Shown: positions 1 through 38,957 of the stretch, piece after piece
Layout: every line of letters begins with the position of its first letter
How positions within the stretch are numbered: position 1 is the stretch's first letter
Assembly (NCBI GenBank): GCA_964446635.1
Contig: CAYUPJ010000011.1
Location: 1 to 38,957 of the forward strand
Direction of reading: 5' to 3'
DNA from: an uncultured Anaerolineae bacterium
GTDB lineage: Bacteria; Chloroflexota; Anaerolineae; VGOG01
Length of the DNA: 38,957 nt
Notes under the pieces: generated by a model
Databases searched by the model: none
The model's input: the letters and a program-made list of their open reading frames with translations, nothing else
What the model was told of the DNA's origin: nothing
Translations under genes and position numbers: made by a program

Positions 1-229
1 TTTAATCGGAAGGTGTCCCATGTTCAAATTGCTTATTTTTCGCCAGAGTCCAGTCGAGATTGATCCCCAGGGAGACCGAGAAGCATCCGCCTATCTTGTC
101 CAGCAGTGCCCTGATTAGCTCCATCCTATCCATAGTCCAATTTGAAGTGAAGCTAAACCCCTCCTGGTGTTGAGTTTTGATTACTGTCCTTCAATGCTTA
201 GGGAGTGGCGGTGGGCGTGATGGTCGGGA

Positions 230-1183
230 TTACTGTATAACCTCAGGCGTGGGGGTGACTCCCTCGGCAAACCATTCCATGTCCACCACCTGGCCTCTTT
301 CGCCCAGGAGACCCAGGAGTTCGCCGTTGACGGTGGCTTCCACGCCGCCAGCGTTGCCACAGCGCAGGGCGATGCTCTCTCGCCCCCGCCAGGTTTGCGT
401 TGCGCCTGCTTCCAAGGTGCCCACGAAAGCATCTCCTCCATCCACGATCACTCGCAACCAGGCATACTCGACGATCCTCAGCTCGACCTCGACGCCGGTG
501 GAGGCCCTGGGCGTGGGGGTGTCGGTGGGCGCACTGGTAGGGGCGCTGGTGGGAGTGTTGGGGGGGAGACTGGGGGCGATGGTCTCGGCGATTGTGGCGG
601 TGGGCATGGGCGTAGGCGTAACGGTGGGTGTTGTCGTGGGCATTGCAGTAGGCGTTGCGGAAGGCATCGTAGTGGGCATCTCTGTGGGTGTCGCTGACGG
701 GGTGAGGGGGAGCAGCACGATAGAGCTAGTGGCAGTGGGCGATGGGGTGGCAGTAGCAGGGGCTCGCCATGATAACAACTGGGTCTTCATTATGGGAGGA
801 AGGTAGTGCCAGGCGGCCCAGGCCACAAAGGCTAAGAGGACTACGATAAGGATGGCGCCGATCACCAGGTCGGGCGTCAGCCAGGAGGGCGCGGCCATGG
901 AGAGCTCCATCGGCTGGAAAAAGCCAGGCTGGGGCAGAGCCGCCTTGCCCTCACCTTCTCGTCCTTCGTAAAGGGCCATCACTTCTTCGGGATCAAGCTC
1001 TAGATACGTGGCGTAGGTGCGCAGAAATCCTTTGACGTAAGCCTCGGCGGGCAAAGCCCCAAAATCTCCCTCCTCCAGGGCCTGGAGAAACTTCTGCCGT
1101 ATACGTGTGGCCTCTTCGACTTCCTCAAATGAGACTCCCTTTCGTTGGCGCGCCTCCCGTAGCAATTGGCCAAGATCGCCCAT
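230..1183 (-). CDS. RodZ-like cytoskeleton protein: N-terminal XRE-type HTH, one TM helix, Pro/Thr-rich linker, C-terminal DUF4115-like domain
   Basis: N-terminus LREARQRKGVSFEEVEEATRIRQKFLQALEEGDF...YVKGFLRTYATYL is the typical RodZ HTH. TM segment LVIGAILIVVLLAFVAWAAW, long PT-rich tract, C-terminal VELRIVEYAWLRVIVDGG...ALRCGNAGGV. ATG at 1183 has a GGAGG RBS. Confidence 0.7.
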   Translation of the reverse strand: MGDLGQLLREARQRKGVSFEEVEEATRIRQKFLQALEEGDFGALPAEAYVKGFLRTYATYLELDPEEVMALYEGREGEGKAALPQPGFFQPMELSMAAPSWLTPDLVIGAILIVVLLAFVAWAAWHYLPPIMKTQLLSWRAPATATPSPTATSSIVLLPLTPSATPTEMPTTMPSATPTAMPTTTPTVTPTPMPTATIAETIAPSLPPNTPTSAPTSAPTDTPTPRASTGVEVELRIVEYAWLRVIVDGGDAFVGTLEAGATQTWRGRESIALRCGNAGGVEATVNGELLGLLGERGQVVDMEWFAEGVTPTPEVIQ

Positions 1184-1357
1184 CCCTTTTCCTCCTGCGA
1201 GATTCTAGCGAATCCGAGTTCGCTAGGCGCTATTATACCTTACTTTGCCTTAATAGGCAATAATCGGCTGGGCGAGTGGATAGCCATTGCAGGGCCGATT
1301 TGAGGTTTTCGCCGTTTTGGTGTATCATATAGGCCAACAATAGAAAGTGAGGATGCC

Positions 1358-1813
1358 ATGAAGATACTCTTGACCCAAGATGTGGAGAAGGTAGGCAAAG
1401 CCGGCCAGATCAAAACAGTAGCCGACGGCTACGCGCGCAACTTTTTGATCCCCAGGGGAATGGCCGTGCTGGCCACGGAAGGAACCATCAAACAGGTCCA
1501 ATCGCACAGCAAGGCCGAGGCCAAGCGTCAACGGCAGGTCGAGGAGGATGCTGCGTCCCTGGCTGAGGTGCTGTGGCAAGTGACGCTGACTTTCAAGGCC
1601 AAGGCCGGCGAGAAGGGCAAGCTCTATGGTTCCATCACCAGCAGTGATATCGTGGAGGCCCTTGAGCGCGAGACCGGACGTACCTTCGACAAGCGGAAGG
1701 TGCAACTCGAAGGGGCGGCCATTCGTGAACTAGGCACCCATCGCGTCCCCATTAAGCTGATGACCAACTTAACGCCTGAAATCACAGTAGTCGTTGATCG
1801 GGAGGAAGAATAG
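1358..1813 (+). CDS. rplI: 50S ribosomal protein L9
   Basis: MKILLTQDVEKVGKAGQIKTVADGYARNFLIPRGMA matches the conserved L9 N-terminus. RBS GTGAGGA upstream of ATG 1358. Confidence 0.9.
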   Translation: MKILLTQDVEKVGKAGQIKTVADGYARNFLIPRGMAVLATEGTIKQVQSHSKAEAKRQRQVEEDAASLAEVLWQVTLTFKAKAGEKGKLYGSITSSDIVEALERETGRTFDKRKVQLEGAAIRELGTHRVPIKLMTNLTPEITVVVDREEE

Positions 1814-1815
1814 CG

Positions 1816-2199
1816 ATGGCAACCAGGCCAGACGAAAGCTATGACCAGCGTGAGCTTCTCAAGCACTTGCTGGCTATCATCCCTTGTGCCGTTTGTCAGC
1901 GTCACTACAAATCGAACGATGTCGAGATAGTTGATCATCACGATGAGATTTGGATTGTCGCTGTGAAATGCAGCCACTGTGGCACCATGGGCCTGGTTTT
2001 TGCCCTGATCAAAGAGGAGAAGCCGGAGGTCGTCAGTGATCTTATTCCCCAGGAATGGGCCAAGTTCAAAGAGATGCCCCAAATTGATGCCGACGATCTC
2101 CTCGACGTCCACGAGTTCCTCAGCGGTTTCGACGGCGATTTCGTCGGTCTCTTTGAAGGCGAAGCGATGAGCCTGTCTGTCCGACAGGCAGAGTCGTAG
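1816..2199 (+). CDS. hypothetical Cys-rich (CxxC...CxxC zinc-ribbon-like) protein
   Basis: ATG at 1816 lies 7 nt after a GGAGGAAG RBS and directly follows the rplI stop. Two CxxC pairs (CAVCQ, CSHCG). No recognisable family. Confidence 0.5.
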   Translation: MATRPDESYDQRELLKHLLAIIPCAVCQRHYKSNDVEIVDHHDEIWIVAVKCSHCGTMGLVFALIKEEKPEVVSDLIPQEWAKFKEMPQIDADDLLDVHEFLSGFDGDFVGLFEGEAMSLSVRQAES

Positions 2200-2200
2200 A

Positions 2201-2288
2201 GCGTCAAACGTCAAGCGTCAAGGTAGTTGTTATTCAGTTGATAGCGCGAGCACCTCTCGCCGCCGATTCGCTGATTCGCTCATTCGCT
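2201..2288. repeat. Intergenic short tandem repeats: CGTCAAR x3 (2201-2223) and SATTCGCT x3 (2265-2288)
   Basis: Direct reading: gcgtcaaacgtcaagcgtcaagg and gattcgctgattcgctcattcgct. Confidence 0.8.
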
Positions 2289-2340
2289 TAGCCTCGTCGT
2301 TGGCAATCCAAGGCGAGGTGTTTTTGTCTTGGAGGATCAA

Positions 2341-3954
2341 ATGAAAACGATAAGCCTCAATGGAGAGAGCTTGACCATCGAAGGTGTGGTAGATGTAGCC
2401 AGGAGCTGGGTGGCTCCTGAGGCGATACAGGTCAAGATTGCAGCAGAGGCTCAGGAGAAGATCGAGCGAGCCCGGCGGGCCGTGGAAGAGTTCATAGAGC
2501 GCGGTGAGATCATCTACGGCATCACCACCGGATTTGGTGCTTTCAAAGACAAGATCATCTCGCCAGAGCAGACAGAACAGCTCCAGCGCAACTTGCTTAT
2601 GAGCCACGCCGCAGGGGTGGGCGATCCTCTCGATGAGGCTACCGTGCGGGCCACAATGCTCATCCGAGCCAACACGCTGGCCAAAGGGCACTCAGGTATA
2701 CGCTTGAAGACCCTCGAAGCCTTGCTGGCTCTGATCAACCGAGGGGTGCATCCTGTCGTCCCTGCCAAGGGTTCCCTGGGAGCCAGTGGCGATTTGGCCC
2801 CCTTGGCCCATACGTCTCTGGTCCTCATCGGCGAGGGGGAAGCTGATTATCAAGGGGAGAGGTTACCCGGCGCCGAAGCCTTACGCCGAGCCGGTCTGAC
2901 TCCTGTGGAACTGGGGGCTAAAGAGGGCCTGGCACTGATCAACGGCACGGCAGTGATGGCGGCCATTGGAGCTCTAACCACCTGGCGGGCAGAGCGCCTG
3001 AGTCGCGTGGCCGACATCGCTGGGGCTCTGAGCCTGGAGGCCCTGCACGGCATGCCCCAGGCGTTCGACGAGCGCATCCACGCCGTCCGCCCTCATCGCC
3101 ACCAAATAGATTGTGCCACCCACCTCCGCTGCCTCATCGAAGGCAGCGAATTCCTTCGCTTCCACGATTCCCACCATGTCCAGGATGCTTATACCCTGCG
3201 TTGCATCCCTCAGGTCCACGGCGCTGTACGCGCTGCCATCTCCCACGCCCGTCAGGTGGTGGAGACGGAGCTGAATTCTGCTACCGACAACCCCCTCATT
3301 TTCTTCGAGGACGATGGCAGAGCCACTTGTGTCTCCGTTTGCCTATCAGGGGGCAATTTCCACGGCGAGCCGGTGGCACTGGTCATGGACTACCTGGCTA
3401 TCGCCTTGGTCGCATTGGGTACCATCTCCGAGCGGCGATTGGCCCGCCTTCTCGACGCGACCAGTAACCAGGGCACACTGCCGGCCTTCCTCATCAAGCG
3501 GGGTGGCTTGAATTCAGGGTTCATGATGACCCAGTACACAGCGGCGGCCCTGGCTTCGGAGAACAAGGTCTTGGCCCATCCGGCCAGTGTGGATACTATC
3601 CCCAGCTCGGCCAACGTCGAGGATCACGTCAGCATGGGGTGTACCGCTGCCCGCAAGGCGCGGGAGGTGTTGGAAAACACGGAGAGCATACTGGCCATGG
3701 AGCTTCTGGCCGCTGCTCAAGGCATAGATTTCCGGCGGGAGATGCTGGGCGGAAATCCTCGGCTTGGAAGGGGAAGTACCGTCGCCTACGAGCTGATCCG
3801 ACAACGGGTGCCCTTCTTAGAGCACGACGCCATCATGTATCCCTACATTGAGGCAGTGCGTGAACTGGTTAGCAGTGGGGAATTGGTGCAGGCGGTGGAG
3901 GGGGCGATAGGGAGCAGAGGAGCAAGGGAGCAGGGGAGCAGGGGAGAAGCCTAA
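2341..3954 (+). CDS. hutH: histidine ammonia-lyase (MIO-dependent aromatic amino acid ammonia-lyase family)
   Basis: Ala-Ser-Gly MIO motif in GSLGASGDLAPLAH. N-terminus fits HAL. ATG 2341 has GGAGG 5 nt upstream; the track start at 2329 is an upstream TTG. The C-terminal 17 aa are encoded by a GC-rich tandem repeat (3901-3954). Confidence 0.88.
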   Translation: MKTISLNGESLTIEGVVDVARSWVAPEAIQVKIAAEAQEKIERARRAVEEFIERGEIIYGITTGFGAFKDKIISPEQTEQLQRNLLMSHAAGVGDPLDEATVRATMLIRANTLAKGHSGIRLKTLEALLALINRGVHPVVPAKGSLGASGDLAPLAHTSLVLIGEGEADYQGERLPGAEALRRAGLTPVELGAKEGLALINGTAVMAAIGALTTWRAERLSRVADIAGALSLEALHGMPQAFDERIHAVRPHRHQIDCATHLRCLIEGSEFLRFHDSHHVQDAYTLRCIPQVHGAVRAAISHARQVVETELNSATDNPLIFFEDDGRATCVSVCLSGGNFHGEPVALVMDYLAIALVALGTISERRLARLLDATSNQGTLPAFLIKRGGLNSGFMMTQYTAAALASENKVLAHPASVDTIPSSANVEDHVSMGCTAARKAREVLENTESILAMELLAAAQGIDFRREMLGGNPRLGRGSTVAYELIRQRVPFLEHDAIMYPYIEAVRELVSSGELVQAVEGAIGSRGAREQGSRGEA

Positions 3955-3977
3955 CCAAGTTGGGCGTTAACGGGGAC

Positions 3978-4985
3978 TCAGCTTATCACAAAGGTGCCGC
4001 ACCCGAAGTGGGTCTGTTTTCCGATGTGAAGGACGGATGCCAGCTCAAGATAAGGGATGAGGGGATGCGGGATAGATGGAAAGGTCTGTGTTCCTATCCA
4101 GCGCCCTGGCCCACGCTTGGGGGCCGGTTTCAGACTTTGGCGACCAATAGGGATAAGAGAGGCCTGCTCCATAACGGCCTGGAAAGAGGTTTGTTCTTCC
4201 TCGCTCAAAACACTCCACACGTCTTCGGGGGTATGGTGTTTGCCCGGCAATAATTGGCTCATGCGGGCTATCAAGGATTGTAGGATACATTGTAAGGTGG
4301 GCGCTTGATCAGGAGGTATCCTCTTTCGACCGCGTCGTCGGTCAGTACGGTCTTCGGCACCGACCAAATCAAAAGGTGTGAGCCAGGTCAGGCGGTCGAA
4401 CACACGCCCTGACCGCTGGTCAAAAGGCAATCCTTCAGCCCACTGAACGGGGGTCGCCCGATAGTTCAGGTCCAGCCGCCCATCCCTCACGATCGGCTCC
4501 CACTGGGGGCCCCGCGCCACGTAAACCGCGTGGATGTCGAATCGCCCCCAGAGGACATTCTGGCGCTGCCACTGGGGCTCAGAAACGCTCCCCGCTTCCT
4601 CCATGGCCGGCAGGAGCGCTTCCAGAAAAAGTCCGTGGTCTGCGCTCTCCCCCAAAAGCTTGAGCTCCCACAGGATCAACTCCCCCTGTCCATAGGTCCG
4701 TTTGCCCGGATAGGCAAACAATACCGCCTCCATCGGCCACGATGCCTCTGGCAATCTCGTCGGCTTTTTCTCCCCTACCAGGGAGAGGCCACCAACCTCA
4801 TCCCACGGAGTCAGGGCCTTGCGCCAGGAACGGGCCTCGCGGGTTGGCAGGCGATTGGCAATCATGGTGCCCAGGACCAGCGATAGCTCTGCCGATAGAC
4901 ACCTCGGTACTCGGACCAACGAACTATTGACCCGCCACACCAACAGGTAACGGATAAGTTTAATCGGTTTGATAAAAGGCCACAT
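3978..4985 (-). CDS. hypothetical protein with C-terminal RAMP-type glycine-rich loop (Cas6-like or Cas5-like)
   Basis: C-terminus HIGKQTHFGCGTFVIS resembles the Cas6/RAMP G-rich loop (GhGxxxxxGhG) placed at the extreme C-terminus. It overlaps the upstream gene by about 26 nt (ATG 4985; the track TTG is at 4991). No further family assignment is possible by eye. Confidence 0.4.
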   Translation of the reverse strand: MWPFIKPIKLIRYLLVWRVNSSLVRVPRCLSAELSLVLGTMIANRLPTREARSWRKALTPWDEVGGLSLVGEKKPTRLPEASWPMEAVLFAYPGKRTYGQGELILWELKLLGESADHGLFLEALLPAMEEAGSVSEPQWQRQNVLWGRFDIHAVYVARGPQWEPIVRDGRLDLNYRATPVQWAEGLPFDQRSGRVFDRLTWLTPFDLVGAEDRTDRRRGRKRIPPDQAPTLQCILQSLIARMSQLLPGKHHTPEDVWSVLSEEEQTSFQAVMEQASLIPIGRQSLKPAPKRGPGRWIGTQTFPSIPHPLIPYLELASVLHIGKQTHFGCGTFVIS

Positions 4986-5844
4986 AATCAACGAGTTCGT
5001 ATAACAACCTGATTCGATTCTTGGACCACTGTCGAATTCTCCAGGCGTTCAGCATGTCCTTGGCTTCCTGATTCAAGAACCCCAAGAATCTTCCCCAGTA
5101 GAATTGTTCCTCGCTGGTATCCTCCAAATTCACCAACTCGTAGAGCAACTCCTGTTCTTTGGGGCGCAATATCGTCCGAAAGACCGCTGCCATTTCCAGC
5201 AGGCTCAAGAATTCAGACACTTCAAAGGTGAGCAAGCCCTGTTGCTCGCGGGTATAGGGCTTGAGGATCTGATGGGGGGCGGAGTAGAACCGCACACGTA
5301 ATTGATCCATAGGAAACCGCGTCTCATGGTGAATGGCTCTGCAAAGTGCGTCGGCCATGTCTACTCCTTTTCCCGCTCCCGTGGTGGGAAAGATTTGGAG
5401 CAGCCCCTTGAGATCAAGGCCATGGTAGATGGTGAGTTCCCGTAGCCAGGGTTTTAACTCCCGCCTGGGCATCATCAGCAGAAAATGATTCTCGTCGTGG
5501 ACATAAGCGCCCAGGATGTGGTGATCGCTGAATCCTTCACCCATGCGAAGCAGCTTCGACAAGCGGCTGACGAAACCCCAGACGACGATGGATTGACGGG
5601 AGATGTAGCCCAACTTGCTGGCCCTGTACAGAATAGCCTGGCATGCCTGGCAGTGATGCTGCTGGGAGGAAGGTAAACGAGGATAGACCCAGCATCGTTG
5701 GCACGGGCCGTCGAGAGCAGAAAAAGGTGGCCCGATCTCTTCTCCAGGGGGGAAGAGATCGGGCTTGATGGTGAGACATTCCAAAGTGGCTAACAACTCG
5801 GCGCCGGTTCGACTACGGCGCAGCCAATCAAAGCTGCTTAACAT
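4960..5844 (-). CDS. hypothetical Zn-finger protein (CxxC-x16-CxxC), co-operonic with the multi-RAMP gene
   Basis: ATG 5844 overlaps the stop of the upstream RAMP gene by 17 nt. Motif CQRCWVYPRLPSSQQHHCQACQ. Confidence 0.5.
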   Translation of the reverse strand: MLSSFDWLRRSRTGAELLATLECLTIKPDLFPPGEEIGPPFSALDGPCQRCWVYPRLPSSQQHHCQACQAILYRASKLGYISRQSIVVWGFVSRLSKLLRMGEGFSDHHILGAYVHDENHFLLMMPRRELKPWLRELTIYHGLDLKGLLQIFPTTGAGKGVDMADALCRAIHHETRFPMDQLRVRFYSAPHQILKPYTREQQGLLTFEVSEFLSLLEMAAVFRTILRPKEQELLYELVNLEDTSEEQFYWGRFLGFLNQEAKDMLNAWRIRQWSKNRIRLLYELVDYVAFYQTD

Positions 5845-8800
5845 TCAGTGCCCTTCGCAGTGCCGTGTGATGATAGACTACACTGGGTTGGATCCATTGG
5901 TCAACCTGGATGGGCACACGCCAACTCTCTTCGGGCTCGCCAGCATACCGCCTGGCCCAGTCAATCAAGAAGCTATCATCTGGGAAACTGAGAATCTGCA
6001 GGCGCAGGCTGCCAAAACCGAGATAGCGGTTGTTGCCCATCTTGTGAGCCAGGCCTGGCTCCAGTGCCACACACCAGATCAGCCGTTGCAATTCCTCTTC
6101 CTCGAGGTTCCAGAAGCGAATCGTGAAACGAGCGCGGGCGCCGGGCAGTATGGCCTTGAAATAGCGAGCCTGGAACGTGTCGGGTTGGAAATCATCTAAT
6201 CGTTGGACGATGGGGGCCAGCGGGGCATGGGGGAAGAGACGCCAGGTCTTGCCGATGAGCAGCATGGTCGCAGAACTACCCGGCACACTTTGCCATTGAT
6301 CCCCGCCGTACTGCCACTCGCCATAGGGATACGGTGCTTTGAACCAGGCCAGCTCAGGTTCCTCGAATAGGCCAAAGCTGAAAGACAAGCGCCCCATGAT
6401 GGCCTGGTTCGGCCCCGTGCCCACCCAGCCGAACAGACCATCGGCCGAGTTTAAGCGGCTGATATCGGGGCTTGGCTCGCTGGAATCGCTGGCAATAGAG
6501 TAGATGTGGCGTAACATCCCCTTGATGCTCCGGCTGGGGAGGGCGTAGACCTTGTTGGGGCCTCGCTGGGCGGCCTCAGGAGGCGCCATAGCGAAGAAGT
6601 CCCACCCATTTACAGGGCCCTCGTCCAGGGTGGTCCTGAAGGATGGTTCGCCACTCTCTTGGATGTTTAGAGGCGTCAGGACCTCGGCTTCCACGGCCAG
6701 CTTGCCACAGTAGCCGCCGAAAGCCCGGTGCGAGATAAAGCCGTCCCTGGCCCTGGGTGGGGTTGGGGAGACCTTTTGCTCAGGAACAAGAGGATAGAGG
6801 GACTGCAAGGCGTTGGTGGCTGCCTCGCCCTCCAGGTCGAGCCTGTGCCATAAGCCATCCTGTGTCAGCGTCTGCTTCCCGAACAACTTCTCTCCCACAC
6901 CGTCCGGGTCCGCCGTCAGCCACGTGAGCCCCGACACGTTCCCCTTGACCCAACCGAAACCGCTGGTCTTCTCGCCACCCAATGGGATGTCACCCCTTTG
7001 GAAATCCTGGAGCATAAGGGCCAGCACGGAAATCGCTTCCAGGTGTTGCTCTTCCATGTCCTGAACATCCACCTGGAGTTGGAATGTGAGTTGATCTCCG
7101 TAGGCAAAGAGATAGTCGCGCTTAGCGGCCTCTATCGGTTGGCCTGTTCTGGGATCCATCTTGACCCCATCCATAGAGCACCAGGCCCGTTCCGGATGCA
7201 GCGGGTCTGTGAGATAGGCATCGGAGAAAAAGACCAGCCCCCGTTGCCCTTCAGCGCCGAAGAGGCGGTCTAGCACCTTGTCGGTCTTGGCCGATTCACC
7301 CCACAGCGTTTTCAGCACCTGCGAGGCCCGTTTTCTAAAAGCCCCCTTGATGGTGCTGCCGGGAACGTAAATCTCCCAGGCTCCTTCCTCTTGGGAAGAC
7401 GGTGCCCAGGACAGCATGCGCATGAACATGGTATCGTAGGGTTTGCCGTATTTGCGGGAGATCTCTCGATTGGACGGGCCACCGGCCCGGAAATCAATGT
7501 AGTGCGGCTGGCCCAGTTCCTGGCGAGCGCGATCCCGATGGGCCTCGAGAAAGGCGATGAAGTTCTCGTCGTTGGTGATGCTTTTCCTCAAATTCCTGGG
7601 GTGTAACATGTGGCGGAATTGCACCCGACGGTGGTCGTCAACGAACTCTCTCCACGTGGCAGGGCGGATACCTTGTGGAACTAAGTCCGGGTTGCCCCAC
7701 TGGTACTCGTCAATCTTGCCCAGAAGCAACATGTTCTTGATCTGGATGTGTTCTTCACGGGTGGCAATCTCCGCGTCCACCCAGGCGTCGCTCTGCAGCA
7801 ACCGGACTTGTTGATCCACCTGTTGGTAGAGCCGGGGGAGGACCATTCGACACGCGGGAGCCAGAATCTCGATCAGGGCTACCTCGCTTTGAATCTGTTC
7901 GGCCAGGTGGTCGCCCAGGTTGACATCTAGCCCCAGACCATCGGCCACTTCCTGCCAGGCCTGGCGGTCGAGCTCCTGGCTGGTCTGGCGTTGGCGCTCC
8001 ATGACCTTGACCATGCGGCCAGCCATGTTGGCCTTGTCCTCCAGCGCTTCCGCAAAGGCAGCTTCGGCTGCCTCTTGGCTGGGGAAAGGCTGATCCACCA
8101 GGTGTTCCACTCGTTGGCGTACTTTTTCAGAGAGTGGATACTTTCCCTTACCCAGCTTGGCCAGGGCTTCGGCTGAGATGGTCCAGACCTCAACTTCTCC
8201 GATGGAACGCTCCCTTAACCAAATGGCGGTGATTCTCGGCAGGTACTCGGCGAACTTCCGCTTCCAGTCTTCCGGGCTGAGGATCGGTCCGGCCAGCCCC
8301 ATCTCCAGTCGCTCACGGATGGGATCGGGCAGGTCACGCATCGCTCCTACCAACAAGCGGCCTTCGATAGCAGCGAAGTAAGGCACTTCAGGGTCTACCT
8401 TGCCCCAGTTCCAGCCGACCAAAACAGGGTTCGTGGCATTAAAGGCCAAGGACATCCTTAAGTGATTCGCTGTCGGACTCAGACGGGGCAGGGTTTCAGT
8501 TGCTGCAAATGGAAGGTCCATTTCAAGGCGAACCCGCCCTAGCCCCTTGCTCTTGCCGGCCCCGAACCAAAATCGTCCTTCCTGCAGTTCCCGTAGGGCA
8601 TAGTACAGCCGGGCTGCATTTTCCCCTTGTTGCAGGACGGAATCATCTACAGACAGGGCGAAGTCGAAAACGGAGTTGCGGAACAATGTCTCCATTTTGT
8701 AGTTGGCGTTCGCTATAGCAGCCCAGCGGTCCTCGTCCAGCTTGAGACCCATGCGCAAGTCAAAGAAGCGATCGCGGGGATAGCTCTCTTCTTGCAACTT

Positions 8801-9058
8801 GCACTCCACTCTGGTGATAAGCCCTTTCGGCATGGGCGAGTCATACAATCGCAGCCACATTCGATGGAGCAGGCCGATGTTCTCGCCACGGCGCGATTGG
8901 CCGATGAAGGCATCCATCAAGGACTCCGCCGTGCCCGCGATCTCCCCTGCCAGGGAGACCAGGCGATGGGTCCCGTCTCCGTCCCTCGTGAACAGGGTCT
9001 TGCGTGCATTGCCCCTGTAAATCGGGGACACCGCGTAAAGCTTACCTTTCAGAATCAT
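5828..9058 (-). CDS. multi-RAMP fusion protein: three Cas7/Cas5-like RAMP domains and a long helical insert; gRAMP-like, with no Cas10 and no CRISPR array nearby
   Basis: RAMP2 has YVPGSTIKGAFRKRA...LFGAEGQRGLVFFSDAYL...MDPRTGQPIEAAKRDYLFAYGDQLTFQLQV...GGEKTSGFGWVKG, the Cas7 (Csm3/Cmr4) signature with a G-rich loop. RAMP3 has ALPSRSIKGMLRHI...ADGLFGWVGTG...RLSFSFGLFEE...MGNNRYLGFGSLRLQI. The N-terminal domain has GKLYAVSPIYRG...FGAGKSKGLGRVRLE (G-rich loop). Residues about 200-560 are a helical, acidic linker. ATG 9058 is preceded by AGGAGGA. Confidence 0.7.
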   Translation of the reverse strand: MILKGKLYAVSPIYRGNARKTLFTRDGDGTHRLVSLAGEIAGTAESLMDAFIGQSRRGENIGLLHRMWLRLYDSPMPKGLITRVECKLQEESYPRDRFFDLRMGLKLDEDRWAAIANANYKMETLFRNSVFDFALSVDDSVLQQGENAARLYYALRELQEGRFWFGAGKSKGLGRVRLEMDLPFAATETLPRLSPTANHLRMSLAFNATNPVLVGWNWGKVDPEVPYFAAIEGRLLVGAMRDLPDPIRERLEMGLAGPILSPEDWKRKFAEYLPRITAIWLRERSIGEVEVWTISAEALAKLGKGKYPLSEKVRQRVEHLVDQPFPSQEAAEAAFAEALEDKANMAGRMVKVMERQRQTSQELDRQAWQEVADGLGLDVNLGDHLAEQIQSEVALIEILAPACRMVLPRLYQQVDQQVRLLQSDAWVDAEIATREEHIQIKNMLLLGKIDEYQWGNPDLVPQGIRPATWREFVDDHRRVQFRHMLHPRNLRKSITNDENFIAFLEAHRDRARQELGQPHYIDFRAGGPSNREISRKYGKPYDTMFMRMLSWAPSSQEEGAWEIYVPGSTIKGAFRKRASQVLKTLWGESAKTDKVLDRLFGAEGQRGLVFFSDAYLTDPLHPERAWCSMDGVKMDPRTGQPIEAAKRDYLFAYGDQLTFQLQVDVQDMEEQHLEAISVLALMLQDFQRGDIPLGGEKTSGFGWVKGNVSGLTWLTADPDGVGEKLFGKQTLTQDGLWHRLDLEGEAATNALQSLYPLVPEQKVSPTPPRARDGFISHRAFGGYCGKLAVEAEVLTPLNIQESGEPSFRTTLDEGPVNGWDFFAMAPPEAAQRGPNKVYALPSRSIKGMLRHIYSIASDSSEPSPDISRLNSADGLFGWVGTGPNQAIMGRLSFSFGLFEEPELAWFKAPYPYGEWQYGGDQWQSVPGSSATMLLIGKTWRLFPHAPLAPIVQRLDDFQPDTFQARYFKAILPGARARFTIRFWNLEEEELQRLIWCVALEPGLAHKMGNNRYLGFGSLRLQILSFPDDSFLIDWARRYAGEPEESWRVPIQVDQWIQPSVVYHHTALRRALNVKQL

Positions 9059-9112
9059 GATGTCCTCCTTTCCTAACCTTGATCCGGATACTACCCCAAT
9101 TTTACACCAAAG

Positions 9113-10168
9113 TCAGCCAGCAGTCAAATGCACTCTGCCCCTTTGTCCCTCTTCCCCCTCTACCTCAAACTTCACATCCAGGAACTGCTCTACCACCCAA
9201 ACGTTGGTCAGCAAGTGCATGGTGATTTCACAGGTGGTAAAAGCTGAGGGGCCAGATGCTAGCGCCATGGGGAGAATCACTTGATCTGCGATGTGCTGGT
9301 CAAGGCAGGCCTCGCTCTGGTGATAGGCAATGAACTCGCGGCAAGCTTCCTCCGCCACCTTCTCGGCGGGCTTGCCTCGCTCTCCCAAAGAAGAAAAGCC
9401 GGCCACTGCGTTCTCGTACTCGGCCACCAGGAAGACGACGGTACCCTGGCCTGGCGAGGGGGCATCCACCATCTCGATCTGAGGGTCGAAGCCCCGCTTA
9501 CGCAAGGTTTCCTCTGCTCGCTTCTTTTGCCTCTGGCCGATGTGAGGGGGCAGGTTGGAGGTAGCGGAAATACCCCAGAGGCACTTCAATTCACCCTGTT
9601 CCACCAAGTCCAGGCCAGAGAGAGCGCCCTCCTTTCGGCCTCCGATCAGAGCAGTCATCTCCCCTCCACCTATCGGGTACCAGCCCCACCTCTCGATCTC
9701 GACGCTGGCTTCCAGGCCCATGCGGGCCAGTGTAGGGAGGTAGACGTGCTGGAGGTAGTGGAAGGGAGGGCTCCAGGCTACGTGGGTGCCGCCGCGTATC
9801 CTCAGGCGGGATTGGCCGGGAGCGAAGGCCAGGGGCAGTAGCAAGGTCTGGCAGACCAGGCTGGTTGCGCCGGCGCTGCCGCCTTTGCGGGCTTCGGCCA
9901 CGTCGAAAGAGTATTCCCCAGCCCGAGGCGGCGACAGCGGTCTGAAAATCAGGGTTAGGGAGCCCAAATCCGCACCCTCCAGCTCAGCGTCGCAGATTTG
10001 AGCGCTGGCCCGAACCCCTGTGAGGTGTTGGGCCTGCAGGCCGGGGTTACGTCGCTTGGCGCGGATGTTCTCGATGCGCACGGGTTTGCCCAAGAGAGCA
10101 GAGAGGGTCAGAGACGTGCGCAATACCTGACCGCCTCCTTCGCCATAAGAGCCATCTATCACGATCAT
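9113..10168 (-). CDS. rtcA: RNA 3'-terminal phosphate cyclase
   Basis: MIVIDGSYGEGGGQVLRTSLTLSALLGKP...RNPGLQAQHLTGV...ADQVILPMALA...HLLTNVWVVEQFL is collinear with E. coli RtcA ([54 protein letters not shown]). Confidence 0.9.
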   Translation of the reverse strand: MIVIDGSYGEGGGQVLRTSLTLSALLGKPVRIENIRAKRRNPGLQAQHLTGVRASAQICDAELEGADLGSLTLIFRPLSPPRAGEYSFDVAEARKGGSAGATSLVCQTLLLPLAFAPGQSRLRIRGGTHVAWSPPFHYLQHVYLPTLARMGLEASVEIERWGWYPIGGGEMTALIGGRKEGALSGLDLVEQGELKCLWGISATSNLPPHIGQRQKKRAEETLRKRGFDPQIEMVDAPSPGQGTVVFLVAEYENAVAGFSSLGERGKPAEKVAEEACREFIAYHQSEACLDQHIADQVILPMALASGPSAFTTCEITMHLLTNVWVVEQFLDVKFEVEGEEGQRGRVHLTAG

Positions 10169-10286
10169 CGTCTTTCACCTGCCAACGTATGGATGCAAAT
10201 ACCATACCACATTGTGGCCAAAAGTCAAATTCTGGCTTTTTGCACTGAACCCGACTATAGTGTATAATAAGACCCATGATAGACGC

Positions 10287-10368
10287 CGTGAAACGTGAAA
10301 ACCTGAAACGTGAAACGTGAAAACGTGTTACATGAAAAGCAGTTCGCGTTTCACGCTTCACGTTTGAC
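10287..10368. repeat. Inverted arrays of GTGAAAC / GTTTCAC heptamers forming a long potential hairpin in the rtcA-flp divergent region
   Basis: cgtgaaacgtgaaaacctgaaacgtgaaacgtgaaaacgtg, then after a spacer cgtttcacgcttcacgtttgacg. A TATAAT box at 10263-10268 sits just upstream. Confidence 0.7.
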
Positions 10369-10384
10369 GAGAGGAGGTCAAGAG

Positions 10385-10537
10385 GTGATACCATTTCTAT
10401 CGCGTGAAGAAGGACAGGGGCTGATTGAATATGCCCTGATCATCGTTCTGGTGGCTATCGTCGTCATCGCTATCTTGCTGTTGCTGAGTGATGTGATCCC
10501 AGGATGGCTGGACAAGATCCTCGACTTCATCAGTTAG
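10385..10537 (+). CDS. flp: Flp family type IVb pilin
   Basis: VIPFLSREEGQGLIEYALIIVLVAIVVIAILLLL carries the Flp motif (EGQGLxEYALIL) and a hydrophobic helix. GTG start 7 nt after GGAGG. The track ORF from 10310 is a spurious upstream extension through the repeat array. Confidence 0.8.
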   Translation: MIPFLSREEGQGLIEYALIIVLVAIVVIAILLLLSDVIPGWLDKILDFIS

Positions 10538-10559
10538 CTATCGTCTTCGTGCCCTCAGC

Positions 10560-11324
10560 GTGGGTTCCACTGCTCTTTCCCCAGTTCAGAGTCCAGAAAG
10601 CTTGGCAGGCCAGGTTAACTTGCCCGCTATAGATTTGGTGCAGGAAATCAAAAGAGGTCTCCTGGATTTGCTGTTCCCTCCTCGCTGCGTAGGCTGTCGA
10701 GAGACGGGGAGTTTGCTCTGCGCCAAGTGCCGCGAAAAGTTCGAGTTGGTTGAACCGCCCTTCTGCCCCCACTGTGGTCGCCCCAGGACCAACGGCCACC
10801 TTTGTCCCCGTTGTTTACGCGACCCCCTGCAAATAGACGGCATCCGTTCTGTGGCCTACTTCGACGGAACCTTGCGCGAGGCCATCCACCACTTTAAGTA
10901 CTCCAACCTGCAGCATCTGGCCACTCCCTTGGGCAAGTTGATGGACGACTATTGGAAGCAGAGCCCTCTCCCCGCTGAAATCATTGTCCCCGTGCCTTTG
11001 CACACAGACCGTCTGCGCGAGCGCGGCTACAACCAGGCCGCTCTCCTGGCCAGGGAGCTCGGGAAAAGCACCGGTCTGTCTGTTTCAGAGAACAGTCTGA
11101 TCCGCGTGCGGGCAACCCGTCCCCAGGTGGACTTGAGCGCTCAGGAGCGCACGGAGAACGTTCGGGATGCTTTCCACTGTCCAGGCATGGAGTTGAAGGG
11201 CAAGCGAGTGTTGCTGATTGACGATGTCTTAACCACCGGCGCCACCCTGGAGGCCTGTAGCAGCGCCCTGCGGCAAGTTGGTGCTCGCTCCGTCTGGGCC
11301 CTCACCCTGGCCAGGGTCAGATGA
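10560..11324 (+). CDS. comF: ComF family protein (phosphoribosyltransferase domain with N-terminal Zn finger)
   Basis: Four CxxC pairs (CVGCRE...CAKCRE...CPHCGRP...CPRC) and the C-terminal PRTase motif VLLIDDVLTTGATLEA. Confidence 0.75.
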   Translation: MGSTALSPVQSPESLAGQVNLPAIDLVQEIKRGLLDLLFPPRCVGCRETGSLLCAKCREKFELVEPPFCPHCGRPRTNGHLCPRCLRDPLQIDGIRSVAYFDGTLREAIHHFKYSNLQHLATPLGKLMDDYWKQSPLPAEIIVPVPLHTDRLRERGYNQAALLARELGKSTGLSVSENSLIRVRATRPQVDLSAQERTENVRDAFHCPGMELKGKRVLLIDDVLTTGATLEACSSALRQVGARSVWALTLARVR

Positions 11325-11358
11325 ATTGTTGCCTGCTTGGGTGGGCAACCTGCGTGAT

Positions 11359-11380
11359 GCGTCAAGCGTCAAATGTCAAA
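11359..11380. repeat. GTCAAR heptamer tandem repeat
   Basis: gcgtcaagcgtcaaatgtcaaa, the same unit family as 2201-2223 and 33019-33047. Confidence 0.7.
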
Positions 11381-11398
11381 AAGGAAAGGAGATGTCAA

Positions 11399-11941
11399 AT
11401 GCAGTTGATCATCCAAGGCAAGAACATCGAAGTGACCGATAGGTTACGGGAGTACATTGAGAAGAAAGTAGGTAAGCTGGACCGCTATTTGCCCAGCATA
11501 AGCGAGGCACGGATGGAGCTATCTGTGGAGAGCGCCAAGAGTGCGAAGGATCGCCAGGTGGCCCAGTTGACGGTGCGGACCAGGGGCACCCTTTTGCGAG
11601 CCGAGGAGAGAAGCGCTGACATGTTTGCCTCCATTGATGCTATCGTGGACAAGATGTACCGCCAGATCGTTCGCTATAAGGGCAAACGCTACGGCCGAGG
11701 TCGTGGCCCGGGGGAGACGCCGCCAGTGGCGGAGTTCGAGGAGGAGGAGGAAGCGCTGCCCCGCATCGTAAGAACGAAACGCTTCCAGGTAGTTCCTATG
11801 GACGAAGAGGAAGCTATTGAGCAAATGGAACTTTTAGGCCACGACTTCTTCGTTTTCTTCAACGTCAACACCAATGAGATCAACGTCATTTACCGGCGCA
11901 AAGATGGCAATTACGGGCTGATCGAGCCGGAGATGGCGTAG
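11399..11941 (+). CDS. hpf: ribosome hibernation-promoting factor (long HPF/RaiA)
   Basis: MQLIIQGKNIEVTDRLREYIEKKVGKLDRYL is the canonical HPF N-terminus, and the C-terminal domain KRFQVVPMDEEEAIEQMELLGHDFFVFFN is present. RBS AAGGAGA before ATG 11399; the track start at 11321 is an upstream extension. Confidence 0.85.
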   Translation: MQLIIQGKNIEVTDRLREYIEKKVGKLDRYLPSISEARMELSVESAKSAKDRQVAQLTVRTRGTLLRAEERSADMFASIDAIVDKMYRQIVRYKGKRYGRGRGPGETPPVAEFEEEEEALPRIVRTKRFQVVPMDEEEAIEQMELLGHDFFVFFNVNTNEINVIYRRKDGNYGLIEPEMA

Positions 11942-11953
11942 ACTGAGGAGGTA

Positions 11954-12071
11954 ACTACTCAGCCTCCGTTGTCATTGCGAGCGTTTTTTGCGAAGCAATC
12001 CCCAACTTGCGCATTGGAGATTGCTTCGTCGGCAAAAACCGCCTCCTCGCAATGACAGCCTGAGCAGTCAC
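11954..12071. repeat. About 100-bp nested palindromic dispersed element (copy 1), REP/MITE-like
   Basis: Outer inverted repeat gtcattgcgagcg ... cgctcctcgcaatgac and inner inverted repeat gcgaagcaatc ... gattgcttcg. It is flanked by actactcagcc / gcctgagcagt. A second copy lies at 34676-34786 with the same architecture. Confidence 0.8.
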
Positions 12072-12080
12072 CTAGGAGGA

Positions 12081-12542
12081 ATGAAGACCATACTTTTTGT
12101 CTGCACGGGCAACGTCTGCCGTTCGCCTATGGCGGTGGGGTTCCTTCGGGAGAAGCTACGGAAGGCGGGACTGGAAGAGGGGTACCGAGTACGCTCGGCA
12201 GGCGTGTGGGCGCCGGAGAATCAACCGCCCTCAACCAACGCTCGCGAGATCATGGCGGAGCGAGGCATTGACATCGGCGACCATCGCGGCCATGACCTCA
12301 CCGCCGAGGATGTGGAGGGAGCTGATCTCATCCTGACCATGGAGGGCGGCCAGGCCGAGGCCATCCAGGTGGAGTTCCCCCCACACGCTCACAAAGTCCA
12401 TTTGCTAAGCGAGATGGCTGGGCGACAGTACGGCATCCGGGACCCCTACGGTGGCCCTTTGTACGAGTACCGCCAATGTGCCAACGAGATCGAAAGGCTC
12501 ATTGAGGAGGGCTATCCTCGCATCATGCAGTTGGTGGGGTAA
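12081..12542 (+). CDS. low-molecular-weight protein tyrosine phosphatase
   Basis: MKTILFVCTGNVCRSPMA has the CX5R P-loop of LMW-PTP/ArsC-like phosphatases. AGGAGGA RBS before ATG 12081. The track start at 11988 reads through the palindromic repeat and is rejected. Confidence 0.8.
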   Translation: MKTILFVCTGNVCRSPMAVGFLREKLRKAGLEEGYRVRSAGVWAPENQPPSTNAREIMAERGIDIGDHRGHDLTAEDVEGADLILTMEGGQAEAIQVEFPPHAHKVHLLSEMAGRQYGIRDPYGGPLYEYRQCANEIERLIEEGYPRIMQLVG

Positions 12543-12546
12543 GCTA

Positions 12547-12580
12547 AAGGGGAGACCGCGTGGTCTCCCCTTTCTTTTCT
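12547..12580. terminator. Bidirectional rho-independent terminator between the convergent ptp and HNH genes
   Basis: aaggggagacc gcgt ggtctcccctt forms an 11-bp perfect stem with a T-rich tail (tcttttctc). Confidence 0.7.
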
Positions 12581-13095
12581 CACCATACTTCTATGAACTG
12601 TTGCCACTCCTTGCTTTCTTTCAGGTAGCGGCCGAAGAGGTACATGTTTGTGGCGTGGGGTTCGTAGGGCTGTTGCAGCAACTGCATGTGGGCCTCCTGG
12701 AGGGTTCGGCCGCCCTTGCGACGGTTGCAGTCCGGGCACGCGCTCACCAGGTTTTCCCAACGATGCTGTCCCCCGTGGTGACGTGGGACAACGTGATCCA
12801 CCGTCAAGTTATTTGATTGCCGCCCACAATACTGGCAAGTGTAGTTATCCCGCCGGAAGATCTCTTTCTTAGTGAGCTTCACCCGCGGGCGAGGTCGCCC
12901 GATCATGTAACCCAGCTTGATCACCGAGGGGCACAAAAAGGTAGTGGAAGGAGTGCGGATAACTCCTCGGCTATTCTCCAAGACCTCGGCCTTGCCCACC
13001 ACGACCAGGGTGATGGCCCTCTTGACGTTGCAGACATGCAGCGGCTCGTAGTTTAGATTGAGGACAAGAACTGGGGAATCTAACAGGCCGTTCAA
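12580..13095 (-). CDS. HNH endonuclease
   Basis: CQYCGRQSNNLTVDHVVPRHHGGQHRWENLVSACPDCNRRKG is a complete HNH motif with flanking Zn-binding cysteines. Confidence 0.8.
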   Translation of the reverse strand: MNGLLDSPVLVLNLNYEPLHVCNVKRAITLVVVGKAEVLENSRGVIRTPSTTFLCPSVIKLGYMIGRPRPRVKLTKKEIFRRDNYTCQYCGRQSNNLTVDHVVPRHHGGQHRWENLVSACPDCNRRKGGRTLQEAHMQLLQQPYEPHATNMYLFGRYLKESKEWQQFIEVW

Positions 13096-13148
13096 CCGAG
13101 TCTCCTCTGGTTCTCAGATCTACGGCTGATTATAACACAACCTTCCAA

Positions 13149-13910
13149 TTAGGTCAAAAGCTGCCACAGCCGCCCCAGGCGCACGTACATCACAAAAGTG
13201 TAGTAGGCCATCAGGAGACTTAAGAGCAGCCCATGGAAGCCGTCCTTGTAGCCCTTTAGGGAGACGTAGCGCCGCCGGAACTCCCTGAGGGGCTGCAAGA
13301 TGAAGCTGTGGAGCCTGGGGCGGACACCCTGATCGAAGAGGATCTTGGCTTCGTAGTCCGTGTAGCGATTCTGCCTTTCGATGAATTGAGCCAGGGTGTT
13401 GTAGTTGTAGTGGATCAGGGGATTCTCTAAGTATCCATCCTCGCCATCCAGAATGACGATCTCGTGAACCTCTCGCTTTGGGTCGTAGCGGGCCTTGCCA
13501 TGCCGCAGTAGGCGCAGTTGATAATCGGGATACCAGCCGGCGTGGCGGATCACTCGGCCGAAGATGTAATTGTGGCGGGGAACCCACCAGCCCGCGCGCA
13601 ATTCATCCTGGATGGCGCGGCGCACCTCGACCGCCAGCTCCGGCGTGGCGCGCTCGTCGGCGTCAACGAAGAAGACCCAGTCGCTATCCACAGCATCCAG
13701 GGCAGCGTTGCGCTGCTGGGCGAAGCTCTGGAACCGGTGCTGGAAAATCGTCGCCCCTGCCTCTCGTACAATCTCCGCCGTTCGATCCTGGCTGAAGGAA
13801 TCGAACACCACGACCTCGTCGGCCCATGGCACACTGGCGAGGCAGTCGGCGATATTCTTCTCCTCGTTGTTGGTGAGGATGATGGCGGTTAGCTTCGGCT
13901 TTTTCTTCAT
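13149..13910 (-). CDS. family 2 glycosyltransferase
   Basis: KLTAIILTNNEEKNIADCLASVPWADEVVVFDSFSQDRT...FFVDADE gives a GT2 DxD-type fold signature. ATG at 13910 overlaps the upstream GT2 stop (ATGA). The 358-aa track start is a Gly/Ala-rich extension and is rejected. Confidence 0.75.
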   Translation of the reverse strand: MKKKPKLTAIILTNNEEKNIADCLASVPWADEVVVFDSFSQDRTAEIVREAGATIFQHRFQSFAQQRNAALDAVDSDWVFFVDADERATPELAVEVRRAIQDELRAGWWVPRHNYIFGRVIRHAGWYPDYQLRLLRHGKARYDPKREVHEIVILDGEDGYLENPLIHYNYNTLAQFIERQNRYTDYEAKILFDQGVRPRLHSFILQPLREFRRRYVSLKGYKDGFHGLLLSLLMAYYTFVMYVRLGRLWQLLT

Positions 13911-14887
13911 TTGGCCTGTGACATCTCCGCGACCATCCGATAGGCCCTCAGACAGCTCTCCAGATCCGCTTGGCTGATCTCGCCTCGCTTGGTTGCCGCC
14001 AGCGCTCGACGTTTCTCCGCTCGCAGCCCCAGCCGCACCATGCGGCGCACGGCCCACTGGTAGAAACGGCCATAGTGCTTCTCGAAGAGCAGATAACGGC
14101 TCCTCCATAGGGCCACAAACATCTCGCCCCGCACCTGCCTGGTGCTCTTGGCCTCGTGGTGCACCACCTCGGCCCTGGGCACGCAGTAGACATCCCAGCC
14201 CGCTTTCCTCATCCTCATGCACCAATCAATCTCCTCGCAATAGATGAAGAACCGCTCGTCCAGCAGGCCCACCTCTTGGATAGCCTCCCCTCGCGCCATC
14301 AGGGCCGCGCCCAAAGGATGGTCAATGGGGAAAGGCTCTCCCCCTTCGTAGAGCCGGCGGGGATAGCGACCGTTGAGGCGTGAGTTCAGCAGGCGATATT
14401 GGAGGGGGAAAAAGTCGAAGAAGGCCTGGGCCAGAGTTGGGAAAGCAAAGGCCGAGTGCTGCAGTTGGCCATCGGGGTAGAGGAGCTTGGCGCCAGCCAC
14501 GCCGGCGTGGGGATTCTCGTCCAGGAAACCCACCATCGTGGTCAGGGCATCACCCAACACCTCCGTGTCGGGGTTCAGCAGAAGAACGTAGCGGGGCAGT
14601 TCGTGGGACTCAGCCGAGGCAAAGCCCCTCGCTCGTAGGGCCTGATTGTTGGCAGCCGCAAACCCGACGTTCGTCTCGTTGGCCATGAGCCTGGCCTGGG
14701 GGAAGCGCTCCCGCACCATCTCCGCGCTGCCGTCCGTCGAGGCATTATCCACCACCCAGACCCCGCCCCTCAGATTCGAGCCCTTCAGGTTTTCGTACAC
14801 TGAGGCTAGGCAAGCCTCCAACAACCCCCGCACGTTCCAACTAACGATCACAATGGCCAGGTCCAAATTCAACCCTACCTCCACCAA
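13907..14887 (-). CDS. family 2 glycosyltransferase
   Basis: LAIVIVSWNVRGLLEACLASVYE...VWVVDNASTDGS gives a GT2 signature. TTG start at 14887. Translationally coupled to the downstream GT2. Confidence 0.7.
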   Translation of the reverse strand: MVEVGLNLDLAIVIVSWNVRGLLEACLASVYENLKGSNLRGGVWVVDNASTDGSAEMVRERFPQARLMANETNVGFAAANNQALRARGFASAESHELPRYVLLLNPDTEVLGDALTTMVGFLDENPHAGVAGAKLLYPDGQLQHSAFAFPTLAQAFFDFFPLQYRLLNSRLNGRYPRRLYEGGEPFPIDHPLGAALMARGEAIQEVGLLDERFFIYCEEIDWCMRMRKAGWDVYCVPRAEVVHHEAKSTRQVRGEMFVALWRSRYLLFEKHYGRFYQWAVRRMVRLGLRAEKRRALAATKRGEISQADLESCLRAYRMVAEMSQAK

Positions 14888-14977
14888 AGCGAGAAGCTCC
14901 GCTGATGTCCAGGCAAATTATACTCACGGCTGAGCAAAAGGCAAGCCCCTGTCACCTCGACAGGGGCTTCATGTATC

Positions 14978-16270
14978 TTACTTGCTGGTGTCTCCCTTGT
15001 GGCGATCGCTTCCTTCGCTCTTGGGTGACACAGTGCCCTCCCTCTGAACGGTCTCAAGGAACATCCGCTCAAGTGACGGCGGGACCAGCCCAGCCTCACC
15101 GAGCTTCTCCAAATAGCGAAGCATGGCATAATCTGTTACGTCTGCCCCAGTCTGCGAGATGAATTCCTTGATCCGGTGGCTCTCAACTCTGGATCTTTGG
15201 TTTTCTAGTTCCTCCTCTTTTCTCGCCTTTTCGAAGGCCAGGGCTTGCTCCTCGATTTCCCGCGGCGCCTCGATTCCAACTTCCACCCGGTGAATTCTCA
15301 CCCCCCATGCGATCGCTGTAGCGCTCAAGGAGGTTTGCAGTTTAGCTTGTAGGAGTTGTGCATGAGTTTCTGGGCCTGCCTTTTTACGGGAACCCTTCTT
15401 GACGGGGGTGTAGATTTCGTCGAGGTAGCATGTGCATATCATATCGCGGAGTAGGGCAAGGGCAGCCCCAATGGTATATGCTTTCCAATCTGGCACAAGG
15501 TATACGGCATTGAACACTGCAGGTTCAGAAAACGGATACATGTTATCGCGTGTAGGCGGGCGGCTTCCAGGATCGATTTGGAAGAACACCTTGACATGAG
15601 TGTTCAGTGGAATTCCATCTCTAGTGGAAAAGGTCTGCGTTCTTTCCTCCACTTGCATGCGCAAATCAACGACTGCTCGTATCGTTTCGAAAGGCTTCTT
15701 TATCACAAAACCGGGCCCTGACACCTGGCTAGGGCATCCGAAGCGTTCAAAGACCACGGCATTTCCGTGATTGATAACCGTATAACCGACCGTTCTCGCT
15801 GGAGCGAACAAGCTCCTCGATTTTATGATTCTCACTTCGCCCCCGCTGACGAGCTCAAGAGGTCCTGCACGCTCAAGCAGCACTGACTCTATCAAGTAGA
15901 CAAAGGATTCCCACCGATCAACTCCTTGGAAAACAAAGATCATCTCAGAGCATAAGAGCAGTACAGATAAGACTACCGATAGCCAGGAAAGAAGCCCCAT
16001 CACGCCTCCCATGGCAAAGAAGACAATCTCTTCCACACTCATTCCGGGCGGGTTGGGTCCCCTAGCCCGGCCTGCCAAACCGCCAAGCACAAACGCAAGG
16101 ATAAAGGTAGCAAGAAGTATGACGCGTGCCAGACCTGACTCGCGAGCGAGGCGATAGGAGAGGATAGCAATGGCCACAATAACTGCTGCAACTGCAAATC
16201 CTGTGAGTCCAAACAGGAAGTAGGAGAGAATCAAAAGAACTGGGGCACTAAGTACAATCAGTTTTTTCAT
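14978..16270 (-). CDS. SPFH/band-7 (stomatin/flotillin-like) membrane protein with N-terminal TM helices and C-terminal coiled coil
   Basis: Multiple N-terminal hydrophobic helices. Central VINHGNAVVFERFG...GPGFVIKKPFETIRAVVDLRMQV is a typical SPFH core, followed by charged coiled-coil EEQALAFEKARKEEELENQRSRVE. GC is lower than in the flanks. Confidence 0.6.
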   Translation of the reverse strand: MKKLIVLSAPVLLILSYFLFGLTGFAVAAVIVAIAILSYRLARESGLARVILLATFILAFVLGGLAGRARGPNPPGMSVEEIVFFAMGGVMGLLSWLSVVLSVLLLCSEMIFVFQGVDRWESFVYLIESVLLERAGPLELVSGGEVRIIKSRSLFAPARTVGYTVINHGNAVVFERFGCPSQVSGPGFVIKKPFETIRAVVDLRMQVEERTQTFSTRDGIPLNTHVKVFFQIDPGSRPPTRDNMYPFSEPAVFNAVYLVPDWKAYTIGAALALLRDMICTCYLDEIYTPVKKGSRKKAGPETHAQLLQAKLQTSLSATAIAWGVRIHRVEVGIEAPREIEEQALAFEKARKEEELENQRSRVESHRIKEFISQTGADVTDYAMLRYLEKLGEAGLVPPSLERMFLETVQREGTVSPKSEGSDRHKGDTSK

Positions 16271-16632
16271 CGTTGACCTCCTGGACTAGCTCCCACCTGA
16301 CGAAGACATGGTGGTTTCGGAAGTGTAACAGGCTTTTCAGCCTCTGTTAGAGTTCCTTTCAGTATACCATAAAACCGTAAAAAACAGAAGTGACTCTTTG
16401 CTGGAGGTGTATTTCAGTTTTGTGTAACGTGTTTTGACAACTTCGCCCGAGCGTCTTCAGTGGCACCGAACAACGCGGATCGTGCATCGAAAGGGGTAGC
16501 CGAAGGCCAATTCATTACATAATCGCATCCTTCGATACGGTCTTGACCACATCCCGGCTTGCTCAGAGTACTCAACACCAATCTGACAGAAATCTGCTCC
16601 CAAAGTGAAATGCACCTTGCACTGGGTCTTAG

Positions 16633-16661
16633 TTGACAAAATCGCAAAATTATGATATACT
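16633..16661 (+). promoter_or_regulatory. sigma70-type promoter (TTGACA - 17 nt - TATACT) upstream of the HTH gene
   Basis: ttgaca at 16633-16638 and tatact at 16656-16661, in an AT-rich leader. Confidence 0.5.
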
Positions 16662-16709
16662 TTGTATGCTGAATATAGCTATCATGTTCTATACTCATAG
16701 GAGTAGATC

Positions 16710-17177
16710 GTGCAATATACTTCTGAGCAGACCTACACAACTGCTACTCTGTGCGAGATGTTCAATATCTCTAGGAGTACACTCTTTCGCTGGGAGCGAC
16801 AAGGTAAACTACCATCGGGTGATCCTTTTCCGCCAGTCAGCCGCGACGTGAATGGGCAACGGCAATACAGCTGGAAGCACCGGGCGGCTATCGCAAAATA
16901 TCAGCTTAAAAGACGGTTCGAGCAAATTGCTAGCGCAGAGGATCAGGCCTATGCAATAGATAACGTGGACATAGTATGGGAACAGCTCTCTCTGTACAAG
17001 TTCATAGAGCTGAGGGATAGCACCGGACTACGTGAGCTATCAGAACGTCCAACACTAGCGCCTGATATTATTCATCAACTGCTCCGAGAGGCAACGAAAT
17101 ATCATCCATCGGAAGAGATGTTCTGCCAGATAGTGAGTTTAGTATACAACAAAGCTTGTTCACATCAAACGGTCTAG
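16710..17177 (+). CDS. HTH DNA-binding protein (MerR/excisionase-like N-terminal helix-turn-helix)
   Basis: YTTATLCEMFNISRSTLFRWERQGKLP is a classic MerR/AlpA-type HTH. AT-rich gene. Confidence 0.55.
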   Translation: MQYTSEQTYTTATLCEMFNISRSTLFRWERQGKLPSGDPFPPVSRDVNGQRQYSWKHRAAIAKYQLKRRFEQIASAEDQAYAIDNVDIVWEQLSLYKFIELRDSTGLRELSERPTLAPDIIHQLLREATKYHPSEEMFCQIVSLVYNKACSHQTV

Positions 17178-17203
17178 CTGTCCACAATGCAAGGGATTTC
17201 GAA

Positions 17204-18523
17204 ATGTCGGAGATGCTAAGCGACCGCCGAGAAGCCCAAAAGGGTCTACTGGACGCCTTGACATCTGCAACAGGTTTGCCGACCGGGTTGTACGAGGAAC
17301 GAGATGGCCGAATGGCGACACTTTTCTCGGACCTATCCTTGGACAAGTTTGAGCCACACTGCAAATTCATTCAACAGTTCCCAAGAGGCAAGGAGGTCTG
17401 CGACGTCGACCAGTGCATCCGGGCCAAGAGGGTGGCCATAACCGGCACTGAGGACCAAACCTTGTGCTGGGCTGGTCTGTACAATCAGGCCATTCCGGTT
17501 ATTGTGGACGGGGTAGTGAAAGCCGTGTTGCTGTACGGCGAGATGCAGATCGAGGGAGAAGAATACCGCGAGAGTAGCCTACAAAGGCACGAGCAGGCGG
17601 TCTCCAGGCTGAAACTTAGTAGCGCTGAGGCAGCCGAGTTGCGCAAATTGCTGCTCCAAGCCAAGAAGTATACGCCCGAGGAACTTGATTTGGTAAAGGC
17701 TACATTCTCTAGAGTGTCTCGATTCTTTTACCGAATGTTTGAGGAGGAAGAGCGCTTCAGACAGGGTGTTGAACAGTTCAGGTCCAGCGTGGAGAAGATC
17801 ACACACGAGGTACAGACACGATTGCAGCCCGTACTGGCCAACGCTGAGAACCTGTTGACAGAGTTCCACACTTTAAGTGAGAAGGAGCGAGAGGCCGGAG
17901 TGAAAGAGGTGCTCAACAGCGCACTCGCGCTGGCGACTATGCTCAATAACTGGGGGCAGTTTCAGGAAGCGGACCACTTTGAGGAACAACCGCTTGAGAC
18001 ACTTCTGTATGAAGCCAAGCGGATCTACGCCGCTGAAGCACAGCGCCGGGGGATTAGCATTCGCATTGATCTTCGGCCCGTGGATGGGCGGCCAGTGGTC
18101 CTACCTATCTCCCGCCCTCACCTTCAACTCGCCCTGAACAACATTGTCCACAACGCTATTAAGTACTCCTTCCGCAGCGGGCCTGGCCGGACACGCCATA
18201 TCGAGATCACAGGTCGGCAGTTCGGTCGGTACTACGCTGTCAGTGTCCAGAACTATGGCGTGGGCATCCTGCCGGAGGAGATCGAGAGCCGAAGTATCTT
18301 CGAAGATGGCGTCCAGGGCAAATTGACACAGGGCGAGTACCGGACCGGATCTGGCAAGGGATTGTATTTTGCTGAACAGGTCATTCACCGTCACTATGGC
18401 AGGATCTCGGTCAGCAGCAAACAGATGAGCGACGAGGTGGAATCGGAGGGTGAGCCTCACTTGAACGAATTCACTGTGCTTCTTCCGCTTGAAAGGTCGA
18501 AGGAGGAACAGTCAGATGCCTAA
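17204..18523 (+). CDS. cytoplasmic sensor histidine kinase (N-terminal Cys-containing sensory domain, DHp H-box, HATPase_c)
   Basis: H-box ITHEVQTRLQPV. N-box LALNNIVHNAIKYS. G1 VQNYGVGI. G2 TGSGKGLYFAEQ. No TM helices. N-terminal region has conserved Cys residues (HCKF, CDVDQC, CWAGL). ATG 17204 follows AAGGGA; the track TTG is at 17156. Confidence 0.7.
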   Translation: MSEMLSDRREAQKGLLDALTSATGLPTGLYEERDGRMATLFSDLSLDKFEPHCKFIQQFPRGKEVCDVDQCIRAKRVAITGTEDQTLCWAGLYNQAIPVIVDGVVKAVLLYGEMQIEGEEYRESSLQRHEQAVSRLKLSSAEAAELRKLLLQAKKYTPEELDLVKATFSRVSRFFYRMFEEEERFRQGVEQFRSSVEKITHEVQTRLQPVLANAENLLTEFHTLSEKEREAGVKEVLNSALALATMLNNWGQFQEADHFEEQPLETLLYEAKRIYAAEAQRRGISIRIDLRPVDGRPVVLPISRPHLQLALNNIVHNAIKYSFRSGPGRTRHIEITGRQFGRYYAVSVQNYGVGILPEEIESRSIFEDGVQGKLTQGEYRTGSGKGLYFAEQVIHRHYGRISVSSKQMSDEVESEGEPHLNEFTVLLPLERSKEEQSDA

Positions 18524-18920
18524 GACTATTGTCTGGATCGAGGACGACACGGACATCATTGATCCGGTGGTACGGCCACTGGAGCGGGCTGGCTATCGCT
18601 TCGAACGGCTACGCACAGCTAAAGAGGCGCTAGACAGGTTGGACATCATCCGAGGCAGCGACTTGATTGTGCTCGATTTGATCCTGCCGCCGGGTGGAAT
18701 GGATCGCAAGTTTAGCTGTTATCCTGGTCTAGACTTGCTGCAGGAGCTACGGGAGCAACATGGCATCACCCAACCAGTAGTCGTCCTCAGTGTTGTGAGG
18801 AATGAAGAGACGTTCGAGAAACTACGTGCTTTGGGGGTGGCCGATGTGATCACCAAGGCAGTTCTGCCATCTGAATTGAAGGGAAGGGTGCAGAAGGTGT
18901 TGGAAGCCAACGAACAGTAG
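18516..18920 (+). CDS. single-domain response regulator (CheY-like receiver)
   Basis: IVWIEDDTDI...SDLIVLDLILP...VVVLSVV...TKAV carries the receiver acidic pocket, phospho-Asp, Ser and Lys signatures. GGAGGAA RBS. Overlaps the kinase stop. Confidence 0.75.
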   Translation: MPKTIVWIEDDTDIIDPVVRPLERAGYRFERLRTAKEALDRLDIIRGSDLIVLDLILPPGGMDRKFSCYPGLDLLQELREQHGITQPVVVLSVVRNEETFEKLRALGVADVITKAVLPSELKGRVQKVLEANEQ

Positions 18921-18964
18921 CTCTTACAGAATCTTCTTTAGCTTATTCACCGTGGGTCTTTGAA

Positions 18965-18996
18965 CCGCCAGTGTGGTTGCGCTGGCGGTTTTTTGG
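18965..18996 (+). terminator. rho-independent terminator after the response-regulator gene
   Basis: ccgccag tgtggttgcg ctggcgg tttttt. Confidence 0.75.
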
Positions 18997-19032
18997 TTTC
19001 ATCGCAAGAACCTTAAAATTTTGACTGATCTC

Positions 19033-19061
19033 TTGACAATATCTGAGGTATGTGGTATAAT
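19033..19061 (+). promoter_or_regulatory. perfect-consensus extended -10 sigma70 promoter (TTGACA - 17 nt - TGgTATAAT)
   Basis: ttgaca at 19033-19038 and tgg tataat at 19053-19061, about 115 nt upstream of the 19179 ATG. Confidence 0.65.
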
Positions 19062-19178
19062 GTATATAGTTACTATATGCACTATACTATAATCACTAAA
19101 TATCCCCATGCAAGGGTATTGATTCTGGCGGGGGTAGGCCATCCATAGTTTTATTTGTGATATGATGGGAGGAAGACT

Positions 19179-20420
19179 ATGTCTGCCTCGGCTAACGATG
19201 ATTATTCGCTGGTTAACGATAATCATTCGCCATCGCTCGTTTCCAAACCGCACTGGATCGCTTTCGTGAAATCGTTGTTCAGAGCGCTTCCTGTCGCGGT
19301 CGTCATTGCCGGTCTTTGCGCCCTTCTGGGAGGCGTTTATCACCTCAGCATGCTTGGGCTGTCGTCTTTGCCGCTTGCCCCTTTGCTGCGTGCTTTCTGG
19401 CTATGGCAAAACGATTATGCAGAATTTCGCAACGGGCGTATGTATCGCCGCAAGGATCCTTTTGGCTATCGCGTTGTAGCCAAAAACTATAGCTGGGTTG
19501 ATTGGCATTACAGGCAATCCTGGCTGGGACAATGTCTGGATTACGGTGACCTCGTGATAGGTTCAGGAGAGAATGCCGAGCGTATCCCGTGCCGTGGCCA
19601 TTTCAGCGAACTTCGCAACTTCTTAGAGAACGGAGGAACCTCTTCGCAGGCTCATACGCAAACGCAGGGTCAAAACGGCGGCTGTTTGACTTACTTGATT
19701 GTCCTAGTCCTGCTGATTGGAGTCCCTACACTTTACATTCTCAACAACCTACGCCGTCCCAGTCTCATACGGGGCACTACCCCAGGCATAGTACCTGCTT
19801 CACAAGTCTCGGACTTTCCCTTCAATAGGCAGCGTCCTCTCTACTCAGCCACCGAGTCTTCGAACTCTTCACCGGATCCCTCAATTCTCACATCGAATCC
19901 GGGCGCCGAACTACTTTCTCAATCTCTCACTGTGCCAGTGCTACATCCATGCTTCGAGTTGATGCAGGATAACTATAGCATCAATGGCCTGCTTGGTTGG
20001 GTGCCTGGGAAAACACCGCGTCCCGCTGTCTACCTTGGCAATGGGCACATGCTCCTGGGGATTTCTTCAGGTGCCGATGTCCGTAGCTATTCCTCGATGC
20101 GTCAGCATCTTACGATCCCAAACGACGCAAACCGGATTGTCCTGTCCTTCAAGTACTTTCCACACACTAACGACATTAACGGTGGCGACTGGTTCCAGGC
20201 CCTTATCCTGGATACCAACCTGAAGCCTTTGGTTGCAATTCTCAAATTCGCGTCGGATACTCGGGGGGCAAATGCGCAAGATTGGACATACATAAAAGAG
20301 TATGATGTGGCGGGCTTAGCTGAGCGCTCTGTATATGTCTATTTCAACGTAATCAACGACGGCGATGGTCTACCGAGTTATATGGACGTGAAAGACGTGT
20401 CTGTATCGGTCTGCCGGTGA
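19179..20420 (+). CDS. hypothetical membrane protein (two N-terminal TM helices, a further central TM, Ser/Pro-rich linker, C-terminal beta-rich domain)
   Basis: GGGAGGA RBS. TM segments ALPVAVVIAGLCALLGGVY and CLTYLIVLVLLIGVPTLYIL. No family recognised. Confidence 0.55.
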   Translation: MSASANDDYSLVNDNHSPSLVSKPHWIAFVKSLFRALPVAVVIAGLCALLGGVYHLSMLGLSSLPLAPLLRAFWLWQNDYAEFRNGRMYRRKDPFGYRVVAKNYSWVDWHYRQSWLGQCLDYGDLVIGSGENAERIPCRGHFSELRNFLENGGTSSQAHTQTQGQNGGCLTYLIVLVLLIGVPTLYILNNLRRPSLIRGTTPGIVPASQVSDFPFNRQRPLYSATESSNSSPDPSILTSNPGAELLSQSLTVPVLHPCFELMQDNYSINGLLGWVPGKTPRPAVYLGNGHMLLGISSGADVRSYSSMRQHLTIPNDANRIVLSFKYFPHTNDINGGDWFQALILDTNLKPLVAILKFASDTRGANAQDWTYIKEYDVAGLAERSVYVYFNVINDGDGLPSYMDVKDVSVSVCR

Positions 20421-20469
20421 ACTCGGACACAGTGCGCACCTAATCAACCGAAGATCACTCATAGCATAA

Positions 20470-20528
20470 AGGGCTGGGATTTGACTCCCAGCCCTCTGTT
20501 TTGCAAAGGAAAGCTTTTGTGATATAAT
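20470..20528 (+). promoter_or_regulatory. terminator hairpin (20470-20503) immediately followed by a TTGCAA - 16 nt - TGaTATAAT promoter (20501-20528)
   Basis: agggctggga tttgac tcccagccct ctgttttg, then ttgcaa...gtgatataat. Confidence 0.55.
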
Positions 20529-20561
20529 AAATGTAGATATCGGCATAAGAAGTCCGTTCTC

Positions 20562-21242
20562 ATGCCTCTTATAGAGGTAATATTCTCGCATTTTGGCCAG
20601 CGAAGAGGTGAGAGCGTGGTACATTCTGTCGTTTCTACCAGAGCGAGCAATGAGGGTCGCCGTGAGCGGATTCTGCAACTATACTATGACCGCTTGCGTG
20701 ACCTAACGAACTTCTTCTTCGCCGTCAACGCCCTGCTCATCGGGTTGGTAGTGCAATTCGCTCACGATGACCTCCAACAGTTGCTCCTGGCCGTTCTCGG
20801 CTATTCTGGTTCGGTAGCCACACCTTGCATCTATAAGGGTTTTCTCTCGTTGCGCTCGTACCGTGAGGACATGCGCCCGCTGGAGGAATCGCTGGACTAC
20901 GACATTTCTGGGAAGTATGAAAAGCGACTGAAGGGCACGCCGGTGGGGATTGTACGAGTAGCCCTTGTGCGGCTGTGCTTCAGTTTTTTGTTTGCGGGCT
21001 TCTATTTCGCTGCCATTATCTACTTTTTCTACAGGTTATCTGCACTGTATTGCCTCACTCCCCCGTGGTTTAATCTCCTCCTGGGTATTAATCATCTTCA
21101 TGCTAATCTGCTACGTTCCTTGGGTCATTTTTCAACGTCCCGGCAGGCCGGGAGTGATTTGGGCCGTGGTGCGAACGACATAGTGGAGGGAGGTGTAGTT
21201 CATCTTCTGATAAGGAGAAATCAACATGGCTCTATCCCATGA
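20562..21242 (+). CDS. hypothetical membrane protein (start uncertain; in-frame GTG alternative at 20615)
   Basis: Hydrophobic helices FFFAVNALLIGLVVQFA and LCFSFLFAGFYFAAIIYFFY. Overlaps the start of the SIR2 gene by 17 nt. Confidence 0.45.
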   Translation: MPLIEVIFSHFGQRRGESVVHSVVSTRASNEGRRERILQLYYDRLRDLTNFFFAVNALLIGLVVQFAHDDLQQLLLAVLGYSGSVATPCIYKGFLSLRSYREDMRPLEESLDYDISGKYEKRLKGTPVGIVRVALVRLCFSFLFAGFYFAAIIYFFYRLSALYCLTPPWFNLLLGINHLHANLLRSLGHFSTSRQAGSDLGRGANDIVEGGVVHLLIRRNQHGSIP

Positions 21243-23601
21243 AGAAATACGACGCCTCGCTTCCACATTGCGAAAGCAATCACCGGAAGACCGAGAGCTG
21301 TTTGTGAAAATTCTACGGACGGAGGATGTTCTTCCTGGACTCCGAGAGTTACCAGAGGAAGAGCTGAAGGAGTTTCTCGATCTATTGCCTGCCGCTCTAG
21401 CTGAGGAACTACGTAAGGCGCTGGCCGGAGTGGAGATACCGCCGGAACTGATAGACGAGATCCTGCGAGGAAACTGCGTCCTCTTCTTGGGGGCCGGTGT
21501 CTCCTTTGAGGCAGGAATGCCTTCTTCACAACAATTGGTCCGAGCTTTGGGGTACGATCCTAACAATGTGCCCCTAACAATAGCAGCGCAACAATTTGAG
21601 ACTAAACAGGGGCGGACAGAGCTTTGCACCATCATCAAGCGAGAATTCGAGATAGCTGACAAACGTAAGAAATCAGGAAGCTATCAATTCATCGCTAACA
21701 TACCCAAGTTGAACAGCCTAATCATCACTACTAACTACGATAGACTGCTGGAAGAGGCGCTCAAGCGAGAAAAGAAAACACCTTTGACAATCTGTAGGGA
21801 GGCTGAGTTGCCTTCGACGACCGGCCAACCCCATGTGATAGTCAAGCTTCACGGCGACATAGATCAATCCGAGACCGTAGTTATCACCCAAGGAGATTAC
21901 GCACGTTTAGCAGCAAGGCTGCGGGAGCCGGGCGGGTTCGGTGGCTTCCTGGCAACCATTCTTTCCACGCGGATAGTGATCTTCGTCGGGTTCAGCATGG
22001 CCGACGAGGACTTCCGCCTGATCCGCGATTTTATAACTACCCGGATGATTGACTTCGTCGGACGACGCACCCTCAAGCCCCCCTATGCCATCATGCCATG
22101 GGGGGAAGCAGAGGCCAAGGTGCTCGAAAGCCAATTGAACATCAAGGTCATTCGCGGCGAAGCAAAAGACTTCTTCGCCGCCATCTTTCGCCGCACCAGC
22201 GAATTCCTGAATCGGGAGGATGAATTGCGGGAGGTATGCGAGGTCCGAAAGGAACCATTCGTGGAGATTGTGGGTCCTGCTGGCTCCGGCAAGACGATGC
22301 TTTTGAGTGGCATAGAGACCTTCTATCGGATTCAGCGAGGCTTTAACCTGATAGTTTCCATCGCTTTGGAGGAAAAGGAAACCCCTCAAATGCTATCGCG
22401 GCGGCTGGCTGACCAATATAAATTGAGTTTAGATAAATTGGAGGATGACTTAAGAGGGACCTTAGTTCTTTTCACTTTCGACGGAACTGAAAGAGCCCCT
22501 GAGGCTGTACGTTGGCTGGAGCGGGAATTGCTGCCCAGATTAAGAAGAATATGGACCACGGATCTACACACCGACCTGGAGTTGGGCAGTGGGCGGGTGA
22601 TCTTCGCCGGCCGGCAGCATTTCCTTTGGCAATCCGTCACCCGGTTCCACCTCTATTCGCTGATCCTGACTCCTTTCCCGCACGGTGCCGTTGAAGATAT
22701 GGCCGGGAAGTATTACTTCCTCTTCAGGAGAGAAATGCCCTCAGCTCTAGAGAAGAAACGAATCGCCCAGGCTATTCTATCCCTCACCGGCACGGGACAC
22801 GCCGGGTTCATCAAAACCGTTCTGTACAAGATCACTGATGACAAGAAACTGCCAAAGGAGCAATATCCTTCGGCGGCCGATCTGGTCCGCTATATCGAAG
22901 AGCACACCGATGAGTTTCTCGAATGGAAACTGGTGCCTCAACTAAACAATGAGATTTTGAAAGGGGCAGAAGAACCTATCTTGCGGTCATTAGAGGATGT
23001 AATTTGTGTCTTCCGTCGTCTCAACAATTCGATTTTAACGAGTTTGCCCCAAAGAGGACTGGATCAATATGGTGTAGACGAGACCTGGTTCACCAAACCG
23101 GACGCGCTACTGAGAGCACTAGATAGTCTGCATATATTGAGCAAACCGGATGCCCGCAGCCCGATGTATCGGCTGGATCCGGTAGTGGGCTTTCTCCTCT
23201 CCGCGTGGCTCAGAAGAAAGAATTCAGGGGAGCTTTATCGCAAAGACCACGAGGTCGCGCTGGACATCTGCGACGAAGGAGTGCAACGCACTCCTAACCA
23301 TTTCCAGTTGGCCTATGCTCTAGAGGGGCTATATCACTTGCAGTGCCTGCGAGAAATCGGGGCCAGCCAGGTGGAACTGGCCGACAAAGCCAGACAATAC
23401 CTGGGTCAATTACGAGGAGCTGAGAATGGAAAGGCATTGGCCATGCAATGGAAAGATGTGGTCATGGAGGATCCCGATCTGAGGTGGAAAGTAGAAGAAG
23501 AAGCCAGAAGGCTCGACAGAACACCGGAGGAGAGGGAAGAGTGGTTGGCTAAGGTTTATGAAGCGCTAACCGCTGCCTTTGACAAGTATCTAGCCCCATG
23601 A
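21226..23601 (+). CDS. SIR2_2 (DHS-like NAD-binding) domain fused to a P-loop NTPase
   Basis: SIR2_2 motifs CVLFLGAGVS, LIITTNYDRLLEEAL, VKLHGDIDQ, IFVGFSMADEDF. Walker A is EIVGPAGSGKTMLL and the probable Walker B is LVLFTFDGTE. AAGGAG RBS. Confidence 0.75.
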   Translation: MALSHEEIRRLASTLRKQSPEDRELFVKILRTEDVLPGLRELPEEELKEFLDLLPAALAEELRKALAGVEIPPELIDEILRGNCVLFLGAGVSFEAGMPSSQQLVRALGYDPNNVPLTIAAQQFETKQGRTELCTIIKREFEIADKRKKSGSYQFIANIPKLNSLIITTNYDRLLEEALKREKKTPLTICREAELPSTTGQPHVIVKLHGDIDQSETVVITQGDYARLAARLREPGGFGGFLATILSTRIVIFVGFSMADEDFRLIRDFITTRMIDFVGRRTLKPPYAIMPWGEAEAKVLESQLNIKVIRGEAKDFFAAIFRRTSEFLNREDELREVCEVRKEPFVEIVGPAGSGKTMLLSGIETFYRIQRGFNLIVSIALEEKETPQMLSRRLADQYKLSLDKLEDDLRGTLVLFTFDGTERAPEAVRWLERELLPRLRRIWTTDLHTDLELGSGRVIFAGRQHFLWQSVTRFHLYSLILTPFPHGAVEDMAGKYYFLFRREMPSALEKKRIAQAILSLTGTGHAGFIKTVLYKITDDKKLPKEQYPSAADLVRYIEEHTDEFLEWKLVPQLNNEILKGAEEPILRSLEDVICVFRRLNNSILTSLPQRGLDQYGVDETWFTKPDALLRALDSLHILSKPDARSPMYRLDPVVGFLLSAWLRRKNSGELYRKDHEVALDICDEGVQRTPNHFQLAYALEGLYHLQCLREIGASQVELADKARQYLGQLRGAENGKALAMQWKDVVMEDPDLRWKVEEEARRLDRTPEEREEWLAKVYEALTAAFDKYLAP

Positions 23602-23628
23602 GCTGTTTTGCCGTTTTAGGAGGATAAC

Positions 23629-26600
23629 ATGGCTATAGAGAATCTAGTTACGCGAAGACTTCACTGGCTAATTGGTCGCCAGAAAGAGAAAGAGGGTATT
23701 GCCCGTGCCATTAAGGGCCAAGGGCCACCAATCCTCTTCCTGGAGGGCATCGCCGGCATTGGAAAAACGGTTCTCCTGGAAGAAGCCAGTCGTATAGCCC
23801 AAGAGTATGGAGCCCTCTGCCCGCCCATCATAGACTTCTACGATACCGATATGCACGCCCACCGGTCTCTGGAGGCGGCCATTGCCCTAAGCCTGGATCC
23901 AAAAAAGAAGGCTTTCCAAGACTATTGGACCCGGCGAGAACAGATGGAACGTACTATGCTGCCGGAACGCAAGACCCAGAAGGAGCAGGAGAAGGAACTC
24001 TGGGGGCTCTTCGTGAAGGGATACACCAACGTGGCAGAGAACCAACGGGTGATGCTGCGTTTCGATACGGCCGAGCGCCTGGAGTACGAACGGGATTCCC
24101 AAGAAGTCTTGACGGATTGCGAGGTCTCGCCTCAGGATGCCCCCAGTTGGGAATGGCTCCTAGAGCGCATCGGCGATCTAGAGAACACAACCTCCCTCAT
24201 TGCCAGCCGTCCCACAGATCTCCTGAAGCAGAGACTCCTTATAACACATGAGGGGCGTGTTCTTACCCTTGAGGTGAAAGGGTTCACTATAGAGGAGACG
24301 GAGGCCTATTTCCGGGCTACCGATTTCGGCAAACAAGTAGCCGATGAGTCCCCAGAGATGGTGAGCAAGGTCCACCTGCTCACCGATGGACGGCCTATCC
24401 TGATCGCCCTGGCCCTGGACTGGCTGCAACGGGGGATGTGGGAACGGCACATCTACCCGGTCAGCCTGGAAGAATTGAGAACTTTGAAGGAGCAGGCTCA
24501 GGAAGAGGAAAAATCCAACCGAAGAGGTGAGGCCTGGTGGAGATGGGACGAGATCAAGCATAGTTTTGAAATCGCTCTGGTGCAGCAGATCCGCAACCTG
24601 AACCACACAGGTCTGGATGTGGCGGTGAAATATACTGCTCTAGCCCGCAGGGGATGCAATGCCGAGCTTCTCTCTCGCCTAATATGGATTTCTCTGGAAG
24701 AGGTAAAGGGATTGGTAAAGCAGCTCCTGACCCTTTCCTTCGTCAGACCGTCACGTGGTCCCCGTAATCTTTTCTTTTTACACGATGAAATGTATGATCT
24801 GGTGGAAAAATATATCTGGCTGGTGGACTGGCCCGATTGCAGTGAGCAGGCCCGGTTAGACAGAGTCATCATAGAGTGGTATACAGAACAAATAGAGGAA
24901 CTCAAGAAGCGTATCAAAACCTCTCGGGACTGGCGGGAACGGGCCGCCTTACGTAGTCAGCAACAACTTCTGACGGCCGAGCGTTTGTACTACCAGCATG
25001 ATGAGGACCCACGGCTCGGCTATCGTGAATACAGCCACTTAGACGAGGAGGCCGTTGGCTCCCGTGAAAACGAATGGGACGTTATGTTGCGAAACGAGGC
25101 TCTGTGGTTCACATCTCACCGGGCTTGGCGGCAGGGGAAATCGATAAGCGTAGTTGGGGGAGAATATCCCCTTCGTGATCCTGCGTGGGTGAGAAATGGT
25201 AAAGTAGAGCGCAGCCCTGCAGTGGATCACGATTGTCGGCGTCGCTGGGTTAACCGCTACATCGCTCGAAATGAGATGGAGAAAGCAGCCCGTGTTGCTG
25301 AGAATCTTCTCAAGAAGGAACCTCGTGAGGGGGAACCCGAATTATACCGAGGTGGTGTACTAATCGCCCTGGCTACGGCCCAGGCGTACATGGGCGGCGA
25401 ATTCTTGGAGCCAGCTCTTCGGAACTTCCAAGAGGGCATTCAACGCTTGGAGAGCGCTCCAGAGGAACACAAGGAACCATGGCTGTATCCCTACCTCTTG
25501 GCCACAGCATACCTCTATCAAGGCTTGGCCCTGCGTAACTCCCTTCGCCTCGGTGAAGCAGTCCGGTCTTATAGTCAGGCCATGCTCCATTATCGGAGCA
25601 TCGGCTACCAAGCCGGCTTGGCTGAGGCGATGAACAACCTGGCCTACATCTACGCCCGCCAGGGACGGCTGGATCAGGCCCTAGCTTCTTGTGAAGAGGC
25701 CCTGCGCATTCGGCAGGAATTGGGTGACGAATATAATGTTGCCCTTAGTCTCAACACCAAAGGGATCGTCTACGAACGGATGGACCGGCCCCTCACGGCT
25801 ATCCACAATAGCGAGCAGGCCTTGGCCCTTTTCAAGGAGATCAACAACGAACGGGGCATCATCCTGGCCGAGATCAACCTGGGACGCTCCTATCGCCGTA
25901 AAGCTCGTAGTCCTGAATGGGGTCAGAAAAACGAAGACTTTGAGGTAGGAAGAGGACACCTGGAAGACGCCATCTACCGGCAGGAGCAAATGGGGGCCAG
26001 CGCCGAGATGTTCTATCGGATCGAGGCCCACAATGAGCTGGGCTGCCTCTATCGGGATTGGGCGGCGACGTTGGTTGACAAGGGTATCAGAGACAGCAGC
26101 AAATTGCTAGAACACCTGGGAGAAGCCGAAAGCCATCTGAATAGAGCCATCGGTCTGGCCACCCAAGAGGGGCAGATACTAACGCGCCATGCAGTGCAAT
26201 ATGCCGACTCTCTGGAGGACTTGGCCCGCGTATACTACTGGCGTGGGAAGTTGGGATTCTCTGTAGGTTCCTGGGCTAAGCAACGTGGCTTTGACAGGCC
26301 TCTGCAGGCGATGAAGAGCCTTCTCGATGAGGCAAAGAGATTGATAGAGGAACGCCTGAAAGAGTGGGAAGAGCTGCGTCTCATCGTGGGCAAAACCCAT
26401 CACCAGTATGCCCGGCTGGCAAGAGAGGAAGCAGAGGAGGAGTCAAAGAGAGACAAACTCGATTACGTTGCTAAGCACTACGCTTGGGCAGCGGCTCTCT
26501 TGGAGAGTTATTCTTTCGATGCGCCTGAATTGCGCAAGACAGTGGCCGATGCCTGTGAGTGGCTGTGTACGCTTCAGCCTCAGGAAGCGAAAGAGCGGGT

Positions 26601-26733
26601 TGAGCAAATGCATTCTACCCTGAAGGCCGACGGGCAAAAGAGCGAGAGATTGAAGGACTGGGTCAACAGTGTTGTTTATCCTCGCCTCGGTGTAGGCTGG
26701 CCTGAGGAAGGGCCGGAGGTGGCCCATGGGTGA
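23629..26733 (+). CDS. STAND-type P-loop NTPase with C-terminal TPR repeat array
   Basis: Walker A is FLEGIAGIGKTVLLEEA and Walker B is VMLRFDTAERL. The C-terminal half has about 8 TPR-like repeats (AYLYQGLALRN..., AEAMNNLAYIYARQGRLDQALASCEEAL, ALSLNTKGIVYER...). GGAGG RBS. Confidence 0.75.
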   Translation: MAIENLVTRRLHWLIGRQKEKEGIARAIKGQGPPILFLEGIAGIGKTVLLEEASRIAQEYGALCPPIIDFYDTDMHAHRSLEAAIALSLDPKKKAFQDYWTRREQMERTMLPERKTQKEQEKELWGLFVKGYTNVAENQRVMLRFDTAERLEYERDSQEVLTDCEVSPQDAPSWEWLLERIGDLENTTSLIASRPTDLLKQRLLITHEGRVLTLEVKGFTIEETEAYFRATDFGKQVADESPEMVSKVHLLTDGRPILIALALDWLQRGMWERHIYPVSLEELRTLKEQAQEEEKSNRRGEAWWRWDEIKHSFEIALVQQIRNLNHTGLDVAVKYTALARRGCNAELLSRLIWISLEEVKGLVKQLLTLSFVRPSRGPRNLFFLHDEMYDLVEKYIWLVDWPDCSEQARLDRVIIEWYTEQIEELKKRIKTSRDWRERAALRSQQQLLTAERLYYQHDEDPRLGYREYSHLDEEAVGSRENEWDVMLRNEALWFTSHRAWRQGKSISVVGGEYPLRDPAWVRNGKVERSPAVDHDCRRRWVNRYIARNEMEKAARVAENLLKKEPREGEPELYRGGVLIALATAQAYMGGEFLEPALRNFQEGIQRLESAPEEHKEPWLYPYLLATAYLYQGLALRNSLRLGEAVRSYSQAMLHYRSIGYQAGLAEAMNNLAYIYARQGRLDQALASCEEALRIRQELGDEYNVALSLNTKGIVYERMDRPLTAIHNSEQALALFKEINNERGIILAEINLGRSYRRKARSPEWGQKNEDFEVGRGHLEDAIYRQEQMGASAEMFYRIEAHNELGCLYRDWAATLVDKGIRDSSKLLEHLGEAESHLNRAIGLATQEGQILTRHAVQYADSLEDLARVYYWRGKLGFSVGSWAKQRGFDRPLQAMKSLLDEAKRLIEERLKEWEELRLIVGKTHHQYARLAREEAEEESKRDKLDYVAKHYAWAAALLESYSFDAPELRKTVADACEWLCTLQPQEAKERVEQMHSTLKADGQKSERLKDWVNSVVYPRLGVGWPEEGPEVAHG

Positions 26734-27733
26734 TTGCGCCTGCGATGTAAGAGCAGACCAGCTCGATCCTTATGCGCCGCTGTCCCATTTCTTTCTGGAA
26801 CTTACCACCGAGTGTAACAACGCCTGTCCCGGTTGTGGCAGCATCTATGCCCATCAGAAGAACGCGCATCCACTGCCCGCAGCCGATTGGCGCACTGTGA
26901 TCGACCGGCTACTGCCCATGACCCCTTGCCTGCGGCTCACGGGTGGGGAGCCTACGCTACACCCTGAGTTTGAGGAGATTGTCGCATACGTCAATGCCCA
27001 AGGCATTCCATTTACCGTCTTTACCAATGCCCGGTGGGAGGACCCGGATGCCGTGATCCGCATTATGGCGGATAAACAACATCTAGAGGGTATCTTGGTG
27101 TCCATTCACGGGGCACGGGCTTCCTCTCACGAAGCATTCACTGCGGCTCCTGATTCTTTTGACGAAGCGGTGGATAATACTCGCCGAGCGTCCGAGGCAG
27201 GGGTACGGGTTGTGACCAGCACTGTCATCACCCACCAGAACTATCACGAAATAGAAGAGATTGTGGCACTAACCCAAGCCATTGGGGTGGATCGAGCGAC
27301 GTTTAGCCGTTTCATTGGACCGCCTTTGCCCGAGATCGAGACAAGCGAAGGTGAGCTCGAAGTGGCTGTGCAGGCTATCGAGCTATTAATAGATAATGGA
27401 CACTATCCCGAAGGTGGCGGAGAGGCGATTCGCTACGGGGCGCCCATTCCCCGTTGTTTTACTGACAATCGTTCCAACGGGTGTATGGCGGGGTTCGTCC
27501 ATGCAACCATTGATCCGTGGGGGAACTTGCGACCATGCCCTCACGTGCCAATAATCGCGGGTAACGTGTTGGAACAAGACTTTGATACAATCTGGTATTC
27601 TCTGACTATGGAAACTTGGCGGAAGGGACTGCTGGCTCAGTGTGATGGTTGCCCCATCGCGGGTGAATGTCGCAGCGGATGTCAGGCACAGGCCATGTGG
27701 AGAAAGACATTGCGGGATCCACTTATTCAGTGA
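26726..27733 (+). CDS. radical SAM enzyme with C-terminal SPASM/twitch Cys-rich domain
   Basis: CNNACPGC is the CxxxCxxC radical-SAM cluster motif and GGEP is the SAM-binding motif. The C-terminal cysteines CFTD...CMAG...CPH...CDGCPIAGECRSGC fit a SPASM-like auxiliary-cluster domain. The start overlaps the upstream stop (ATGGGTGA). Confidence 0.85.
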   Translation: MGDCACDVRADQLDPYAPLSHFFLELTTECNNACPGCGSIYAHQKNAHPLPAADWRTVIDRLLPMTPCLRLTGGEPTLHPEFEEIVAYVNAQGIPFTVFTNARWEDPDAVIRIMADKQHLEGILVSIHGARASSHEAFTAAPDSFDEAVDNTRRASEAGVRVVTSTVITHQNYHEIEEIVALTQAIGVDRATFSRFIGPPLPEIETSEGELEVAVQAIELLIDNGHYPEGGGEAIRYGAPIPRCFTDNRSNGCMAGFVHATIDPWGNLRPCPHVPIIAGNVLEQDFDTIWYSLTMETWRKGLLAQCDGCPIAGECRSGCQAQAMWRKTLRDPLIQ

Positions 27734-27754
27734 TTCCTGTGGTTGAATGCTCGC

Positions 27755-27790
27755 AGCCCGCTGCTAAACCCAGCAGCGGGCTGTTTTGTT
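27755..27790 (+). terminator. rho-independent terminator after the radical SAM gene
   Basis: agcccgctgct aaaccc agcagcgggct gttttgttg. Confidence 0.75.
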
Positions 27791-27973
27791 GTACAATCAT
27801 CGCCAGGTTGATTGCATCTTCCAGACCCGATCTCGAATCGATCAAGGGGCACAGAAAAGGGGCTATCCTAAACCCAAGACAGCCCCATGCTCTTGAATCA
27901 ACGCTTGCTAATCTGGTCTTTCCTCCCTACACCACCTTCTCCCTCACCTTGGCGCTGGCGTAGTCCAGAGCGG

Positions 27974-29190
27974 CTACCACGATGGCCCACGTTTGTTTTC
28001 ACCATCCTCCTCGGCTACAGCCGACTGGGCTGCGGCGTACACTTCGGCCAGAGGCACGCCGTGTTCCCGCGCGATCCGCGCGCAATCTTCGTATTCTGGG
28101 GCGGAGGCGAGGGTTTCATCGCCAAGCAACTTCTCTTTGACCCGGACTGCGCCCCACGCAGTCTGGACCTCTCGCACCCTTCGCCCGGCCTTCCAGCGGT
28201 GCAGGGGTGGGGTGATGCGCAGGCCCAGGGTCGGGGTTTCGCGCAGGACAATAAGTCCCAGGGTCTCGGCCTGGCCTGCTGGAGCCAATACGGAGAGCAT
28301 GGTCGCCGGGCGGTTCTTCTTCATGAAGATGGGGGTGAACCATACGTCCAGGGCGCCGGCGGCGAACAAACGCTCCATCGCGTAGCCCAGGGCCTCGCCG
28401 GTGACGTCGTCCAGGTTGCATTCCAGGAGCACGACCTGGTCTGCCTCGGTCGGCGCGGGATGGAACGGCTCGCCCAGCCAGACGCGCAGGCTGTTGGGCC
28501 AGGGAAACTCCTTGTCACCGAAGCCGATCCCCACAGCCTGGACTTTCATCGGGGGGCGTTGGAAACGGGCCAGCTCGGCCAGGAGGGCGGCCGCAGTGGG
28601 GGTGACCAGCTCGGTTTGGGCGGGATGGGGCACGGTCGGCGCTCCCACTTCGGACAGGAGGGCCAGGGTGGCCGGTGCAGGCACTGGCAGGAGGCCGTGC
28701 TCGGTTTCGATAAACCCGCTGCCCAATGGCAGGGGCGAGGCGTAGACCGCTGTCACGTCCAGGACGTGCAGCCCGGCCACTACCCCCACGATGTCCACGA
28801 TGCTGTCCACCGCACCGATCTCGTGGAAATGGATTTCGTCTTCAGGGATGCCGTGCACGCGAGCCTCGGCGCGGGCCAGCCGTGCGAATACGGCCCGGCT
28901 GCGGGCTTTCACTTCGGGGGGAAGGGCGCTGACCTCGATGATGGCGTACACGTCCCGTGGATGGCGAGCGGGGCGTGCGCCCAATGTATCGCGCACGTGG
29001 AGCTTGCTACCAGCCATTCCGTGGCGCACCTGGCGTTCCAGCTCCAGCTCGTAGCCCTCCAGATGGAGCTTGTTCAACTCAGCTTGCAGGCGTTCCAGCG
29101 GTAGTCCCGCATCGAGTAGCGCGCCGAGCAGCATGTCGCCGCTGGCCCCACTGAAACAGTCAAAGTAAACGATTCGTGACGCTATGGTAC
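27974..29190 (-). CDS. larC: nickel-pincer cofactor biosynthesis protein LarC (nickel insertase)
   Basis: IVYFDCFSGASGDMLLGALLDAGL, HFHEIGAVDSIVDIVG, PLGSGFIETEHGLLPVPAPA, NLDDVTGE and MKKNRPATML are collinear with L. plantarum LarC. The true start is unclear (no ATG near SRIVYFDC); the track start runs through the TGCGTGT repeat. Confidence 0.85.
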
Positions 29191-29213
29191 CTCCCTGGTA
29201 TTGGGATTGAACT

Positions 29214-29243
29214 GTTGCGTGTTGCGTGTTGCGTGTTGCGTGT
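29214..29243. repeat. TGCGTGT heptamer x4
   Basis: ttgcgtgttgcgtgttgcgtgttgcgtg. It is the inverted partner of the 29728-29783 array. Confidence 0.8.
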
Positions 29244-29711
29244 CTACGGCATAGGCGGGTTGTCAAGCAGGTCTGTTAGATCCACATCGTAGGATGCCCG
29301 TTCTTCTTTCAGCTTATAGCCGCGCTCGGCGGGGATAATGGTGAGTAACAGGCGGATGATGTTGGTCAAAAGCTTAATGCGATGCGTGGCAACGGTCTCT
29401 GAGAGGACGTGTCGCCCTTGACGATACCAGCCGCGAGACTCGCGGGCCGAGCCCAGGGCATACTCGTAGAAGCGGGCTTGATCTCTACCAGACCGGCGGC
29501 TATAACCCTCGGCAACGTTGGCGCTGATGGAGCCGACGGCCCGATACAACTGATCGGCCAGACTGACAGTACGCTTGTCCTGGATCAGCCTGGACACATC
29601 TAGCCACACCAGGTCACCGACGAAGACAGCGAGCCGATAAACCTCCATCCGCCAAAGAGGGTCACCGGTGAATTCTGGAGGGACAGAAGCCAGCCAATCG
29701 TTGTAATCCAT
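29244..29711 (-). CDS. four-helix-bundle protein (23S rRNA intervening-sequence protein family, TIGR02436-like)
   Basis: YRLAVFVGDLVWLDV...LYRAVGSISANVAEGYSRRSGRDQARFYEYALGSARESRGWY is the characteristic motif set of this family. Confidence 0.7.
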   Translation of the reverse strand: MDYNDWLASVPPEFTGDPLWRMEVYRLAVFVGDLVWLDVSRLIQDKRTVSLADQLYRAVGSISANVAEGYSRRSGRDQARFYEYALGSARESRGWYRQGRHVLSETVATHRIKLLTNIIRLLLTIIPAERGYKLKEERASYDVDLTDLLDNPPMP

Positions 29712-29727
29712 TGAGAGCTCCTTCTAA

Positions 29728-29783
29728 CCACGCAACACGCAATACGCACCACGCAATACGCACCACGCAATACGCACCACGCC
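29728..29783. repeat. ACGCAAY/ACGCACC heptamer x8
   Basis: accacgcaacacgcaatacgcaccacgcaatacgcaccacgcaatacgcaccacgcc. Reverse-complement family of the 29214-29243 array; together they flank the four-helix-bundle gene. Confidence 0.8.
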
Positions 29784-29834
29784 ATCACCCTTTTGGGTAA
29801 AACCGAACTGTTCTCAAGTATTCATCGGATTTGA

Positions 29835-30536
29835 TTACTGGGCTCTTCGTCTGGCAGCGGCGGCGCGATTGGCGATGAGGCCGGCCATGGCCGCCGCGCC
29901 GATGCCGTTGTCAATGTTGACTACGGCCATGCCAGGTGAACAGGTCTGAAGCATGGTCAACAGTGCTGCCACCCCCTGACCGCCCAACCCATAGCCGATT
30001 GAGGTGGGCAGGCCGATGACCGGCACGTCCACCAGGCCGCTGACCACCGACGGCAACGCGCCGTCCATTCCCGCGGCAACGATGATCACGTCCACCTGCG
30101 CCTGATTCAACAAACGCTCCAACGGCTCGAACAGGCGGTGCAGGCCGGCCACCCCCACGTCGTAGGCGGTGTGTACCTGGCAGCCCATCTCTCGACAGAG
30201 CACTGCTGCTTCCTCGGCGATGGGCACGTCTGAGGTGCCCGCCGTGAGGATGCCGACCCGTCCCCCCGAATCCGGAGGGGCGGTGCCGGGGCGGCGCAGA
30301 ACCATTGCCCGTGGGACAGGATGCCACTCGATGTCGAAGGAGGCGAATTCAGCCCGCAGGCACGCTTCCATCTCCGGCGGGACGCGGCTGAGGATCGCCC
30401 GCCCCTCGATCTCCAGGAAGCGGCGAGTGATCTCCAGTATCTGGCTGGCATCCTTGCGCTCGGCCAGGATGACCTCAGGCACACCCTTGCGCGCCTGGCG
30501 GTGGAAATCTGGGCAGGCGAATTGGGGCTCAGTCAT
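29835..30536 (-). CDS. larB: nickel-pincer cofactor biosynthesis protein LarB (PurE-like carboxylase/hydrolase)
   Basis: C-terminal PurE-like core VDVIIVAAGMDGALPSVVSGLVDVPVIGLPTSIGYGLGGQGVAALL. Position between larC and larE. Confidence 0.7.
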   Translation of the reverse strand: MTEPQFACPDFHRQARKGVPEVILAERKDASQILEITRRFLEIEGRAILSRVPPEMEACLRAEFASFDIEWHPVPRAMVLRRPGTAPPDSGGRVGILTAGTSDVPIAEEAAVLCREMGCQVHTAYDVGVAGLHRLFEPLERLLNQAQVDVIIVAAGMDGALPSVVSGLVDVPVIGLPTSIGYGLGGQGVAALLTMLQTCSPGMAVVNIDNGIGAAAMAGLIANRAAAARRRAQ

Positions 30537-31380
30537 GCTTCAGAACCTCGTTCATGCTGCCGGAACGGAAGCCAGCCAGGTCGAGGGCCACGTAGACGTA
30601 GCCCAGCTCCCGCAGGCGAGCCACGATGCGGGCCCGCGCATCTTCGGCCAGCAGACGCGACCAGTCGGCGGTTTCGATCTCCAGGCGGGCGACAGGATGG
30701 TGGTCACGCACGCGGAGACTCTCCAGCCCGAACTCGGCGCGCAGGAAGGCCTCCGCTGCCTCCACGCGGTGCAGCCCTTCCCCGGTGAGCTGTGTGCCAT
30801 AGGGAAAGCGGGTGGCCAGGCAAGCCTGGGCAGGCCGGTTCCACACGGCTAGCCCTTTCTCGCGGGCCAGTCGGCGTATCTCCGCCTTGGTCAGCCCGGC
30901 CTCCAGCAGCGGGGCGCGCACGCCCAACTCCTGGGCAGCGCGGTTGCCCGGCCGATAGTCGCCCGCGTCGTCGGCGTTGGCGCCGTGGACCACGTGGGCC
31001 TGCCCTGAGCCCCGTCGAAGGGCCAGCCCTTCTTCCTGGGCGCTGGCGATGATGGCGGCCAACACCTCGCGCTTGCACCAATAGCAGCGGTCCGGAGGGT
31101 TAGCGGAGAAACGAGGGTTGTCCAGCGGGTGGAGGCGGATGGTGCGATGGCGCACGCCCAGGTGGTGGGCAAGCTCACGCGCGGCGGCGATTTCCTCGCG
31201 GGGATGAATCTCGGCGTCGGCAGTGACGGCCAGCACGTTTTCCGAGCCGAGCACGTCCAGGCACTCTGCCAGCAGATAAGTGCTGTCCACCCCGCCGGAG
31301 AAGGCTACTACGGCGCTGCCGATCTCAGCGATAATCTGCCTCAGGCGCGCCGTCTTTCGCCCATTCGCCCATTCGCCCAT
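30529..31380 (-). CDS. larE: ATP-dependent sacrificial sulfur transferase LarE (PP-loop ATPase)
   Basis: PP-loop VAFSGGVDSTYLL. CYWCKRE. ACLATRFPYGTQLT corresponds to the LarE sacrificial Cys loop (SCSVSSRFPYGT). C-terminal YVALDLAGFRSGSMN. The N-terminus is ambiguous: three in-frame ATGs lie inside the CATTCGCCC nonamer repeat. Confidence 0.8.
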   Translation of the reverse strand: MGEWANGRKTARLRQIIAEIGSAVVAFSGGVDSTYLLAECLDVLGSENVLAVTADAEIHPREEIAAARELAHHLGVRHRTIRLHPLDNPRFSANPPDRCYWCKREVLAAIIASAQEEGLALRRGSGQAHVVHGANADDAGDYRPGNRAAQELGVRAPLLEAGLTKAEIRRLAREKGLAVWNRPAQACLATRFPYGTQLTGEGLHRVEAAEAFLRAEFGLESLRVRDHHPVARLEIETADWSRLLAEDARARIVARLRELGYVYVALDLAGFRSGSMNEVLKHD

Positions 31381-31429
31381 TCGCTCATTCGCCCATTCGC
31401 TCATTCGCCCATTCGCCCATTCGCCCATT
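31356..31429. repeat. CATTCGCYC nonamer x8 at the 5' end of larE (in-frame, period 9)
   Basis: cattcgcccattcgcccattcgctcattcgcccattcgctcattcgcccattcgcccattcgcccatt. On the minus strand it encodes MGEWANGRMSEWANERMGEWANGR. Confidence 0.85.
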
Positions 31430-31458
31430 TTGTTGTCGGAACATCTGCCTCCTACCAG

Positions 31459-32745
31459 CTACTGGTTCCAGGCCCCTCGGCTGGGAACGTCAACGGTGAT
31501 GAGGATGGGGTCAACGCGGTTCTGGACGATCTCGACCCCCTCGTGGATCAGCCCCGCCCATAGATAAAAAGGGTTGCGCGGTGGCTTGTCCAGAATCTGG
31601 ATGGCCCCGCTGATGGTCACCCTTTGGCCCGGCTGGAGGTAGTAGAATACATCATCCCCTTTGACCACCGCCTCCAGCTCATCGTGCCGGCCCAGGGACC
31701 AGCGGAAGGGGTAGGAATACCCGGGATTCTCCTCGAAATCTATTCCCAAGCGCCACGCTCCGTCCGATTGATACCACTCCAGGGTGCTGAAGTTCTGGCG
31801 GCTGGTGTAGGTGATCCCCGGCTGCGGGCCGGTGGTGCGAACGGGGGTATCGCCGTAGTTCTCCACGGTGGCCGTGAAATACAGCGTCGCTCCCAGGGGG
31901 ATGGTGAGGGAGGTAAAGTCCCCCCGTAGCCCCTCGTTCGAGGAATACTCCACCACGGCGTTGATGATGTCGGCGCGGGGCACGCCGCCGTGCTGGATGG
32001 TCAGGATGCTCTGCTCCTCTACGCGCTGGCCCACCAGGTCCTCGGCGATGGCCACCACGGTGTAGGTCCCATCGGGCGGCGGGACAGCTCCCAGATCAAC
32101 GCCTCCCTCGTAGTCGTACTGATGCAGGCCCACCTCTCCTGGTTTGATTCTCTGCGACACCGTCTCAGGGAGGAAAACCTTCTCACCCACCTCACTGAGG
32201 AGATAGACCCGCACGGTGGCCGGTTTGGGGAGGAAGTAGTTGATGGTCACGTGGTCGTCCACGCCGTCGCGGTTGGGGGTGAAAACTGGGGGGGAGACGG
32301 AGAAGCCCCGCAGCTCAGGAAGGGTGGTGTCGGCGTCAACGATGGTCAGGCTGCCCTCTGCCCTCTCGGTGTGGCCACTGTCGTCGGTGGCCTCGACCAC
32401 CCAGGTGTACTGCCCATCGGGCAACAGGCGCCTCTTGACCGGCCCCCCTTGAGGCACATCCACCACCCCGCTGAACAGGGTCCAGTAAGACTCTGGTTGG
32501 GCGGAACGGCGCTCTCCATTTCGATGGTAGTGTCGCTCTCCGGCTTGGTCAACGAAGTAGACAGACACACTGGCGTTGCGGGAAAGCTTGTAGAGGACAT
32601 TGGCGGCATCGTCGTGCCCGTCGGCGTTGGGTGAGATCACAGTGGGGTAGAACTCCACGTCGTAGAGCACAGGGCGGGCTGAGCATCCCGCCACGTTTAG
32701 TCCTACCAGGGTCAAGCCGATGACTAACGCTAGGGAGAAGTATTT
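31459..32745 (-). CDS. secreted lipoprotein with FlgD-Ig-like repeats
   Basis: Probable TTG start gives MKYFSLALVIGLTLVGLNVAGCS (lipobox LNVAGC). Repeated ISPNADGHDD and FTPNRDGVDD motifs are typical of FlgD Ig-like / T9SS-type beta-sandwich domains. Confidence 0.55.
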   Translation of the reverse strand, partial: KYFSLALVIGLTLVGLNVAGCSARPVLYDVEFYPTVISPNADGHDDAANVLYKLSRNASVSVYFVDQAGERHYHRNGERRSAQPESYWTLFSGVVDVPQGGPVKRRLLPDGQYTWVVEATDDSGHTERAEGSLTIVDADTTLPELRGFSVSPPVFTPNRDGVDDHVTINYFLPKPATVRVYLLSEVGEKVFLPETVSQRIKPGEVGLHQYDYEGGVDLGAVPPPDGTYTVVAIAEDLVGQRVEEQSILTIQHGGVPRADIINAVVEYSSNEGLRGDFTSLTIPLGATLYFTATVENYGDTPVRTTGPQPGITYTSRQNFSTLEWYQSDGAWRLGIDFEENPGYSYPFRWSLGRHDELEAVVKGDDVFYYLQPGQRVTISGAIQILDKPPRNPFYLWAGLIHEGVEIVQNRVDPILITVDVPSRGAWNQ

Positions 32746-32997
32746 CAAATTAGCAGTACCTCCTACCCCCTCCCTCACCCTCCCCCGTCAAGACGGGGGA
32801 GGGCAGGGGTGGGGGATTGCAGCTTTGTCAGCTTGAAGTTTACCAGATTGTGGCCGAATAGTCAAGGCCGTTTTCCCGATTTTACTTTTTGCCTCAATTG
32901 GTATAGAATAAGCACCGAACTGGTGAGGGGGGATGTTAACCTAGCCATTTTGGATCCACTGATGCTGAGTAGAAAACGAAATCGGGAGGGTTAGCTG

Positions 32998-34560
32998 ATG
33001 AAAGCCATACTTCCAGTAAAACGTCAAACGTCAAACGTCAAGCGTCCAACTTCCAACTTCCAGCTTCCAACTTCCAACTTCAAAGTTGTCCTGGCGAGCT
33101 TGCTGATCAGCTTGTTGGTGCTGGTCTTCCCTCAAATGCTGAGGGTGGAGGGGGCGACGGTTCCCCCAGTGGAGGCCAGCGACAATGGGCTGCTATATAG
33201 AGCCAGGATCGTGCTCAGCACGTCCTCCGATTGGACACGGCTCTACGTTCGCAGCGGGGAGCGAATTCTCAACGTCCAAACCACGATCCTGCAGGGCAAC
33301 GCCGCCACAACGCGAGTTGGGTGGAACAAGGACGAGCTCTACCTGGAGCAACCTCTGACCGACGCTCTGACCAATCTGGTCAAGGTGCAGTACGATTTGG
33401 TGATGACAGGCCTCGAGAAGGACACCCATCTCTTCTTTGAGAATCAGAAAGGCGATTTGGGCGTTGCCACGGCGGAGCTCTATAACTACAACTCGCAGAT
33501 AGCCACCCCTATCGCCTCTTGGTCCAATTTGCTTGATGTTTCGGGTGATCCTGCCAACCCCTTCTCCTTCTCTATAGCTGATTCCCACTTCACCACGGGT
33601 GGCCCTCTGCCCCAGTCCCCTGTGTTTCCCAAATTGGTCTTGGCTTTCTACTATCCTTGGTATGATGCTGATTCCTGGTCGAGTCCCGTTCTCGAGGATC
33701 ATCCTCTTCTTCCCTATAGCTCTGACGACCTGGAGGCCATCACCCGGCACGTCACCTGGGCGCGGCAGTACGGCATTAACGGCTTCATCTCCTCTTGGTG
33801 GGGTTCGGGTAACTATCGGGACATGAACTTCGCCAAACTCCTCACCGCAATAGAAGGCACCGATTTCAGGGCCACCATCTACTTTGAGACCCTCAGCGAA
33901 CGTTTTCGGACAACTCAAGATGTGATCAATCAGTTGGAGTACGTCTTGGCTTCCTACAGCCATCACCCCAACTTCTTGCGCCATCGCGGTAAGCCAGTGG
34001 TTTTCCTCTACGCGGTTGAAAGCGTGGTCAGAAACCCGGGCCAAAGCCCTCTCCAGGCCTGGCAGGCCATCCTCGGTCAAATCCGAGCCGATGGCTACGA
34101 TGCGGTGTGGATCGGCCAGACCTTTGATCCGAGCTATCTGGAGGTGTTCGATGGCCTGCATGCCTATGGCTTCTATGCCCCAGATCTACCCGAAATATAT
34201 TCCTTGGTTTCAGGACAGGTGAGGGCCTATCCGTTCCTGCAGGACCCAAACGCTGGGAGGAAAATCTGGGCGCCGGCGGTGATGCCTGGCTATGATGATG
34301 ACCTCTTGCGTCGGCCTAACTCCTGGTATCTCGATCGAGCTGGTGGCGATACCTATGGCTTCACTTTCCAGGCGGCCATCCAGTCCCAGGCCGATTGGAT
34401 TGTCATCACCAGCTTCAACGAGTGGTGGGAGCATACCCACATTGAGCCCAGCGAACGCCACGGTTTTACTTACCTTGAGCTGACCAAGCAATGGTCAGAC
34501 ACCTTTCTAGCAGGAGCTCTTCACCCCGTTCTCCTGCCCATACTCACCAAGAACTGGTAA
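32998..34560 (+). CDS. secreted TIM-barrel glycoside hydrolase-like protein (GH99-like YYPWY motif)
   Basis: GGGAGGG RBS 7 nt before ATG 32998. A long basic n-region is encoded by heptamer repeats, followed by the hydrophobic stretch VVLASLLISLLVLVFP. Core has AFYYPWYDADSW...GINGFISSWWGSG. Confidence 0.45.
   Translation: MKAILPVKRQTSNVKRPTSNFQLPTSNFKVVLASLLISLLVLVFPQMLRVEGATVPPVEASDNGLLYRARIVLSTSSDWTRLYVRSGERILNVQTTILQGNAATTRVGWNKDELYLEQPLTDALTNLVKVQYDLVMTGLEKDTHLFFENQKGDLGVATAELYNYNSQIATPIASWSNLLDVSGDPANPFSFSIADSHFTTGGPLPQSPVFPKLVLAFYYPWYDADSWSSPVLEDHPLLPYSSDDLEAITRHVTWARQYGINGFISSWWGSGNYRDMNFAKLLTAIEGTDFRATIYFETLSERFRTTQDVINQLEYVLASYSHHPNFLRHRGKPVVFLYAVESVVRNPGQSPLQAWQAILGQIRADGYDAVWIGQTFDPSYLEVFDGLHAYGFYAPDLPEIYSLVSGQVRAYPFLQDPNAGRKIWAPAVMPGYDDDLLRRPNSWYLDRAGGDTYGFTFQAAIQSQADWIVITSFNEWWEHTHIEPSERHGFTYLELTKQWSDTFLAGALHPVLLPILTKNW
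33019..33085. repeat. CGTCAAA x3 followed by CAACTTC/CAGCTTC x5 heptamers inside the 5' end of the GH99-like gene
   Basis: aacgtcaaacgtcaaacgtcaagcgtc caacttccaacttccagcttccaacttccaacttcaaag. Confidence 0.8.
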
Positions 34561-34675
34561 ATCGGGAAACTGGGAAACTGGTAAATTGGGACACGATTCA
34601 CCAACCTACCAATTTACCAATCTGCCAATCTACCAACCTACCAATTTACCAATCTACCAATTTACCAATCTACCG
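34553..34675. repeat. GGAAACT/GGTAAAT heptamers then ACCAAYYT octamer x9, an inverted pair
   Basis: actggtaaatcgggaaactgggaaactggtaaattggg ... accaacctaccaatttaccaatctgccaatctaccaacctaccaatttaccaatctaccaatttaccaatctacc. ggtaaattgg is the reverse complement of ccaatttacc. Confidence 0.8.
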
Positions 34676-34786
34676 TAACTACTCAGGCTGTCATTGCGAG
34701 CGAAGCGAAGCAATCCCCAAGCCGCAAGGAGGAGATTGCTTCGTCGCAAGAAACGCTCCTCGCAATGACACGGGCTGAGCAGTTAC
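34676..34786. repeat. About 100-bp nested palindromic dispersed element (copy 2)
   Basis: taactactcaggctgtcattgcgagcgaagcgaagcaatccccaagccgcaaggaggagattgcttcgtcgcaagaaacgctcctcgcaatgacacgggctgagcagtta has the same outer and inner stems and the same flanking ctcagc/gctgag as copy 1. Confidence 0.8.
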
Positions 34787-34824
34787 AATCTACCAGTCTA
34801 CCAACTAAGTGGAGGCTTAACTAG

Positions 34825-37281
34825 ATGTCGGATACCGATATGGACAAACTTCTCGAAGAAGGGGGCTTTTTGGCCATCAGTGGCCAGCGGGCCCTGGGAA
34901 TCCCCAAGGATTTGGCAGATGCGCTTATTGAAGAAAGTGGCGAGATTGCCGAGTATCCTCTGCTTCCCTTACGGGATACGGTGATCTTTCCTCACATGGT
35001 GACTCCACTCTTCGTGGGTCGCGATCGCTCGCTGAAGGCCGTGGAAGCAGCGATGGCCAACGAGGGCACCATCGTCGTTGTGGCTCAGAAGGAGGACGAG
35101 GTGGAAGAGCCAGACCCCGATGACATCTACACCGTTGGCACGGAGATGACGATTGCCCGCATGTGGCACCTGCCGGATGGCACGACCAACATCTGGGCCC
35201 GGGGTACGCGCAGGGTTGAAGTCCTTGATGTTGTGCAGGTTGACCCTTATATCAAAGTAAGGGTCAGGCACGTAATAGAACCCAGTGAGCAGAGCCTCTC
35301 TACGCAAGCGCTGATGCGCGCTGTGCTGGCTCTGTTCGAAAAGTGCGTGCAGTTGGACCGCAACATCCCTGAGGACGCTTATGTAATCGCCATGAACATT
35401 GACGAGCCAGGTTGGCTGGCGGACCTGGTAGCCTCTGCCCTCAACATAGAGGTTGGAAAGCGGCAGGAAATCCTGGAGACCTTCCATTCGACTACTCGTT
35501 TGCAACGATTGAGCATCCTTCTGGCCCAGGAGCTAGACGTCCTGGAGCTGGAGGACAGGATCCACGCCCAGGTGCAGGAAGAGGTTGATAAGTCCCAGCG
35601 CGAGTATTTCCTGCGCCAACAGATGAAGGCTATCCAGACCGAGTTGGGCGAGATAGATGGCCAGCTCCAAGAAATTGACGAGCTGAAGGAGAAGATCGCT
35701 GCGGCCGAGATGCCCGAGGAGGCACGTCTGAAGGCGGAAAAAGAGCTTGAGCGGCTCGCTTCTATGCCCCCCGCTTCTCCTGAGGTGAGCGTCATCCGCA
35801 CCTATCTGGACTGGTTAATTGAGCTACCTTGGAGCAACGCCACAGAGAACAACATGGACATTTCGGCTGCAGCCAGGGCGTTGGACGATAGCCACTACGG
35901 CCTGACCAGGGCCAAGGAGCGTATCTTGGAATACATGGCTGTCCGCAAGCTGGCCGCCGAGAAGATGCGCAGTCCTATCCTGTGCTTCGTGGGACCACCG
36001 GGGACGGGCAAGACCTCCCTGGGCAAAGCCATTGCCCAGGCGCTGGGGAGGAAGTTCGTGCGGGTGAGCCTGGGCGGCATCCACGATGAGGCTGAGATAC
36101 GGGGGCACCGGCGCACTTATGTGGGCGCCATGCCGGGTCGTATTATCCAGACCATGCGCCGCGCCGAGACCATCAACCCGCTATTCATGTTGGACGAGAT
36201 AGACAAGGTGGGCATTGACTTCCGAGGCGATCCCTCGGCAGCCTTGCTGGAGGTGCTGGACCCTGAGCAGAATCACGCCTTCTCCGATCACTACCTGGAC
36301 GTGTGCTACGACCTGTCAAAGGTGATGTTCATCACCACAGCCAACATCCTCGAGCCCGTTCCTCCGGCCTTACGTGACCGCATGGAGGTCATCGAATTCC
36401 CCGGCTACATTGAAGAGGAGAAGCTGGAGATCGCCAAGCGGTTTCTCGTTCCTCGACAGCTCATGGAGAATGGCCTGGACAACACGAAGCTCCACTTCTC
36501 AGACGAAGCTTTGCGCCAGATCATCCGCGAGTACACCTACGAGGCTGGGGTACGCAACATGGAGCGAGAGATCGCCAATGTTTGTCGTAAGGTAGCCCGA
36601 CGAGTGGCTGATAGTAAGCCAGTCCCCCAGCGTATCACCGCCCAGTCGTTGGTCAAGTACCTGGGCCCGCCGCAGTTCATCTACGGCCTGGCCGAGAAGG
36701 AGGATGAGATTGGGGTAGCCATGAGCATCGCCTGGACCGAGGCTGGCGGAGACATCATGCCTGTGGAAGTGACTTTAATGGAGGGCAAAGGCATGCTCAT
36801 GCTCACTGGTCAGTTGGGTGAGATCATGCAGGAATCCGCCCAGGCGGCCCTCTCCTATACTCGTTCTCGTGCCAAGGAGCTGGGTATCAGCGGGCACACC
36901 TTCGACAAGTTAGACATCCACATCCACATGCCGGAGGGTGCTATTCCCAAGGACGGCCCTTCGGCAGGGATCACCATGGCCACGGCCCTCGTCTCGGCCC
37001 TCACCAGGCGTCCCGTCCGTCACGATGTGGGCATGACGGGCGAGATCACCCTGCGGGGACGGGTGCTGCCCATCGGCGGCTTCAAGGAGAAGGTTTTGGC
37101 CGCCCACCGGGCTGGATTTAAAACCGTCATCCTGCCGAAGAGAAACCAAAAGGACATGGTGGAAATCCCCAACAAGGTCAAACGGGATCTGGAGTTCATC
37201 TTCGTGGATCAGATGGGCGAGGTGTTGACTGCGGCTCTGCTGCCGGAACGCAAACCCCCTGTCAAGAGGACTTCGCACTAA
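34825..37281 (+). CDS. lon: ATP-dependent Lon protease (LonA)
   Basis: Lon N-domain [23 protein letters not shown]+ Walker [16 protein letters not shown]. Proteolytic Ser in [20 protein letters not shown] with catalytic Lys downstream. GGAGG RBS. Confidence 0.95.
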
Positions 37282-37285
37282 TACT

Positions 37286-37326
37286 AGACTTCCGAAGTCT
37301 CTTGCAGACTTCGGAAGTCTTCGTCT
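37286..37326 (+). terminator. rho-independent terminator of lon (perfect 15-bp inverted repeat)
   Basis: agacttccgaagtct cttgc agacttcggaagtct tcgtct. Confidence 0.75.
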
Positions 37327-37850
37327 GACTCATGAGAGGGCATCGGCAGACGTTATTGAGCGGTTCATAGGGGGAAAGATGACGTCAGTCATCAGAGAAC
37401 AAAAAAGACGAGGCCCAGGTGACGGTGAAAGTGATGGTTGGTGATCAGCTTGTTGACCATCTCTGTGACCTCACCAGGGAATCCACCGGAAAGGTCAAGG
37501 ATGTGACCAGGTGGAGGGTGAGTTGTCCGGAATAATCCCTCTAAAGGAGGTTTCTTGATGCAAACAGTCACGGTAAGCAAGAAATACGCCGATATCCTTG
37601 CTCCTCTAGGTGATGTGCAGCAAGCAGTGGACGAGGCATTGCGTCACTACGCTGTGGAGAGAATCGGCCAGCGTATCGCTGAGCTACGTCGCCAGATTCG
37701 TCCCTGGGAAGAGAAGTATGATTGTACATACGAGGTCTTCTATGCTCGTGTCACTGGTGATGAGGAGTATGTGACCAATCTCCGTCAAAGCCATCCCACC
37801 TGGGAGCGTGACTTCCAACAGTGGGAGTTTTACGTCGAGGAGATGCGCGA

Positions 37851-38957
<1,107 letters not shown>

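Follow-up and report, generated by a model that had tools for sequence, protein, structure and literature searches.

Introduction

REP and REPIN elements are short intergenic hairpins that occur in many dispersed copies; in a less common form, inverted copies surround a RAYT gene. Heptameric simple sequence repeats (SSRs), which include the short tandemly repeated repetitive (STRR) sequences of cyanobacteria, are likewise a known kind of element. Xanthomonas has heptameric long SSRs with the unit GGGAATC, and Nostoc has others with GGGGAYT (Rehm 2015, PMC4692102; also PMC4679880); these arrays of tandem 7-nt units are mainly intergenic, lie near ORF ends, frequently form convergent inverted pairs (70–75 in Xanthomonas) and vary in length between close relatives while their type, single or paired, stays constant (PMC4692102). 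PMC4692102 also cites a report of three tandem heptanucleotides (STRR) in Calothrix PCC 7601. The TAACTGA direct repeats of Beggiatoaceae, cyanobacteria and Bacteroidetes are intergenic heptamers found just upstream of start codons and patchily across phyla, and have just one unit, oriented forward, with scarcely any inverted pairs among them (MacGregor 2015, PMC4679880). In the intervening sequences (IVS) of 23S rRNA in Coxiella and Leptospira, an ORF of the S23p/PF05635 family lies within terminal inverted repeats; the terminal stem of the Coxiella IVS, of 28 bp, is cut by RNase III (PMC4990558).

Here we compare these systems with arrays in a stretch of 38,957 nt from an uncultured Anaerolineae bacterium (the window). 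The arrays are a variant of the heptamer SSR/STRR kind: SSRs with 7- and 8-nt units that are characteristic of an Anaerolineae (Chloroflexota) lineage and located at gene ends.

Results

Tandem Repeats Finder (TRF) identified 10 arrays of period 7 or 8 with a score of at least 36, whereas 100 first-order Markov simulations gave 0.06 on average and never more than 1. With 3.3–9.4 copies each, the arrays have the three or more head-to-tail units of 5–11 nt that define a long SSR, and they exceed chance and avoid gene interiors as long SSRs do. The arrays listed in the initial annotation of the window are thus real, TRF recovering all except a short one at 11352–11380 that was confirmed by pattern search. 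Their units, said to be of 7–9 nt, are of 7 and 8 nt only, since the supposed 9-nt unit at 31356 is CATTCGCY, an octamer. Many different units occur inside this one 39-kb region, and some are shared between loci as proposed, CGTCAAR in three copies being present at four separate loci in the window against none expected.

All array midpoints are within 78 nt of a gene end, whereas the regions up to 100 nt from gene ends make up 24% of the window. The original description of the arrays as intergenic holds only in part: three loci (four TRF arrays) fall inside coding sequences, at most ~90 nt from their start or end, namely the 3′ end of a histidine/aromatic ammonia-lyase (HAL) gene and the 5′ ends of larE and of a GH99-family gene. 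At 2200–2222, (CGTCAAR)x3.3 begins 1 nt past the stop codon of an ORF at 1816–2199, and at 2261–2288 the octamer array (SATTCGCT)x3.5 is positioned ~40 nt upstream of the lyase gene. An array absent from the initial list, the octamer (GGGAGCAG)x4.6 at 3910–3946 on the plus strand, falls within the terminal ~45 nt of the lyase ORF and encodes a low-complexity C-terminal tail; the Pfam domain of the lyase stops at residue 491 of 541, before this tail. The plus-strand array (CGTGAAA)x5.6 at 10287–10338, between a promoter-like site (10239–10268) and the RBS of a Flp pilin gene (10385–10537), is the 5′ arm of an ORF-less hairpin whose complementary 3′ arm is (GTTTCAC/GTTTGAC)x3 at 10347–10369 on the same strand; the predicted fold of 10287–10369 has an energy of −36.7 kcal/mol (z = −4.0). 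On the plus strand at 11352–11380, (CGTSAWR)x4 abuts the RBS (AAGGAAAGGAG) of hpf, which starts with the ATG at 11399. The larE array, (AATGGGCG)x9.2 at 31356–31429 on the minus strand, is an octamer array at the 5′ end of that gene. Downstream, all on the plus strand, (CGTCAAA)x4.6 at 33019–33050 encodes an in-frame N-terminal tail of the membrane-anchored GH99-family protein, which is extended by (CAACTTC)x5.3 at 33045–33081; the octamer array (GGGAAACT/GGTAAATT)x5 at 34552–34591 overlaps the GH99 stop codon and is partly complementary (fold z = −2.8) to the octamer array (ACCAAYYT)x9.4 at 34600–34674 in the spacer between the GH99 gene and lon.

The long arrays are exactly where short-read unitigs break off, so that their copy numbers are those of the metagenome-assembled (MAG) contig and may be wrong. 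That the arrays themselves are artefacts of assembly is nevertheless scarcely credible and largely refuted: the arrays at 2200 and 2261 reappear unchanged in Logan assemblies made independently (contigs L121 and L123), the GH99 array has an orthologue in the related contig L223, and the same architecture is present in finished plasmids and in hundreds of contigs.

The system extends beyond the window, as had been suspected. In a genome search with three copies of CGTCAAR, 64 of the 120 matches were in Chloroflexota, with up to eight loci per genome, and the unit recurs in many Anaerolineae genomes. The proteins and syntenic contigs closest to the window are those of Anaerolineae MAGs, bearing out the earlier impression that the host is not cyanobacterial. 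The comparison with cyanobacterial STRR sequences holds as an analogy, both being tandem heptamers dispersed in the non-coding DNA of filamentous bacteria, and fails as a matter of membership: the host belongs to the Chloroflexota rather than to the (heterocystous) cyanobacteria, and the units we take to be those of STRR1 (CCCCAGT), STRR2 (TTGGTCA) and STRR3 (CAACAGT) form no arrays, their two-unit matches being at chance level.

Among 59 Chloroflexota CGTCAAR loci, 22 (37%) are accompanied at up to 100 nt by a complementary array, 18 of them downstream and four upstream, whereas none of 108 control segments is; the inverted pairs also fold better than shuffled sequences. The suggested excess of inverted pairs is thus borne out. 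The typical element is a convergent inverted pair, (unit)n–loop–(complement)n, that would fold into a hairpin in a transcript or a cruciform in DNA. A few unit families, CGTCAAR and TTGCGTG among them, turn up at many unrelated loci in many species and so behave as one family of dispersed hairpin elements, not as independent accidents.

Could the arrays instead serve a sequence-specific regulator of the RNA- or DNA-binding type as reiterated sites, as proposed for TAACTGA in Beggiatoaceae, or be arrays of −35-like TTGACG boxes? Several abut an RBS (hpf, the pilin gene and many Chloroflexota loci), as TAACTGA repeats lie just upstream of start codons, and TTGACG does resemble a −35 hexamer. Unlike the TAACTGA repeats, however, the window system has many units, frequent inverted pairs and no orientation bias (CGTCAAR arrays relative to genes, 13 versus 7), its arrays also lie past stop codons and inside coding ends, and units differ completely between phyla (see below) while the architecture is constant. 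We give this explanation little chance.

It had been noted that several loci pair complementary arrays a few tens of bp apart. The arrays at 29213–29243 and 29729–29782 are 485 nt apart. Overlooked at first, the DNA between them holds a minus-strand gene (29244–29711) for a 155-aa four-helix-bundle protein of the PF05635 (23S_rRNA_IVP, TIGR02436) family, located between larB and larC (PF05635, E = 2.6e-15; TIGR02436, E = 4.5e-17; PDB match 2gsc). Read on the strand of the gene (minus), the 5′ terminal array, (KTGCGTR)x7.7, ends 17 nt upstream of the start codon of this IVP gene and the 3′ terminal array, a perfect (CACGCAA)x4.4, begins 2 nt past its stop codon. Together they delimit a cassette of ~570 nt (29213–29782) that is co-directional with larB and larC, and in the MFE and the centroid fold alike the arrays pair with each other in a 26-bp stem. 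Because larB adjoins larC without an IVP gene in four relatives (L223, L225, L241 and L246; LarB identity 87–91%), the cassette is, on this comparison of junctions, an insertion. A putative target-site duplication, TCAAATCC to the left of the cassette and TTCAATCC to the right, is similar to the beginning of the L241 spacer, a 7/8 match for an element whose ends are not independently defined; further insertion flanks of 52 nt and 27 nt match nothing in any other cassette.

The cassette has two hallmarks of an IVS, an ORF of the PF05635/S23p type and a long stem formed by terminal inverted repeats. It is not located in helix 9, 25 or 45 of 23S rRNA, lying instead between larB and larC, and no rRNA was found in the window. 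None of the 37 window ORFs scanned against Pfam encodes a transposase, a reverse transcriptase or RNase III. A diversity-generating retroelement, in which such a protein would be the Avd accessory protein, was rejected because the window ORFs contain no RT domain; a RAYT transposase (Y1, IS200-like) as the flanked gene was rejected too, the gene encoding a four-helix bundle and no RAYT gene being present among the ORFs scanned.

At 66 of 73 homologous metagenomic loci, in differing gene neighbourhoods, the gene has both arms, (TTGCGTG)n ... (CACGCAA)n, the background being 0.1 per 150 nt. Close homologues (73–86% identity) carry the same units between rpe and glgP and between a sigma54 activator gene and a DUF6785 gene, and ORF-less hairpins built of cassette units share contigs with cassettes. 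The two arms co-vary (r = 0.74–0.75 at unit position 7, permutation p ≤ 0.0005, a statistic inflated by common ancestry of cassettes at orthologous sites), and the exact complementary unit is found in the opposite arm for 50% of units compared to 31.5% in shuffled pairings. Arm duplexes are equally stable in sense and antisense (38/69, p = 0.40), and thus bear no G·U signature favouring RNA over DNA. Fourteen plasmid-borne PF05635 homologues were inspected, from four phyla (cyanobacteria, Bacteroidota, Gemmatimonadota and Alphaproteobacteria), and every one abuts short-period arrays; about 12 have complementary pairs and 13 are co-directional with their neighbours. Unit sequences are wholly different between these phyla while the architecture is kept; the arrangement of a gene within an array pair recurs in all four phyla sampled. 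In one homologue (L235) the arrays are direct, not inverted. The search seeded on CGTCAAR turned up an IVP gene at only one Chloroflexota locus out of 64; the majority of arrays thus lie apart from the gene, and any causal link between array and gene is putative.

Slippage, which the initial annotation had proposed, is real, and slipped-strand mispairing alters copy number fast. One homologous cassette (P0074) has a 14-nt, two-unit indel in otherwise identical sequence, and the GH99 array differs from its L223 orthologue in copy number and unit make-up, so that whole units change between close relatives as is typical of SSRs; the (CAACTTC) array at 33045–33081 is not present in L223. The larE array is absent in relatives, which carry a proto-repeat only, and the lon-spacer array (34600–34674) is likewise missing from L223, where its seed, …GATTCACCAA…, is still present. 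By this comparison both arrays grew in situ from seeds retained in relatives, and arrays can also grow from short local seeds within the first or last codons of genes.

Such growth would also be expected if the arrays were neutral, microsatellite-like by-products of slippage at any seed, kept at gene ends since selection purges others, with hairpins and gene association incidental. Fast turnover between relatives and the lack of orientation bias or sense/antisense asymmetry fit this explanation, and literature cited in PMC4692102 and PMC4679880 ascribes the excess of heptamer SSRs to polymerase slippage. We nevertheless regard it as unlikely, given that identical units occur at unrelated loci in many species, that complementary pairing departs so far from controls and has a preferred arrangement, that cassette arms co-vary, and that arrays accompany PF05635 genes at the great majority of metagenomic and all plasmid loci.

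Single-unit slippage might also switch neighbouring genes, making the arrays contingency loci that act through frameshifts (larE, GH99) or through spacing upstream of the pilin gene and hpf. At the 5′ coding ends of larE and GH99 the repeats are in coding sequence and their 7- or 8-nt units are not multiples of three. With nine units, the native ATG of larE (31444, RBS GGAGG) is out of frame but that of the first unit (31428) is not, and every third unit contributes an ATG in the reading frame; despite differing lengths, the GH99 array keeps the frame in the window as well as in L223; a related population has a two-unit polymorphism; and some neighbours are surface-related (Flp pilin, membrane GH99). 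Most arrays, however, follow stop codons or are hairpins that separate housekeeping genes (hpf, lon, the lar operon), the polymorphism observed falls in an untranslated cassette arm, and the lineage is free-living and not host-adapted, making such switching improbable. In two further assemblies (L121, L123) the short arrays do not vary.

Discussion

Our findings are probably best explained if the arrays are slippage-prone, lineage-typical hairpin elements at gene ends, of which the PF05635 cassette, resembling an RNase III-cut rRNA IVS, is the gene-bearing version. The cassette was inserted between larB and larC in the same direction as these genes. Its likeness to rRNA IVS elements suggests that its stem, if transcribed, would most likely be cut by RNase III, which would free a small mRNA and separate the flanking cistrons.

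The arrays resemble the heptamers of Xanthomonas and Nostoc in architecture, location and variability, yet they occur in another phylum, have units that are not of the G-quadruplex type and include octamers. One of their pairs also encloses a PF05635 gene, a link that PMC4692102 does not mention. Cyanobacterial plasmids have PF05635 genes bracketed by heptamer arrays, as in the window cassette. With 23S rRNA IVS the cassette shares its protein family, the placement of the ORF within terminal inverted repeats (predicted stem ~26–28 bp) and a sporadic distribution among relatives that indicates gain (PMC4990558); it differs in lying in a protein-coding operon (larE-larB-larC) and in having stem arms made of tandem heptamer arrays with variable copy number, and its cleavage by RNase III is a prediction. 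The dispersed hairpins (22/59 Chloroflexota loci; 10287–10369), and the presence of ORF-less and ORF-bearing forms in the same contigs, are reminiscent of REP/REPIN elements. Here, however, the arms are tandem repeats and not a fixed palindrome of ~20 nt, and the enclosed protein, unlike RAYT, is a small helical bundle that is not known to act as a transposase.

More speculatively, PF05635 (Avd/S23p-like) genes and heptamer-array hairpins might form one two-part selfish system spread over many phyla, comprising a gene-bearing master cassette and its many ORF-less hairpins, in parallel with RAYT genes and REPINs, with a protein that would bind, protect or propagate the arrays. We consider this possible but hold it tentatively. 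If true, it would provide a common origin for cyanobacterial STRRs, the heptamer pairs of Xanthomonas and Nostoc, and rRNA intervening sequences, and would give a role to a very large protein family whose function is unknown. The gene-cassette arrangement may help explain heptamer repeats such as the cyanobacterial STRRs.

Arrays with 7- or 8-nt units lie at gene ends

Scanning ORFs against Pfam, we called genes in the window for RodZ, L9, an aromatic/histidine ammonia-lyase, type III CRISPR proteins, RtcA, a Flp pilin, a ComF-like protein, HPF and glycosyltransferases, then a lower-GC island (15000-27700; 48-56% versus 58-69%) and, past it, larC, larB and larE and genes for a CHU_C-like protein, a membrane GH99-family protein (GH99) and Lon. 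The island carries SIR2-like/AAA, NACHT-TPR and radical-SAM/SPASM genes, which point to a defence island. At the array density of the remaining window it should hold about five 7-8 nt arrays; it has none.

Tandem Repeats Finder recovered every array listed in the initial annotation, together with an additional one at 3910-3946, and gave periods of 7 or 8 nt or multiples of these. The array at 31356-31429, previously read as CATTCGCCC x8, in fact has an 8-nt unit present 9.2 times. Ten arrays score at least 36; in 100 Markov simulations the mean number was 0.06. All array midpoints fall within 78 nt of a gene end, whereas 24% of the window lies within 100 nt of one. Stop codons immediately precede the arrays at 2200 and 34552; the array at 11352-11380 abuts the RBS of hpf (start ATG 11399), and that at 10287-10369 occupies a probable 5' UTR, with a TTTGCA-18-TATAAT site on one side and the pilin RBS on the other; others lie within the first codons of larE and GH99 and the last codons of the lyase gene. 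The proposal that units recur between loci holds, with CGTCAAR x3 at four separate loci (0 expected) and CATTCGCY at two.

Two independent Logan assemblies contain identical copies of the arrays at 2200 and 2261, which thus are not assembly inventions. The arrays at 29729-29782 and 31356-31429 interrupt the larB-bearing Logan contigs (L124 and L125, short-read unitigs), whose ends fall exactly inside them, so the copy numbers of the long arrays, taken from the MAG assembly, are provisional.

Several familiar explanations were considered and dropped: CRISPR arrays, as the units are too short and spacers are lacking; intrinsic terminators, as there are no T-runs and none was flagged at the arrays; and a DGR, as there is no RT. 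Rfam detected no known RNA family in the window, and the classical units of STRRs (the short tandemly repeated repetitive heptanucleotides of cyanobacteria) are absent from it. We note two other structured elements: a palindrome of about 90 nt at 34686-34775 (GTCATTGCGAGCGAAGCGAAGCAATCC ... GGAGATTGCTTCGTCGCAAGAAACGCTCCTCGCAATGAC), between the ACCAAYYT array and lon, which looks like a separate MITE/REP-like repeat family, and a pyrimidine-run/purine-run hairpin (ccctcccc...gggagggg) at 32760-32815, 3' of the CHU_C-like gene. An element similar to the latter lies in the GH99-lon spacer of L223 (2215-2290), a contig from a relative.

CGTCAAR arrays recur across Chloroflexota as convergent pairs

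Scanning one genome per species for exact CGTCAARCGTCAARCGTCAA returned at least 120 loci. Chloroflexota (Anaerolineae, Thermoflexia and Caldilineae) account for 64 of the 120 matches listed, with several loci per genome and, among these matches, up to at least eight; the repeat system therefore reaches beyond the window, as had been supposed. In the Chloroflexota loci, (CGTCAAA)n is usually followed, across a 4-60 nt loop, by (TTTGACG)n, a hairpin placed directly 3' of a stop codon or directly 5' of an RBS. Defining a hairpin partner as a complementary two-unit match of at least 12/14 within 100 nt (a strict regular expression under-counted), we found one for 22 of 59 arrays and for 0 of 108 control segments, in agreement with the inverted-pair bias suggested earlier. 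The order CGTCAAA then TTTGACG is strongly favoured (18 versus 4), and CGTCAAR shows no orientation bias relative to neighbouring genes. Further 7-8 nt arrays, often inverted pairs, lie beside the CGTCAAR seed in Chloroflexota, Bacteroidota, Ignavibacteria, Gemmatimonadota and other phyla. Taken together, these data establish the window arrays as real, lineage-typical 7-8 nt SSRs whose preferred form is the convergent inverted pair.

CGTCAAR arrays also occur within the apparent interdomain linker of a FAD/NAD-binding oxidoreductase (L021 1311-1338, L022 6747-6774 and L100 6673-6693), each preceded by a GTCCGAA-type array; the site is the same in three species and the copy numbers differ.

Arrays change by whole units

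Arrays change by whole units, and comparison with relatives shows that some of those in the window expanded where they now lie. The LarE N-terminus of relatives is MPRQQTDSWANETAIKTARLR, and the DNA there holds only the proto-repeat TCATGGGCAAATGAAAC; the same spot in the window carries (AATGGGCG)x9. Nine copies place the ancestral ATG (31444, preceded by GGAGG) out of frame and leading to a TGA, while unit one offers an in-frame ATG (31428), 19 nt from the RBS. The GH99 N-terminal array of L223 is (CGTCAAR)x~8.5 without the CAACTTC block; in both the window and L223 it is in frame and encodes K/R-rich heptad tails before the membrane anchor. The GH99-lon spacer of L223 lacks the ACCAAYYT array and retains the seed GGGACTTGATTCACCAA. 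Relatives also have a FolC/Mur-ligase-family gene between GH99 and the CHU_C-like gene (L223 3946-5286), where the window has a 220-nt spacer (32779-32997).

A PF05635 gene bracketed by arrays is inserted between larB and larC

The initial annotation had listed the arrays at 29213 and 29729 together, among intergenic arrays, as a unit and its complement; they are indeed complementary, but they enclose a gene. The 155-aa ORF between them (29244-29711, minus strand) matches PF05635 (23S_rRNA_IVP) and TIGR02436 'four helix bundle protein', as well as the Xanthomonas entry PDB 2gsc. For both this protein (hereafter IVP) and LarB, the nearest homologues come from Anaerolineae/Chloroflexota MAGs; looking up the exact IVP and Lon proteins gave no hit. 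Read on the gene strand, the larB stop codon is followed by 52 unmatched nt, (KTGCGTR)x7.7 (29729-29782), an RBS and the IVP ORF, (CACGCAA)x4.4 (29213-29243), 27 nt with GGGAGG, and larC. The MFE and centroid folds predicted for a 606-nt transcript agree on a 26-bp stem between the two arrays. In four relatives (LarB identity 87-91%) larC comes directly after larB, with a spacer of 13 or 36 nt or an overlap and without an IVP gene, which indicates that the cassette (the gene with its two arrays) is an insertion in the lineage of the window. Together, the arrays at 29213 and 29729 make up the stem that closes this inserted PF05635 cassette.

An 8-nt near-repeat (TCAAATCC/TTCAATCC) at the two junctions, similar to the start of the spacer in the relative L241, gives a weak hint of an 8-bp target duplication. 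The additional flanks of the insertion find no match among other cassettes, and Pfam detects no transposase or reverse transcriptase among the window ORFs. At the exact ATG site of larC in three relatives, the window has ATA (29183-29185, minus strand), 5 nt after GGGAGG. This may be a start codon of non-canonical type, an error in the sequence or an effect of cassette insertion; the sole in-frame start upstream, TTG 29266, would traverse the 3' array.

The arms are part of the cassette and co-vary

Homologues of 76-79% identity lie elsewhere, one flanked by rpe and glgP and one by genes for a sigma54 activator and DUF6785; in both of these unrelated neighbourhoods the units of the window cassette are upstream and their complement downstream. 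Seven metagenome contigs carrying the latter cassette differ only by 14 nt (two units) in the array upstream of the gene, an indel that is direct evidence of slippage polymorphism. We then selected 80 metagenome loci (64-86% identity) on protein alone, seeding with the Chloroflexota subfamily, as the cross-phylum IVP alignment was too diverse; insertion-site contexts were taken from annotated or called examples, because clustering of longest-ORF neighbours was too noisy in GC-rich DNA. Of the loci, 73 have at least 100 nt on each side; within this set an array precedes the gene in 68, a complementary one follows it in 71, and 66 carry the two together. Arm runs comprise 2 to 14 units, against a background of about 0.1 run per 150 nt.

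Unit variants in the two arms co-vary (unit position 7, r = 0.74-0.75, permutation p <= 0.0005), and an exact complementary unit is present for 50% of units versus 31.5% in shuffled locus pairings. The covariation is inflated by the shared ancestry of orthologous-site cassettes, recognised by eye upstream of hemC and of gnd from how the downstream ORFs begin. Sense and antisense duplexes are equally stable, a negative result for RNA-level selection that leaves the data neutral on whether selection acts on RNA or DNA.

Hairpins built of cassette-arm units without an ORF lie in other spacers of five cassette contigs (L148, L152, L155, L194 and L203). At the Thermoflexia locus L092, a close IVP homologue is preceded instead by (CGTGAAA/CGTCAAA)x11, which ties this type of cassette to the window's predominant unit family. 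Contigs with close IVP homologues are mostly 1-2 kb, consistent with arrays fragmenting assemblies.

The architecture extends across phyla

Our search gave 4620 PF05635 homologues at E <= 1e-5. A tblastn search of plasmids with a distant IVP homologue returned 32 records, mostly from Nostocales, of which we sampled 14 (cyanobacteria, Riemerella, Gemmatirosa and Azospirillum). Short-period arrays abut the ORF in 14/14, and about 12/14 have complementary pairs with lineage-specific units (e.g. GGGTGTA/CTACACC, GGGAACA/TGTTCCC, GGTGACA/TGTCACC and AAGGTTY/RAACCTT). When the two flanks of one gene are paired, the median length of the longest helix is 15 bp, versus 9 bp for mixed-locus flanks. An exception to the hairpin rule is the Pseudanabaena plasmid L235, whose arrays are direct, not inverted, with (AAAGCTA)x14 upstream and (AAAGCCA)x11 downstream. 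Thirteen of the 14 genes are co-directional with their neighbours, and on three cyanobacterial plasmids four-helix-bundle genes with arms lie within CRISPR-cas operons: between cas10 and cmr3 (L230), between cas6 and cas4 (L235) and before cas4 (L238). The other three non-Chloroflexota IVP genes among the CGTCAAR-seeded loci (two in L014, one in L051) also abut arrays. In every sample drawn, the rule for PF05635 genes is a position within the loop of a hairpin of tandem arrays.

Discussion

Heptamer SSR excess in bacterial genomes has been published (PMC4692102, PMC4679880), as have convergent heptamer pairs in Xanthomonas and GGGGAYT repeats in Nostoc (PMC4692102) and TAACTGA repeats in Beggiatoaceae (PMC4679880), so the general kind is already known. 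Full-text searches of a limited open-access literature found neither heptamer repeats linked to Chloroflexota nor heptamer arrays linked to four-helix-bundle/S23p genes, an absence that does not prove novelty.

By analogy with rRNA intervening sequences, whose 28-bp terminal stem is cleaved midway along (PMC4990558), the array stems may act in RNA as RNase III sites. Given its co-directional placement, the cassette would depend on read-through transcription. ORF-less hairpins and gene-bearing cassettes could be two forms of one dispersed element family. Phase variation through the arrays and their recognition by a protein, both raised in the initial annotation, are possible but unsupported.

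The arrays affect MAG annotation: they break short-read assemblies, make or remove start codons (larE) and append low-complexity tails to proteins. STRRs have been used as fingerprinting markers. The link between PF05635 genes and arrays joins three loose ends, namely STRR-like repeats, rRNA intervening sequences and 'four helix bundle' genes, and is now testable where transcriptomes exist or can be made, as in Nostoc PCC 7120 and in Xanthomonas, whose transcriptome was analysed in PMC4692102.

Follow-up and report, generated by a model that had tools for sequence, protein, structure and literature searches.

Correia elements carry a TA target duplication. These repeats of Neisseria are the best-studied bacterial MITE, and their hairpin is cleaved by RNase III (review PMC10969869). 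The CGTC-tagged REPs described by Di Nocera, De Gregorio and Rocco (2013) include dRS3 of Neisseria and have stems of 8-9 bp, starting with an A-T and a T-A pair, with loops of 4-5 nt; that paper found no transposase linked to them (PMC3733652). Among the insertion sequences, ISDge4 of Deinococcus geothermalis belongs to the ISBst12 group of the IS66 family. Its terminal repeats are GTGACTACTCAGCA / GTAACTGCTCAGCA, its direct repeat is 8 bp long and its single gene codes for a 449-aa transposase; transposition of the element has been seen (PMC12898284). IS66 elements generally have ends that start with GTAAGCG, and 8-bp direct repeats (PMC11946415).

The two elements analysed here lie in a complete contig of 38,957 bp, hereafter the window, from an Anaerolineae (Chloroflexota) metagenome-assembled genome (MAG). 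They resemble Correia elements in being MITEs of about 100-150 bp, often co-transcribed with their neighbours and forming a long hairpin, which is a functional analogy only. Their ends and host phylum are different. With REPINs they share short palindromic doublets, a hairpin of about 100 nt, an intergenic location and a multi-copy nature. However, REPINs have a GTAG head, no terminal repeats, no target duplication and a linked Y1 transposase (RAYT), none of which is true of the present elements. The closest match is found in the ISBst12-group insertion sequences, which have the same ends, GTAACTRCTCAG(CC), with 12 of 12 bases matched by the two ISDge4 ends between them. ISDge4, the ISGka4-family element of pHTA426 and the metagenomic element L378 also have an 8-bp target duplication as in the window. 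These insertion sequences are 1.5-1.6 kb long with one gene of about 480 aa, whereas the window elements are 112-121 bp long without a transposase gene, and beyond about 15 nt there is zero similarity to the element interior. The elements are very probably MITEs with ends GTAACTRCTCAG(CC), mobilised in trans by a single-gene IS66 DDE transposase of the ISBst12 type, with an interior that is cargo.

Architecture of the two elements

The original prediction had described a nested-palindrome element at two sites of the window. Its right ends (12071 and 34786) agree with the limits in Table 1, while its left ends move outwards, from 11954 to 11951 and from 34676 to 34675. The flanking genes that it named, i.e. 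those for Hpf, a low-molecular-weight phosphatase (ptp), a GH99-like protein and Lon, were recovered, as were the two read-through ORFs (11988-12542, which extends ptp, and 34491-34778). The elements have no coding capacity and the ORFs crossing both copies are spurious read-through. They are short non-coding MITEs, well under 500 bp.

Aligned to each other, the two copies are 79% identical. They have three nested inverted repeats in common: an outer pair GTAACTACTCAG … CTGAGCAGT(T/C)AC, a middle pair GTCATTGCGAG … CTCGCAATGAC and an inner pair GCGAAGCAATC … GATTGCTTCGT. Within the window, each of these stem motifs is confined to the two elements. The middle pair gives 4 matches against 0.88 expected, a number attained by 1 of 100 shuffled sequences, and GCGAAGCAATC with its partner gives 4 against 0.67, attained by 0 of 100. 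For the outermost 12-nt inverted repeat, GTAACTRCTCAG / CTGAGYAGTYAC, 4 matches compare with 0.16 expected. All stems named in the prediction were found, well above shuffled sequence, and the ctcagcc/gctgagcagt sequences that it had taken for half-sites belong to this longer outermost repeat.

Table 1. Coordinates of the two elements and their parts in the window
Feature	Position	Strand	Sequence or comment
Left target duplication, copy 1	11943-11950	.	CTGAGGAG; 4/8 against the right copy without gaps
MITE copy 1	11951-12071	+	121 bp; 121-bp subfamily; hpf-ptp intercistronic spacer; limits set by the terminal repeats
Left terminal inverted repeat, copy 1	11951-11962	+	GTAACTACTCAG; matches ISDge4 repeats GTGACTACTCAGCA / GTAACTGCTCAGCA
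Interior cargo, copy 1	11971-12056	.	Head-to-head doublet, REP-like TGTC-ATTGC…GCAAT-CC; inner arms 11990-12000 and 12019-12029
Right terminal inverted repeat, copy 1	12060-12071	-	Reverse complement GTGACTGCTCAG
Right target duplication, copy 1	12072-12079	.	CTAGGAGG
Left target duplication, copy 2	34667-34674	.	AATCTACC; 8/8 identical to 34787-34794
MITE copy 2	34675-34786	+	112 bp; 112-bp subfamily; within the (ACCAATCT)n octamer array of the GH99-lon spacer
Left terminal inverted repeat, copy 2	34675-34686	+	GTAACTACTCAG
Interior cargo, copy 2	34690-34769	.	REP-like head-to-head doublet; inner arms 34705-34715 and 34734-34744
Right terminal inverted repeat, copy 2	34775-34786	-	Reverse complement GTAACTGCTCAG, continuing CCC
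Right target duplication, copy 2	34787-34794	.	AATCTACC
Stem GTCATTGCGAG / CTCGCAATGAC, both copies	11971-81 / 12046-56 and 34690-700 / 34759-69		

Target duplications, empty sites and related ends

Terminal repeats with an 8-bp duplication, empty orthologous sites, many near-identical copies and identical ends on autonomous IS66-type elements are all observed. Copy 2 has a perfect duplication (Table 1). That of copy 1 reaches only 4/8 without gaps and is therefore decayed or altered by indels; on manual reading, CTGAGGAG / CTAGGAGG give 7 matches with one gap in each copy. As such, this poor duplication counts against an IS66-type MITE. From its right copy, ptp now gets its Shine-Dalgarno sequence, AGGAGG, which lies one base upstream of the start codon at 12081.

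Orthologous spacers of relatives lack both insertions. In L002 (Lon 94% identical) the GH99-lon spacer is 30 nt long and the element is absent; in L001 (Lon 93% identical) it is also absent and the (ACCAATCT)n octamer array is kept. Deleting 34675-34786 plus one AATCTACC restores the register of this array in the window. In the hpf-ptp spacer of L242-L246 (ptp 83-85% identical), copy 1 is absent and either a 30-nt spacer or another palindromic insertion is present. Both window copies are recent, lineage-specific insertions in an uncultured Anaerolineae population.

The terminal repeats GTAACTRCTCAG / CTGAGYAGTYAC occur on both ends of both window copies and of more than 200 relatives. A scan of a genome collection, with one end plus the adjacent core motif as query, returned at least 117 stretches. 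Among the matches listed, most come from Anaerolineae/Chloroflexota MAGs, others from a MAG labelled Eubacteriales, from Caenarcaniphilales, Elusimicrobiota, Polaromonas and other Proteobacteria. Flanking direct 8-mers, e.g. gtttgatc, tctgaaag and catgaatg, are seen in 21 exact-ended elements. Across the 81 genome-set elements among the matches listed, 46 duplications are perfect and 16 match at 7/8 (62 at 7-8/8), with a mean of 6.78/8; the control, offset by 1-3 bases, gives 2.0-2.65/8 (about 2.4). A second, independent scan of metagenomes with the two ends alone as query yielded at least 122 elements of 104-134 bp. From this set 120 were scored and, among the matches listed, 64 have a perfect duplication and 18 match at 7/8. 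The duplicated 8-mers are diverse in sequence. Copy numbers from these scans are lower bounds from non-random samples.

The same ends are found on full-length insertion sequences. The "IS66-like ISGka4 family" element on Geobacillus kaustophilus pHTA426 is 1635 bp long, with ends GTATCTATTCAGCCC / GTAACTATTCAGCCC and duplication GACGAGTT. Plasmid-borne elements are present in Candidatus Chlorohelix allophototropha, a member of the Chloroflexota (1504 bp; ends GTAACAATTCAGCC / GTAACAGTTCAGAC, also given as GTAACARTTCAG; duplication AATTATTT), in Acaryochloris (1551 bp; end GTTACTGCCCAGGCT; duplication CTTCATTC) and in Paraburkholderia (1477 bp; end GTAACTATTCAGCG; duplication GCCGCCGC). Both the Geobacillus and the Chlorohelix transposase match Pfam DDE_Tnp_IS66. 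Via homologues of the latter, a metagenomic element of 1528 bp (L378/L379) was located, with GTAACTGCTCAGCCC at both ends and duplication CTGACTTT. It codes for a 482-aa protein with a DDE_Tnp_IS66 domain, and its ends are identical to the right end of copy 2 over 15/15 bases. This autonomous element comes from a metagenome, which counts against the proposed origin. When the element interior was compared with the IS ends, the short resemblance between TGTCTGCGAGC and TGTCATTGCGAGC was judged a coincidence.

Instead of only two copies with unconserved stems, a very large family was found. At least five loci in other Chloroflexota MAGs and metagenome contigs have copies 96-97% identical to copy 1, and at least eight loci in other MAGs or metagenome contigs have copies 97-98% identical to copy 2; one locus (L295) belongs to both groups and, like the window, has both the 112-bp and the 121-bp type. 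MAG JBAWAP01 has at least 10 loci, PHCA01 at least 9. Copies of 95-98% identity lie between convergent, divergent and co-directional ORFs and in both orientations, with context taken from longest ORFs, not gene calls. On metagenome contig VAPL010557016.1, at least eight such ends are found within 13 kb, an unusual density, between ordinary genes whose translations were recognised by eye as ammonium transporters, argininosuccinate lyase and a histidine kinase. This would fit a recent burst in that organism. Three longer MITEs of the family (210-234 bp) have an extra repeated module, GTCCTGAGCG(N)AG(N)CGAAGGA, within the cargo, which suggests that MITE cargo may grow by acquiring other small palindromic repeats.

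No linked transposase was detected among the recurrent neighbours in an all-against-all clustering of 1192 ORFs from 117 loci, where the recurrent families are housekeeping only, e.g. ABC transporters, response regulators and sigma factors. In these loci no full-length element was detected: no pair of terminal repeats 1-4 kb apart has a duplication, the ORFs between repeats 0.9-4 kb apart are ordinary genes, and a search with an IS66 transposase motif gave zero matches. The 38,957-bp window has no IS66-type transposase gene, a point against the proposed origin, and viral contigs have no terminal-repeat pairs 80-110 nt apart.

In the established model, IS200/IS605 TnpA and RAYT enzymes leave no target duplication. 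Palindromic elements derived from IS200/IS605 have neither terminal repeats nor a duplication and insert 3' of a fixed tetra- or pentanucleotide. With terminal repeats, an 8-bp duplication and diverse duplicated 8-mers, the present elements were rejected as such derivatives. Since they have terminal inverted repeats and an 8-bp duplication, IS200/IS605 TnpA or RAYT, the partner suggested in the original prediction, does not fit, and the ends are of the IS66-family DDE type. From its label 'REP/MITE-like', MITE stands and REP-like applies to the interior, while the Y1 partner and the RNA role are not supported. An integron attC site was also discarded, given the core genes around the elements and a duplication at odds with such a site.

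A DDE transposase (IS66 family, single-gene ISBst12 type) supplied in trans would insert the element and duplicate 8 bp of the target. It would require the ends alone, the interior being cargo, here two REP-like units of a widespread type, (C/T)GTC-ATTGC…GCAAT-CC(A), arranged head to head; with such a doublet as cargo, the whole element becomes a long nested hairpin. The window lineage gained copy 1 between hpf and ptp, at the ribosome-binding site of ptp, and copy 2 in the octamer array upstream of lon. The host genome presumably has, or formerly had, an IS66-type transposase, and the copies presumably persist through being tolerated.

Within the literature covered by the search, among it a 2024 review on MITEs of prokaryotes, no earlier description of IS66-type MITEs was found, and searches by literal motifs and spurious peptides returned only primer coincidences. 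There seems to be a large group of MITEs with ISBst12-type ends that spans several phyla and whose cargo is very diverse. This group is useful to mobile-element researchers, though unsurprising.

The interior unit and the alternative explanations

The interior core, GTCATTGCGAG-N40-70-CTCGCAATGAC, is very common, with at least 120 IMG/VR contigs, and it is also found on plasmids of Methylosinus, Novosphingobium, Methylobacterium, Halomonas, Aulosira and Brasilonema. The REP-like unit is widespread across phyla. Among 226 units, the head is CGTC in 65% and TGTC in 31% (head base C in 148, T in 70), and the tail is CCA in 126 (56%); in the window units, the head is TGTC and the tail CCC or CTC. 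In this ATTGCGAG…GCAAT unit, a 5-bp stem, ATTGC…GCAAT, encloses 12 or 18 nt. Doublets comprise 61 homodimers and 52 heterodimers. A single unit folds no better than shuffled sequence (z about -0.6 to +1.1). The unit resembles the CGTC-tagged REPs in its CGTC/TGTC head, its first stem pairs A-T and T-A and its CCA tail, in its mostly head-to-head homo- or heterodimers, and in having no duplication and no linked transposase. It differs in its stem, just 5 bp against 8-9 bp, a comparison made with the text description of these REPs.

The ends-only set of at least 122 elements has cargo in 71 sequence clusters. Among the matches listed, the ATTGC…GCAAT core is present in 11-16 of 122 elements, depending on motif strictness (about 10-13%), and a dRS3-like unit, CGTCATTCCCGC…GCGGGAATCCAG, in five. 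Two CGTC-type units, ATTGC…GCAAT and the dRS3-like ATTCCCGC…GCGGGAAT, recur inside the same terminal-repeat shell. The shell could be a vehicle for the CGTC REP superfamily, or the doublets could insert preferentially into palindromic MITEs. It is unlikely, in our estimate, that CGTC-type REP doublets owe their spread, in Chloroflexota and some other phyla at least, to being cargo of MITEs mobilised by ISBst12/IS66-type transposases; if true, this link of shell and cargo would join two bacterial repeat classes so far treated separately. The cross-phylum conservation of the cargo might reflect a function.

A selected cis-regulatory RNA in 5' leaders or intercistronic regions, i.e. a terminator, attenuator, RNase processing site or mRNA stabiliser, is very unlikely to account for the elements. 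Its attraction lies in the window itself, where both copies have the same orientation, a stop codon upstream and the next ribosome-binding site downstream, and where the hairpins are very stable. Both copies fold far better than shuffled sequence: the + strand RNAs at -54 and -56 kcal/mol (z about -7.5) and the - strand RNAs at -68 and -61 kcal/mol (z -11 and -8). Correia elements, RNase III-cleaved in co-transcribed mRNAs, offer a precedent (PMC10969869). An intrinsic terminator for the hpf-ptp unit is present at 12546-12573, after ptp; hpf and ptp are probably on one transcript ending there, so copy 1 is probably transcribed. However, the - strand, which folds better because C-A mismatches turn into G-U pairs, is opposite to the flanking genes. 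Neither hairpin is followed by a U-tract, which speaks against the suggested terminator, and the gene strand has no promoter in either window copy; the sole promoter-like match is weak and lies in copy 2 on the strand opposite the genes. Rfam gives zero matches at gathering score for the whole window, and a permissive scan of copy 1 below that score yields nothing beyond generic hairpin hits with miRNA models. Of the doublets elsewhere, half are heterodimers in which inner pairs are broken and not kept by co-variation. The 5'-leader position, from which a post-transcriptional role had been proposed, is not general: the element is missing from the orthologous spacers of close relatives, and near-identical copies occupy all ORF contexts in both orientations. 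With neither terminator nor gene-strand promoter in the window copies and with all these contexts and orientations, a strand-specific RNA role is not supported. An effect on hpf-ptp or lon expression is possible and would be a by-product of the long hairpin; RNase III might cleave this hairpin of roughly 50 bp, or the hairpin might protect the 3' end of the mRNA upstream. The evidence points to no new regulatory mechanism, and the element is ordinary selfish DNA, not a dedicated regulatory RNA.

A still smaller chance is given to the doublet itself being the mobile unit, a REP/REPIN moved as single-stranded DNA by RAYT or an IS200/IS605 Y1 enzyme, with the outer repeat incidental or a target. 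The interior doublet with its CGTC/TGTC head and CCA tail does look like the CGTC-tagged REPs of Di Nocera 2013. It is widespread without terminal repeats (in the viral set, 161 of 162 cases), also in the same Chloroflexota MAGs (14 of 95 cores), and around doublets without terminal repeats no 8-bp duplication rises above the null. REP dimers nested in other palindromes are reported in that paper as well (PMC3733652). In the window copies and their relatives, however, the 8-bp duplication abuts the outer repeat and not the doublet, so that, as far as the window copies are concerned, this reading is largely refuted. Cargo of at least 71 unrelated kinds is found between the same ends, a GTAG head is missing from the unit, the recurrent neighbours include no Y1 transposase, and the paper itself found no transposase linked to CGTC REPs (PMC3733652). 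Chance similarity or an assembly artefact, considered since the window is one MAG contig, has a negligible probability, as motif counts are far above shuffled sequence and hundreds of related copies have duplications in independent assemblies.

Gene annotation and other repeats in the window

Recognising the elements as IS66-type MITEs removes spurious ORFs; among these are the 95-aa ORF 34491-34778, the extended N-terminus of ptp and peptides like DCFVARNAPRNDT. One element adjoins the start of ptp, whose call varies by pipeline, with 137 aa in the NCBI record (P0121) and 153 aa in relatives. The 137-aa version starts at an internal Met. Such a start would drop the CX5R catalytic loop at the N-terminus, which was identified in the translation by visual inspection. 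The ptp Shine-Dalgarno sequence (window 12072-12083) lies just 1 nt before the ATG, and the spacing in relatives is likewise very short (GGGGAG-ATG, GAGTGA-ATG).

The hpf-ptp spacer of L243-L246 (e.g. L243 1399-1500) has a different palindromic insertion, GAGGTCTCTGACCGAGCCCC…GCCTCGGTCGGAGACCTTC. On both sides of it lies a duplicated stretch, GAGCTGGCGTA(G/A)AC, which is about 14 nt long and takes in the hpf stop codon. Small insertions seem to have a hot spot in this spacer.

The lon leader (34552-34591, 34596-34674 and 34786-34804) has about nine octamers ACCAATCT, with an inverted complementary array, AACTGGGA / GGTAAATC, just upstream; the two arrays together form a long imperfect inverted repeat. 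The number of octamers varies among relatives, with a shorter array in L001 and none in L002. Another octamer array, TTCGCCCA, at 31356-31429 (9.2 copies, 93% matches), adjoins the end of ORF 31459-32778 (-), and a third, CGCTGATT, at 2261-2288 has 3.5 copies. Heptamer arrays (CGTGAAA / AAACGTC, TGTTGCG / CACGCAA, TCCAACT) are located at 10287-10338, 29213-29243, 29729-29782, 33019-33083, 2196-2222 and 11354-11380. Some are inverted pairs about 490 bp apart (29213-29243 and 29729-29782). Short-period intergenic arrays seem to be a trait of this genome. Other heptamer arrays lie inside the 5' ends of called ORFs, those of the GH99-like protein and of Hpf, both of which probably extend too far at the N-terminus.

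A near-perfect G/C-rich palindrome, CCCCCTCCCTCACCCTCCCCCGTC / GACGGGGGAGGGCAGGGGTGGGGG, with arms 2 nt apart, is present at 32766-32815, where ORF 31459-32778 (-) and the GH99-like gene diverge. A gene for a 171-aa HNH endonuclease (12580-13095, -) is convergent to ptp, a position that is conserved in L243-L246.

Follow-up and report, generated by a model that had tools for sequence, protein, structure and literature searches.

Does the AT-richer middle part of this Anaerolineae contig represent a horizontally acquired island, as the initial annotation had it, and if so, what does it carry? The window, that is, the whole stretch of 38,957 bp analyzed here, contains a block lodged between LarC and a GT2 glycosyltransferase gene (GT2b). 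We read it as an island at a variable LarC/GT2 hotspot of an Anaerolineae (Chloroflexota) chromosome, with a proposed NLR/Avs-type immune operon, and give this overall reading a probability of about 0.7. The island itself is of an ordinary kind, and its cargo looks like STAND immunity in a new variant.

Boundaries and Composition of the Island

In two related Anaerolineae MAGs (L006 and L007) the LarC stop overlaps the GT2b start and the whole block is absent, with the flanking synteny kept (LarE-LarB-LarC-GT2b-GT2a-HNH; LarC search of contigs, blastn/tblastn). Homology to these empty sites resumes at approximately 14863 on the left (0/2000 shuffles) and stops at approximately 27991 on the right (a 22-nt alignment, 4/2000 shuffles). 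The breakpoints are placed to within a few bases, and the window lacks just 3 nt of the empty-site sequence. The block and the features at its edges are:

14864..27990, no strand: accessory insertion of 13,127 bp, with GT2b codon 7 to its left and the 3' end of LarC to its right
13907..14887, minus strand: GT2b, GT2 glycosyltransferase of the conserved left flank (Pfam Glycos_transf_2)
14917..14944, minus strand: promoter-like TTGCCT-16-TATAAT now ahead of GT2b, with a presumed promoter function
27857..27990, minus strand: older scar common to L005, with a truncated small-ORF 3' end (ending in LDYASAKVREKVV and a stop) and a hairpin at 27886-27859
27974..29266, minus strand: LarC, nickel insertion protein of the conserved right flank (Pfam Ni_insertion 6.9e-139)

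The extent of 14978-27790 given previously is too small, the block taking in the replaced GT2 5' end, the new GT2 promoter and the 130-bp older scar adjoining LarC.

The drop in GC is real, with 52.4% in 14978-27790 and 58.7% in the remaining window (58.0% left, 59.5% right), but the contrast of about 6 points is roughly half of the 10-15 estimated by eye. In 1-kb windows the GC content is 0.48-0.56 in the block and 0.53-0.69 in the flanks, and 15101 is the lowest-GC start position for a segment of the length of 14978-27790. Rather than an absence of GC or codon-usage deviation, which the initial annotation had named as speaking against acquisition, we find a GC3 per gene of 0.573 +/- 0.049 in nine island genes versus 0.702 +/- 0.053 in 22 flank genes (Mann-Whitney p=6.8e-5), and an island-flank distance in synonymous codon usage above all 2000 gene-label permutations. 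Tetranucleotide signatures do not clearly separate the island from the flanks or host (z-score correlations of 0.59 and 0.46 for island-flank, 0.65 for flank-flank). Given this weak signal, the block may have come from a related lineage of Chloroflexota, or have arrived long ago.

Transcription Units and Regulatory Elements

The island comprises four transcription units, whose promoters are of the ordinary sigma70 (extended -10) type and whose terminators are intrinsic: (1) the gene of the SPFH membrane scaffold protein; (2) the MerR-HTH, PocR histidine kinase and receiver genes; (3) a 413-aa membrane protein gene; and (4) the STAND operon, whose genes are given further below. Pfam searches return the gene content as first described, and motif and hairpin scans locate the promoters and terminators then named where they had been placed. 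In full, the elements and genes are:

14943..14969, minus strand: hairpin terminator with a 12-bp stem, downstream of the SPFH gene
14978..16270, minus strand: SPFH/Band_7 membrane protein, 430 aa (Pfam Band_7 6.6e-10; about 3-4 N-terminal TM segments by hydropathy)
16633..16661, plus strand: sigma70-type promoter TTGACA-17-(TG)ATATACT, 11/12, upstream of the MerR-HK-REC operon
16710..17177, plus strand: MerR-type HTH protein, 155 aa (Pfam MerR 30.4 bits, cut-off 28.2)
17156..18523, plus strand: cytoplasmic PocR-domain sensor histidine kinase (Pfam PocR 5e-11, HATPase_c 1e-12)
18489..18920, plus strand: stand-alone receiver (REC) protein (Pfam Response_reg 7.6e-12)
18962..18991, plus strand: intrinsic terminator, 13-bp stem and T run
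19033..19061, plus strand: consensus extended -10 promoter TTGACA-17-TGgTATAAT, 12/12
19179..20420, plus strand: membrane protein, 413 aa, two TM segments, no family match
20470..20495, plus strand: intrinsic terminator, hairpin and T run
20500..20528, plus strand: promoter TTTGCA-17/TTGCAA-16-TGaTATAAT, serving the four-gene STAND operon
27753..27784, plus strand: intrinsic terminator of the STAND operon, 13-bp stem with 9 GC pairs

The extended -10 pattern (at most two mismatches) occurs four times in the window, against a chance expectation of 0.04, and three of these sites lie inside the island, each correctly oriented upstream of a gene. The proposal that the island has its own regulatory grammar is not supported, however. 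The conserved flank contains an extended -10 sigma70 promoter of the same quality (13157-13129, 11/12 with TG) as well as a clean terminator (12546-12573), both serving conserved genes there, and the presence of three of the four strong promoters in one third of the window is not a significant enrichment (binomial p ~0.11).

Insertion Site and Acquisition

The comparison with relatives provides evidence for horizontal acquisition that exceeds what the initial annotation had to go on. Both window flanks are syntenic with these relatives, which are different species (LarC is 85-92% identical in L005-L007). Conserved synteny of the whole block, which would have counted against acquisition, is not seen: besides the empty sites of L006 and L007, the closest relative, L005, holds another cargo after LarC, namely S1-REC-GAF-HK, REC-GAFx7-HK, REC and REC-TIR (Pfam), the left end of which falls beyond the contig end. 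Its REC-TIR protein matches the PADLOC defence candidate PDC-S35 (5e-71). This different cargo indicates that the site is a variable hotspot. The only island-side sequence that L005 has in common with the window is 27857-27986 (L005 6965-7091 versus window 27986-27857, 76% identity; blastn), within the scar that provides the final five LarC codons. That the block is a horizontally acquired accessory island is strongly supported, and we infer a gain here rather than a loss in the relatives.

GT2b is 61-65% identical to the L006/L007 gene overlapping the LarC stop, and its initial ~6 codons and upstream signals come from the island. In the relatives the gene is translationally coupled to LarC; the insertion would have severed this coupling, leaving GT2b with a new start and, on the border of the island, a promoter-like site. 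Searches of the window for tRNAs, Rfam families and integrases returned none, and the sole candidate for a flanking repeat, sought as a possible attachment site, is at chance level (328/2000 shuffles), in agreement with the original statement that integrase, tRNA and direct repeats are missing. The cargo may have been gained or swapped through homologous recombination in the conserved flanks, without a self-encoded integrase.

An assembly or binning artefact, with a chimeric join of two organisms' DNA in a MAG contig, might be suspected, as the window is an entire metagenome-derived contig and the ends of same-sample Logan contigs often fall close to either border of the island (14511, 28082-28099). 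We consider this exceedingly improbable: an independent Logan assembly of run ERR4334733 (L001) is 100% identical to the window over 14511-28099, across both junctions, a second one (L002, ERR4334734) spans the right junction, the scar next to LarC is common to L005, and both flanks have their syntenic counterparts in relatives. Alternatively, the block might be ancestral at this site and independently deleted in the L006 and L007 lineages, its low GC reflecting the kinds of genes involved (membrane and signalling proteins, with long intergenic regions) and not a foreign origin. The missing integrase, tRNA and repeats would fit such a history, as would the tetranucleotide signature, not clearly foreign, and the kinase and receiver genes, whose GC3 of 0.62-0.65 borders on the low end of host values. 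Yet L006 and L007 both exhibit the precise LarC-stop/GT2-start overlap, differing by 3 nt from the window junctions, and two separate deletions would be needed to recreate one translationally coupled junction. Moreover, the island lies 13 points below the flanks in GC3, a measure that depends little on the type of protein encoded, the closest relative holds a different cargo, and the module described below is found elsewhere in unrelated contexts, once (L087) adjoining an integrase fragment. We therefore regard an ancestral block as very unlikely.

A Recurrent STAND Operon

The gene content, which the initial annotation treated as a list, contains a recurrent multigene module. It corresponds to the fourth transcription unit:

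20562..21242, plus strand: 8xMP-like membrane protein, encoded by the leading operon gene (Pfam 8xMP sub-threshold, 21.5 bits, cut-off 30)
21226..23601, plus strand: SIR2-STAND protein, 791 aa (Pfam SIR2_2 3.9e-26)
23629..26733, plus strand: NACHT-TPR STAND protein, 1034 aa (Pfam TPR_12 2.8e-23; NACHT sub-threshold, 24.2 bits, cut-off 26.7)
26726..27733, plus strand: radical SAM/SPASM (rSAM) enzyme, 335 aa (Pfam Radical_SAM 1.5e-18, SPASM 4.8e-8)

The SIR2-STAND protein combines an N-terminal SIR2 NADase-type domain, a NOD with Walker A/B motifs and a helical C-terminal region; GAGVS, TTNYD, KLHGD and GPAGSGKT, which include the SIR2 catalytic motifs, are invariant in the family alignment (A1). 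The NADases ThsA, KomC and DSR2 are its sequence matches in the PDB, and the top Foldseek match of its AF2 model (pLDDT 82.9) is EfAvs5 (9jap_A, E 1.6e-13), at a TM of 0.25 and 12% identity. In Avs5, a filament protein, the NADase is switched on by filamentation upon phage-protein sensing (PMC11897194). The NOD of the NACHT-TPR protein is homologous to that of SIR2-STAND (hhalign 92.8%); its AF2 model (pLDDT 86.6) matches a STAND-TPR protein best (6mfv_A, E 2e-14), with Apaf-1 next and peptide-binding TPRs (LGN, Rap) behind it. In the rSAM enzyme, the CX3CX2C motif (C30, C34, C37) and seven SPASM cysteines are invariant (alignment A2), and no NCBIfam equivalog cut-off is reached. PADLOC and NCBIfam models match the operon's SIR2 at domain level only, with no Avs model match, and no named defence system matches the module.

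The module of 8xMP, Avs5-like SIR2-STAND, NACHT-TPR and rSAM-SPASM recurs at approximately ten further loci, mostly in Chloroflexota, with identities of 45-85% for rSAM, 31-77% for NACHT-TPR and 27-68% for SIR2-STAND. NACHT-TPR and rSAM are the conserved core, while their SIR2-STAND partner varies more, by divergence or replacement. At every module locus the rSAM gene is last and overlaps the TPR gene, here its stop by 8 nt. A Band_7 gene lies within 10 kb of the STAND/rSAM genes in 7 of 11 independent loci; 8xMP is present in six (the protein of the window being 43-58% identical to those preceding the same operon in L085, L175, L178 and L179), and REC, HK or TCAD9 genes are nearby in five. 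Module GC is below flank GC in 8/8 other loci. Extra effector domains occur in fusion variants: P0006 has PNP_UDP_1 and P0330 a metallophosphoesterase. No rSAM substrate peptide is conserved near the operon.

Proposed Function and Alternatives

The rare SIR2-STAND/NACHT-TPR/rSAM operon looks like an undescribed variant of bacterial NLR-type antiviral immunity. We put forward that it might act as an NLR/Avs-type abortive-infection system, in which the TPR arm of NACHT-TPR would sense a ligand, a protein or peptide that derives from the invader or has been modified by the rSAM enzyme. Oligomerization, dependent on NTP, would then bring in the Avs5-like SIR2-STAND protein through its paralogous NOD, and assembly of the SIR2 domains would activate NAD+ hydrolysis, stopping the infected cell. 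The rSAM/SPASM enzyme might covalently modify a component that is a protein or peptide, and the SPFH and 8xMP proteins could anchor the system to the membrane. A precedent exists in conflict systems of multicellular bacteria, where rSAM-SPASM peptide processing is coupled to AP-ATPase-TPR and TIR (Kaur et al. 2020, PMC7159879).

An alternative scenario accepts the island but sees in the rSAM/SPASM-TPR-ATPase genes, rather than immunity, a RiPP-like peptide natural-product or cofactor-maturation cluster under STAND/TPR regulators, akin to AfsR/SARP or HaaT-type TPR proteins, with SIR2 as a regulatory deacylase. The full SPASM domain is typical of peptide maturases; the best sub-threshold NCBIfam matches of the rSAM enzyme are AhbD, mycofactocin, PqqE, ScmF and sactipeptide maturases, its PDB matches are SkfB, PqqE and BlsE, and the TPR region weakly matches HaaT and AfsR and has a fold like the peptide-binding Rap/LGN TPRs. 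Nevertheless, we find this scenario unlikely: precursor peptide, protease and exporter are not conserved in module loci, the SIR2 domain falls in the SIR2_2/ThsA/DSR/Avs5 NADase branch with invariant catalytic N and H, and neither of the two ATPases, each a NOD-type STAND, has a DNA-binding domain. Furthermore, the effector partner changes from locus to locus and is found fused to further effector domains, and the module itself has a patchy distribution, a low GC content and a place at a hotspot with a TIR defence candidate as alternative cargo. A further alternative, possible but doubtful, is that the whole island is one signalling-plus-effector system, analogous to two-component defence systems such as Detocs, in which the PocR kinase and receiver (with MerR) perceive a signal and regulate the SIR2-STAND operon; the L005 cargo (kinases, REC, REC-TIR) would then follow one and the same plan with another NADase. 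The two-component or REC-TCAD9 genes beside the module in those 5 of 11 loci point in this direction, as do the L005 kinases and REC-TIR at the same site, both cargos combining phosphorelay parts with an NAD-cleaving domain. However, the MerR, HK and REC genes constitute a transcription unit apart from the operon, bounded by a promoter and a terminator of its own, and they, like the 413-aa membrane protein gene, have no homologues in other module loci, so that their link to the STAND operon is only a recurring theme and not orthology. Since Chloroflexota genomes are rich in such two-component genes, adjacency to the module may be due to chance. The window contains no REC-effector fusion, and thus differs from the architecture that defines Detocs.

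Returning to the regulatory genes themselves, the MerR-type protein also matches HTH_17/excisionase and PADLOC mad1 weakly. The PocR kinase has no TM segment and four Cys, and an H-box, ITHEVQTRL, can be read off its sequence. Its ORF opens at 17156, and the gene call in L001 begins at 17204.

Boundaries of the island

The window is a whole NCBI metagenome contig of 38,957 bp. Three close relatives of the LarC protein encoded in the window were found, each in an Anaerolineae MAG. In two of them, L006 (LarC identity 91%) and L007 (85%), LarC overlaps by its stop codon with the start codon of GT2b, a GT2 glycosyltransferase gene that lies at 13907-14887 (minus strand) in the window, and the flanking order LarE-LarB-LarC-GT2b-GT2a-HNH is kept, as in L007. 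Homology of the window to these empty sites extends on the LarC side to ~27991 (4/2000 shuffles) and restarts on the GT2 side at ~14863 (0/2000 shuffles), with just 3 bases of the empty site unaccounted for at the two breakpoints. The insert is therefore 14864-27990, a segment of 13,127 bp whose breakpoints are placed within a few bases. The block proposed in the initial annotation (14978-27790) was correctly located, but the true insert is somewhat larger; its reading as a horizontally acquired block is backed by the comparison with relatives, the block being absent at the orthologous site in L006 and L007 and the flank synteny kept. The join between island and flanks is not chimeric, since window 14511-28099, with both junctions, recurs without a difference in an independently assembled Logan contig (L001, run ERR4334733). 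The ends of L001 and of a second Logan contig, L002 (14511; 28082-28099), both assembled from the same samples, lie some hundreds of bases beyond the island on either side, and such breaks could reflect co-existing strain variants at the locus.

The final codons of LarC and ~6 codons at the start of GT2b were replaced by the insertion, which also broke the LarC-GT2b translational coupling seen in L006 and L007. By landing between two overlapping genes, it rewired how the downstream GT2 gene is expressed. The following elements now accompany GT2b:

14969-14943, minus strand: SPFH terminator, now upstream of GT2b
14944-14917, minus strand: promoter-like TTGCCT-16-TATAAT upstream of GT2b, overlapping the SPFH terminator
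14864-14944, minus strand: stretch with the new GT2b N-terminus (~6 codons), a GGAGG Shine-Dalgarno sequence and the promoter-like site

Composition, gene content and regulatory signals

The GC content is 52.4% in 14978-27790 versus 58.7% in the remaining window, and in 1-kb windows it ranges from 0.48 to 0.56 within the island and from 0.53 to 0.69 outside; the lowest-GC placement of a segment of island length begins at 15101. Mean GC3 is 0.573 in the island genes (n=9) and 0.702 in the flank genes (n=22; Mann-Whitney p=6.8e-5); none of 2000 permutations of the gene labels gave an island-flank distance in synonymous codon usage as large as the one observed. Tetranucleotide z-score correlations did not discriminate island from flanks at such sequence length. 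The AT-richer composition first noticed by eye thus holds in GC, at about half of the contrast then estimated, and in GC3; among the compositional checks suggested for it, codon usage deviates and tetranucleotides do not discriminate.

The gene content is as first described (Pfam, PADLOC, NCBIfam). Transmembrane segments are present in the SPFH protein, the 413-aa protein and the 8xMP-like protein. The kinase has a PocR sensory domain and no transmembrane segment; HATPase_c and Response_reg exceed the Pfam cut-offs and an H-box is visible in the sequence, while HisKA gave no Pfam match in the kinase. Kinase and receiver together qualify as a two-component system. Control of the operon by the MerR/PocR-kinase/receiver unit is possible, a role to which orthology lends no support.

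Promoters and terminators read from the sequence by the initial annotation were recovered in place or shifted by a few bases at most. The extended -10 pattern TTGACA-N14-TGnTATAAT (<=2 mismatches) occurs 4 times in the window, against 0.04 expected by chance, and three of the four lie inside the island, in AT-rich intergenic regions and in the correct orientation upstream of genes. Comparable signals are found in the flank:

13157-13129: fourth extended -10 promoter (11/12 positions plus TG), serving the HNH gene (also conserved in L007)
12546-12573: clean terminator after the LMW phosphatase gene of the flank

The idea that the block has a regulatory grammar of its own is not borne out, as the same sigma70 and intrinsic-terminator signals occur in the host flank and finding three out of four strong promoters within a third of the window does not reach significance (binomial p ~0.11). 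Likewise, the island counts of promoter-like (11 vs 8.6 +/- 2.9 in shuffled sequence) and terminator-like elements (15 vs 11.2 +/- 3.6) are within ~1 sd of expectation. The peculiarity of the island is the arrangement of its genes in four separate, well-punctuated units; the signals themselves are ordinary and host-like.

A hotspot with variable cargo

The closest relative, L005 (LarC 92% identical), has other cargo next to LarC (7297-15538, the left end falling beyond the contig end). By Pfam this consists of an S1-REC-GAF hybrid kinase, a REC-GAFx7 kinase, a receiver and a REC-TIR protein, the last of which matches the PADLOC defence candidate PDC-S35 (5e-71) and has a TIR of the CAP12/Pycsar type. 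The L005 and window loci have in common only a stretch of ~130 bp adjoining LarC (window 27857-27986, 76% identity), made up of the 3' end of a small ORF, truncated in the window, and a hairpin. The presence of this scar in both argues that the site was already occupied in their common ancestor and that the cargo has since been exchanged. With the SIR2-STAND module in the window, kinases and REC-TIR in L005, and an empty site in L006 and L007, the LarC-GT2 site is a hotspot with variable cargo rather than the scene of a single event.

Marks of mobility are absent, in agreement with the initial annotation, which reported no integrase, tRNA or direct repeats at the boundaries. We found no integrase or recombinase domain in the nine island proteins (Pfam, NCBIfam, PADLOC), no family match for the ORF at 16414-16740, no tRNA in the window, no Rfam element in the block and no repeat family at the island borders. 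A GT2b Shine-Dalgarno/start segment that looked doubled at the junctions was considered as a target-site duplication and rejected (328/2000 and 309/5000 shuffles). The suggested search for attachment-site repeats at the borders thus gave nothing above chance, the best junction-junction alignment being the one equalled in 328 of the 2000 shuffles. Recombination in the conserved flanks would be the most economical route for the arrival and exchange of cargo.

The island is of a known and ordinary kind, a defence-type hotspot between core genes without integrase, tRNA or attachment sites. It resembles known defence-island hotspots, whose variable cargo is exchanged through homology of the flanks, in its conserved flanks (LarC, GT2), its emptiness in two relatives, its differing defence-type cargos, and in a cargo with GC below that of the host and with its own promoters and terminators. 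In contrast to known integrative islands it has no integrase, tRNA, transposase or attachment repeats, and it differs from known hotspots in splitting two overlapping genes and in its host, an uncultured Anaerolineae lineage for which our literature search found no such hotspot described. With base-pair breakpoints, empty sites and alternative cargo it provides a clean textbook case, and indicates that defence hotspots exist in uncultured Anaerolineae and exchange their cargo without integrases.

Recurrence of the module

The cargo, a more useful result than the island, contains a module that is rare yet conserved. In the window its operon occupies 20500-27784, where a promoter is followed by the genes for the 8xMP-like membrane protein, SIR2-STAND, NACHT-TPR and rSAM/SPASM and then by a terminator. 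Gene-context look-ups of SIR2-STAND and rSAM homologues, together with blastp on the fetched loci, showed the module genes arranged in this order also in L085/86, L087, the P0008 contig, L088-91, L175/176, L177, L178, L179 and L180-182. The SIR2-STAND gene precedes the NACHT-TPR and rSAM/SPASM genes in the window and in ~10 other loci, and the rSAM gene is the last in order at every locus, overlapping the TPR gene. The rSAM and STAND-TPR pair is kept down to 45% identity, as far as the cable bacteria (Electrothrix; L183/184), where the module consists of TPR + ATPase + rSAM alone. Identity to the window proteins is 45-85% for rSAM, 31-77% for NACHT-TPR and just 27-68% for SIR2-STAND. The loci L175 and L177 are instructive: NACHT-TPR (60-63%) and rSAM (72-75%) stay close to those of the window, but SIR2-STAND is only 27-28% identical, which makes NACHT-TPR and rSAM the conserved core. 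By the same comparison, the effector-bearing STAND is swapped or fast-evolving. Additional effector domains occur among the homologues, namely PNP_UDP_1 on a SIR2-STAND protein (P0006) and a calcineurin-like metallophosphoesterase on a NACHT-TPR protein (P0330), and L180 has an additional stand-alone SIR2. PNP_UDP_1 is the nucleosidase fold of Detocs/Cap17-type ATP nucleosidases.

The neighbourhood of the module is less constant. Band_7/SPFH genes lie within 10 kb of it in 7 of 11 independent loci, 8xMP genes in 6/11, REC/kinase/TCAD9 genes in 5/11 and Peptidase_S24 in 3/11. The window SPFH protein is a distant relative of the Band_7 proteins of these loci (24-33% over the SPFH domain), and blastp found no homologues of the MerR, kinase, REC and 413-aa proteins in other module loci. 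The association of SPFH, MerR, kinase, REC and 413-aa genes with the module is thematic, not orthologous. Pfam scans of the neighbouring unknown genes of related loci returned nothing informative. The module has a GC content below that of its flanks in 8/8 other loci measured, and lies in unrelated chromosomal contexts, such as next to lysine-biosynthesis genes (L180) or an integrase fragment (L087).

When 1.84 billion cluster representatives were searched exhaustively with HMMER, 34 SIR2-STAND clusters (50% identity) were obtained at E<=1e-30; NACHT-TPR has ~50 full-length relatives and the rSAM clade ~400. The module was not found in plasmid, phage and viral-contig collections: tblastn searches of the phage and plasmid sets, and a scan of viral sequences for the rSAM alignment, returned just distant generic rSAM/TPR matches. 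Metagenome and viral scans with the SIR2-STAND alignment gave generic SIR2-domain relatives only and no new module loci, because the back-translated patterns fell within SIR2 motifs.

Two groups of loci deserve mention. In a contig labelled Promethearchaeota (L177, JBHLMJ010000023.1) the module is present with rSAM 75% and NACHT-TPR 60% identical to the window, and the neighbouring Band_7 and GAF-kinase/REC-GerE genes are typical of Chloroflexota; this contig, binned as an Asgard archaeon, represents either mis-binning or a cross-domain transfer. In L178 and L179 (ENA ERZ250394xx) the SIR2-STAND gene is in 2 pieces and the NACHT-TPR gene in up to 5, either through pseudogenisation or through indel errors in long-read assembly.

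Proteins of the module

In the SIR2-STAND protein the motifs GAGVS, TTNYD (Asn170), KLHGD (His209) and Walker A GPAGSGKT are invariant in the family alignment. In the PDB its SIR2 domain matches the NADases ThsA, KomC and DSR2, and in PADLOC it matches ThsA (1.3e-26); residues ~560-791 are helical, without a recognised repeat family. The top PDB match (Foldseek) of its AF2 model (pLDDT 82.9) is the EfAvs5 filament (9jap), with a TM of 0.25, followed by DSR2 and ThsA.

The AF2 model of the NACHT-TPR protein (pLDDT 86.6) matches the archaeal STAND-TPR 6mfv and Apaf-1, and also resembles peptide-binding TPRs (LGN, Rap). Its NOD is homologous to that of SIR2-STAND (hhalign 92.8%), and it ends in a GVGWP tail that is moderately conserved in the family consensus.

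The rSAM protein exceeds the Pfam cut-offs for both Radical_SAM and SPASM. Invariant in its family alignment are the CX3CX2C cysteines C30, C34 and C37 and a 7-Cys SPASM (C244, C253, C271, C306, C309, C315, C319). The named rSAM-SPASM systems AhbD, MftC, PqqE, Scm, GeoRSP, Hxs and sactipeptide were considered and set aside, as no NCBIfam equivalog cut-off was reached; the best score was 95.5 bits for AhbD, with a cut-off of 500. No conserved small ORF that might encode a precursor peptide was found near the module across loci, and a 66-aa ORF in L177 taken as a candidate proved to be a fragment of the NACHT gene.

Relation to known systems and proposed function

The nearest described protein is Avs5, a single-gene antiviral STAND whose NADase is activated by filamentation upon phage-protein sensing (PMC11897194; 10.1101/2025.07.08.663546). 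Both open with a SIR2_2 NADase-type domain that has the catalytic Asn and His, carry Walker A/B in a central NOD and end in a helical region, and their lengths are similar (791 aa here, 833 aa in Avs5). However, identity is 12% and TM 0.25, and no Avs model of PADLOC or NCBIfam matched, the PADLOC matches being domain-level only (ThsA, LmuA, Dsr, SIR2). Furthermore, Avs5 acts alone, whereas here the gene always precedes a paralogous STAND-TPR and an rSAM/SPASM gene and usually has an 8xMP membrane protein upstream. The SIR2-STAND protein probably works like Avs5, yet sequence models and the single-gene criterion would place it outside Avs5. With ThsA, DSR1, DSR2 and KomC it has a homologous SIR2 domain and, probably, the same NAD+ hydrolysis chemistry, the activation module here being a NOD ATPase instead. 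Thoeris was rejected, as only the SIR2 part aligns (residues 75-266) and the island contains no SLOG domain and no ThsB/TIR gene; DSR1/DSR2 was rejected on NCBIfam scores of 41.7 bits (Dsr1) and 27.1 bits (Dsr2) with cut-offs of 1400. Detocs does not account for the window either, where a kinase and a stand-alone receiver occur with no REC-effector fusion and the PADLOC matches are generic; in L005 a REC-TIR fusion is present, and the cargo there, a two-component-controlled TIR effector, is reminiscent of Detocs-like designs.

Regarding the radical-SAM component, the closest logic is that of the FxSxx-COOH conflict systems of multicellular bacteria, which comprise an FxSxx-COOH precursor, a zincin peptidase, an FxsB-type rSAM and an AP-ATPase-TPR protein (Kaur et al. 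2020, PMC7159879). In them, peptide processing by rSAM-SPASM enzymes is linked genetically to AP-ATPase-TPR and to TIR effectors, and the enzyme is predicted to modify a peptide serving as signal or toxin. Here too, an rSAM-SPASM gene is linked to genes for a STAND-TPR ATPase and for an effector that targets NAD, and the setting is likewise one of multicellular or filamentous bacteria; in contrast, the effector is a SIR2 on a second STAND and the host belongs to Chloroflexota, not Actinobacteria. The FxSxx precursor, zincin peptidase and vWA-MoxR partners are absent, with no peptidase or precursor in the window or related loci. The logic is in common, the components are not. Ophion and HXS were also considered and are differing rSAM defence systems, HXS being a validated one whose effector is matured by an rSAM (PMC13128918). 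A literature search found no description of 8xMP (a Pfam name) or of a named SIR2 + STAND + rSAM/SPASM system, and no paper or model of the SIR2-STAND/NACHT-TPR/rSAM-SPASM operon; literature coverage was partial, and an earlier description is possible. The cargo is thus an apparently undescribed variant of STAND/SIR2 immunity, rare, conserved and multi-component.

Established for the operon are its architecture, the conservation of catalytic and NTP-binding residues, translational coupling, the recurrence of the module and its hotspot location; we infer that it acts as an NLR/Avs-type abortive-infection system. The TPR arm of the NACHT-TPR protein would detect a ligand, the paralogous NODs of NACHT-TPR and SIR2-STAND would co-assemble, and clustering of the SIR2 domains would switch on NAD+ hydrolysis, as in Avs5, ThsA and DSR2. 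SPASM enzymes usually cross-link or oxidise peptide residues. Here, the rSAM/SPASM enzyme would most likely modify a protein or peptide of the system covalently, a step for which the FxSxx-COOH systems offer a precedent, speculative targets being the C-terminal GVGWP tail of NACHT-TPR, the 8xMP protein and a TPR-bound peptide ligand.

In this context, we tentatively put forward, at a probability of roughly 0.3, that the four-gene operon and its SPFH partner represent an undescribed class of NLR, a STAND sensor/helper pair needing rSAM/SPASM modification. NACHT-TPR would then sense and SIR2-STAND would execute NAD+ depletion, mainly in filamentous Chloroflexota. The arrangement recalls the paired NLRs of plants and animals (NAIP-NLRC4), an analogy of architecture alone: two paralogous NOD proteins are adjacent, one a large repeat sensor without effector, the other with an effector domain and a short C-terminus. 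The rSAM enzyme has no counterpart in those pairs. If true, this would be the first radical-SAM chemistry within NLR-type activation and the first bacterial paired NLR. Should the module be an immune system, it would extend the Avs/NLR repertoire to multi-component, enzyme-assisted designs, and the ~7.3-kb operon with native promoter and terminator would offer a means to probe the role of radical SAM in STAND signalling.

Other features of the contig

A complete set of type III-I CRISPR-Cas effector genes is located to the left of the island, with host-like GC3 and no CRISPR array in the window:

3978-10168, minus strand: type III-I CRISPR-Cas effector set, complete
3978-4991, minus strand: Cas6i (320 bits)
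4960-5844, minus strand: Cas10i (479 bits)
5828-9058, minus strand: Cas7-11i gRAMP (NCBIfam NF049957, 1908 bits, full length 1-1076/1076)
9113-10168, minus strand: RtcA (RNA 3'-phosphate cyclase), directly upstream on this strand

A "23S rRNA IVP" four-helix-bundle gene (29244-29711) separates LarB from LarC in the window alone; in L005, L006 and L007 LarB adjoins LarC with no IVP gene between them. The gene is flanked by mutually reverse-complementary heptamers, TGTTGCG x4.4 (29213-29243) and CACGCAA x7.7 (29729-29782), and the region 29180-29845 represents another insertion, a small one in which the repeat arrays are inverted. Tandem arrays of 7-8 nt are also found at 2261-2288, 10287-10338, 31356-31429, 33019-33083 and 34552-34674 (e.g., TTCGCCCA x9 and ACCAATCT x9), all in intergenic regions or gene ends of the flanks and none in the island; they may represent a host-specific repeat habit. 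At the window end, an ORF at 37821-38258 (plus strand) has a sub-threshold match to the TumE toxin (Pfam 19.7 bits, cut-off 23.4) and is overlapped by an upstream ORF at 37555-37887; the two (37555-38258) may form a toxin-antitoxin pair.

Follow-up and report, generated by a model that had tools for sequence, protein, structure and literature searches.

An Anaerolineae operon from a conserved family of putative STAND-NTPase conflict systems with a radical SAM/SPASM enzyme of peptide-maturase type

The four-gene operon described here appears to belong to a conserved family of STAND-NTPase conflict systems that has not yet been annotated and whose members would act in defence or programmed cell death. 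Its best reading, to which we assign a probability of roughly 0.6, is a STAND conflict system controlled by peptide modification and acting by NAD depletion, for which we infer both the chemistry and the defence role. If this reading is right, the family represents a kind of bacterial immune or cell-death system that is controlled by peptide modification.

Operon structure and boundaries

Within the window, the whole 38,957-nucleotide stretch of DNA that was analysed, gene structure and domain identities were established directly, and the operon and its borders comprise the following features:

20470..20495, + strand: terminator-like hairpin at the end of the upstream unit (10-bp stem, 7 GC pairs, T-run); left operon boundary
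20500..20528, + strand: promoter-like site, TTTGCA / 17 nt / TG-TATAAT (10/12 matches, extended -10; a consensus match only)
20562..21242 (likelier start GTG 20616), + strand: gene 0, small membrane protein resembling 8xMP, three hydrophobic helices (Pfam and synteny)
21226..23601, + strand: gene 1 (791 aa), SIR2 fused to a P-loop NTPase of STAND-like type, with a helical region at the C-terminus (Pfam, PADLOC and PDB matches)
23629..26733, + strand: gene 2 (1034 aa), STAND NTPase without an effector domain, carrying a TPR array at its C-terminus (Walker A motif GIAGIGKT, aa 40; Pfam)
26726..27733, + strand: gene 3 (335 aa), radical SAM/SPASM enzyme of peptide-maturase type (Pfam, AF2 model, fold search)
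27753..27784, + strand: intrinsic terminator-like hairpin closing the operon (13-bp stem, 9 GC pairs, T-run)

The initial annotation had described genes 1 to 3 as a coupled trio with ribosome-binding sites, and its positions, gap and overlap are all borne out by the ORF coordinates and the sequence. Genes 1 and 2 are separated by 27 nt (23602-23628), with TAGGAGG preceding the ATG of gene 2, and the start of gene 3 overlaps the stop of gene 2 by 8 nt at ATGGGTGA, with GGAGGTG upstream. The count of three genes does not hold, as a fourth gene lies upstream of the trio and the promoter-like site lies ahead of this gene 0. The likelier GTG start of gene 0 has AAGAGGTGAG just ahead of it, and its 3' end overlaps the start of gene 1 by 17 nt. 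Its match to Pfam 8xMP (E 2.2e-4) is below the cut-off; it is nevertheless 43-46% identical to 8xMP-annotated genes in the equivalent position at loci L001 and L005, and the same slot is filled at L003 and the P0141 locus. Its product may serve as an accessory effector or an anchor. Taken together, the promoter-like site and the two terminator-like hairpins putatively bracket a four-gene unit at ~20.50-27.79 kb. The operon sits within a lower-GC stretch; the genes next to it in the window, LarC among them, serve mostly in housekeeping or signalling, and a type III-I CRISPR module is found on the same contig.

A conserved core with exchangeable effectors

The cassette recurs in about 30 loci with differing, unrelated flanking genes, and this synteny was recovered directly whether the search began from the radical SAM gene or from the STAND-TPR gene. 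In about 30 loci, among them Electrothrix and a Cytophagia-labelled MAG, the gene directly 5' of the radical SAM gene encodes a STAND-TPR protein, even where radical SAM identity is as low as 33%; a gene 2 homologue occupies this place in essentially every family locus with upstream sequence. The full order of SIR2-NTPase, STAND-TPR and radical SAM genes is found at L001, L003, L004, L005, L006, L173 and the P0141 locus, mostly with an 8xMP gene, and the 8-nt overlap between genes 2 and 3 is also present at L001, L004, L005, L006 and L173. The invariant core, as judged from these sequences, is an effector-less STAND-TPR gene followed by a radical SAM gene, and every locus examined has, adjacent to it, a co-oriented and often overlapping gene for an NTPase with a death or immunity domain.

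Gene 2 matches TPR_12 in Pfam (E 2.8e-23), with sub-threshold matches to NACHT and AAA_16. A STAND-like NTPase with about eight TPR repeats had been proposed for it; the GIAGIGKT motif and the TPR array stand, and in place of eight repeats Pfam resolves three TPR_12 stretches. Its TPRs are weakly similar to HaaT, a TPR protein of RiPP pathways, and to FxSxx_TPR, the latter being the best NCBIfam match of a gene 2-type relative at L088 (53 bits, against a cut-off of 300).

The neighbouring NTPase, gene 1, matches SIR2_2 (E 3.9e-26) and has PDB matches to ThsA, KomC and DSR2; its match to the PADLOC model of ThsA (E 1.3e-26) is confined to the SIR2 part. All four SIR2 motifs of the initial annotation were located, as GAGVS (aa 89), TTNYD (168), KLHGD (207) and FVGFS (253), together with the Walker A motif:

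21727..21852, + strand: SIR2 catalytic motifs TTNYD (Asn170) and KLHGD (His209), aligning with ThsA TTNYD/KMHGD and KomC H146
22273..22296, + strand: gene 1 Walker A GPAGSGKT, aa 350 (motif; weak AAA_22, NB-ARC and NACHT matches)

Degeneracy of the SIR2 residues had been raised as a concern; in the alignment the catalytic Asn and His match both ThsA and KomC, and the domain is, on these residues, of the intact defence-NADase type. The SIR2-NTPase appears to be a swappable effector module, because it is 27% identical between loci whose gene 2 and gene 3 products are 63% and 72% identical. This swapping is directly visible among the relatives, whose second NTPase carries, at its N- or C-terminus, SIR2, TIR, EAD1, EAD7, SIR2+PNP or SIR2+TIR; in some loci a gene for a bDLD1-NTPase or a CHAT protease is present as well.

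A radical SAM enzyme of peptide-maturase type

Gene 3 matches Radical_SAM (E 1.5e-18) and SPASM (E 4.8e-8) in Pfam. Its AF2 model (pLDDT 87.3) is disordered at residues 1-7, and the model cannot show whether these residues reach the active site. The cluster-binding features and the N-terminal motif discussed below are as follows:

26732..26743, + strand: D-C-A-C core motif, gene 3 residues 3-6, proposed tethered substrate (conservation; placement of the motif in relatives)
26813..26836, + strand: CX3CX2C radical SAM cluster motif (C30, C34, C37), invariant in alignment A1
27455..27682, + strand: SPASM domain, whose seven Cys (C244, C253, C271, C306, C309, C315, C319) are invariant (Pfam and alignment)

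The family alignment of gene 3 contains no eighth SPASM Cys ligand. From what is known of CteB, we take this seven-Cys pattern to fit an auxiliary cluster with an open site, to which a substrate Cys binds. The nearest folds are SuiB, SkfB, BlsE, PqqE and CteB; by fold search the peptide maturases reach TM 0.75-0.78 against ~0.60 for viperin, and viperins rank below five peptide maturases. The initial annotation had left it between a nucleotide and a peptide signal; the nearer maturase folds, together with the recognition element and precursors of relatives, favour a peptide substrate over a nucleotide.

The CxC motif, its precursors and the recognition element

The N-terminus of gene 3 reads MGDCAC; 70 window-type homologues keep this motif unchanged, and in them the ~15 residues that follow it are variable. 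Its codons vary synonymously at third positions, which places the constraint at the level of the peptide. In relatives, [D/N]-C-A-C terminates a small precursor that has a leader, lies in an N-terminal extension of the effector NTPase (L007, L066, L089) or terminates a GNAT acetyltransferase (L016), and some versions are repeated as CDCDC or (CD)n. The separate precursors are 52-81 aa long and carry CxC at the C-terminus, after a leader that resembles LxL.[F/Y]FP; their genes have ribosome-binding sites and lie directly 5' of radical SAM genes that bear a C-terminal tail.

This tail is modelled by AF2 with pLDDT 88.5 as strand-strand-strand-strand-helix-helix-helix. Its top Foldseek matches are the recognition element of PbtF, TruD, PqqD, LynD, ThcOx and McbB, with modest E-values (best 7.7e-3); a Pfam search did not recognise PqqD in it, and PqqD is its top PDB profile match, which is not significant (E 0.28). 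By its predicted fold, the tail is a RiPP recognition element.

Motif and tail are distributed in a largely complementary manner. Among 109 full-length enzymes, 76 carry the N-terminal motif without the tail and 28 the tail without the motif; three have both and two have neither. A quick neighbour-joining tree, on which the association is phylogenetically structured, implies at least five changes each for motif fusion and for recognition element loss. In the window subfamily, the core appears to have been fused to the enzyme N-terminus, with leader and recognition element lost. The earlier remark that no obvious Cys-rich precursor ORF is present is correct for a separate ORF; the precursor core is nonetheless there, as the MGDCAC of the enzyme itself. 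The CxC motif is probably the substrate of the radical SAM enzyme.

Proposed mechanism and alternative readings

Under the peptide-modification reading, the enzyme of the relatives would bind its motif-bearing substrate through the C-terminal recognition element, and the window-type enzyme would modify its own N-terminal tail, in cis or within an oligomer. Such self-modification is predicted because the motif is fused to the enzyme N-terminus and the leader and recognition element have been lost; it is an extrapolation from relatives for the same reason, the window-type enzyme having neither. Chemically, the likeliest outcome would be a crosslink through Cys, for example a thioether, or else some other oxidation of Cys. 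The motif, modified (or unmodified), could then be read by gene 2 through its peptide-binding TPR array. This read-out would govern whether gene 2 assembles, in a nucleotide-dependent manner, with the NTPase of gene 1, and assembly would switch on the ThsA-like SIR2 NADase and deplete NAD+. Since BLAST detects no homology between the NTPase domains of genes 1 and 2, their co-assembly is proposed by analogy only. The cassette includes no protease or exporter by which a free peptide, if one is made, could be released.

It is possible, if unlikely, that the CxC motif is instead a metal or Fe-S ligand or a TPR docking tag, and that the enzyme acts on a small molecule, such as a viperin-like nucleotide, to yield a signal or chain terminator. 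CxC or repeated CDCDC is a classic metal-binding element, which the CxC and (CD)n repeats here resemble; PADLOC pVip models match the radical SAM core weakly (E 1.8e-11), and the nearest structures include BlsE, a SPASM/twitch enzyme that acts on a small molecule. However, the pVip match covers only the generic core, and viperins lack SPASM and fall behind the maturases in the fold ranking. A ligand or docking role also sits poorly with a motif that complements the recognition element in its distribution, has undergone repeated fusion and loss, and takes the C-terminal core position of leader-bearing precursors directly 5' of the enzyme; the missing eighth SPASM ligand likewise presumably suits a substrate Cys.

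A shade less likely again is a RiPP cluster for a secreted peptide (an antibiotic, signal or cofactor), in which the STAND-TPR protein is a scaffold or regulator and the SIR2-NTPase a self-standing defence gene alongside. TPR proteins do serve as scaffold or regulator in some RiPP pathways, and the maturase-type enzyme, the relatives with recognition element and precursor peptides, and the weak similarity to HaaT and FxSxx_TPR all fit such a cluster, as does the presence of the cofactor makers MftC and PqqE among the SPASM enzymes closest to gene 3 over its full length. Against it, a SIR2, TIR, EAD1 or EAD7 NTPase is adjacent and co-oriented in every locus examined, the CxC tag can sit on an effector NTPase or a GNAT, and the cassette has no leader peptidase, exporter or immunity gene. 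Further, with the core fused to it, each enzyme molecule can yield no more than one product, and the window-type arrangement is therefore a poor design for a bulk natural product.

Chance adjacency, or a housekeeping radical SAM enzyme (an anaerobic sulfatase maturase, or one that makes heme or a cofactor) beside unrelated NTPase genes, is very improbable: LarC and other housekeeping genes are among the window neighbours and AhbD, NirJ, MftC and PqqE are the top NCBIfam scores of gene 3, but no NCBIfam family reaches its cut-off (95 vs 500, 83 vs 265 bits), which excludes the housekeeping membership that had been considered, no sulfatase, heme, PQQ or mycofactocin gene was found near the operon, and the synteny data, with gene order and the 8-nt overlap kept across about 30 loci with different flanks, refute the idea and mark a conserved unit.

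Comparison with known systems

The expected SIR2_2, TPR, Radical_SAM and SPASM domains are confirmed by Pfam, and no PADLOC or NCBIfam system model covers the four-gene system; PADLOC defence models gave no specific match to genes 0, 2 or 3, and no paper among those searched describes this system.

Among known proteins, the SIR2 domain of gene 1 is nearest to those of Thoeris ThsA, DSR1/DSR2 and Kongming KomC, with the catalytic Asn and His conserved. Unlike these, it is fused to a P-loop NTPase, and its system has no SLOG or Macro domain and no ThsB; in NCBIfam it scores 42 bits for Dsr1 and 27 bits for Dsr2, where the cut-off is 1400. Gene 3 shares CX3CX2C, the seven-Cys SPASM and the nearest folds with the maturases SuiB, SkfB, CteB, PqqE and MftC, and its relatives share with them a recognition element and a leader-core precursor. 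It differs in lacking a family-level match, in the C-terminal position of the relatives' recognition element, in its 4-residue CxC core, in its place within a STAND/effector operon rather than a biosynthetic cluster, and in carrying the core itself in the window-type enzyme. In the borosin/omphalotin enzyme OphMA, the RiPP core is covalently attached to the modifying enzyme and modified within the oligomer; OphMA, however, is a fungal SAM-dependent N-methyltransferase with a C-terminal core, whereas gene 3 is a bacterial radical SAM enzyme with an N-terminal core, and the two have no sequence relationship. To our knowledge, no radical SAM enzymes other than prokaryotic viperins have an established role in anti-phage defence; beyond the weak PADLOC match, these viperins differ from gene 3 in lacking SPASM, in acting on nucleotides and in ranking below peptide maturases by fold.

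Avs and bacterial NLR-like STAND proteins resemble the present system in combining a STAND NTPase with a C-terminal TPR sensor, in their swappable N-terminal effectors, including SIR2 and TIR, and in their expected oligomerisation. Avs, however, is a single effector-STAND-sensor polypeptide that binds phage proteins directly, whereas here sensor and effector are placed on two NTPases (not matched as Avs in the PADLOC search) and a radical SAM maturase with a peptide tag is obligatory in the operon family. Paired sensor-helper NLRs of plants offer an analogy for this two-NTPase layout.

The closest described analogue, itself computationally predicted, is the FxSxx-COOH peptide / radical SAM / AP-ATPase-TPR system, which reportedly goes back to Haft and Basu in 2011. 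The initial claim that no described system couples these parts, true of the models and papers searched, is too strong at the level of kind: section 24 of Kaur et al. 2020 (PMC7159879) predicted systems of a peptide, a radical SAM/SPASM enzyme, an AP-ATPase-TPR protein and TIR, and ties FxSxx-COOH to VMAP-ternary and stand-alone AP-ATPase systems. As presented in that section, FxSxx-COOH is a predicted conflict system of multicellular bacteria, based on comparative genomics only, and it has in common with the operon family a small precursor whose C-terminal core is conserved, a radical SAM/SPASM enzyme, a STAND (AP-ATPase)-TPR protein and a TIR-bearing NTPase. The two differ in that the radical SAM family here has no FxsB-level or other NCBIfam match, and no zincin peptidase gene is present. 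The core is FxSxx there and CxC here; the hosts are actinobacteria there and Chloroflexota, cable bacteria and Desulfonema here; and the present family has a two-NTPase layout with SIR2, TIR or EAD heads and, in the window-type, an enzyme-fused core together with a lost recognition element.

Organization of the operon

The SIR2-NTPase, STAND-TPR and radical SAM/SPASM genes belong to an operon of four genes spanning approximately 20.50-27.79 kb (7.3 kb). The initial annotation had proposed a three-gene operon, and its ORFs are borne out at exactly the coordinates assigned, together with the 27-nt gap between the first two, the ATGGGTGA start/stop overlap, the Shine-Dalgarno-like sequences and, in Pfam, the domain calls. 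These three genes are real and linked, but the unit is larger: gene 0, encoding an 8xMP-like membrane protein, belongs to it too, because it overlaps gene 1 and because promoter- and terminator-like sites bracket the four genes.

Features of the operon (window positions)
20470-20495, terminator-like hairpin ahead of gene 0
20500-20528, extended -10 promoter-like site ahead of gene 0
20562-21242, gene 0, ORF with a sub-threshold Pfam match to 8xMP (E 2.2e-4)
21226-23601, gene 1, 791 aa, SIR2_2 (Pfam, E 3.9e-26), then a P-loop
23629-26733, gene 2, 1034 aa, TPR_12 (Pfam, E 2.8e-23), preceded by a sub-threshold NACHT/AAA_16 P-loop
26726-27733, gene 3, 335 aa, Radical_SAM (Pfam, E 1.5e-18) and SPASM (E 4.8e-8), both above cut-off
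27753-27784, strong hairpin with T-run, 3' of gene 3

Gene 0 probably starts at GTG 20616, with AAGAGGTGAG ahead; its 3' end overlaps the start of gene 1 by 17 nt, and it is 43-46% identical to 8xMP-annotated genes in the same position at two homologous loci (L001 and L005). The motifs ascribed to gene 1 could be located at residues 89 (GAGVS), 168 (TTNYD), 207 (KLHGD), 253 (FVGFS) and 350 (GPAGSGKT), as could the GIAGIGKT of gene 2 at residue 40. Pfam detects no repeats in gene 1, and BLAST detects no paralogy between the gene 1 and gene 2 NTPases (E 0.19).

The operon lies within a stretch (15-28 kb) whose G+C content (0.48-0.56) is lower than that of the flanks (0.58-0.69). This stretch (15000-28000), which also covers the genes below, is possibly a horizontally acquired island.

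Other genes of the lower-G+C stretch
14978-16270, minus strand, Band_7/SPFH protein, 430 aa, about 5 kb upstream of the operon
16710-17177, MerR/excisionase-like HTH gene
17156-18920, PocR-domain histidine kinase and response regulator
19179-20420, 413-aa membrane protein with no assigned function

The immediate neighbours of the operon are ordinary genes. Approximately 12 kb away lies a type III-I CRISPR effector module, complete by NCBIfam (3978-10168, minus strand); the window holds no CRISPR array.

Type III-I module
3978-4991, minus strand, Cas6i
4960-5844, minus strand, Cas10i
5828-9058, minus strand, Cas7-11i gRAMP, full length (NCBIfam, 1908 bits)
9113-10168, minus strand, RNA 3'-phosphate cyclase RtcA, adjoining the module

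A stand-alone HNH nuclease-like ORF of 171 aa (12580-13095, minus strand) matches the HNH part of the IscB and Cas9d models at 73 bits, below cut-off. Intergenic tandem repeats of 7-8 nt occur at 31356-31429, 34596-34674, 29729-29782, 10287-10338 and 2251-2300, with units TTCGCCCA (x9), ACCAATCT (x9), ACGCAAT-type and TGAAACG-type; a related TTCGCT repeat is found at a second site 29 kb away.

Conservation and mobility of the cassette

Searches with the gene 3 protein recovered 476 relatives at E <= 1e-10, and all fetched loci were surveyed by phmmer, queried with the proteins of the window. The sequences are all metagenomic, and taxon labels are those of MAG bins. Among the matches listed from pattern scans of metagenomes and genomes, close relatives were few and unrelated radical SAM genes many; loci L025-L087 and L106-L169 were set aside. 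For relatives sharing 72, 61, 75, 54 and 50% identity with gene 3, all five contexts read SIR2-NTPase, STAND-TPR, radical SAM; the 8xMP gene is present in three of them, and locus L006 has an extra SIR2 gene in its stead. In essentially all family loci with upstream sequence (L001-L012, L014-L018, L020, L023, L066, L088-L090, L092-L095 and L097) the radical SAM gene is directly preceded by a gene 2 homologue, a pairing that persists to approximately 33% radical SAM identity, Candidatus Electrothrix and a Cytophagia-labelled MAG included. Where the pair is lacking, no more than about 1.3 kb separates the radical SAM gene from the end of the sequence. Two loci, L024 and L103, have 2.5-3 kb of 5' sequence without a phmmer match to gene 2; this region holds an ORF of >971 aa in L103 and is fragmented in L024, and both are ambiguous, not clear counter-examples.

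Searches from the gene 2 side recovered homologues at 64% and 50% identity, again in (8xMP)-SIR2-NTPase-STAND-TPR-radical SAM cassettes, and one at 25% that is not in such a cassette. The 8-nt overlap of genes 2 and 3 is preserved in L001, L004, L005, L006 and L173. Between the window and L001, identity is 72% for gene 3, 63% for gene 2, 43% for gene 0 and only 27% for gene 1. The flanking genes (histidine kinase, response regulator, 413-aa protein, LarC and MerR-like) are not conserved between loci, only weak Band_7 similarity recurring; these genes were therefore rejected as parts of the system, and the cassette moves as a module. Conserved synteny amid unrelated flanks bears out the co-location of the three genes as something other than chance adjacency.

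Band_7 paralogues, several per locus, recur near the cassettes in L001, L004, L005, L006 and L021; they may be linked accessories or just common island cargo. Named hosts are mostly filamentous multicellular bacteria: Anaerolineae, other Chloroflexota, Amarolinea, cable bacteria and Desulfonema. One cassette (L004; GCA_048938245.1, contig JBHLMJ010000023.1), with a radical SAM gene 75% identical to that of the window, is labelled 'Promethearchaeota archaeon'; since the other close relatives are all Chloroflexota, this looks like a binning artefact or recent transfer. In two related loci, L003 (1418-2587) and that of P0141, the genes next upstream of 8xMP encode an APH-kinase-TCAD9 protein and a GAF histidine kinase, TCAD9 being a domain found in ternary conflict systems (Kaur et al., 2020; PMC7159879). 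Loci L007 and L089 have in common a conserved 311-314 aa protein and a GNAT upstream of the STAND-TPR gene.

The radical SAM enzyme and its putative substrate

Gene 3 has the CX3CX2C cluster (C30, C34, C37) and the SPASM cysteine set of RiPP-type radical SAM/SPASM maturases, with seven invariant SPASM cysteines and no eighth seen in the family alignment. In CteB, an open-site auxiliary cluster binds a substrate cysteine; by that precedent, the seven-cysteine set would fit cysteine-directed chemistry. The AF2 model of gene 3 (pLDDT 87.3; residues 1-7 disordered) is nearest among solved folds to SuiB (E 1e-17, TM 0.75-0.78), followed by SkfB, BlsE, PqqE and CteB; anSME scores TM 0.71, viperins rank 12th or lower at TM of about 0.60, and sequence searches agree. 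Gene 3 does not fall in a housekeeping family, the outcome that would have undone the initial annotation: its best NCBIfam scores are 95 bits (cut-off 500), 83 (265) and 71 (381). Neither gene 3, nor its relatives bearing a recognition element, nor the precursors come near the cut-off of any NCBIfam family, and the window holds no sulfatase, heme d1, PQQ or mycofactocin genes. An anSME-like reading was rejected, anSME, AhbD, NirJ, PqqE and MftC all scoring far below NCBIfam cut-offs without a cognate pathway gene nearby; a viperin-like reading was likewise rejected, given the partial match to the radical SAM core only, the SPASM domain and the greater distance of viperin folds.

Enzymes of the window type start MGDCACDV in the family alignment. 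Across 70 proteins of this kind, G-D-C-A-C shows essentially no variation (entropy 0-0.6 bit), and the following 15 or so residues are highly variable (2-3 bits); third codon positions within this CxC motif ([D/N]-C-A-C core) vary, so the constraint acts on the peptide. More distant enzymes are without the MGDCAC N-terminus and have a C-terminal extension of about 105 residues, with the motif elsewhere in the locus.

Location of the CxC motif in loci of more distant enzymes
C-terminal end of a small ORF directly before the radical SAM gene: L020 (..NDCACE), L015 (..NCACK), L088 (..CACDCACA), L091 (..NQCACE), L092 (..CDCACTGQK), L102 (..CECGCG)
Small ORF before the radical SAM gene, looser versions: L008, L018
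C-terminal end of a GNAT: L016 (..SDCACE)
About 40 residues into the effector NTPase, LGDCAC[S/P]: L007, L066, L089

The putative precursor ORFs encode 52-81 aa, with good ribosome-binding sites and an LxL.[F/Y]FP-like leader in common. A six-frame scan of the window for [DNE]C[ADGSN]C found the motif in a long ORF only at the radical SAM N-terminus, and a separate precursor was rejected, there being no plausible small ORF in 20.4-21.2 kb or 27.7-27.9 kb. The initial annotation, which had spotted no precursor, was thus right as to a separate ORF, but a putative core is present, fused to the enzyme without a leader.

The C-terminal extension is, on its modelled fold, a RiPP recognition element. 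Pfam does not match the tails to PqqD, and a profile search of PDB sequences places PqqD first without significance (E 0.28); AF2 and Foldseek settled the question. The model built from 20 tails (pLDDT 88.5) has a strand-strand-strand-strand-helix-helix-helix topology and best matches the recognition element of PbtF (8t19; probability 1.00, TM 0.61), then TruD, PqqD (5sxy), LynD, ThcOx and McbB, followed by TbtB, MccB and SuiB; all these proteins contain recognition elements. The window enzyme (335 aa) is without one and has a 16-residue tail.

N-terminal motif and recognition element in 109 full-length enzymes
Motif only, 76
Recognition element only, 28
Both, 3
Neither, 2

The three enzymes with both have a long leader (e.g., MKITLVD...). 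In a neighbour-joining tree each feature changed at least five times. The family thus presents a natural series, from separate precursor through leader-core-enzyme-recognition element to core-enzyme, as expected of a CxC substrate whose tethering to the enzyme removes the need for leader recognition.

A SIR2 effector on a swappable NTPase

Among solved structures, the SIR2 domain of gene 1 is most similar to defence NADases (a ThsA-like protein (7uxt), KomC, ThsA and DSR2); in alignment, its Asn and His coincide with the catalytic residues of these proteins, the His with H146 of KomC. The motif set is therefore not degenerate on alignment, and a ThsA-like active site is intact. The STAND-TPR gene is always immediately preceded by a gene for another P-loop/STAND-like NTPase, except that in L007, L066 and L089 the second NTPase lies between the STAND-TPR and radical SAM genes.

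Domains accompanying the second NTPase
SIR2: window clade
TIR: L009, L066, L088, L089
EAD1: L017
EAD7: L018
No extra domain: several loci
SIR2 and PNP_UDP: homologue P0126
SIR2, NACHT and TIR: homologue P0132
Added bDLD1-NTPase gene: L092
Added CHAT protease gene: L016

Effector swapping on a conserved core, with EAD/Death-like adaptors, is a signature of NTPase conflict systems (Kaur et al., PMC7159879, PMC8195603). A gene-2-type STAND-TPR protein with a fused N-terminal metallophosphoesterase (P0182, 1336 aa) and, in L173 (62-2515), a Ras/Roc GTPase-metallophosphoesterase gene directly ahead of the cassette suggest further effector types.

Proposed mechanism and alternatives

We propose, with a probability of roughly 0.6, that the operon encodes a peptide-modification-controlled, NAD-depleting STAND conflict system. 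The radical SAM enzyme would modify the CxC motif, here on its own N-terminal tail, likely yielding a thioether or other crosslink, or oxidised cysteine. TPR arrays are a peptide-binding fold; that of gene 2 would read the tag and gate NTP-dependent assembly of gene 2 with gene 1, whereupon SIR2 would deplete NAD+, the membrane protein of gene 0 being an accessory. That CxC is the substrate of the enzyme is probable; any specific read-out of the tag is put forward with much less confidence.

A bolder form of this proposal, a doubtful one, has radical SAM post-translational modification gating an NLR-like switch for immunity or cell death. Crosslinking of the CxC tag by the maturase would be continuous, whether the tag sits on the enzyme itself, as here, or, as in relatives, on the effector NTPase or a small peptide; the TPR-STAND sensor would read the state of the tag. 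Such a switch may guard the cell's SAM, Fe-S or reducing-power status: under phage SAM lyases or host shut-off, newly made tags would stay unmodified, and SIR2 NAD+ depletion would be triggered; alternatively, a modified alarm peptide may be emitted between cells of the filament. If so, this would be the first radical SAM enzyme known with its own RiPP core.

It is unlikely that CxC is instead a metal or docking tag and the enzyme's substrate a small molecule. Slightly less likely still is a RiPP cluster with a bystander SIR2 gene. Chance adjacency or a housekeeping function is scarcely credible, given the conserved synteny and the low NCBIfam scores.

The peptide-modification-controlled conflict system, if real, bears on two fields. 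In bacteria, plants and animals alike, STAND/NLR-like proteins have a central place in immunity and, to our knowledge, those known in bacteria recognise phage proteins by direct binding. In this family a radical SAM peptide-modification step would be obligatory as well, and sensor and effector reside on separate NTPases; such a design points to a different activation logic, in which a post-translational mark or a modified peptide ligand is read out. For RiPP enzymology, it would bring in D-C-A-C as a new core motif, lay out a clean natural series in which separate precursors give way to cores fused to the enzyme as the recognition element is lost, and show a maturase put to a non-biosynthetic use. 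The hypothesis is directly testable because the system is small (four genes, 7.3 kb), with clear point mutants (C4/C6, C30/C34/C37, N170/H209 and the Walker A lysines) and simple read-outs (N-terminal peptide mass, NAD+ level, phage plaques).

Comparison with known systems

The operon falls outside every named system with which it was compared. Thoeris ThsA joins a SIR2 (or TM) effector to a SLOG/STALD domain that binds the signal, with a TIR gene, ThsB, as partner; the PADLOC model matches gene 1 over profile positions 13-204 of 478, the SIR2 part only, whereas the remainder of gene 1 is a P-loop NTPase without SLOG, and neither ThsB nor any TIR protein occurs in the operon or flanks. Dsr1 and Dsr2, of about 1200 aa, join SIR2 to a large helical sensor, and score 41.7 and 27.1 bits in NCBIfam (cut-off 1400), in the SIR2 region only. 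Avs (AVAST) proteins combine an N-terminal effector, a STAND NTPase and a C-terminal TPR-like sensor in a single polypeptide; here, in contrast, gene 2 lacks an effector domain (Walker A at residue 40), sensor and effector being encoded by separate genes, and PADLOC gives no Avs model for gene 1 or 2 at E <= 0.01. The viperin-type pVip enzymes are without SPASM, unlike gene 3, whose match is limited to the radical SAM core (residues 25-190; 42 bits, PADLOC). The EAD/Death-domain-linked NTPase conflict systems (Kaur et al., 2020, 2021) share with relatives of the operon an NTPase core, EAD/Death-like domains and swappable effectors; the window itself, however, has a direct SIR2 fusion and no EAD.

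In literature searches, which were not exhaustive, there was no description of this STAND-TPR/radical SAM family, nothing relevant on 8xMP or octameric membrane proteins, only unrelated papers for FxsA/FxsB, and none joining SPASM, SIR2 and phage; only Kaur et al. (2020) gives an analogue, the predicted FxSxx-COOH / AP-ATPase-TPR / TIR systems (PMC7159879). The family precursors end in CxC (..DCACE, ..NCACK, ..CACDCACA) in place of FxSxx-COOH, and the window has only the N-terminal MGDCAC. There is no FxsB-type match and no radical SAM family at cut-off for gene 3 or its relatives; FxSxx_TPR reaches 53 bits (cut-off 300) with the L088 gene 2 homologue, and no zincin-like metallopeptidase gene occurs in the window operon or loci examined. 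The initial view that no described system has these parts appears to hold for the family itself, but not for its kind. The system would work most like these FxSxx-COOH systems, themselves known from prediction only.

Follow-up and report, generated by a model that had tools for sequence, protein, structure and literature searches.

Since 1993, to our knowledge, neither the intervening sequences (IVSs) of rRNA nor the 'S23p'/four-helix-bundle proteins have been explained. The four-helix-bundle proteins are among the commonest uncharacterised small proteins in Bacteroidota, cyanobacteria, Chloroflexota and other groups, and insertions of their genes into cas and other operons had been remarked on as oddities. 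Avd, the accessory protein of diversity-generating retroelements (DGRs), works on structured RNA. A motif of the family, GxxRxxxSxxxNxxE, has been described (PMC3936711). The IVS of Coxiella has a 28-bp terminal stem that is cleaved by RNase III in vitro. A variable number of GACAGAT heptamers lies just upstream of the S23p ATG, the 5' cut falls at the first repeat, and the ORF is apparently decaying (PMC4990558).

Short tandem repeats were also reported from other settings. In Geobacter metallireducens paired tandem repeats were described as 'global regulator binding sites' of classes 1–3 and interpreted as IHF/HU sites; those of class 1 are targets of IS110 and IS481 elements (PMC2700814). 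The TAACTGA heptamers of Beggiatoaceae and the cyanobacterial STRR are intergenic, often lie directly upstream of start codons and occur across phyla (PMC4679880).

Here we present a PF05635 gene that lies between two complementary heptamer arrays inside a lar operon, and we compare it with homologous loci. The whole stretch of DNA that was analysed, 38,957 nt of contig CAYUPJ010000011.1, is called the window, and all coordinates follow its numbering. In the literature, no paper was found describing the family-wide architecture, a PF05635 gene inside complementary repeat arms. We lean towards reading the unit as an IVS-type element in an mRNA operon, in which a stem would loop out the PF05635 gene and would probably be cut by RNase III.

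Results

The array-flanked unit in the larB-larC spacer

The spacer between larB and larC held a unit of 573 bp (29213–29785), made up of the 155-aa gene and the array on each side of it (Table 1). On the minus strand the order was larB, heptamer array, Shine-Dalgarno leader, gene, reverse-complement array and larC. Tandem Repeats Finder reported (TGTTGCG)x4.4 with 100% matches at 29213–29243 and a period-7 array of 7.7 copies at 29729–29782, for which 3.8 copies of the 14-mer ACGCACCACGCAAT were the better fit (97% matches). Read directly, the units were TGCGTGT x4 at 29216–29243 and eight units of the forms ACGCAAY, ACGCACC and ACGCCAT at 29730–29785. The inversion between the two arrays comprised 28 nt with 93% complementarity and 486 nt between, which confirmed the initial annotation in its claim that a gene between larC and larB is bracketed by inverted heptamer arrays. 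The heptamer TTGCGTG was found 10 times in the window, 4.65 being expected, and eight of the ten lay within the two arrays.

In gene sense the upstream array was G/T-rich and read (GGTGCGT ATTGCGT)n ... GTTGCGTG on the minus strand. As two heptamers alternate in it, its perfect pairing with the downstream array is limited to every second unit; the downstream array was C/A-rich and began immediately 3' of the stop codon. The local-alignment score for flank complementarity was 46, compared with 14.8 ± 2.9 for shuffles, and a long-range stem between the arms was present in both the MFE and the centroid RNA folds of 29195–29800 (minus strand). The leader contained the Shine-Dalgarno sequence AAGGAG and was kept in relatives located in other contexts.

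Table 1. Positions of the unit, its host genes and the ORF-less hairpins in the window.
Feature	Position	Strand	Basis
larC, downstream host gene, co-directional with insert	27974..29185	-	PF01969 5.5e-139; TIGR00299 + LarC2
3' arm, (CACGCAA)x4 on minus strand	29213..29243	-	Tandem Repeats Finder, 100% matches; inverted-repeat search
155-aa four-helix-bundle protein gene, PF05635 / TIGR02436, Avd-like fold (predicted)	29244..29711	-	HMMs, AF2, Foldseek, dN/dS
Leader GGTTAGAAGGAGCTCTCA, 5' arm to start codon	29712..29728	-	Sequence; alignment with L001, L007, L010
5' arm (gene sense), heptamer array	29729..29785	-	Tandem Repeats Finder, period 7/14; inverted partner of 29213–29243; pairs with 3' arm in folds
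larB, upstream host gene, co-directional with insert	29835..30536	-	NF033503 LarB 2.1e-76
ORF-less hairpin (GTGAAAC)n, 17-nt loop, (GTTTCAC)n	10279..10369	+	Repeat searches; RNA fold -33.3 kcal/mol, z = -4.2
ORF-less hairpin, octamer arrays AACTGGKA / ACCAATYT	34552..34674	+	Repeat searches; RNA fold z = -2.8

The 155-aa protein

The protein matched PF05635 (2.6e-15, 57 bits, cut-off 33.8) and TIGR02436 (4.5e-17, 62.2 bits, cut-off 24). Its AF2 model had a pLDDT of 83.7 and Foldseek matched it to 2gsc, 2rld, 4dwl and 8ube, with a probability of 1.00 and a TM(target) of 0.85 for 2gsc_E and a TM of 0.90 for 2rld. By this model the protein is predicted to be a four-helix bundle like Xcc0516 (2gsc) and BT_0352 (2rld). 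The family motif was found in YRAVGSISANVAEGY as R57-x3-S61-x3-N65-x2-E68, with Q54 in place of the leading G, and the R, S, N and E positions were invariant or nearly so in the alignment. The median dN/dS was 0.12, with values of about 0.1–0.2 against relatives. From this purifying selection we concluded that the protein has a function.

An exact-sequence look-up of the protein returned no record, no relative was found in IMG/VR viral contigs, and PADLOC and PHROGs gave no match. An Rfam scan of the region at E ≤ 1 yielded only a chance pRNA match, and at the gathering threshold the whole window gave nothing, rRNA included. The unit lies outside any 16S/23S rRNA gene.

The host operon

A Shine-Dalgarno sequence of larC, GGGAGG, was located at 29192–29197, and ATA occupies the usual position of its start codon. 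LarE (TIGR00268) also neighbours the insert. Consensus scans of 28900–31700 detected no sigma-70-type promoter and no intrinsic terminator, so that the four-helix gene is probably transcribed by read-through; readings of the element as an intrinsic terminator or as carrying its own promoter were rejected on the same scans. The closest relatives adjoin Lar_N-family genes, and gnd lies there as well. This association with lar could reflect a rearranged ancestral neighbourhood, local hopping between lar-operon hairpins or a functional link.

Insertion, spread and inheritance

Relative to other lar clusters the gene and its arrays are an insertion: none of the 80 related larB loci compared carried the four-helix gene, and most of them had a larB-larC gap of 15–60 nt. 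The 81 loci placed the unit in about 60 distinct contexts. One genome carried two copies at different sites (L001/L007), with 93% identical ORFs and differing arrays, and the two L073 copies of one genome had different heptamers. Between copies in different contexts the homology stopped at the outer array edges, and the leader and the stop-codon junction were conserved together with the arrays.

It had been suggested that the unit may be a small mobile or excisable cassette. Insertion, number of contexts, paralogous copies and array-edge boundaries all agree with the first part of this suggestion. They would suit a cassette that moves as DNA, whose arrays are the terminal inverted repeats of a non-autonomous MIC/MITE-like element, with a transposase elsewhere and RNA pairing as incidental; the absence of an RNA-specific wobble signal (see below) points the same way. 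We nevertheless regard such a DNA-level cassette as improbable. No target-site duplications were visible on inspection outside the window arrays or in aligned copies, where variable ends could hide short ones, and the window ORFs scanned included no transposase, integrase or reverse transcriptase. The ends differed between the same-genome copies L001/L007 and between the two L073 copies, while the arms of each copy matched each other. In syntenic groups the divergence of the gene kept step with that of the neighbouring genes, which indicates long vertical residence, and the unit was strongly biased to the direction of host transcription. Nothing that we observed pointed to a cassette of the classical transposon type. 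Excision is plausible at the RNA level, via RNase III as in rRNA IVSs (PMC4990558).

Flank architecture across homologous loci

Eighty homologous loci were sampled from Chloroflexota, Verrucomicrobiota, Marinimicrobia and Rhodothermales, and flanks were taken as complementary when their score exceeded all 60 shuffles for that locus. This was the case for 71/80 loci and for 0/72 larB control genes. The expectation that other family members carry such flanks was thus borne out, and plasmid-borne, distantly related PF05635 genes had them as well. Upstream of the gene, 66 of 79 loci had an in-phase array of CGT heptamers with at least three units, and 55 of 79 had an ACG array downstream, the background being 0.0115 per 130 nt. 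Array copy number varied between contigs with an identical protein in the same context. Read-through into the arrays produces false gene fusions in annotation.

The strand polarity was constant, with a G-rich 5' arm in 67/80 loci and a C-rich 3' arm in 71/80. The gene ran in the same direction as its upstream neighbour at 72 of 79 loci, and both neighbours were co-directional with it at 51 of 75 (binomial p = 6e-9 versus an assumed chance value of 0.35).

Some loci count against the IVS-type reading. Nine of the 80 had no significant flank complementarity, and in some close relatives the arms consisted of 2–3 units only, a short length if RNase III is to act on them. In one clade of Anaerolineales a complete hairpin stands on either side of the gene and none encloses it, and around a cyanobacterial gene (L168) the flanking arrays are direct, not inverted.

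Arm covariation

Variable heptamer positions co-varied between the arms of each locus. Watson-Crick pairs were formed at 188 of 248 such positions, compared with 140 ± 5.5 when arms were permuted (maximum 157 in 2000 permutations). The duplex energy of matched flanks was -55.6 kcal/mol versus -46.0 for flanks from different loci (p = 6e-10). Sense and antisense duplex energies did not differ (p = 0.66). Duplex folding of 90–100-nt flanks with RNA.duplexfold runs into unrelated sequence and is noisy, and the heptamer-register analysis is the cleaner one. At the variable positions G:U combinations (6) were not commoner than A:C (16), that is, there was no RNA-specific wobble signal. As neither asymmetry was detected, the RNA and DNA levels are inseparable here, and single-stranded-DNA pairing or a concerted DNA process fits the covariation equally well.

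Distant PF05635 genes and rRNA IVSs

Distant PF05635 genes on cyanobacterial and Riemerella plasmids showed the same build with other repeat units, and plasmid genes inside cas and other operons carried inverted tandem arrays of other sequences. Cultured organisms among the carriers are Rubrivirga sp. IMCC45206 (L080; NZ_CP177357.1, about 2.1855–2.1939 Mb), Litorilinea aerophila (L053, L060), Nostoc punctiforme PCC 73102 (L165; pNPUN01, NPUN_RS33770), Anabaena sp. 90 (L167; pANA02, cas6-4HB-cas4) and Picosynechococcus PCC 7003 (L162; cmr2-4HB-cmr3), where 4HB stands for the four-helix-bundle gene. A true 23S rRNA IVS, that of Azospirillum lipoferum AZO_p2, contained a PF05635 ORF within inverted heptamer arrays with a 25-bp stem (z = -8.6). 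The apparent decay of the Coxiella ORF, in contrast to the purifying selection on the window gene, counts against the IVS-type reading.

The arrays could instead be repeated protein-binding sites, either for the four-helix protein itself (auto-regulation or packaging) or for a host factor such as IHF/HU, the inversion then reflecting binding geometry and not a stem. Arrays bound by proteins typically consist of short identical units in tandem, the CGT core of the heptamer was invariant across the 155-aa subfamily, and L168 has direct arrays on both sides. The relatives Avd and Xcc0516 form pentameric rings and Avd binds nucleic acid (PMC10053308); the paired arrays of Geobacter were read likewise (PMC2700814). 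We judge that this explanation is unlikely to hold. The repeat unit differed wholly between family branches (TTGCGTG, TCAGGAG, GGGAAAA, GGGTGTA, GGAGATA, GGACAGA) while the fold and the R-x3-S-x3-N-x2-E motif were kept, and the arms co-varied per locus, which a shared binding motif does not require. Moreover, the Coxiella stem is a demonstrated RNase III substrate (PMC4990558).

ORF-less hairpins

Hairpins of the same arrays without an ORF were found after larB in three relatives (L087, L096, L102), in two of the three between larB and larC; the hairpin may thus predate the gene, or outlive it. Of the two further hairpins in the window, that at 10279–10369 has a promoter-like site on one side and a Flp/Fap pilin ORF (10385–10537) on the other, and that at 34552–34674 is located between a GH99 gene and lon. 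Many more were detected in the flanks of other loci. The spacer lengths of array pairs were bimodal, 0–40 nt and 450–600 nt. ORF remnants, which would mark ORF-less hairpins as deletion derivatives, were sought in pairs with 45–420-nt spacers and gave only weak blastx matches (best E about 0.003, from read-through array peptides). A 9-nt match, CATGAAAAG, was noted between the loop of the window hairpin at 10330 and the leader of L007, without backing from other hairpins.

These hairpins, the bimodal spacers and the dozens of ORF-less pairs inside Geobacter operons would also be in line with ordinary REP-like intercistronic elements of the host, mRNA stabilisers or processing sites that arose by slippage, in which the four-helix gene is only a passenger that tolerates or favours their loops and the unit as such has no function. 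We give this little credence, because it leaves unexplained why one family occupies the loop (71/80 versus 0/72 controls), why the pattern also holds for rRNA IVSs and for different phyla whose repeat units are unrelated, and why leader, stop-codon junction and arrays are conserved jointly.

Discussion

As an IVS-type element, the unit would carry a PF05635 gene, equipped with a ribosome-binding site of its own, at the tip of a long stem formed by complementary heptamer arrays. In the transcript the G/U-rich 5' array would pair with the C/A-rich 3' array and loop out the roughly 500-nt gene, and this pairing would bring the end of larB near the ribosome-binding site of larC. Judging by the homologous ORF-bearing 23S rRNA IVSs, RNase III probably recognises this stem as a substrate and could thereby cut the insert from the polycistronic RNA. 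The arrays would change fast by slippage, with selection or concerted repair keeping the arms of each copy complementary, and the protein may act on repeat hairpins, including the many without an ORF. Inheritance would be mostly vertical, with occasional new intergenic sites, possibly reached by recombination into pre-existing array hairpins.

Repeat-armed genes at 71/80 loci, in a true rRNA IVS and on plasmids, the covariation of their arms and the gene-less versions at these same positions in operons unite isolated observations into a single class of elements. From this class one would predict that RNase III cuts within the arrays, that the protein binds repeat hairpins and that stem length is tuned by differences in copy number. 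For annotation, the inserts split operons such as larBCE and cmr2-cmr3, and the arrays may be misread as regulatory sites or as repeats of CRISPR type. Should the protein prove to act on the hairpins, this would also help to understand what Avd-like proteins do outside DGRs.

A bolder proposal, which we put forward tentatively and consider less likely than not, is that PF05635 proteins and tandem-repeat hairpins form one cross-phylum two-part system, previously unrecognised, of which the 23S rRNA IVSs are only the rRNA-resident members. The gene would always lie in the loop of a repeat hairpin, and gene-less hairpins would sit in operon spacers. A pentameric Avd-like protein would act on them in trans, by binding, by steering or preventing their processing by RNase III or by promoting their spread, as RAYTs relate to REPINs, and the array hairpins would be both landing pads and regulatory targets. 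If true, this would explain the presence of the gene inside lar, cas, nif-type and other operons.

Comparison with known systems

Several described classes were considered for the unit and rejected. CRISPR arrays have repeats of 23–50 nt with unique spacers, whereas the units here are 7 nt, head to tail and without spacers. In an integron gene cassette attC is self-contained and has the core sites RYYYAAC and GTTRRRY after the ORF, whereas here the arms pair across the ORF; GTTGCGT is unlike GTTRRRY, and the ORFs scanned in the window included no integrase. Mobile insertion cassettes and MITEs likewise hold a passenger gene between inverted ends without a transposase of their own. The window unit differs from them by the lack of visible target duplications, by variable ends and by an orientation tied to host transcription; membership was rejected as the same-genome copies (L001/L007, L073) had no conserved ends and no transposase was among the ORFs scanned in the window. 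With DGRs the likeness lies in Avd, which shares fold and superfamily with the window protein (Foldseek 4dwl, 8ube), and plasmid relatives had weak bAvd Pfam matches. Heptamer arrays are not a DGR feature, and a DGR was rejected since no RT domain was present in the ORFs scanned and no TR/VR-like repeat pair near the gene.

REP/REPIN and RAYT systems resemble the unit in that a protein gene lies between inverted copies of a hairpin repeat that is also dispersed gene-less between genes, and in their mostly vertical inheritance with occasional duplication. RAYT genes encode Y1 transposases, and the REPs of one genome are conserved, whereas the window protein is a four-helix bundle that does not look enzymatic and the heptamer variant changes from hairpin to hairpin. 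The STRR and TAACTGA repeats are tandem intergenic heptamers like the window arrays, but the published accounts treat them as direct repeats that may act in translation, not as complementary pairs around a gene.

The paired sites of Geobacter metallireducens match the ORF-less hairpins of our analysis. They consist of 3–5 tandem 7–9-mers on opposite strands in spacers inside operons (nifD-nifK, pdhA-pdhB, proB-proA, moaA-mosC), and the unit of class 3, MTYCTGA, is complementary to the TCAGGAG/TCAGAAT arrays around Nostoc PF05635 genes. Unlike the window unit, they were described without an enclosed gene and without a link to PF05635.

The ORF-bearing 23S rRNA IVSs of Leptospira, Coxiella burnetii and Azospirillum likewise carry a PF05635 ORF at the apex of a stem with complementary termini. 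Variable-copy tandem heptamers lie in these termini, with the purine/G-rich arm 5' of the ORF, and the IVS is co-transcribed with its host gene, as we read the window unit to be. The window unit differs in its host, which is the larB-larC spacer of a protein-coding operon and not an rRNA helix, and in its repeat, TTGCGTG versus GACAGAT/GGACAGA. Its protein is longer at 155 aa, has N- and C-terminal extensions and, unlike the reportedly decaying Coxiella ORF, is under clear purifying selection.

Results and discussion

The element and its place in the lar cluster

All genes of the lar region were found on the minus strand, in the order larE, larB, the 155-aa ORF and larC. In the initial annotation this ORF was described as a four-helix-bundle gene bracketed by inverted heptamer arrays, and the description was correct. 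The arrays detected with Tandem Repeats Finder are mutual reverse complements over 28 nt (93% complementary, 486 nt apart), and 8 of the 10 TTGCGTG heptamers in the 39-kb window fall within them. Along the coding strand of the element, the larB stop is followed by 49 nt, (GGTGCGT ATTGCGT)n, the leader GGTTAGAAGGAGCTCTCA and the ATG; on the downstream side the TAG is followed at once by (CACGCAA)4, 27 nt containing GGGAGG, and larC. The Shine-Dalgarno sequence of the four-helix gene falls inside the loop closed by the stem, that of larC just beyond the 3' arm. The MFE RNA fold contained the long-range stem, as did the centroid fold. Neither a sigma-70 promoter nor an intrinsic terminator was found inside the element.

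An ATA codon stands where LarC homologues start, 4 nt past the strong Shine-Dalgarno sequence (GGGAGG). The sole canonical in-frame start of larC is a TTG at 29266, within the 3' end of the four-helix gene, and a start there would make the downstream array a translated N-terminal extension. The ATA codon may be an error of sequencing or a start of non-canonical type, or expression of larC may be impaired. Among the repeats reported for the window there was no CRISPR-like array.

Features of the window: lar cluster, array-flanked element, and other repeats and gene groups
Feature	Position	Strand	Description
Cas6-like to RtcA gene row	3978-10168	minus	Cas6-like (337 aa), 294-aa protein without Pfam hits, 1076-aa RAMP-domain protein, RtcA (RNA 3'-phosphate cyclase); possibly an atypical CRISPR effector locus resembling type III
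ORF-less array hairpin	10279-10369		Between promoter-like site and Flp pilin gene
Defence-like gene set	21226-27733	plus	SIR2_2-domain protein (791 aa), 1034-aa TPR protein, radical SAM/SPASM protein; adjoins lar cluster
larC start region	29183-29266	minus	ATA codon and TTG (see text)
larC		minus	PF01969 5.5e-139; LarC1 and LarC2 models; last in order
Downstream array	29213-29243		(TGTTGCG)x4.4, 100% matches
155-aa ORF	29711-29244	minus	PF05635 2.6e-15; TIGR02436 4.5e-17
Upstream array	29729-29782		Period 7, 7.7 copies; more exactly 14-mer (ACGCACCACGCAAT) x3.8, 97% matches
larB		minus	NF033503, 2e-76; between larE and 155-aa ORF
larE		minus	NCBIfam TIGR00268; first in order
Octamer array	31356-31429		(TTCGCCCA)x9.2 (TGGGCGAA on gene strand), directly upstream of larE, overlapping first ATG of the mechanical ORF; no complementary partner seen nearby
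G/C-rich palindrome	32766-32815		CCCCCTCCCTCACCCTCCCCCGTC / GACGGGGGAGGGCAGGGGTGGGGG, 2-nt loop; divergent intergenic region, at 5' end of 439-aa minus-strand ORF
Adjacent arrays	33019-33081		(AAACGTC)x4.6 and (TCCAACT)x5.3, just past ATG of 520-aa GH99-like ORF; either repetitive signal-peptide region or mis-called start
ORF-less array hairpin	34552-34674		Octamer units; upstream of lon
Imperfect palindrome	34687-34770		GTCATTGCGAGCGAAGCGAAGCAATC ... GAGATTGCTTCGTCGCAAG ... CGCAATGAC, between octamer hairpin and lon; resembles a dispersed repeat of a separate type

Inverted arrays flank most sampled relatives

A search with the 155-aa protein returned 4620 relatives; more than 100 were 73-86% identical, nearly all of these being 154-156 aa long. 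One genome per species was scanned, giving 80 loci from Chloroflexota (Anaerolineae, Thermoflexales, Caldilineaceae, Ardenticatenaceae), Verrucomicrobiota, Marinimicrobia, Rhodothermales and Balneolales. The flanks that were read had the same build nearly everywhere, with tandem heptamers NNNCGTR upstream (TTGCGTG, GTGCGTG, ATTGCGT, GATGCGT, GAAACGT) and their reverse complements downstream. At least three in-phase CGT units within 130 nt upstream were present in 66 of 79 loci, ACG units downstream in 55 of 79 and both in 48; the background in the remainder of the same loci was 0.0115 per 130 nt. In 71 of 80 loci, and in 0 of 72 control larB genes, the local-alignment score for complementarity between the 90-nt flanks was higher than in any of 60 shuffles.

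In one Anaerolineales clade (loci L040, L049, L062 and relatives) the units AACGGAACACGCAACACG and TGTAGCGTGTTGCGTGTTCCGTT were very abundant between many genes, apparently also within an ORF of more than 1100 aa. There the four-helix gene was flanked by two complete hairpins, not enclosed by one.

The two arms match within each copy

Matched flanks gave -55.6 kcal/mol, compared to -46.0 kcal/mol for upstream and downstream flanks taken from different loci (Wilcoxon p = 6e-10). At the four variable heptamer positions the majority bases of the two arms were Watson-Crick paired in 188 of 248 cases; when arms were permuted among loci the mean was 140 +/- 5.5 pairs, with a maximum of 157 over 2000 permutations. 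The arm match is specific to each copy and not a shared motif. One relative (L007) carries TTACGTG upstream and CACGTAA downstream, and a locus with two copies 2.5 kb apart (L073) carries ATTCCGT/ACGGAAT and GAAACGT/ACGTTTC.

The transcript strand was singled out neither by duplex energies (p = 0.66, sense vs antisense) nor by G:U vs A:C counts at the variable positions (6 vs 16). Folding of single-stranded DNA, or repair acting on both arms in concert, would fit the match as well as RNA pairing does.

Distant PF05635 genes and rRNA intervening sequences

The 155-aa protein is predicted to fold as a four-helix bundle, with short helices at the N-terminus and an acidic, disordered tail at the C-terminus. 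The model matches Xcc0516 (2gsc) and BT_0352 (2rld), with a weaker match to Avd (4dwl, 8ube); that PF05635 resembles Avd was reported earlier (PMC10053308). We also sampled 16 PF05635 genes from plasmid records, 28-69% identical to a cyanobacterial query. Flank complementarity was at or beyond 198 of 200 shuffles in nine of them and visible by eye in two or three more. The arms were short tandem repeats in every case, with units other than those of the window: TCAGGAG/CTCCTGA in Nostocales, GGGAAAA/TTTTCCC, GGGTGTA/TACACCC, GGAGATAA/TATCTCC in the cmr2-cmr3 gap of Picosynechococcus, GGTGACA/TGTCACC in the cas6-cas4 gap of Anabaena sp. 90 and AAGGTTC/GAACCTT in Riemerella. An exception to the complementary-arm rule was the cas6-4HB-cas4 locus of Pseudanabaena galeata pPg_01 (L168), where the arrays are direct, (AAAGCTA)x15 upstream and (AAAGCCA)x10 downstream.

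One of the 16 genes, from Azospirillum lipoferum, lies within a 23S rRNA gene (Rfam LSU, 2135 bits) and is a genuine IVS; its arms, which are inverted heptamer arrays, fold into a stem of 25 bp (z = -8.6) that encloses the ORF. The Coxiella IVS, whose heptamers were already described, has a 28-bp terminal stem that RNase III cuts in vitro inside the stem, with the 5' cut at the first repeat (PMC4990558). From the window family through the rRNA IVSs the polarity was constant, with the arm rich in G or purines preceding the ORF and the arm rich in C or pyrimidines following it.

Insertion and gene-less hairpins

The four-helix gene was absent from all 80 metagenomic loci with the LarB proteins most similar to that of the window (58-78% identity), and wherever larC comes after larB in these loci the gap is usually 15-60 nt. 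Relative to other lar clusters, the four-helix unit is an insertion. Three related loci contain past larB a hairpin made from the same arrays without an ORF. Two of them have it between larB and larC (L096, 24-nt loop; L102, 88-nt spacer) and in the third (L087, 22-nt loop) no larC follows larB; in all three the next gene begins directly after the hairpin, with its Shine-Dalgarno sequence and start codon. L096 has a second hairpin, of another heptamer, in the larE-larB spacer. Across all the sequence analysed, the spacing between CGT arrays and the ACG arrays that came next was bimodal, 0-40 nt (hairpins) or 450-600 nt (gene). Two more ORF-less hairpins in the window itself fold well below their own shuffles.

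Since gene-less hairpins occupy the same operon positions, we suggest that the element may reach new sites through recombination into pre-existing hairpins; the hairpins could equally be remnants of deletions. A further locus (L067) has two copies of an array-bounded, ORF-less element (2747-2884 and 3841-3978) that share a conserved interior of 103 nt; one copy lies directly upstream of a four-helix gene whose downstream arm repeats the 3' arm of this element. It is possibly an intermediate or MITE-like form.

Contexts, inheritance and selection

About 60 distinct neighbour pairs were seen among 81 loci, including polA, hemC, ABC exporters, a pilus operon, hdrA-mvhD and histidine kinases. The upstream neighbour was co-directional with the four-helix gene in 72 of 79 loci, and both neighbours in 51 of 75 (binomial p = 6e-9 against a chance value of 0.35, which we assumed; our crude ORF calling under-counts). 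Two copies in one MAG (L001 and L007) are mutual closest relatives (93.1% nucleotide identity) in unrelated contexts, and when these, L010 and the window were aligned the similarity was bounded by the outer edges of the arrays. In syntenic groups the protein diverged in step with neighbouring genes (e.g. 0.88/0.85, 0.94/0.96, 0.90/0.90); the element is therefore a long-term resident, copied only occasionally. The dN/dS of 0.05-0.2 (median 0.12) indicates that the four-helix protein is functional. Contigs with an identical protein in the same context had upstream arrays of 3 vs about 9 units, thus the arrays expand and contract quickly.

The closest relatives (79-86% aa identity; L177-L181, L010, L002, L004) are also lar-associated, at other junctions. 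In several, a Lar_N-family (LarA-like) gene stands on one side of the four-helix gene and 6-phosphogluconate dehydrogenase on the other, and in L004 it lies one gene upstream of LarA. This association is too frequent for random insertion; an ancestral neighbourhood, local hopping between lar-operon hairpins and a functional tie are possible accounts of it. In L004 (4001-5881) the four-helix ORF lacks the C-terminal tail and stop codon and runs through the downstream array into a FAD-linked oxidase gene as a 626-aa fusion ORF; several Verrucomicrobia copies also read into the array (163-175 aa).

Mechanism and comparison with known systems

An IVS-type element in an mRNA is the best-supported reading. 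Pairing of the arrays in the transcript would loop the insert out, and RNase III would probably release it, by analogy with rRNA. The initial annotation had proposed a small mobile or excisable cassette inserted in the lar operon. The discrete insert and the flanks shared by relatives agree with this, but the element behaves as IVS-like, transcription-coupled and mostly vertically inherited, and not as transposon-like. It is probably an IVS outside rRNA.

Full-text searches found no literature connecting the PF05635 family at large with inverted repeat arrays on either side of its genes. An architecture common to most sampled family members, with gene-less counterparts, appears to be a new claim and is directly testable. 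PF05635 genes have been reported inside cas operons (PMC3936711) and, in CPR bacteria, in rRNA insertions (bioRxiv 10.1101/2024.02.27.582315), and intergenic TAACTGA heptamers have been described (PMC4679880). For the Geobacter metallireducens genome, ORF-less tandem 7-9-mer pairs on opposite strands within operons were catalogued and interpreted as global-regulator binding sites, some adjoining IS110 and IS481 insertions (PMC2700814). MTYCTGA, one of the Geobacter units, is complementary to the Nostoc arrays that flank PF05635 genes.
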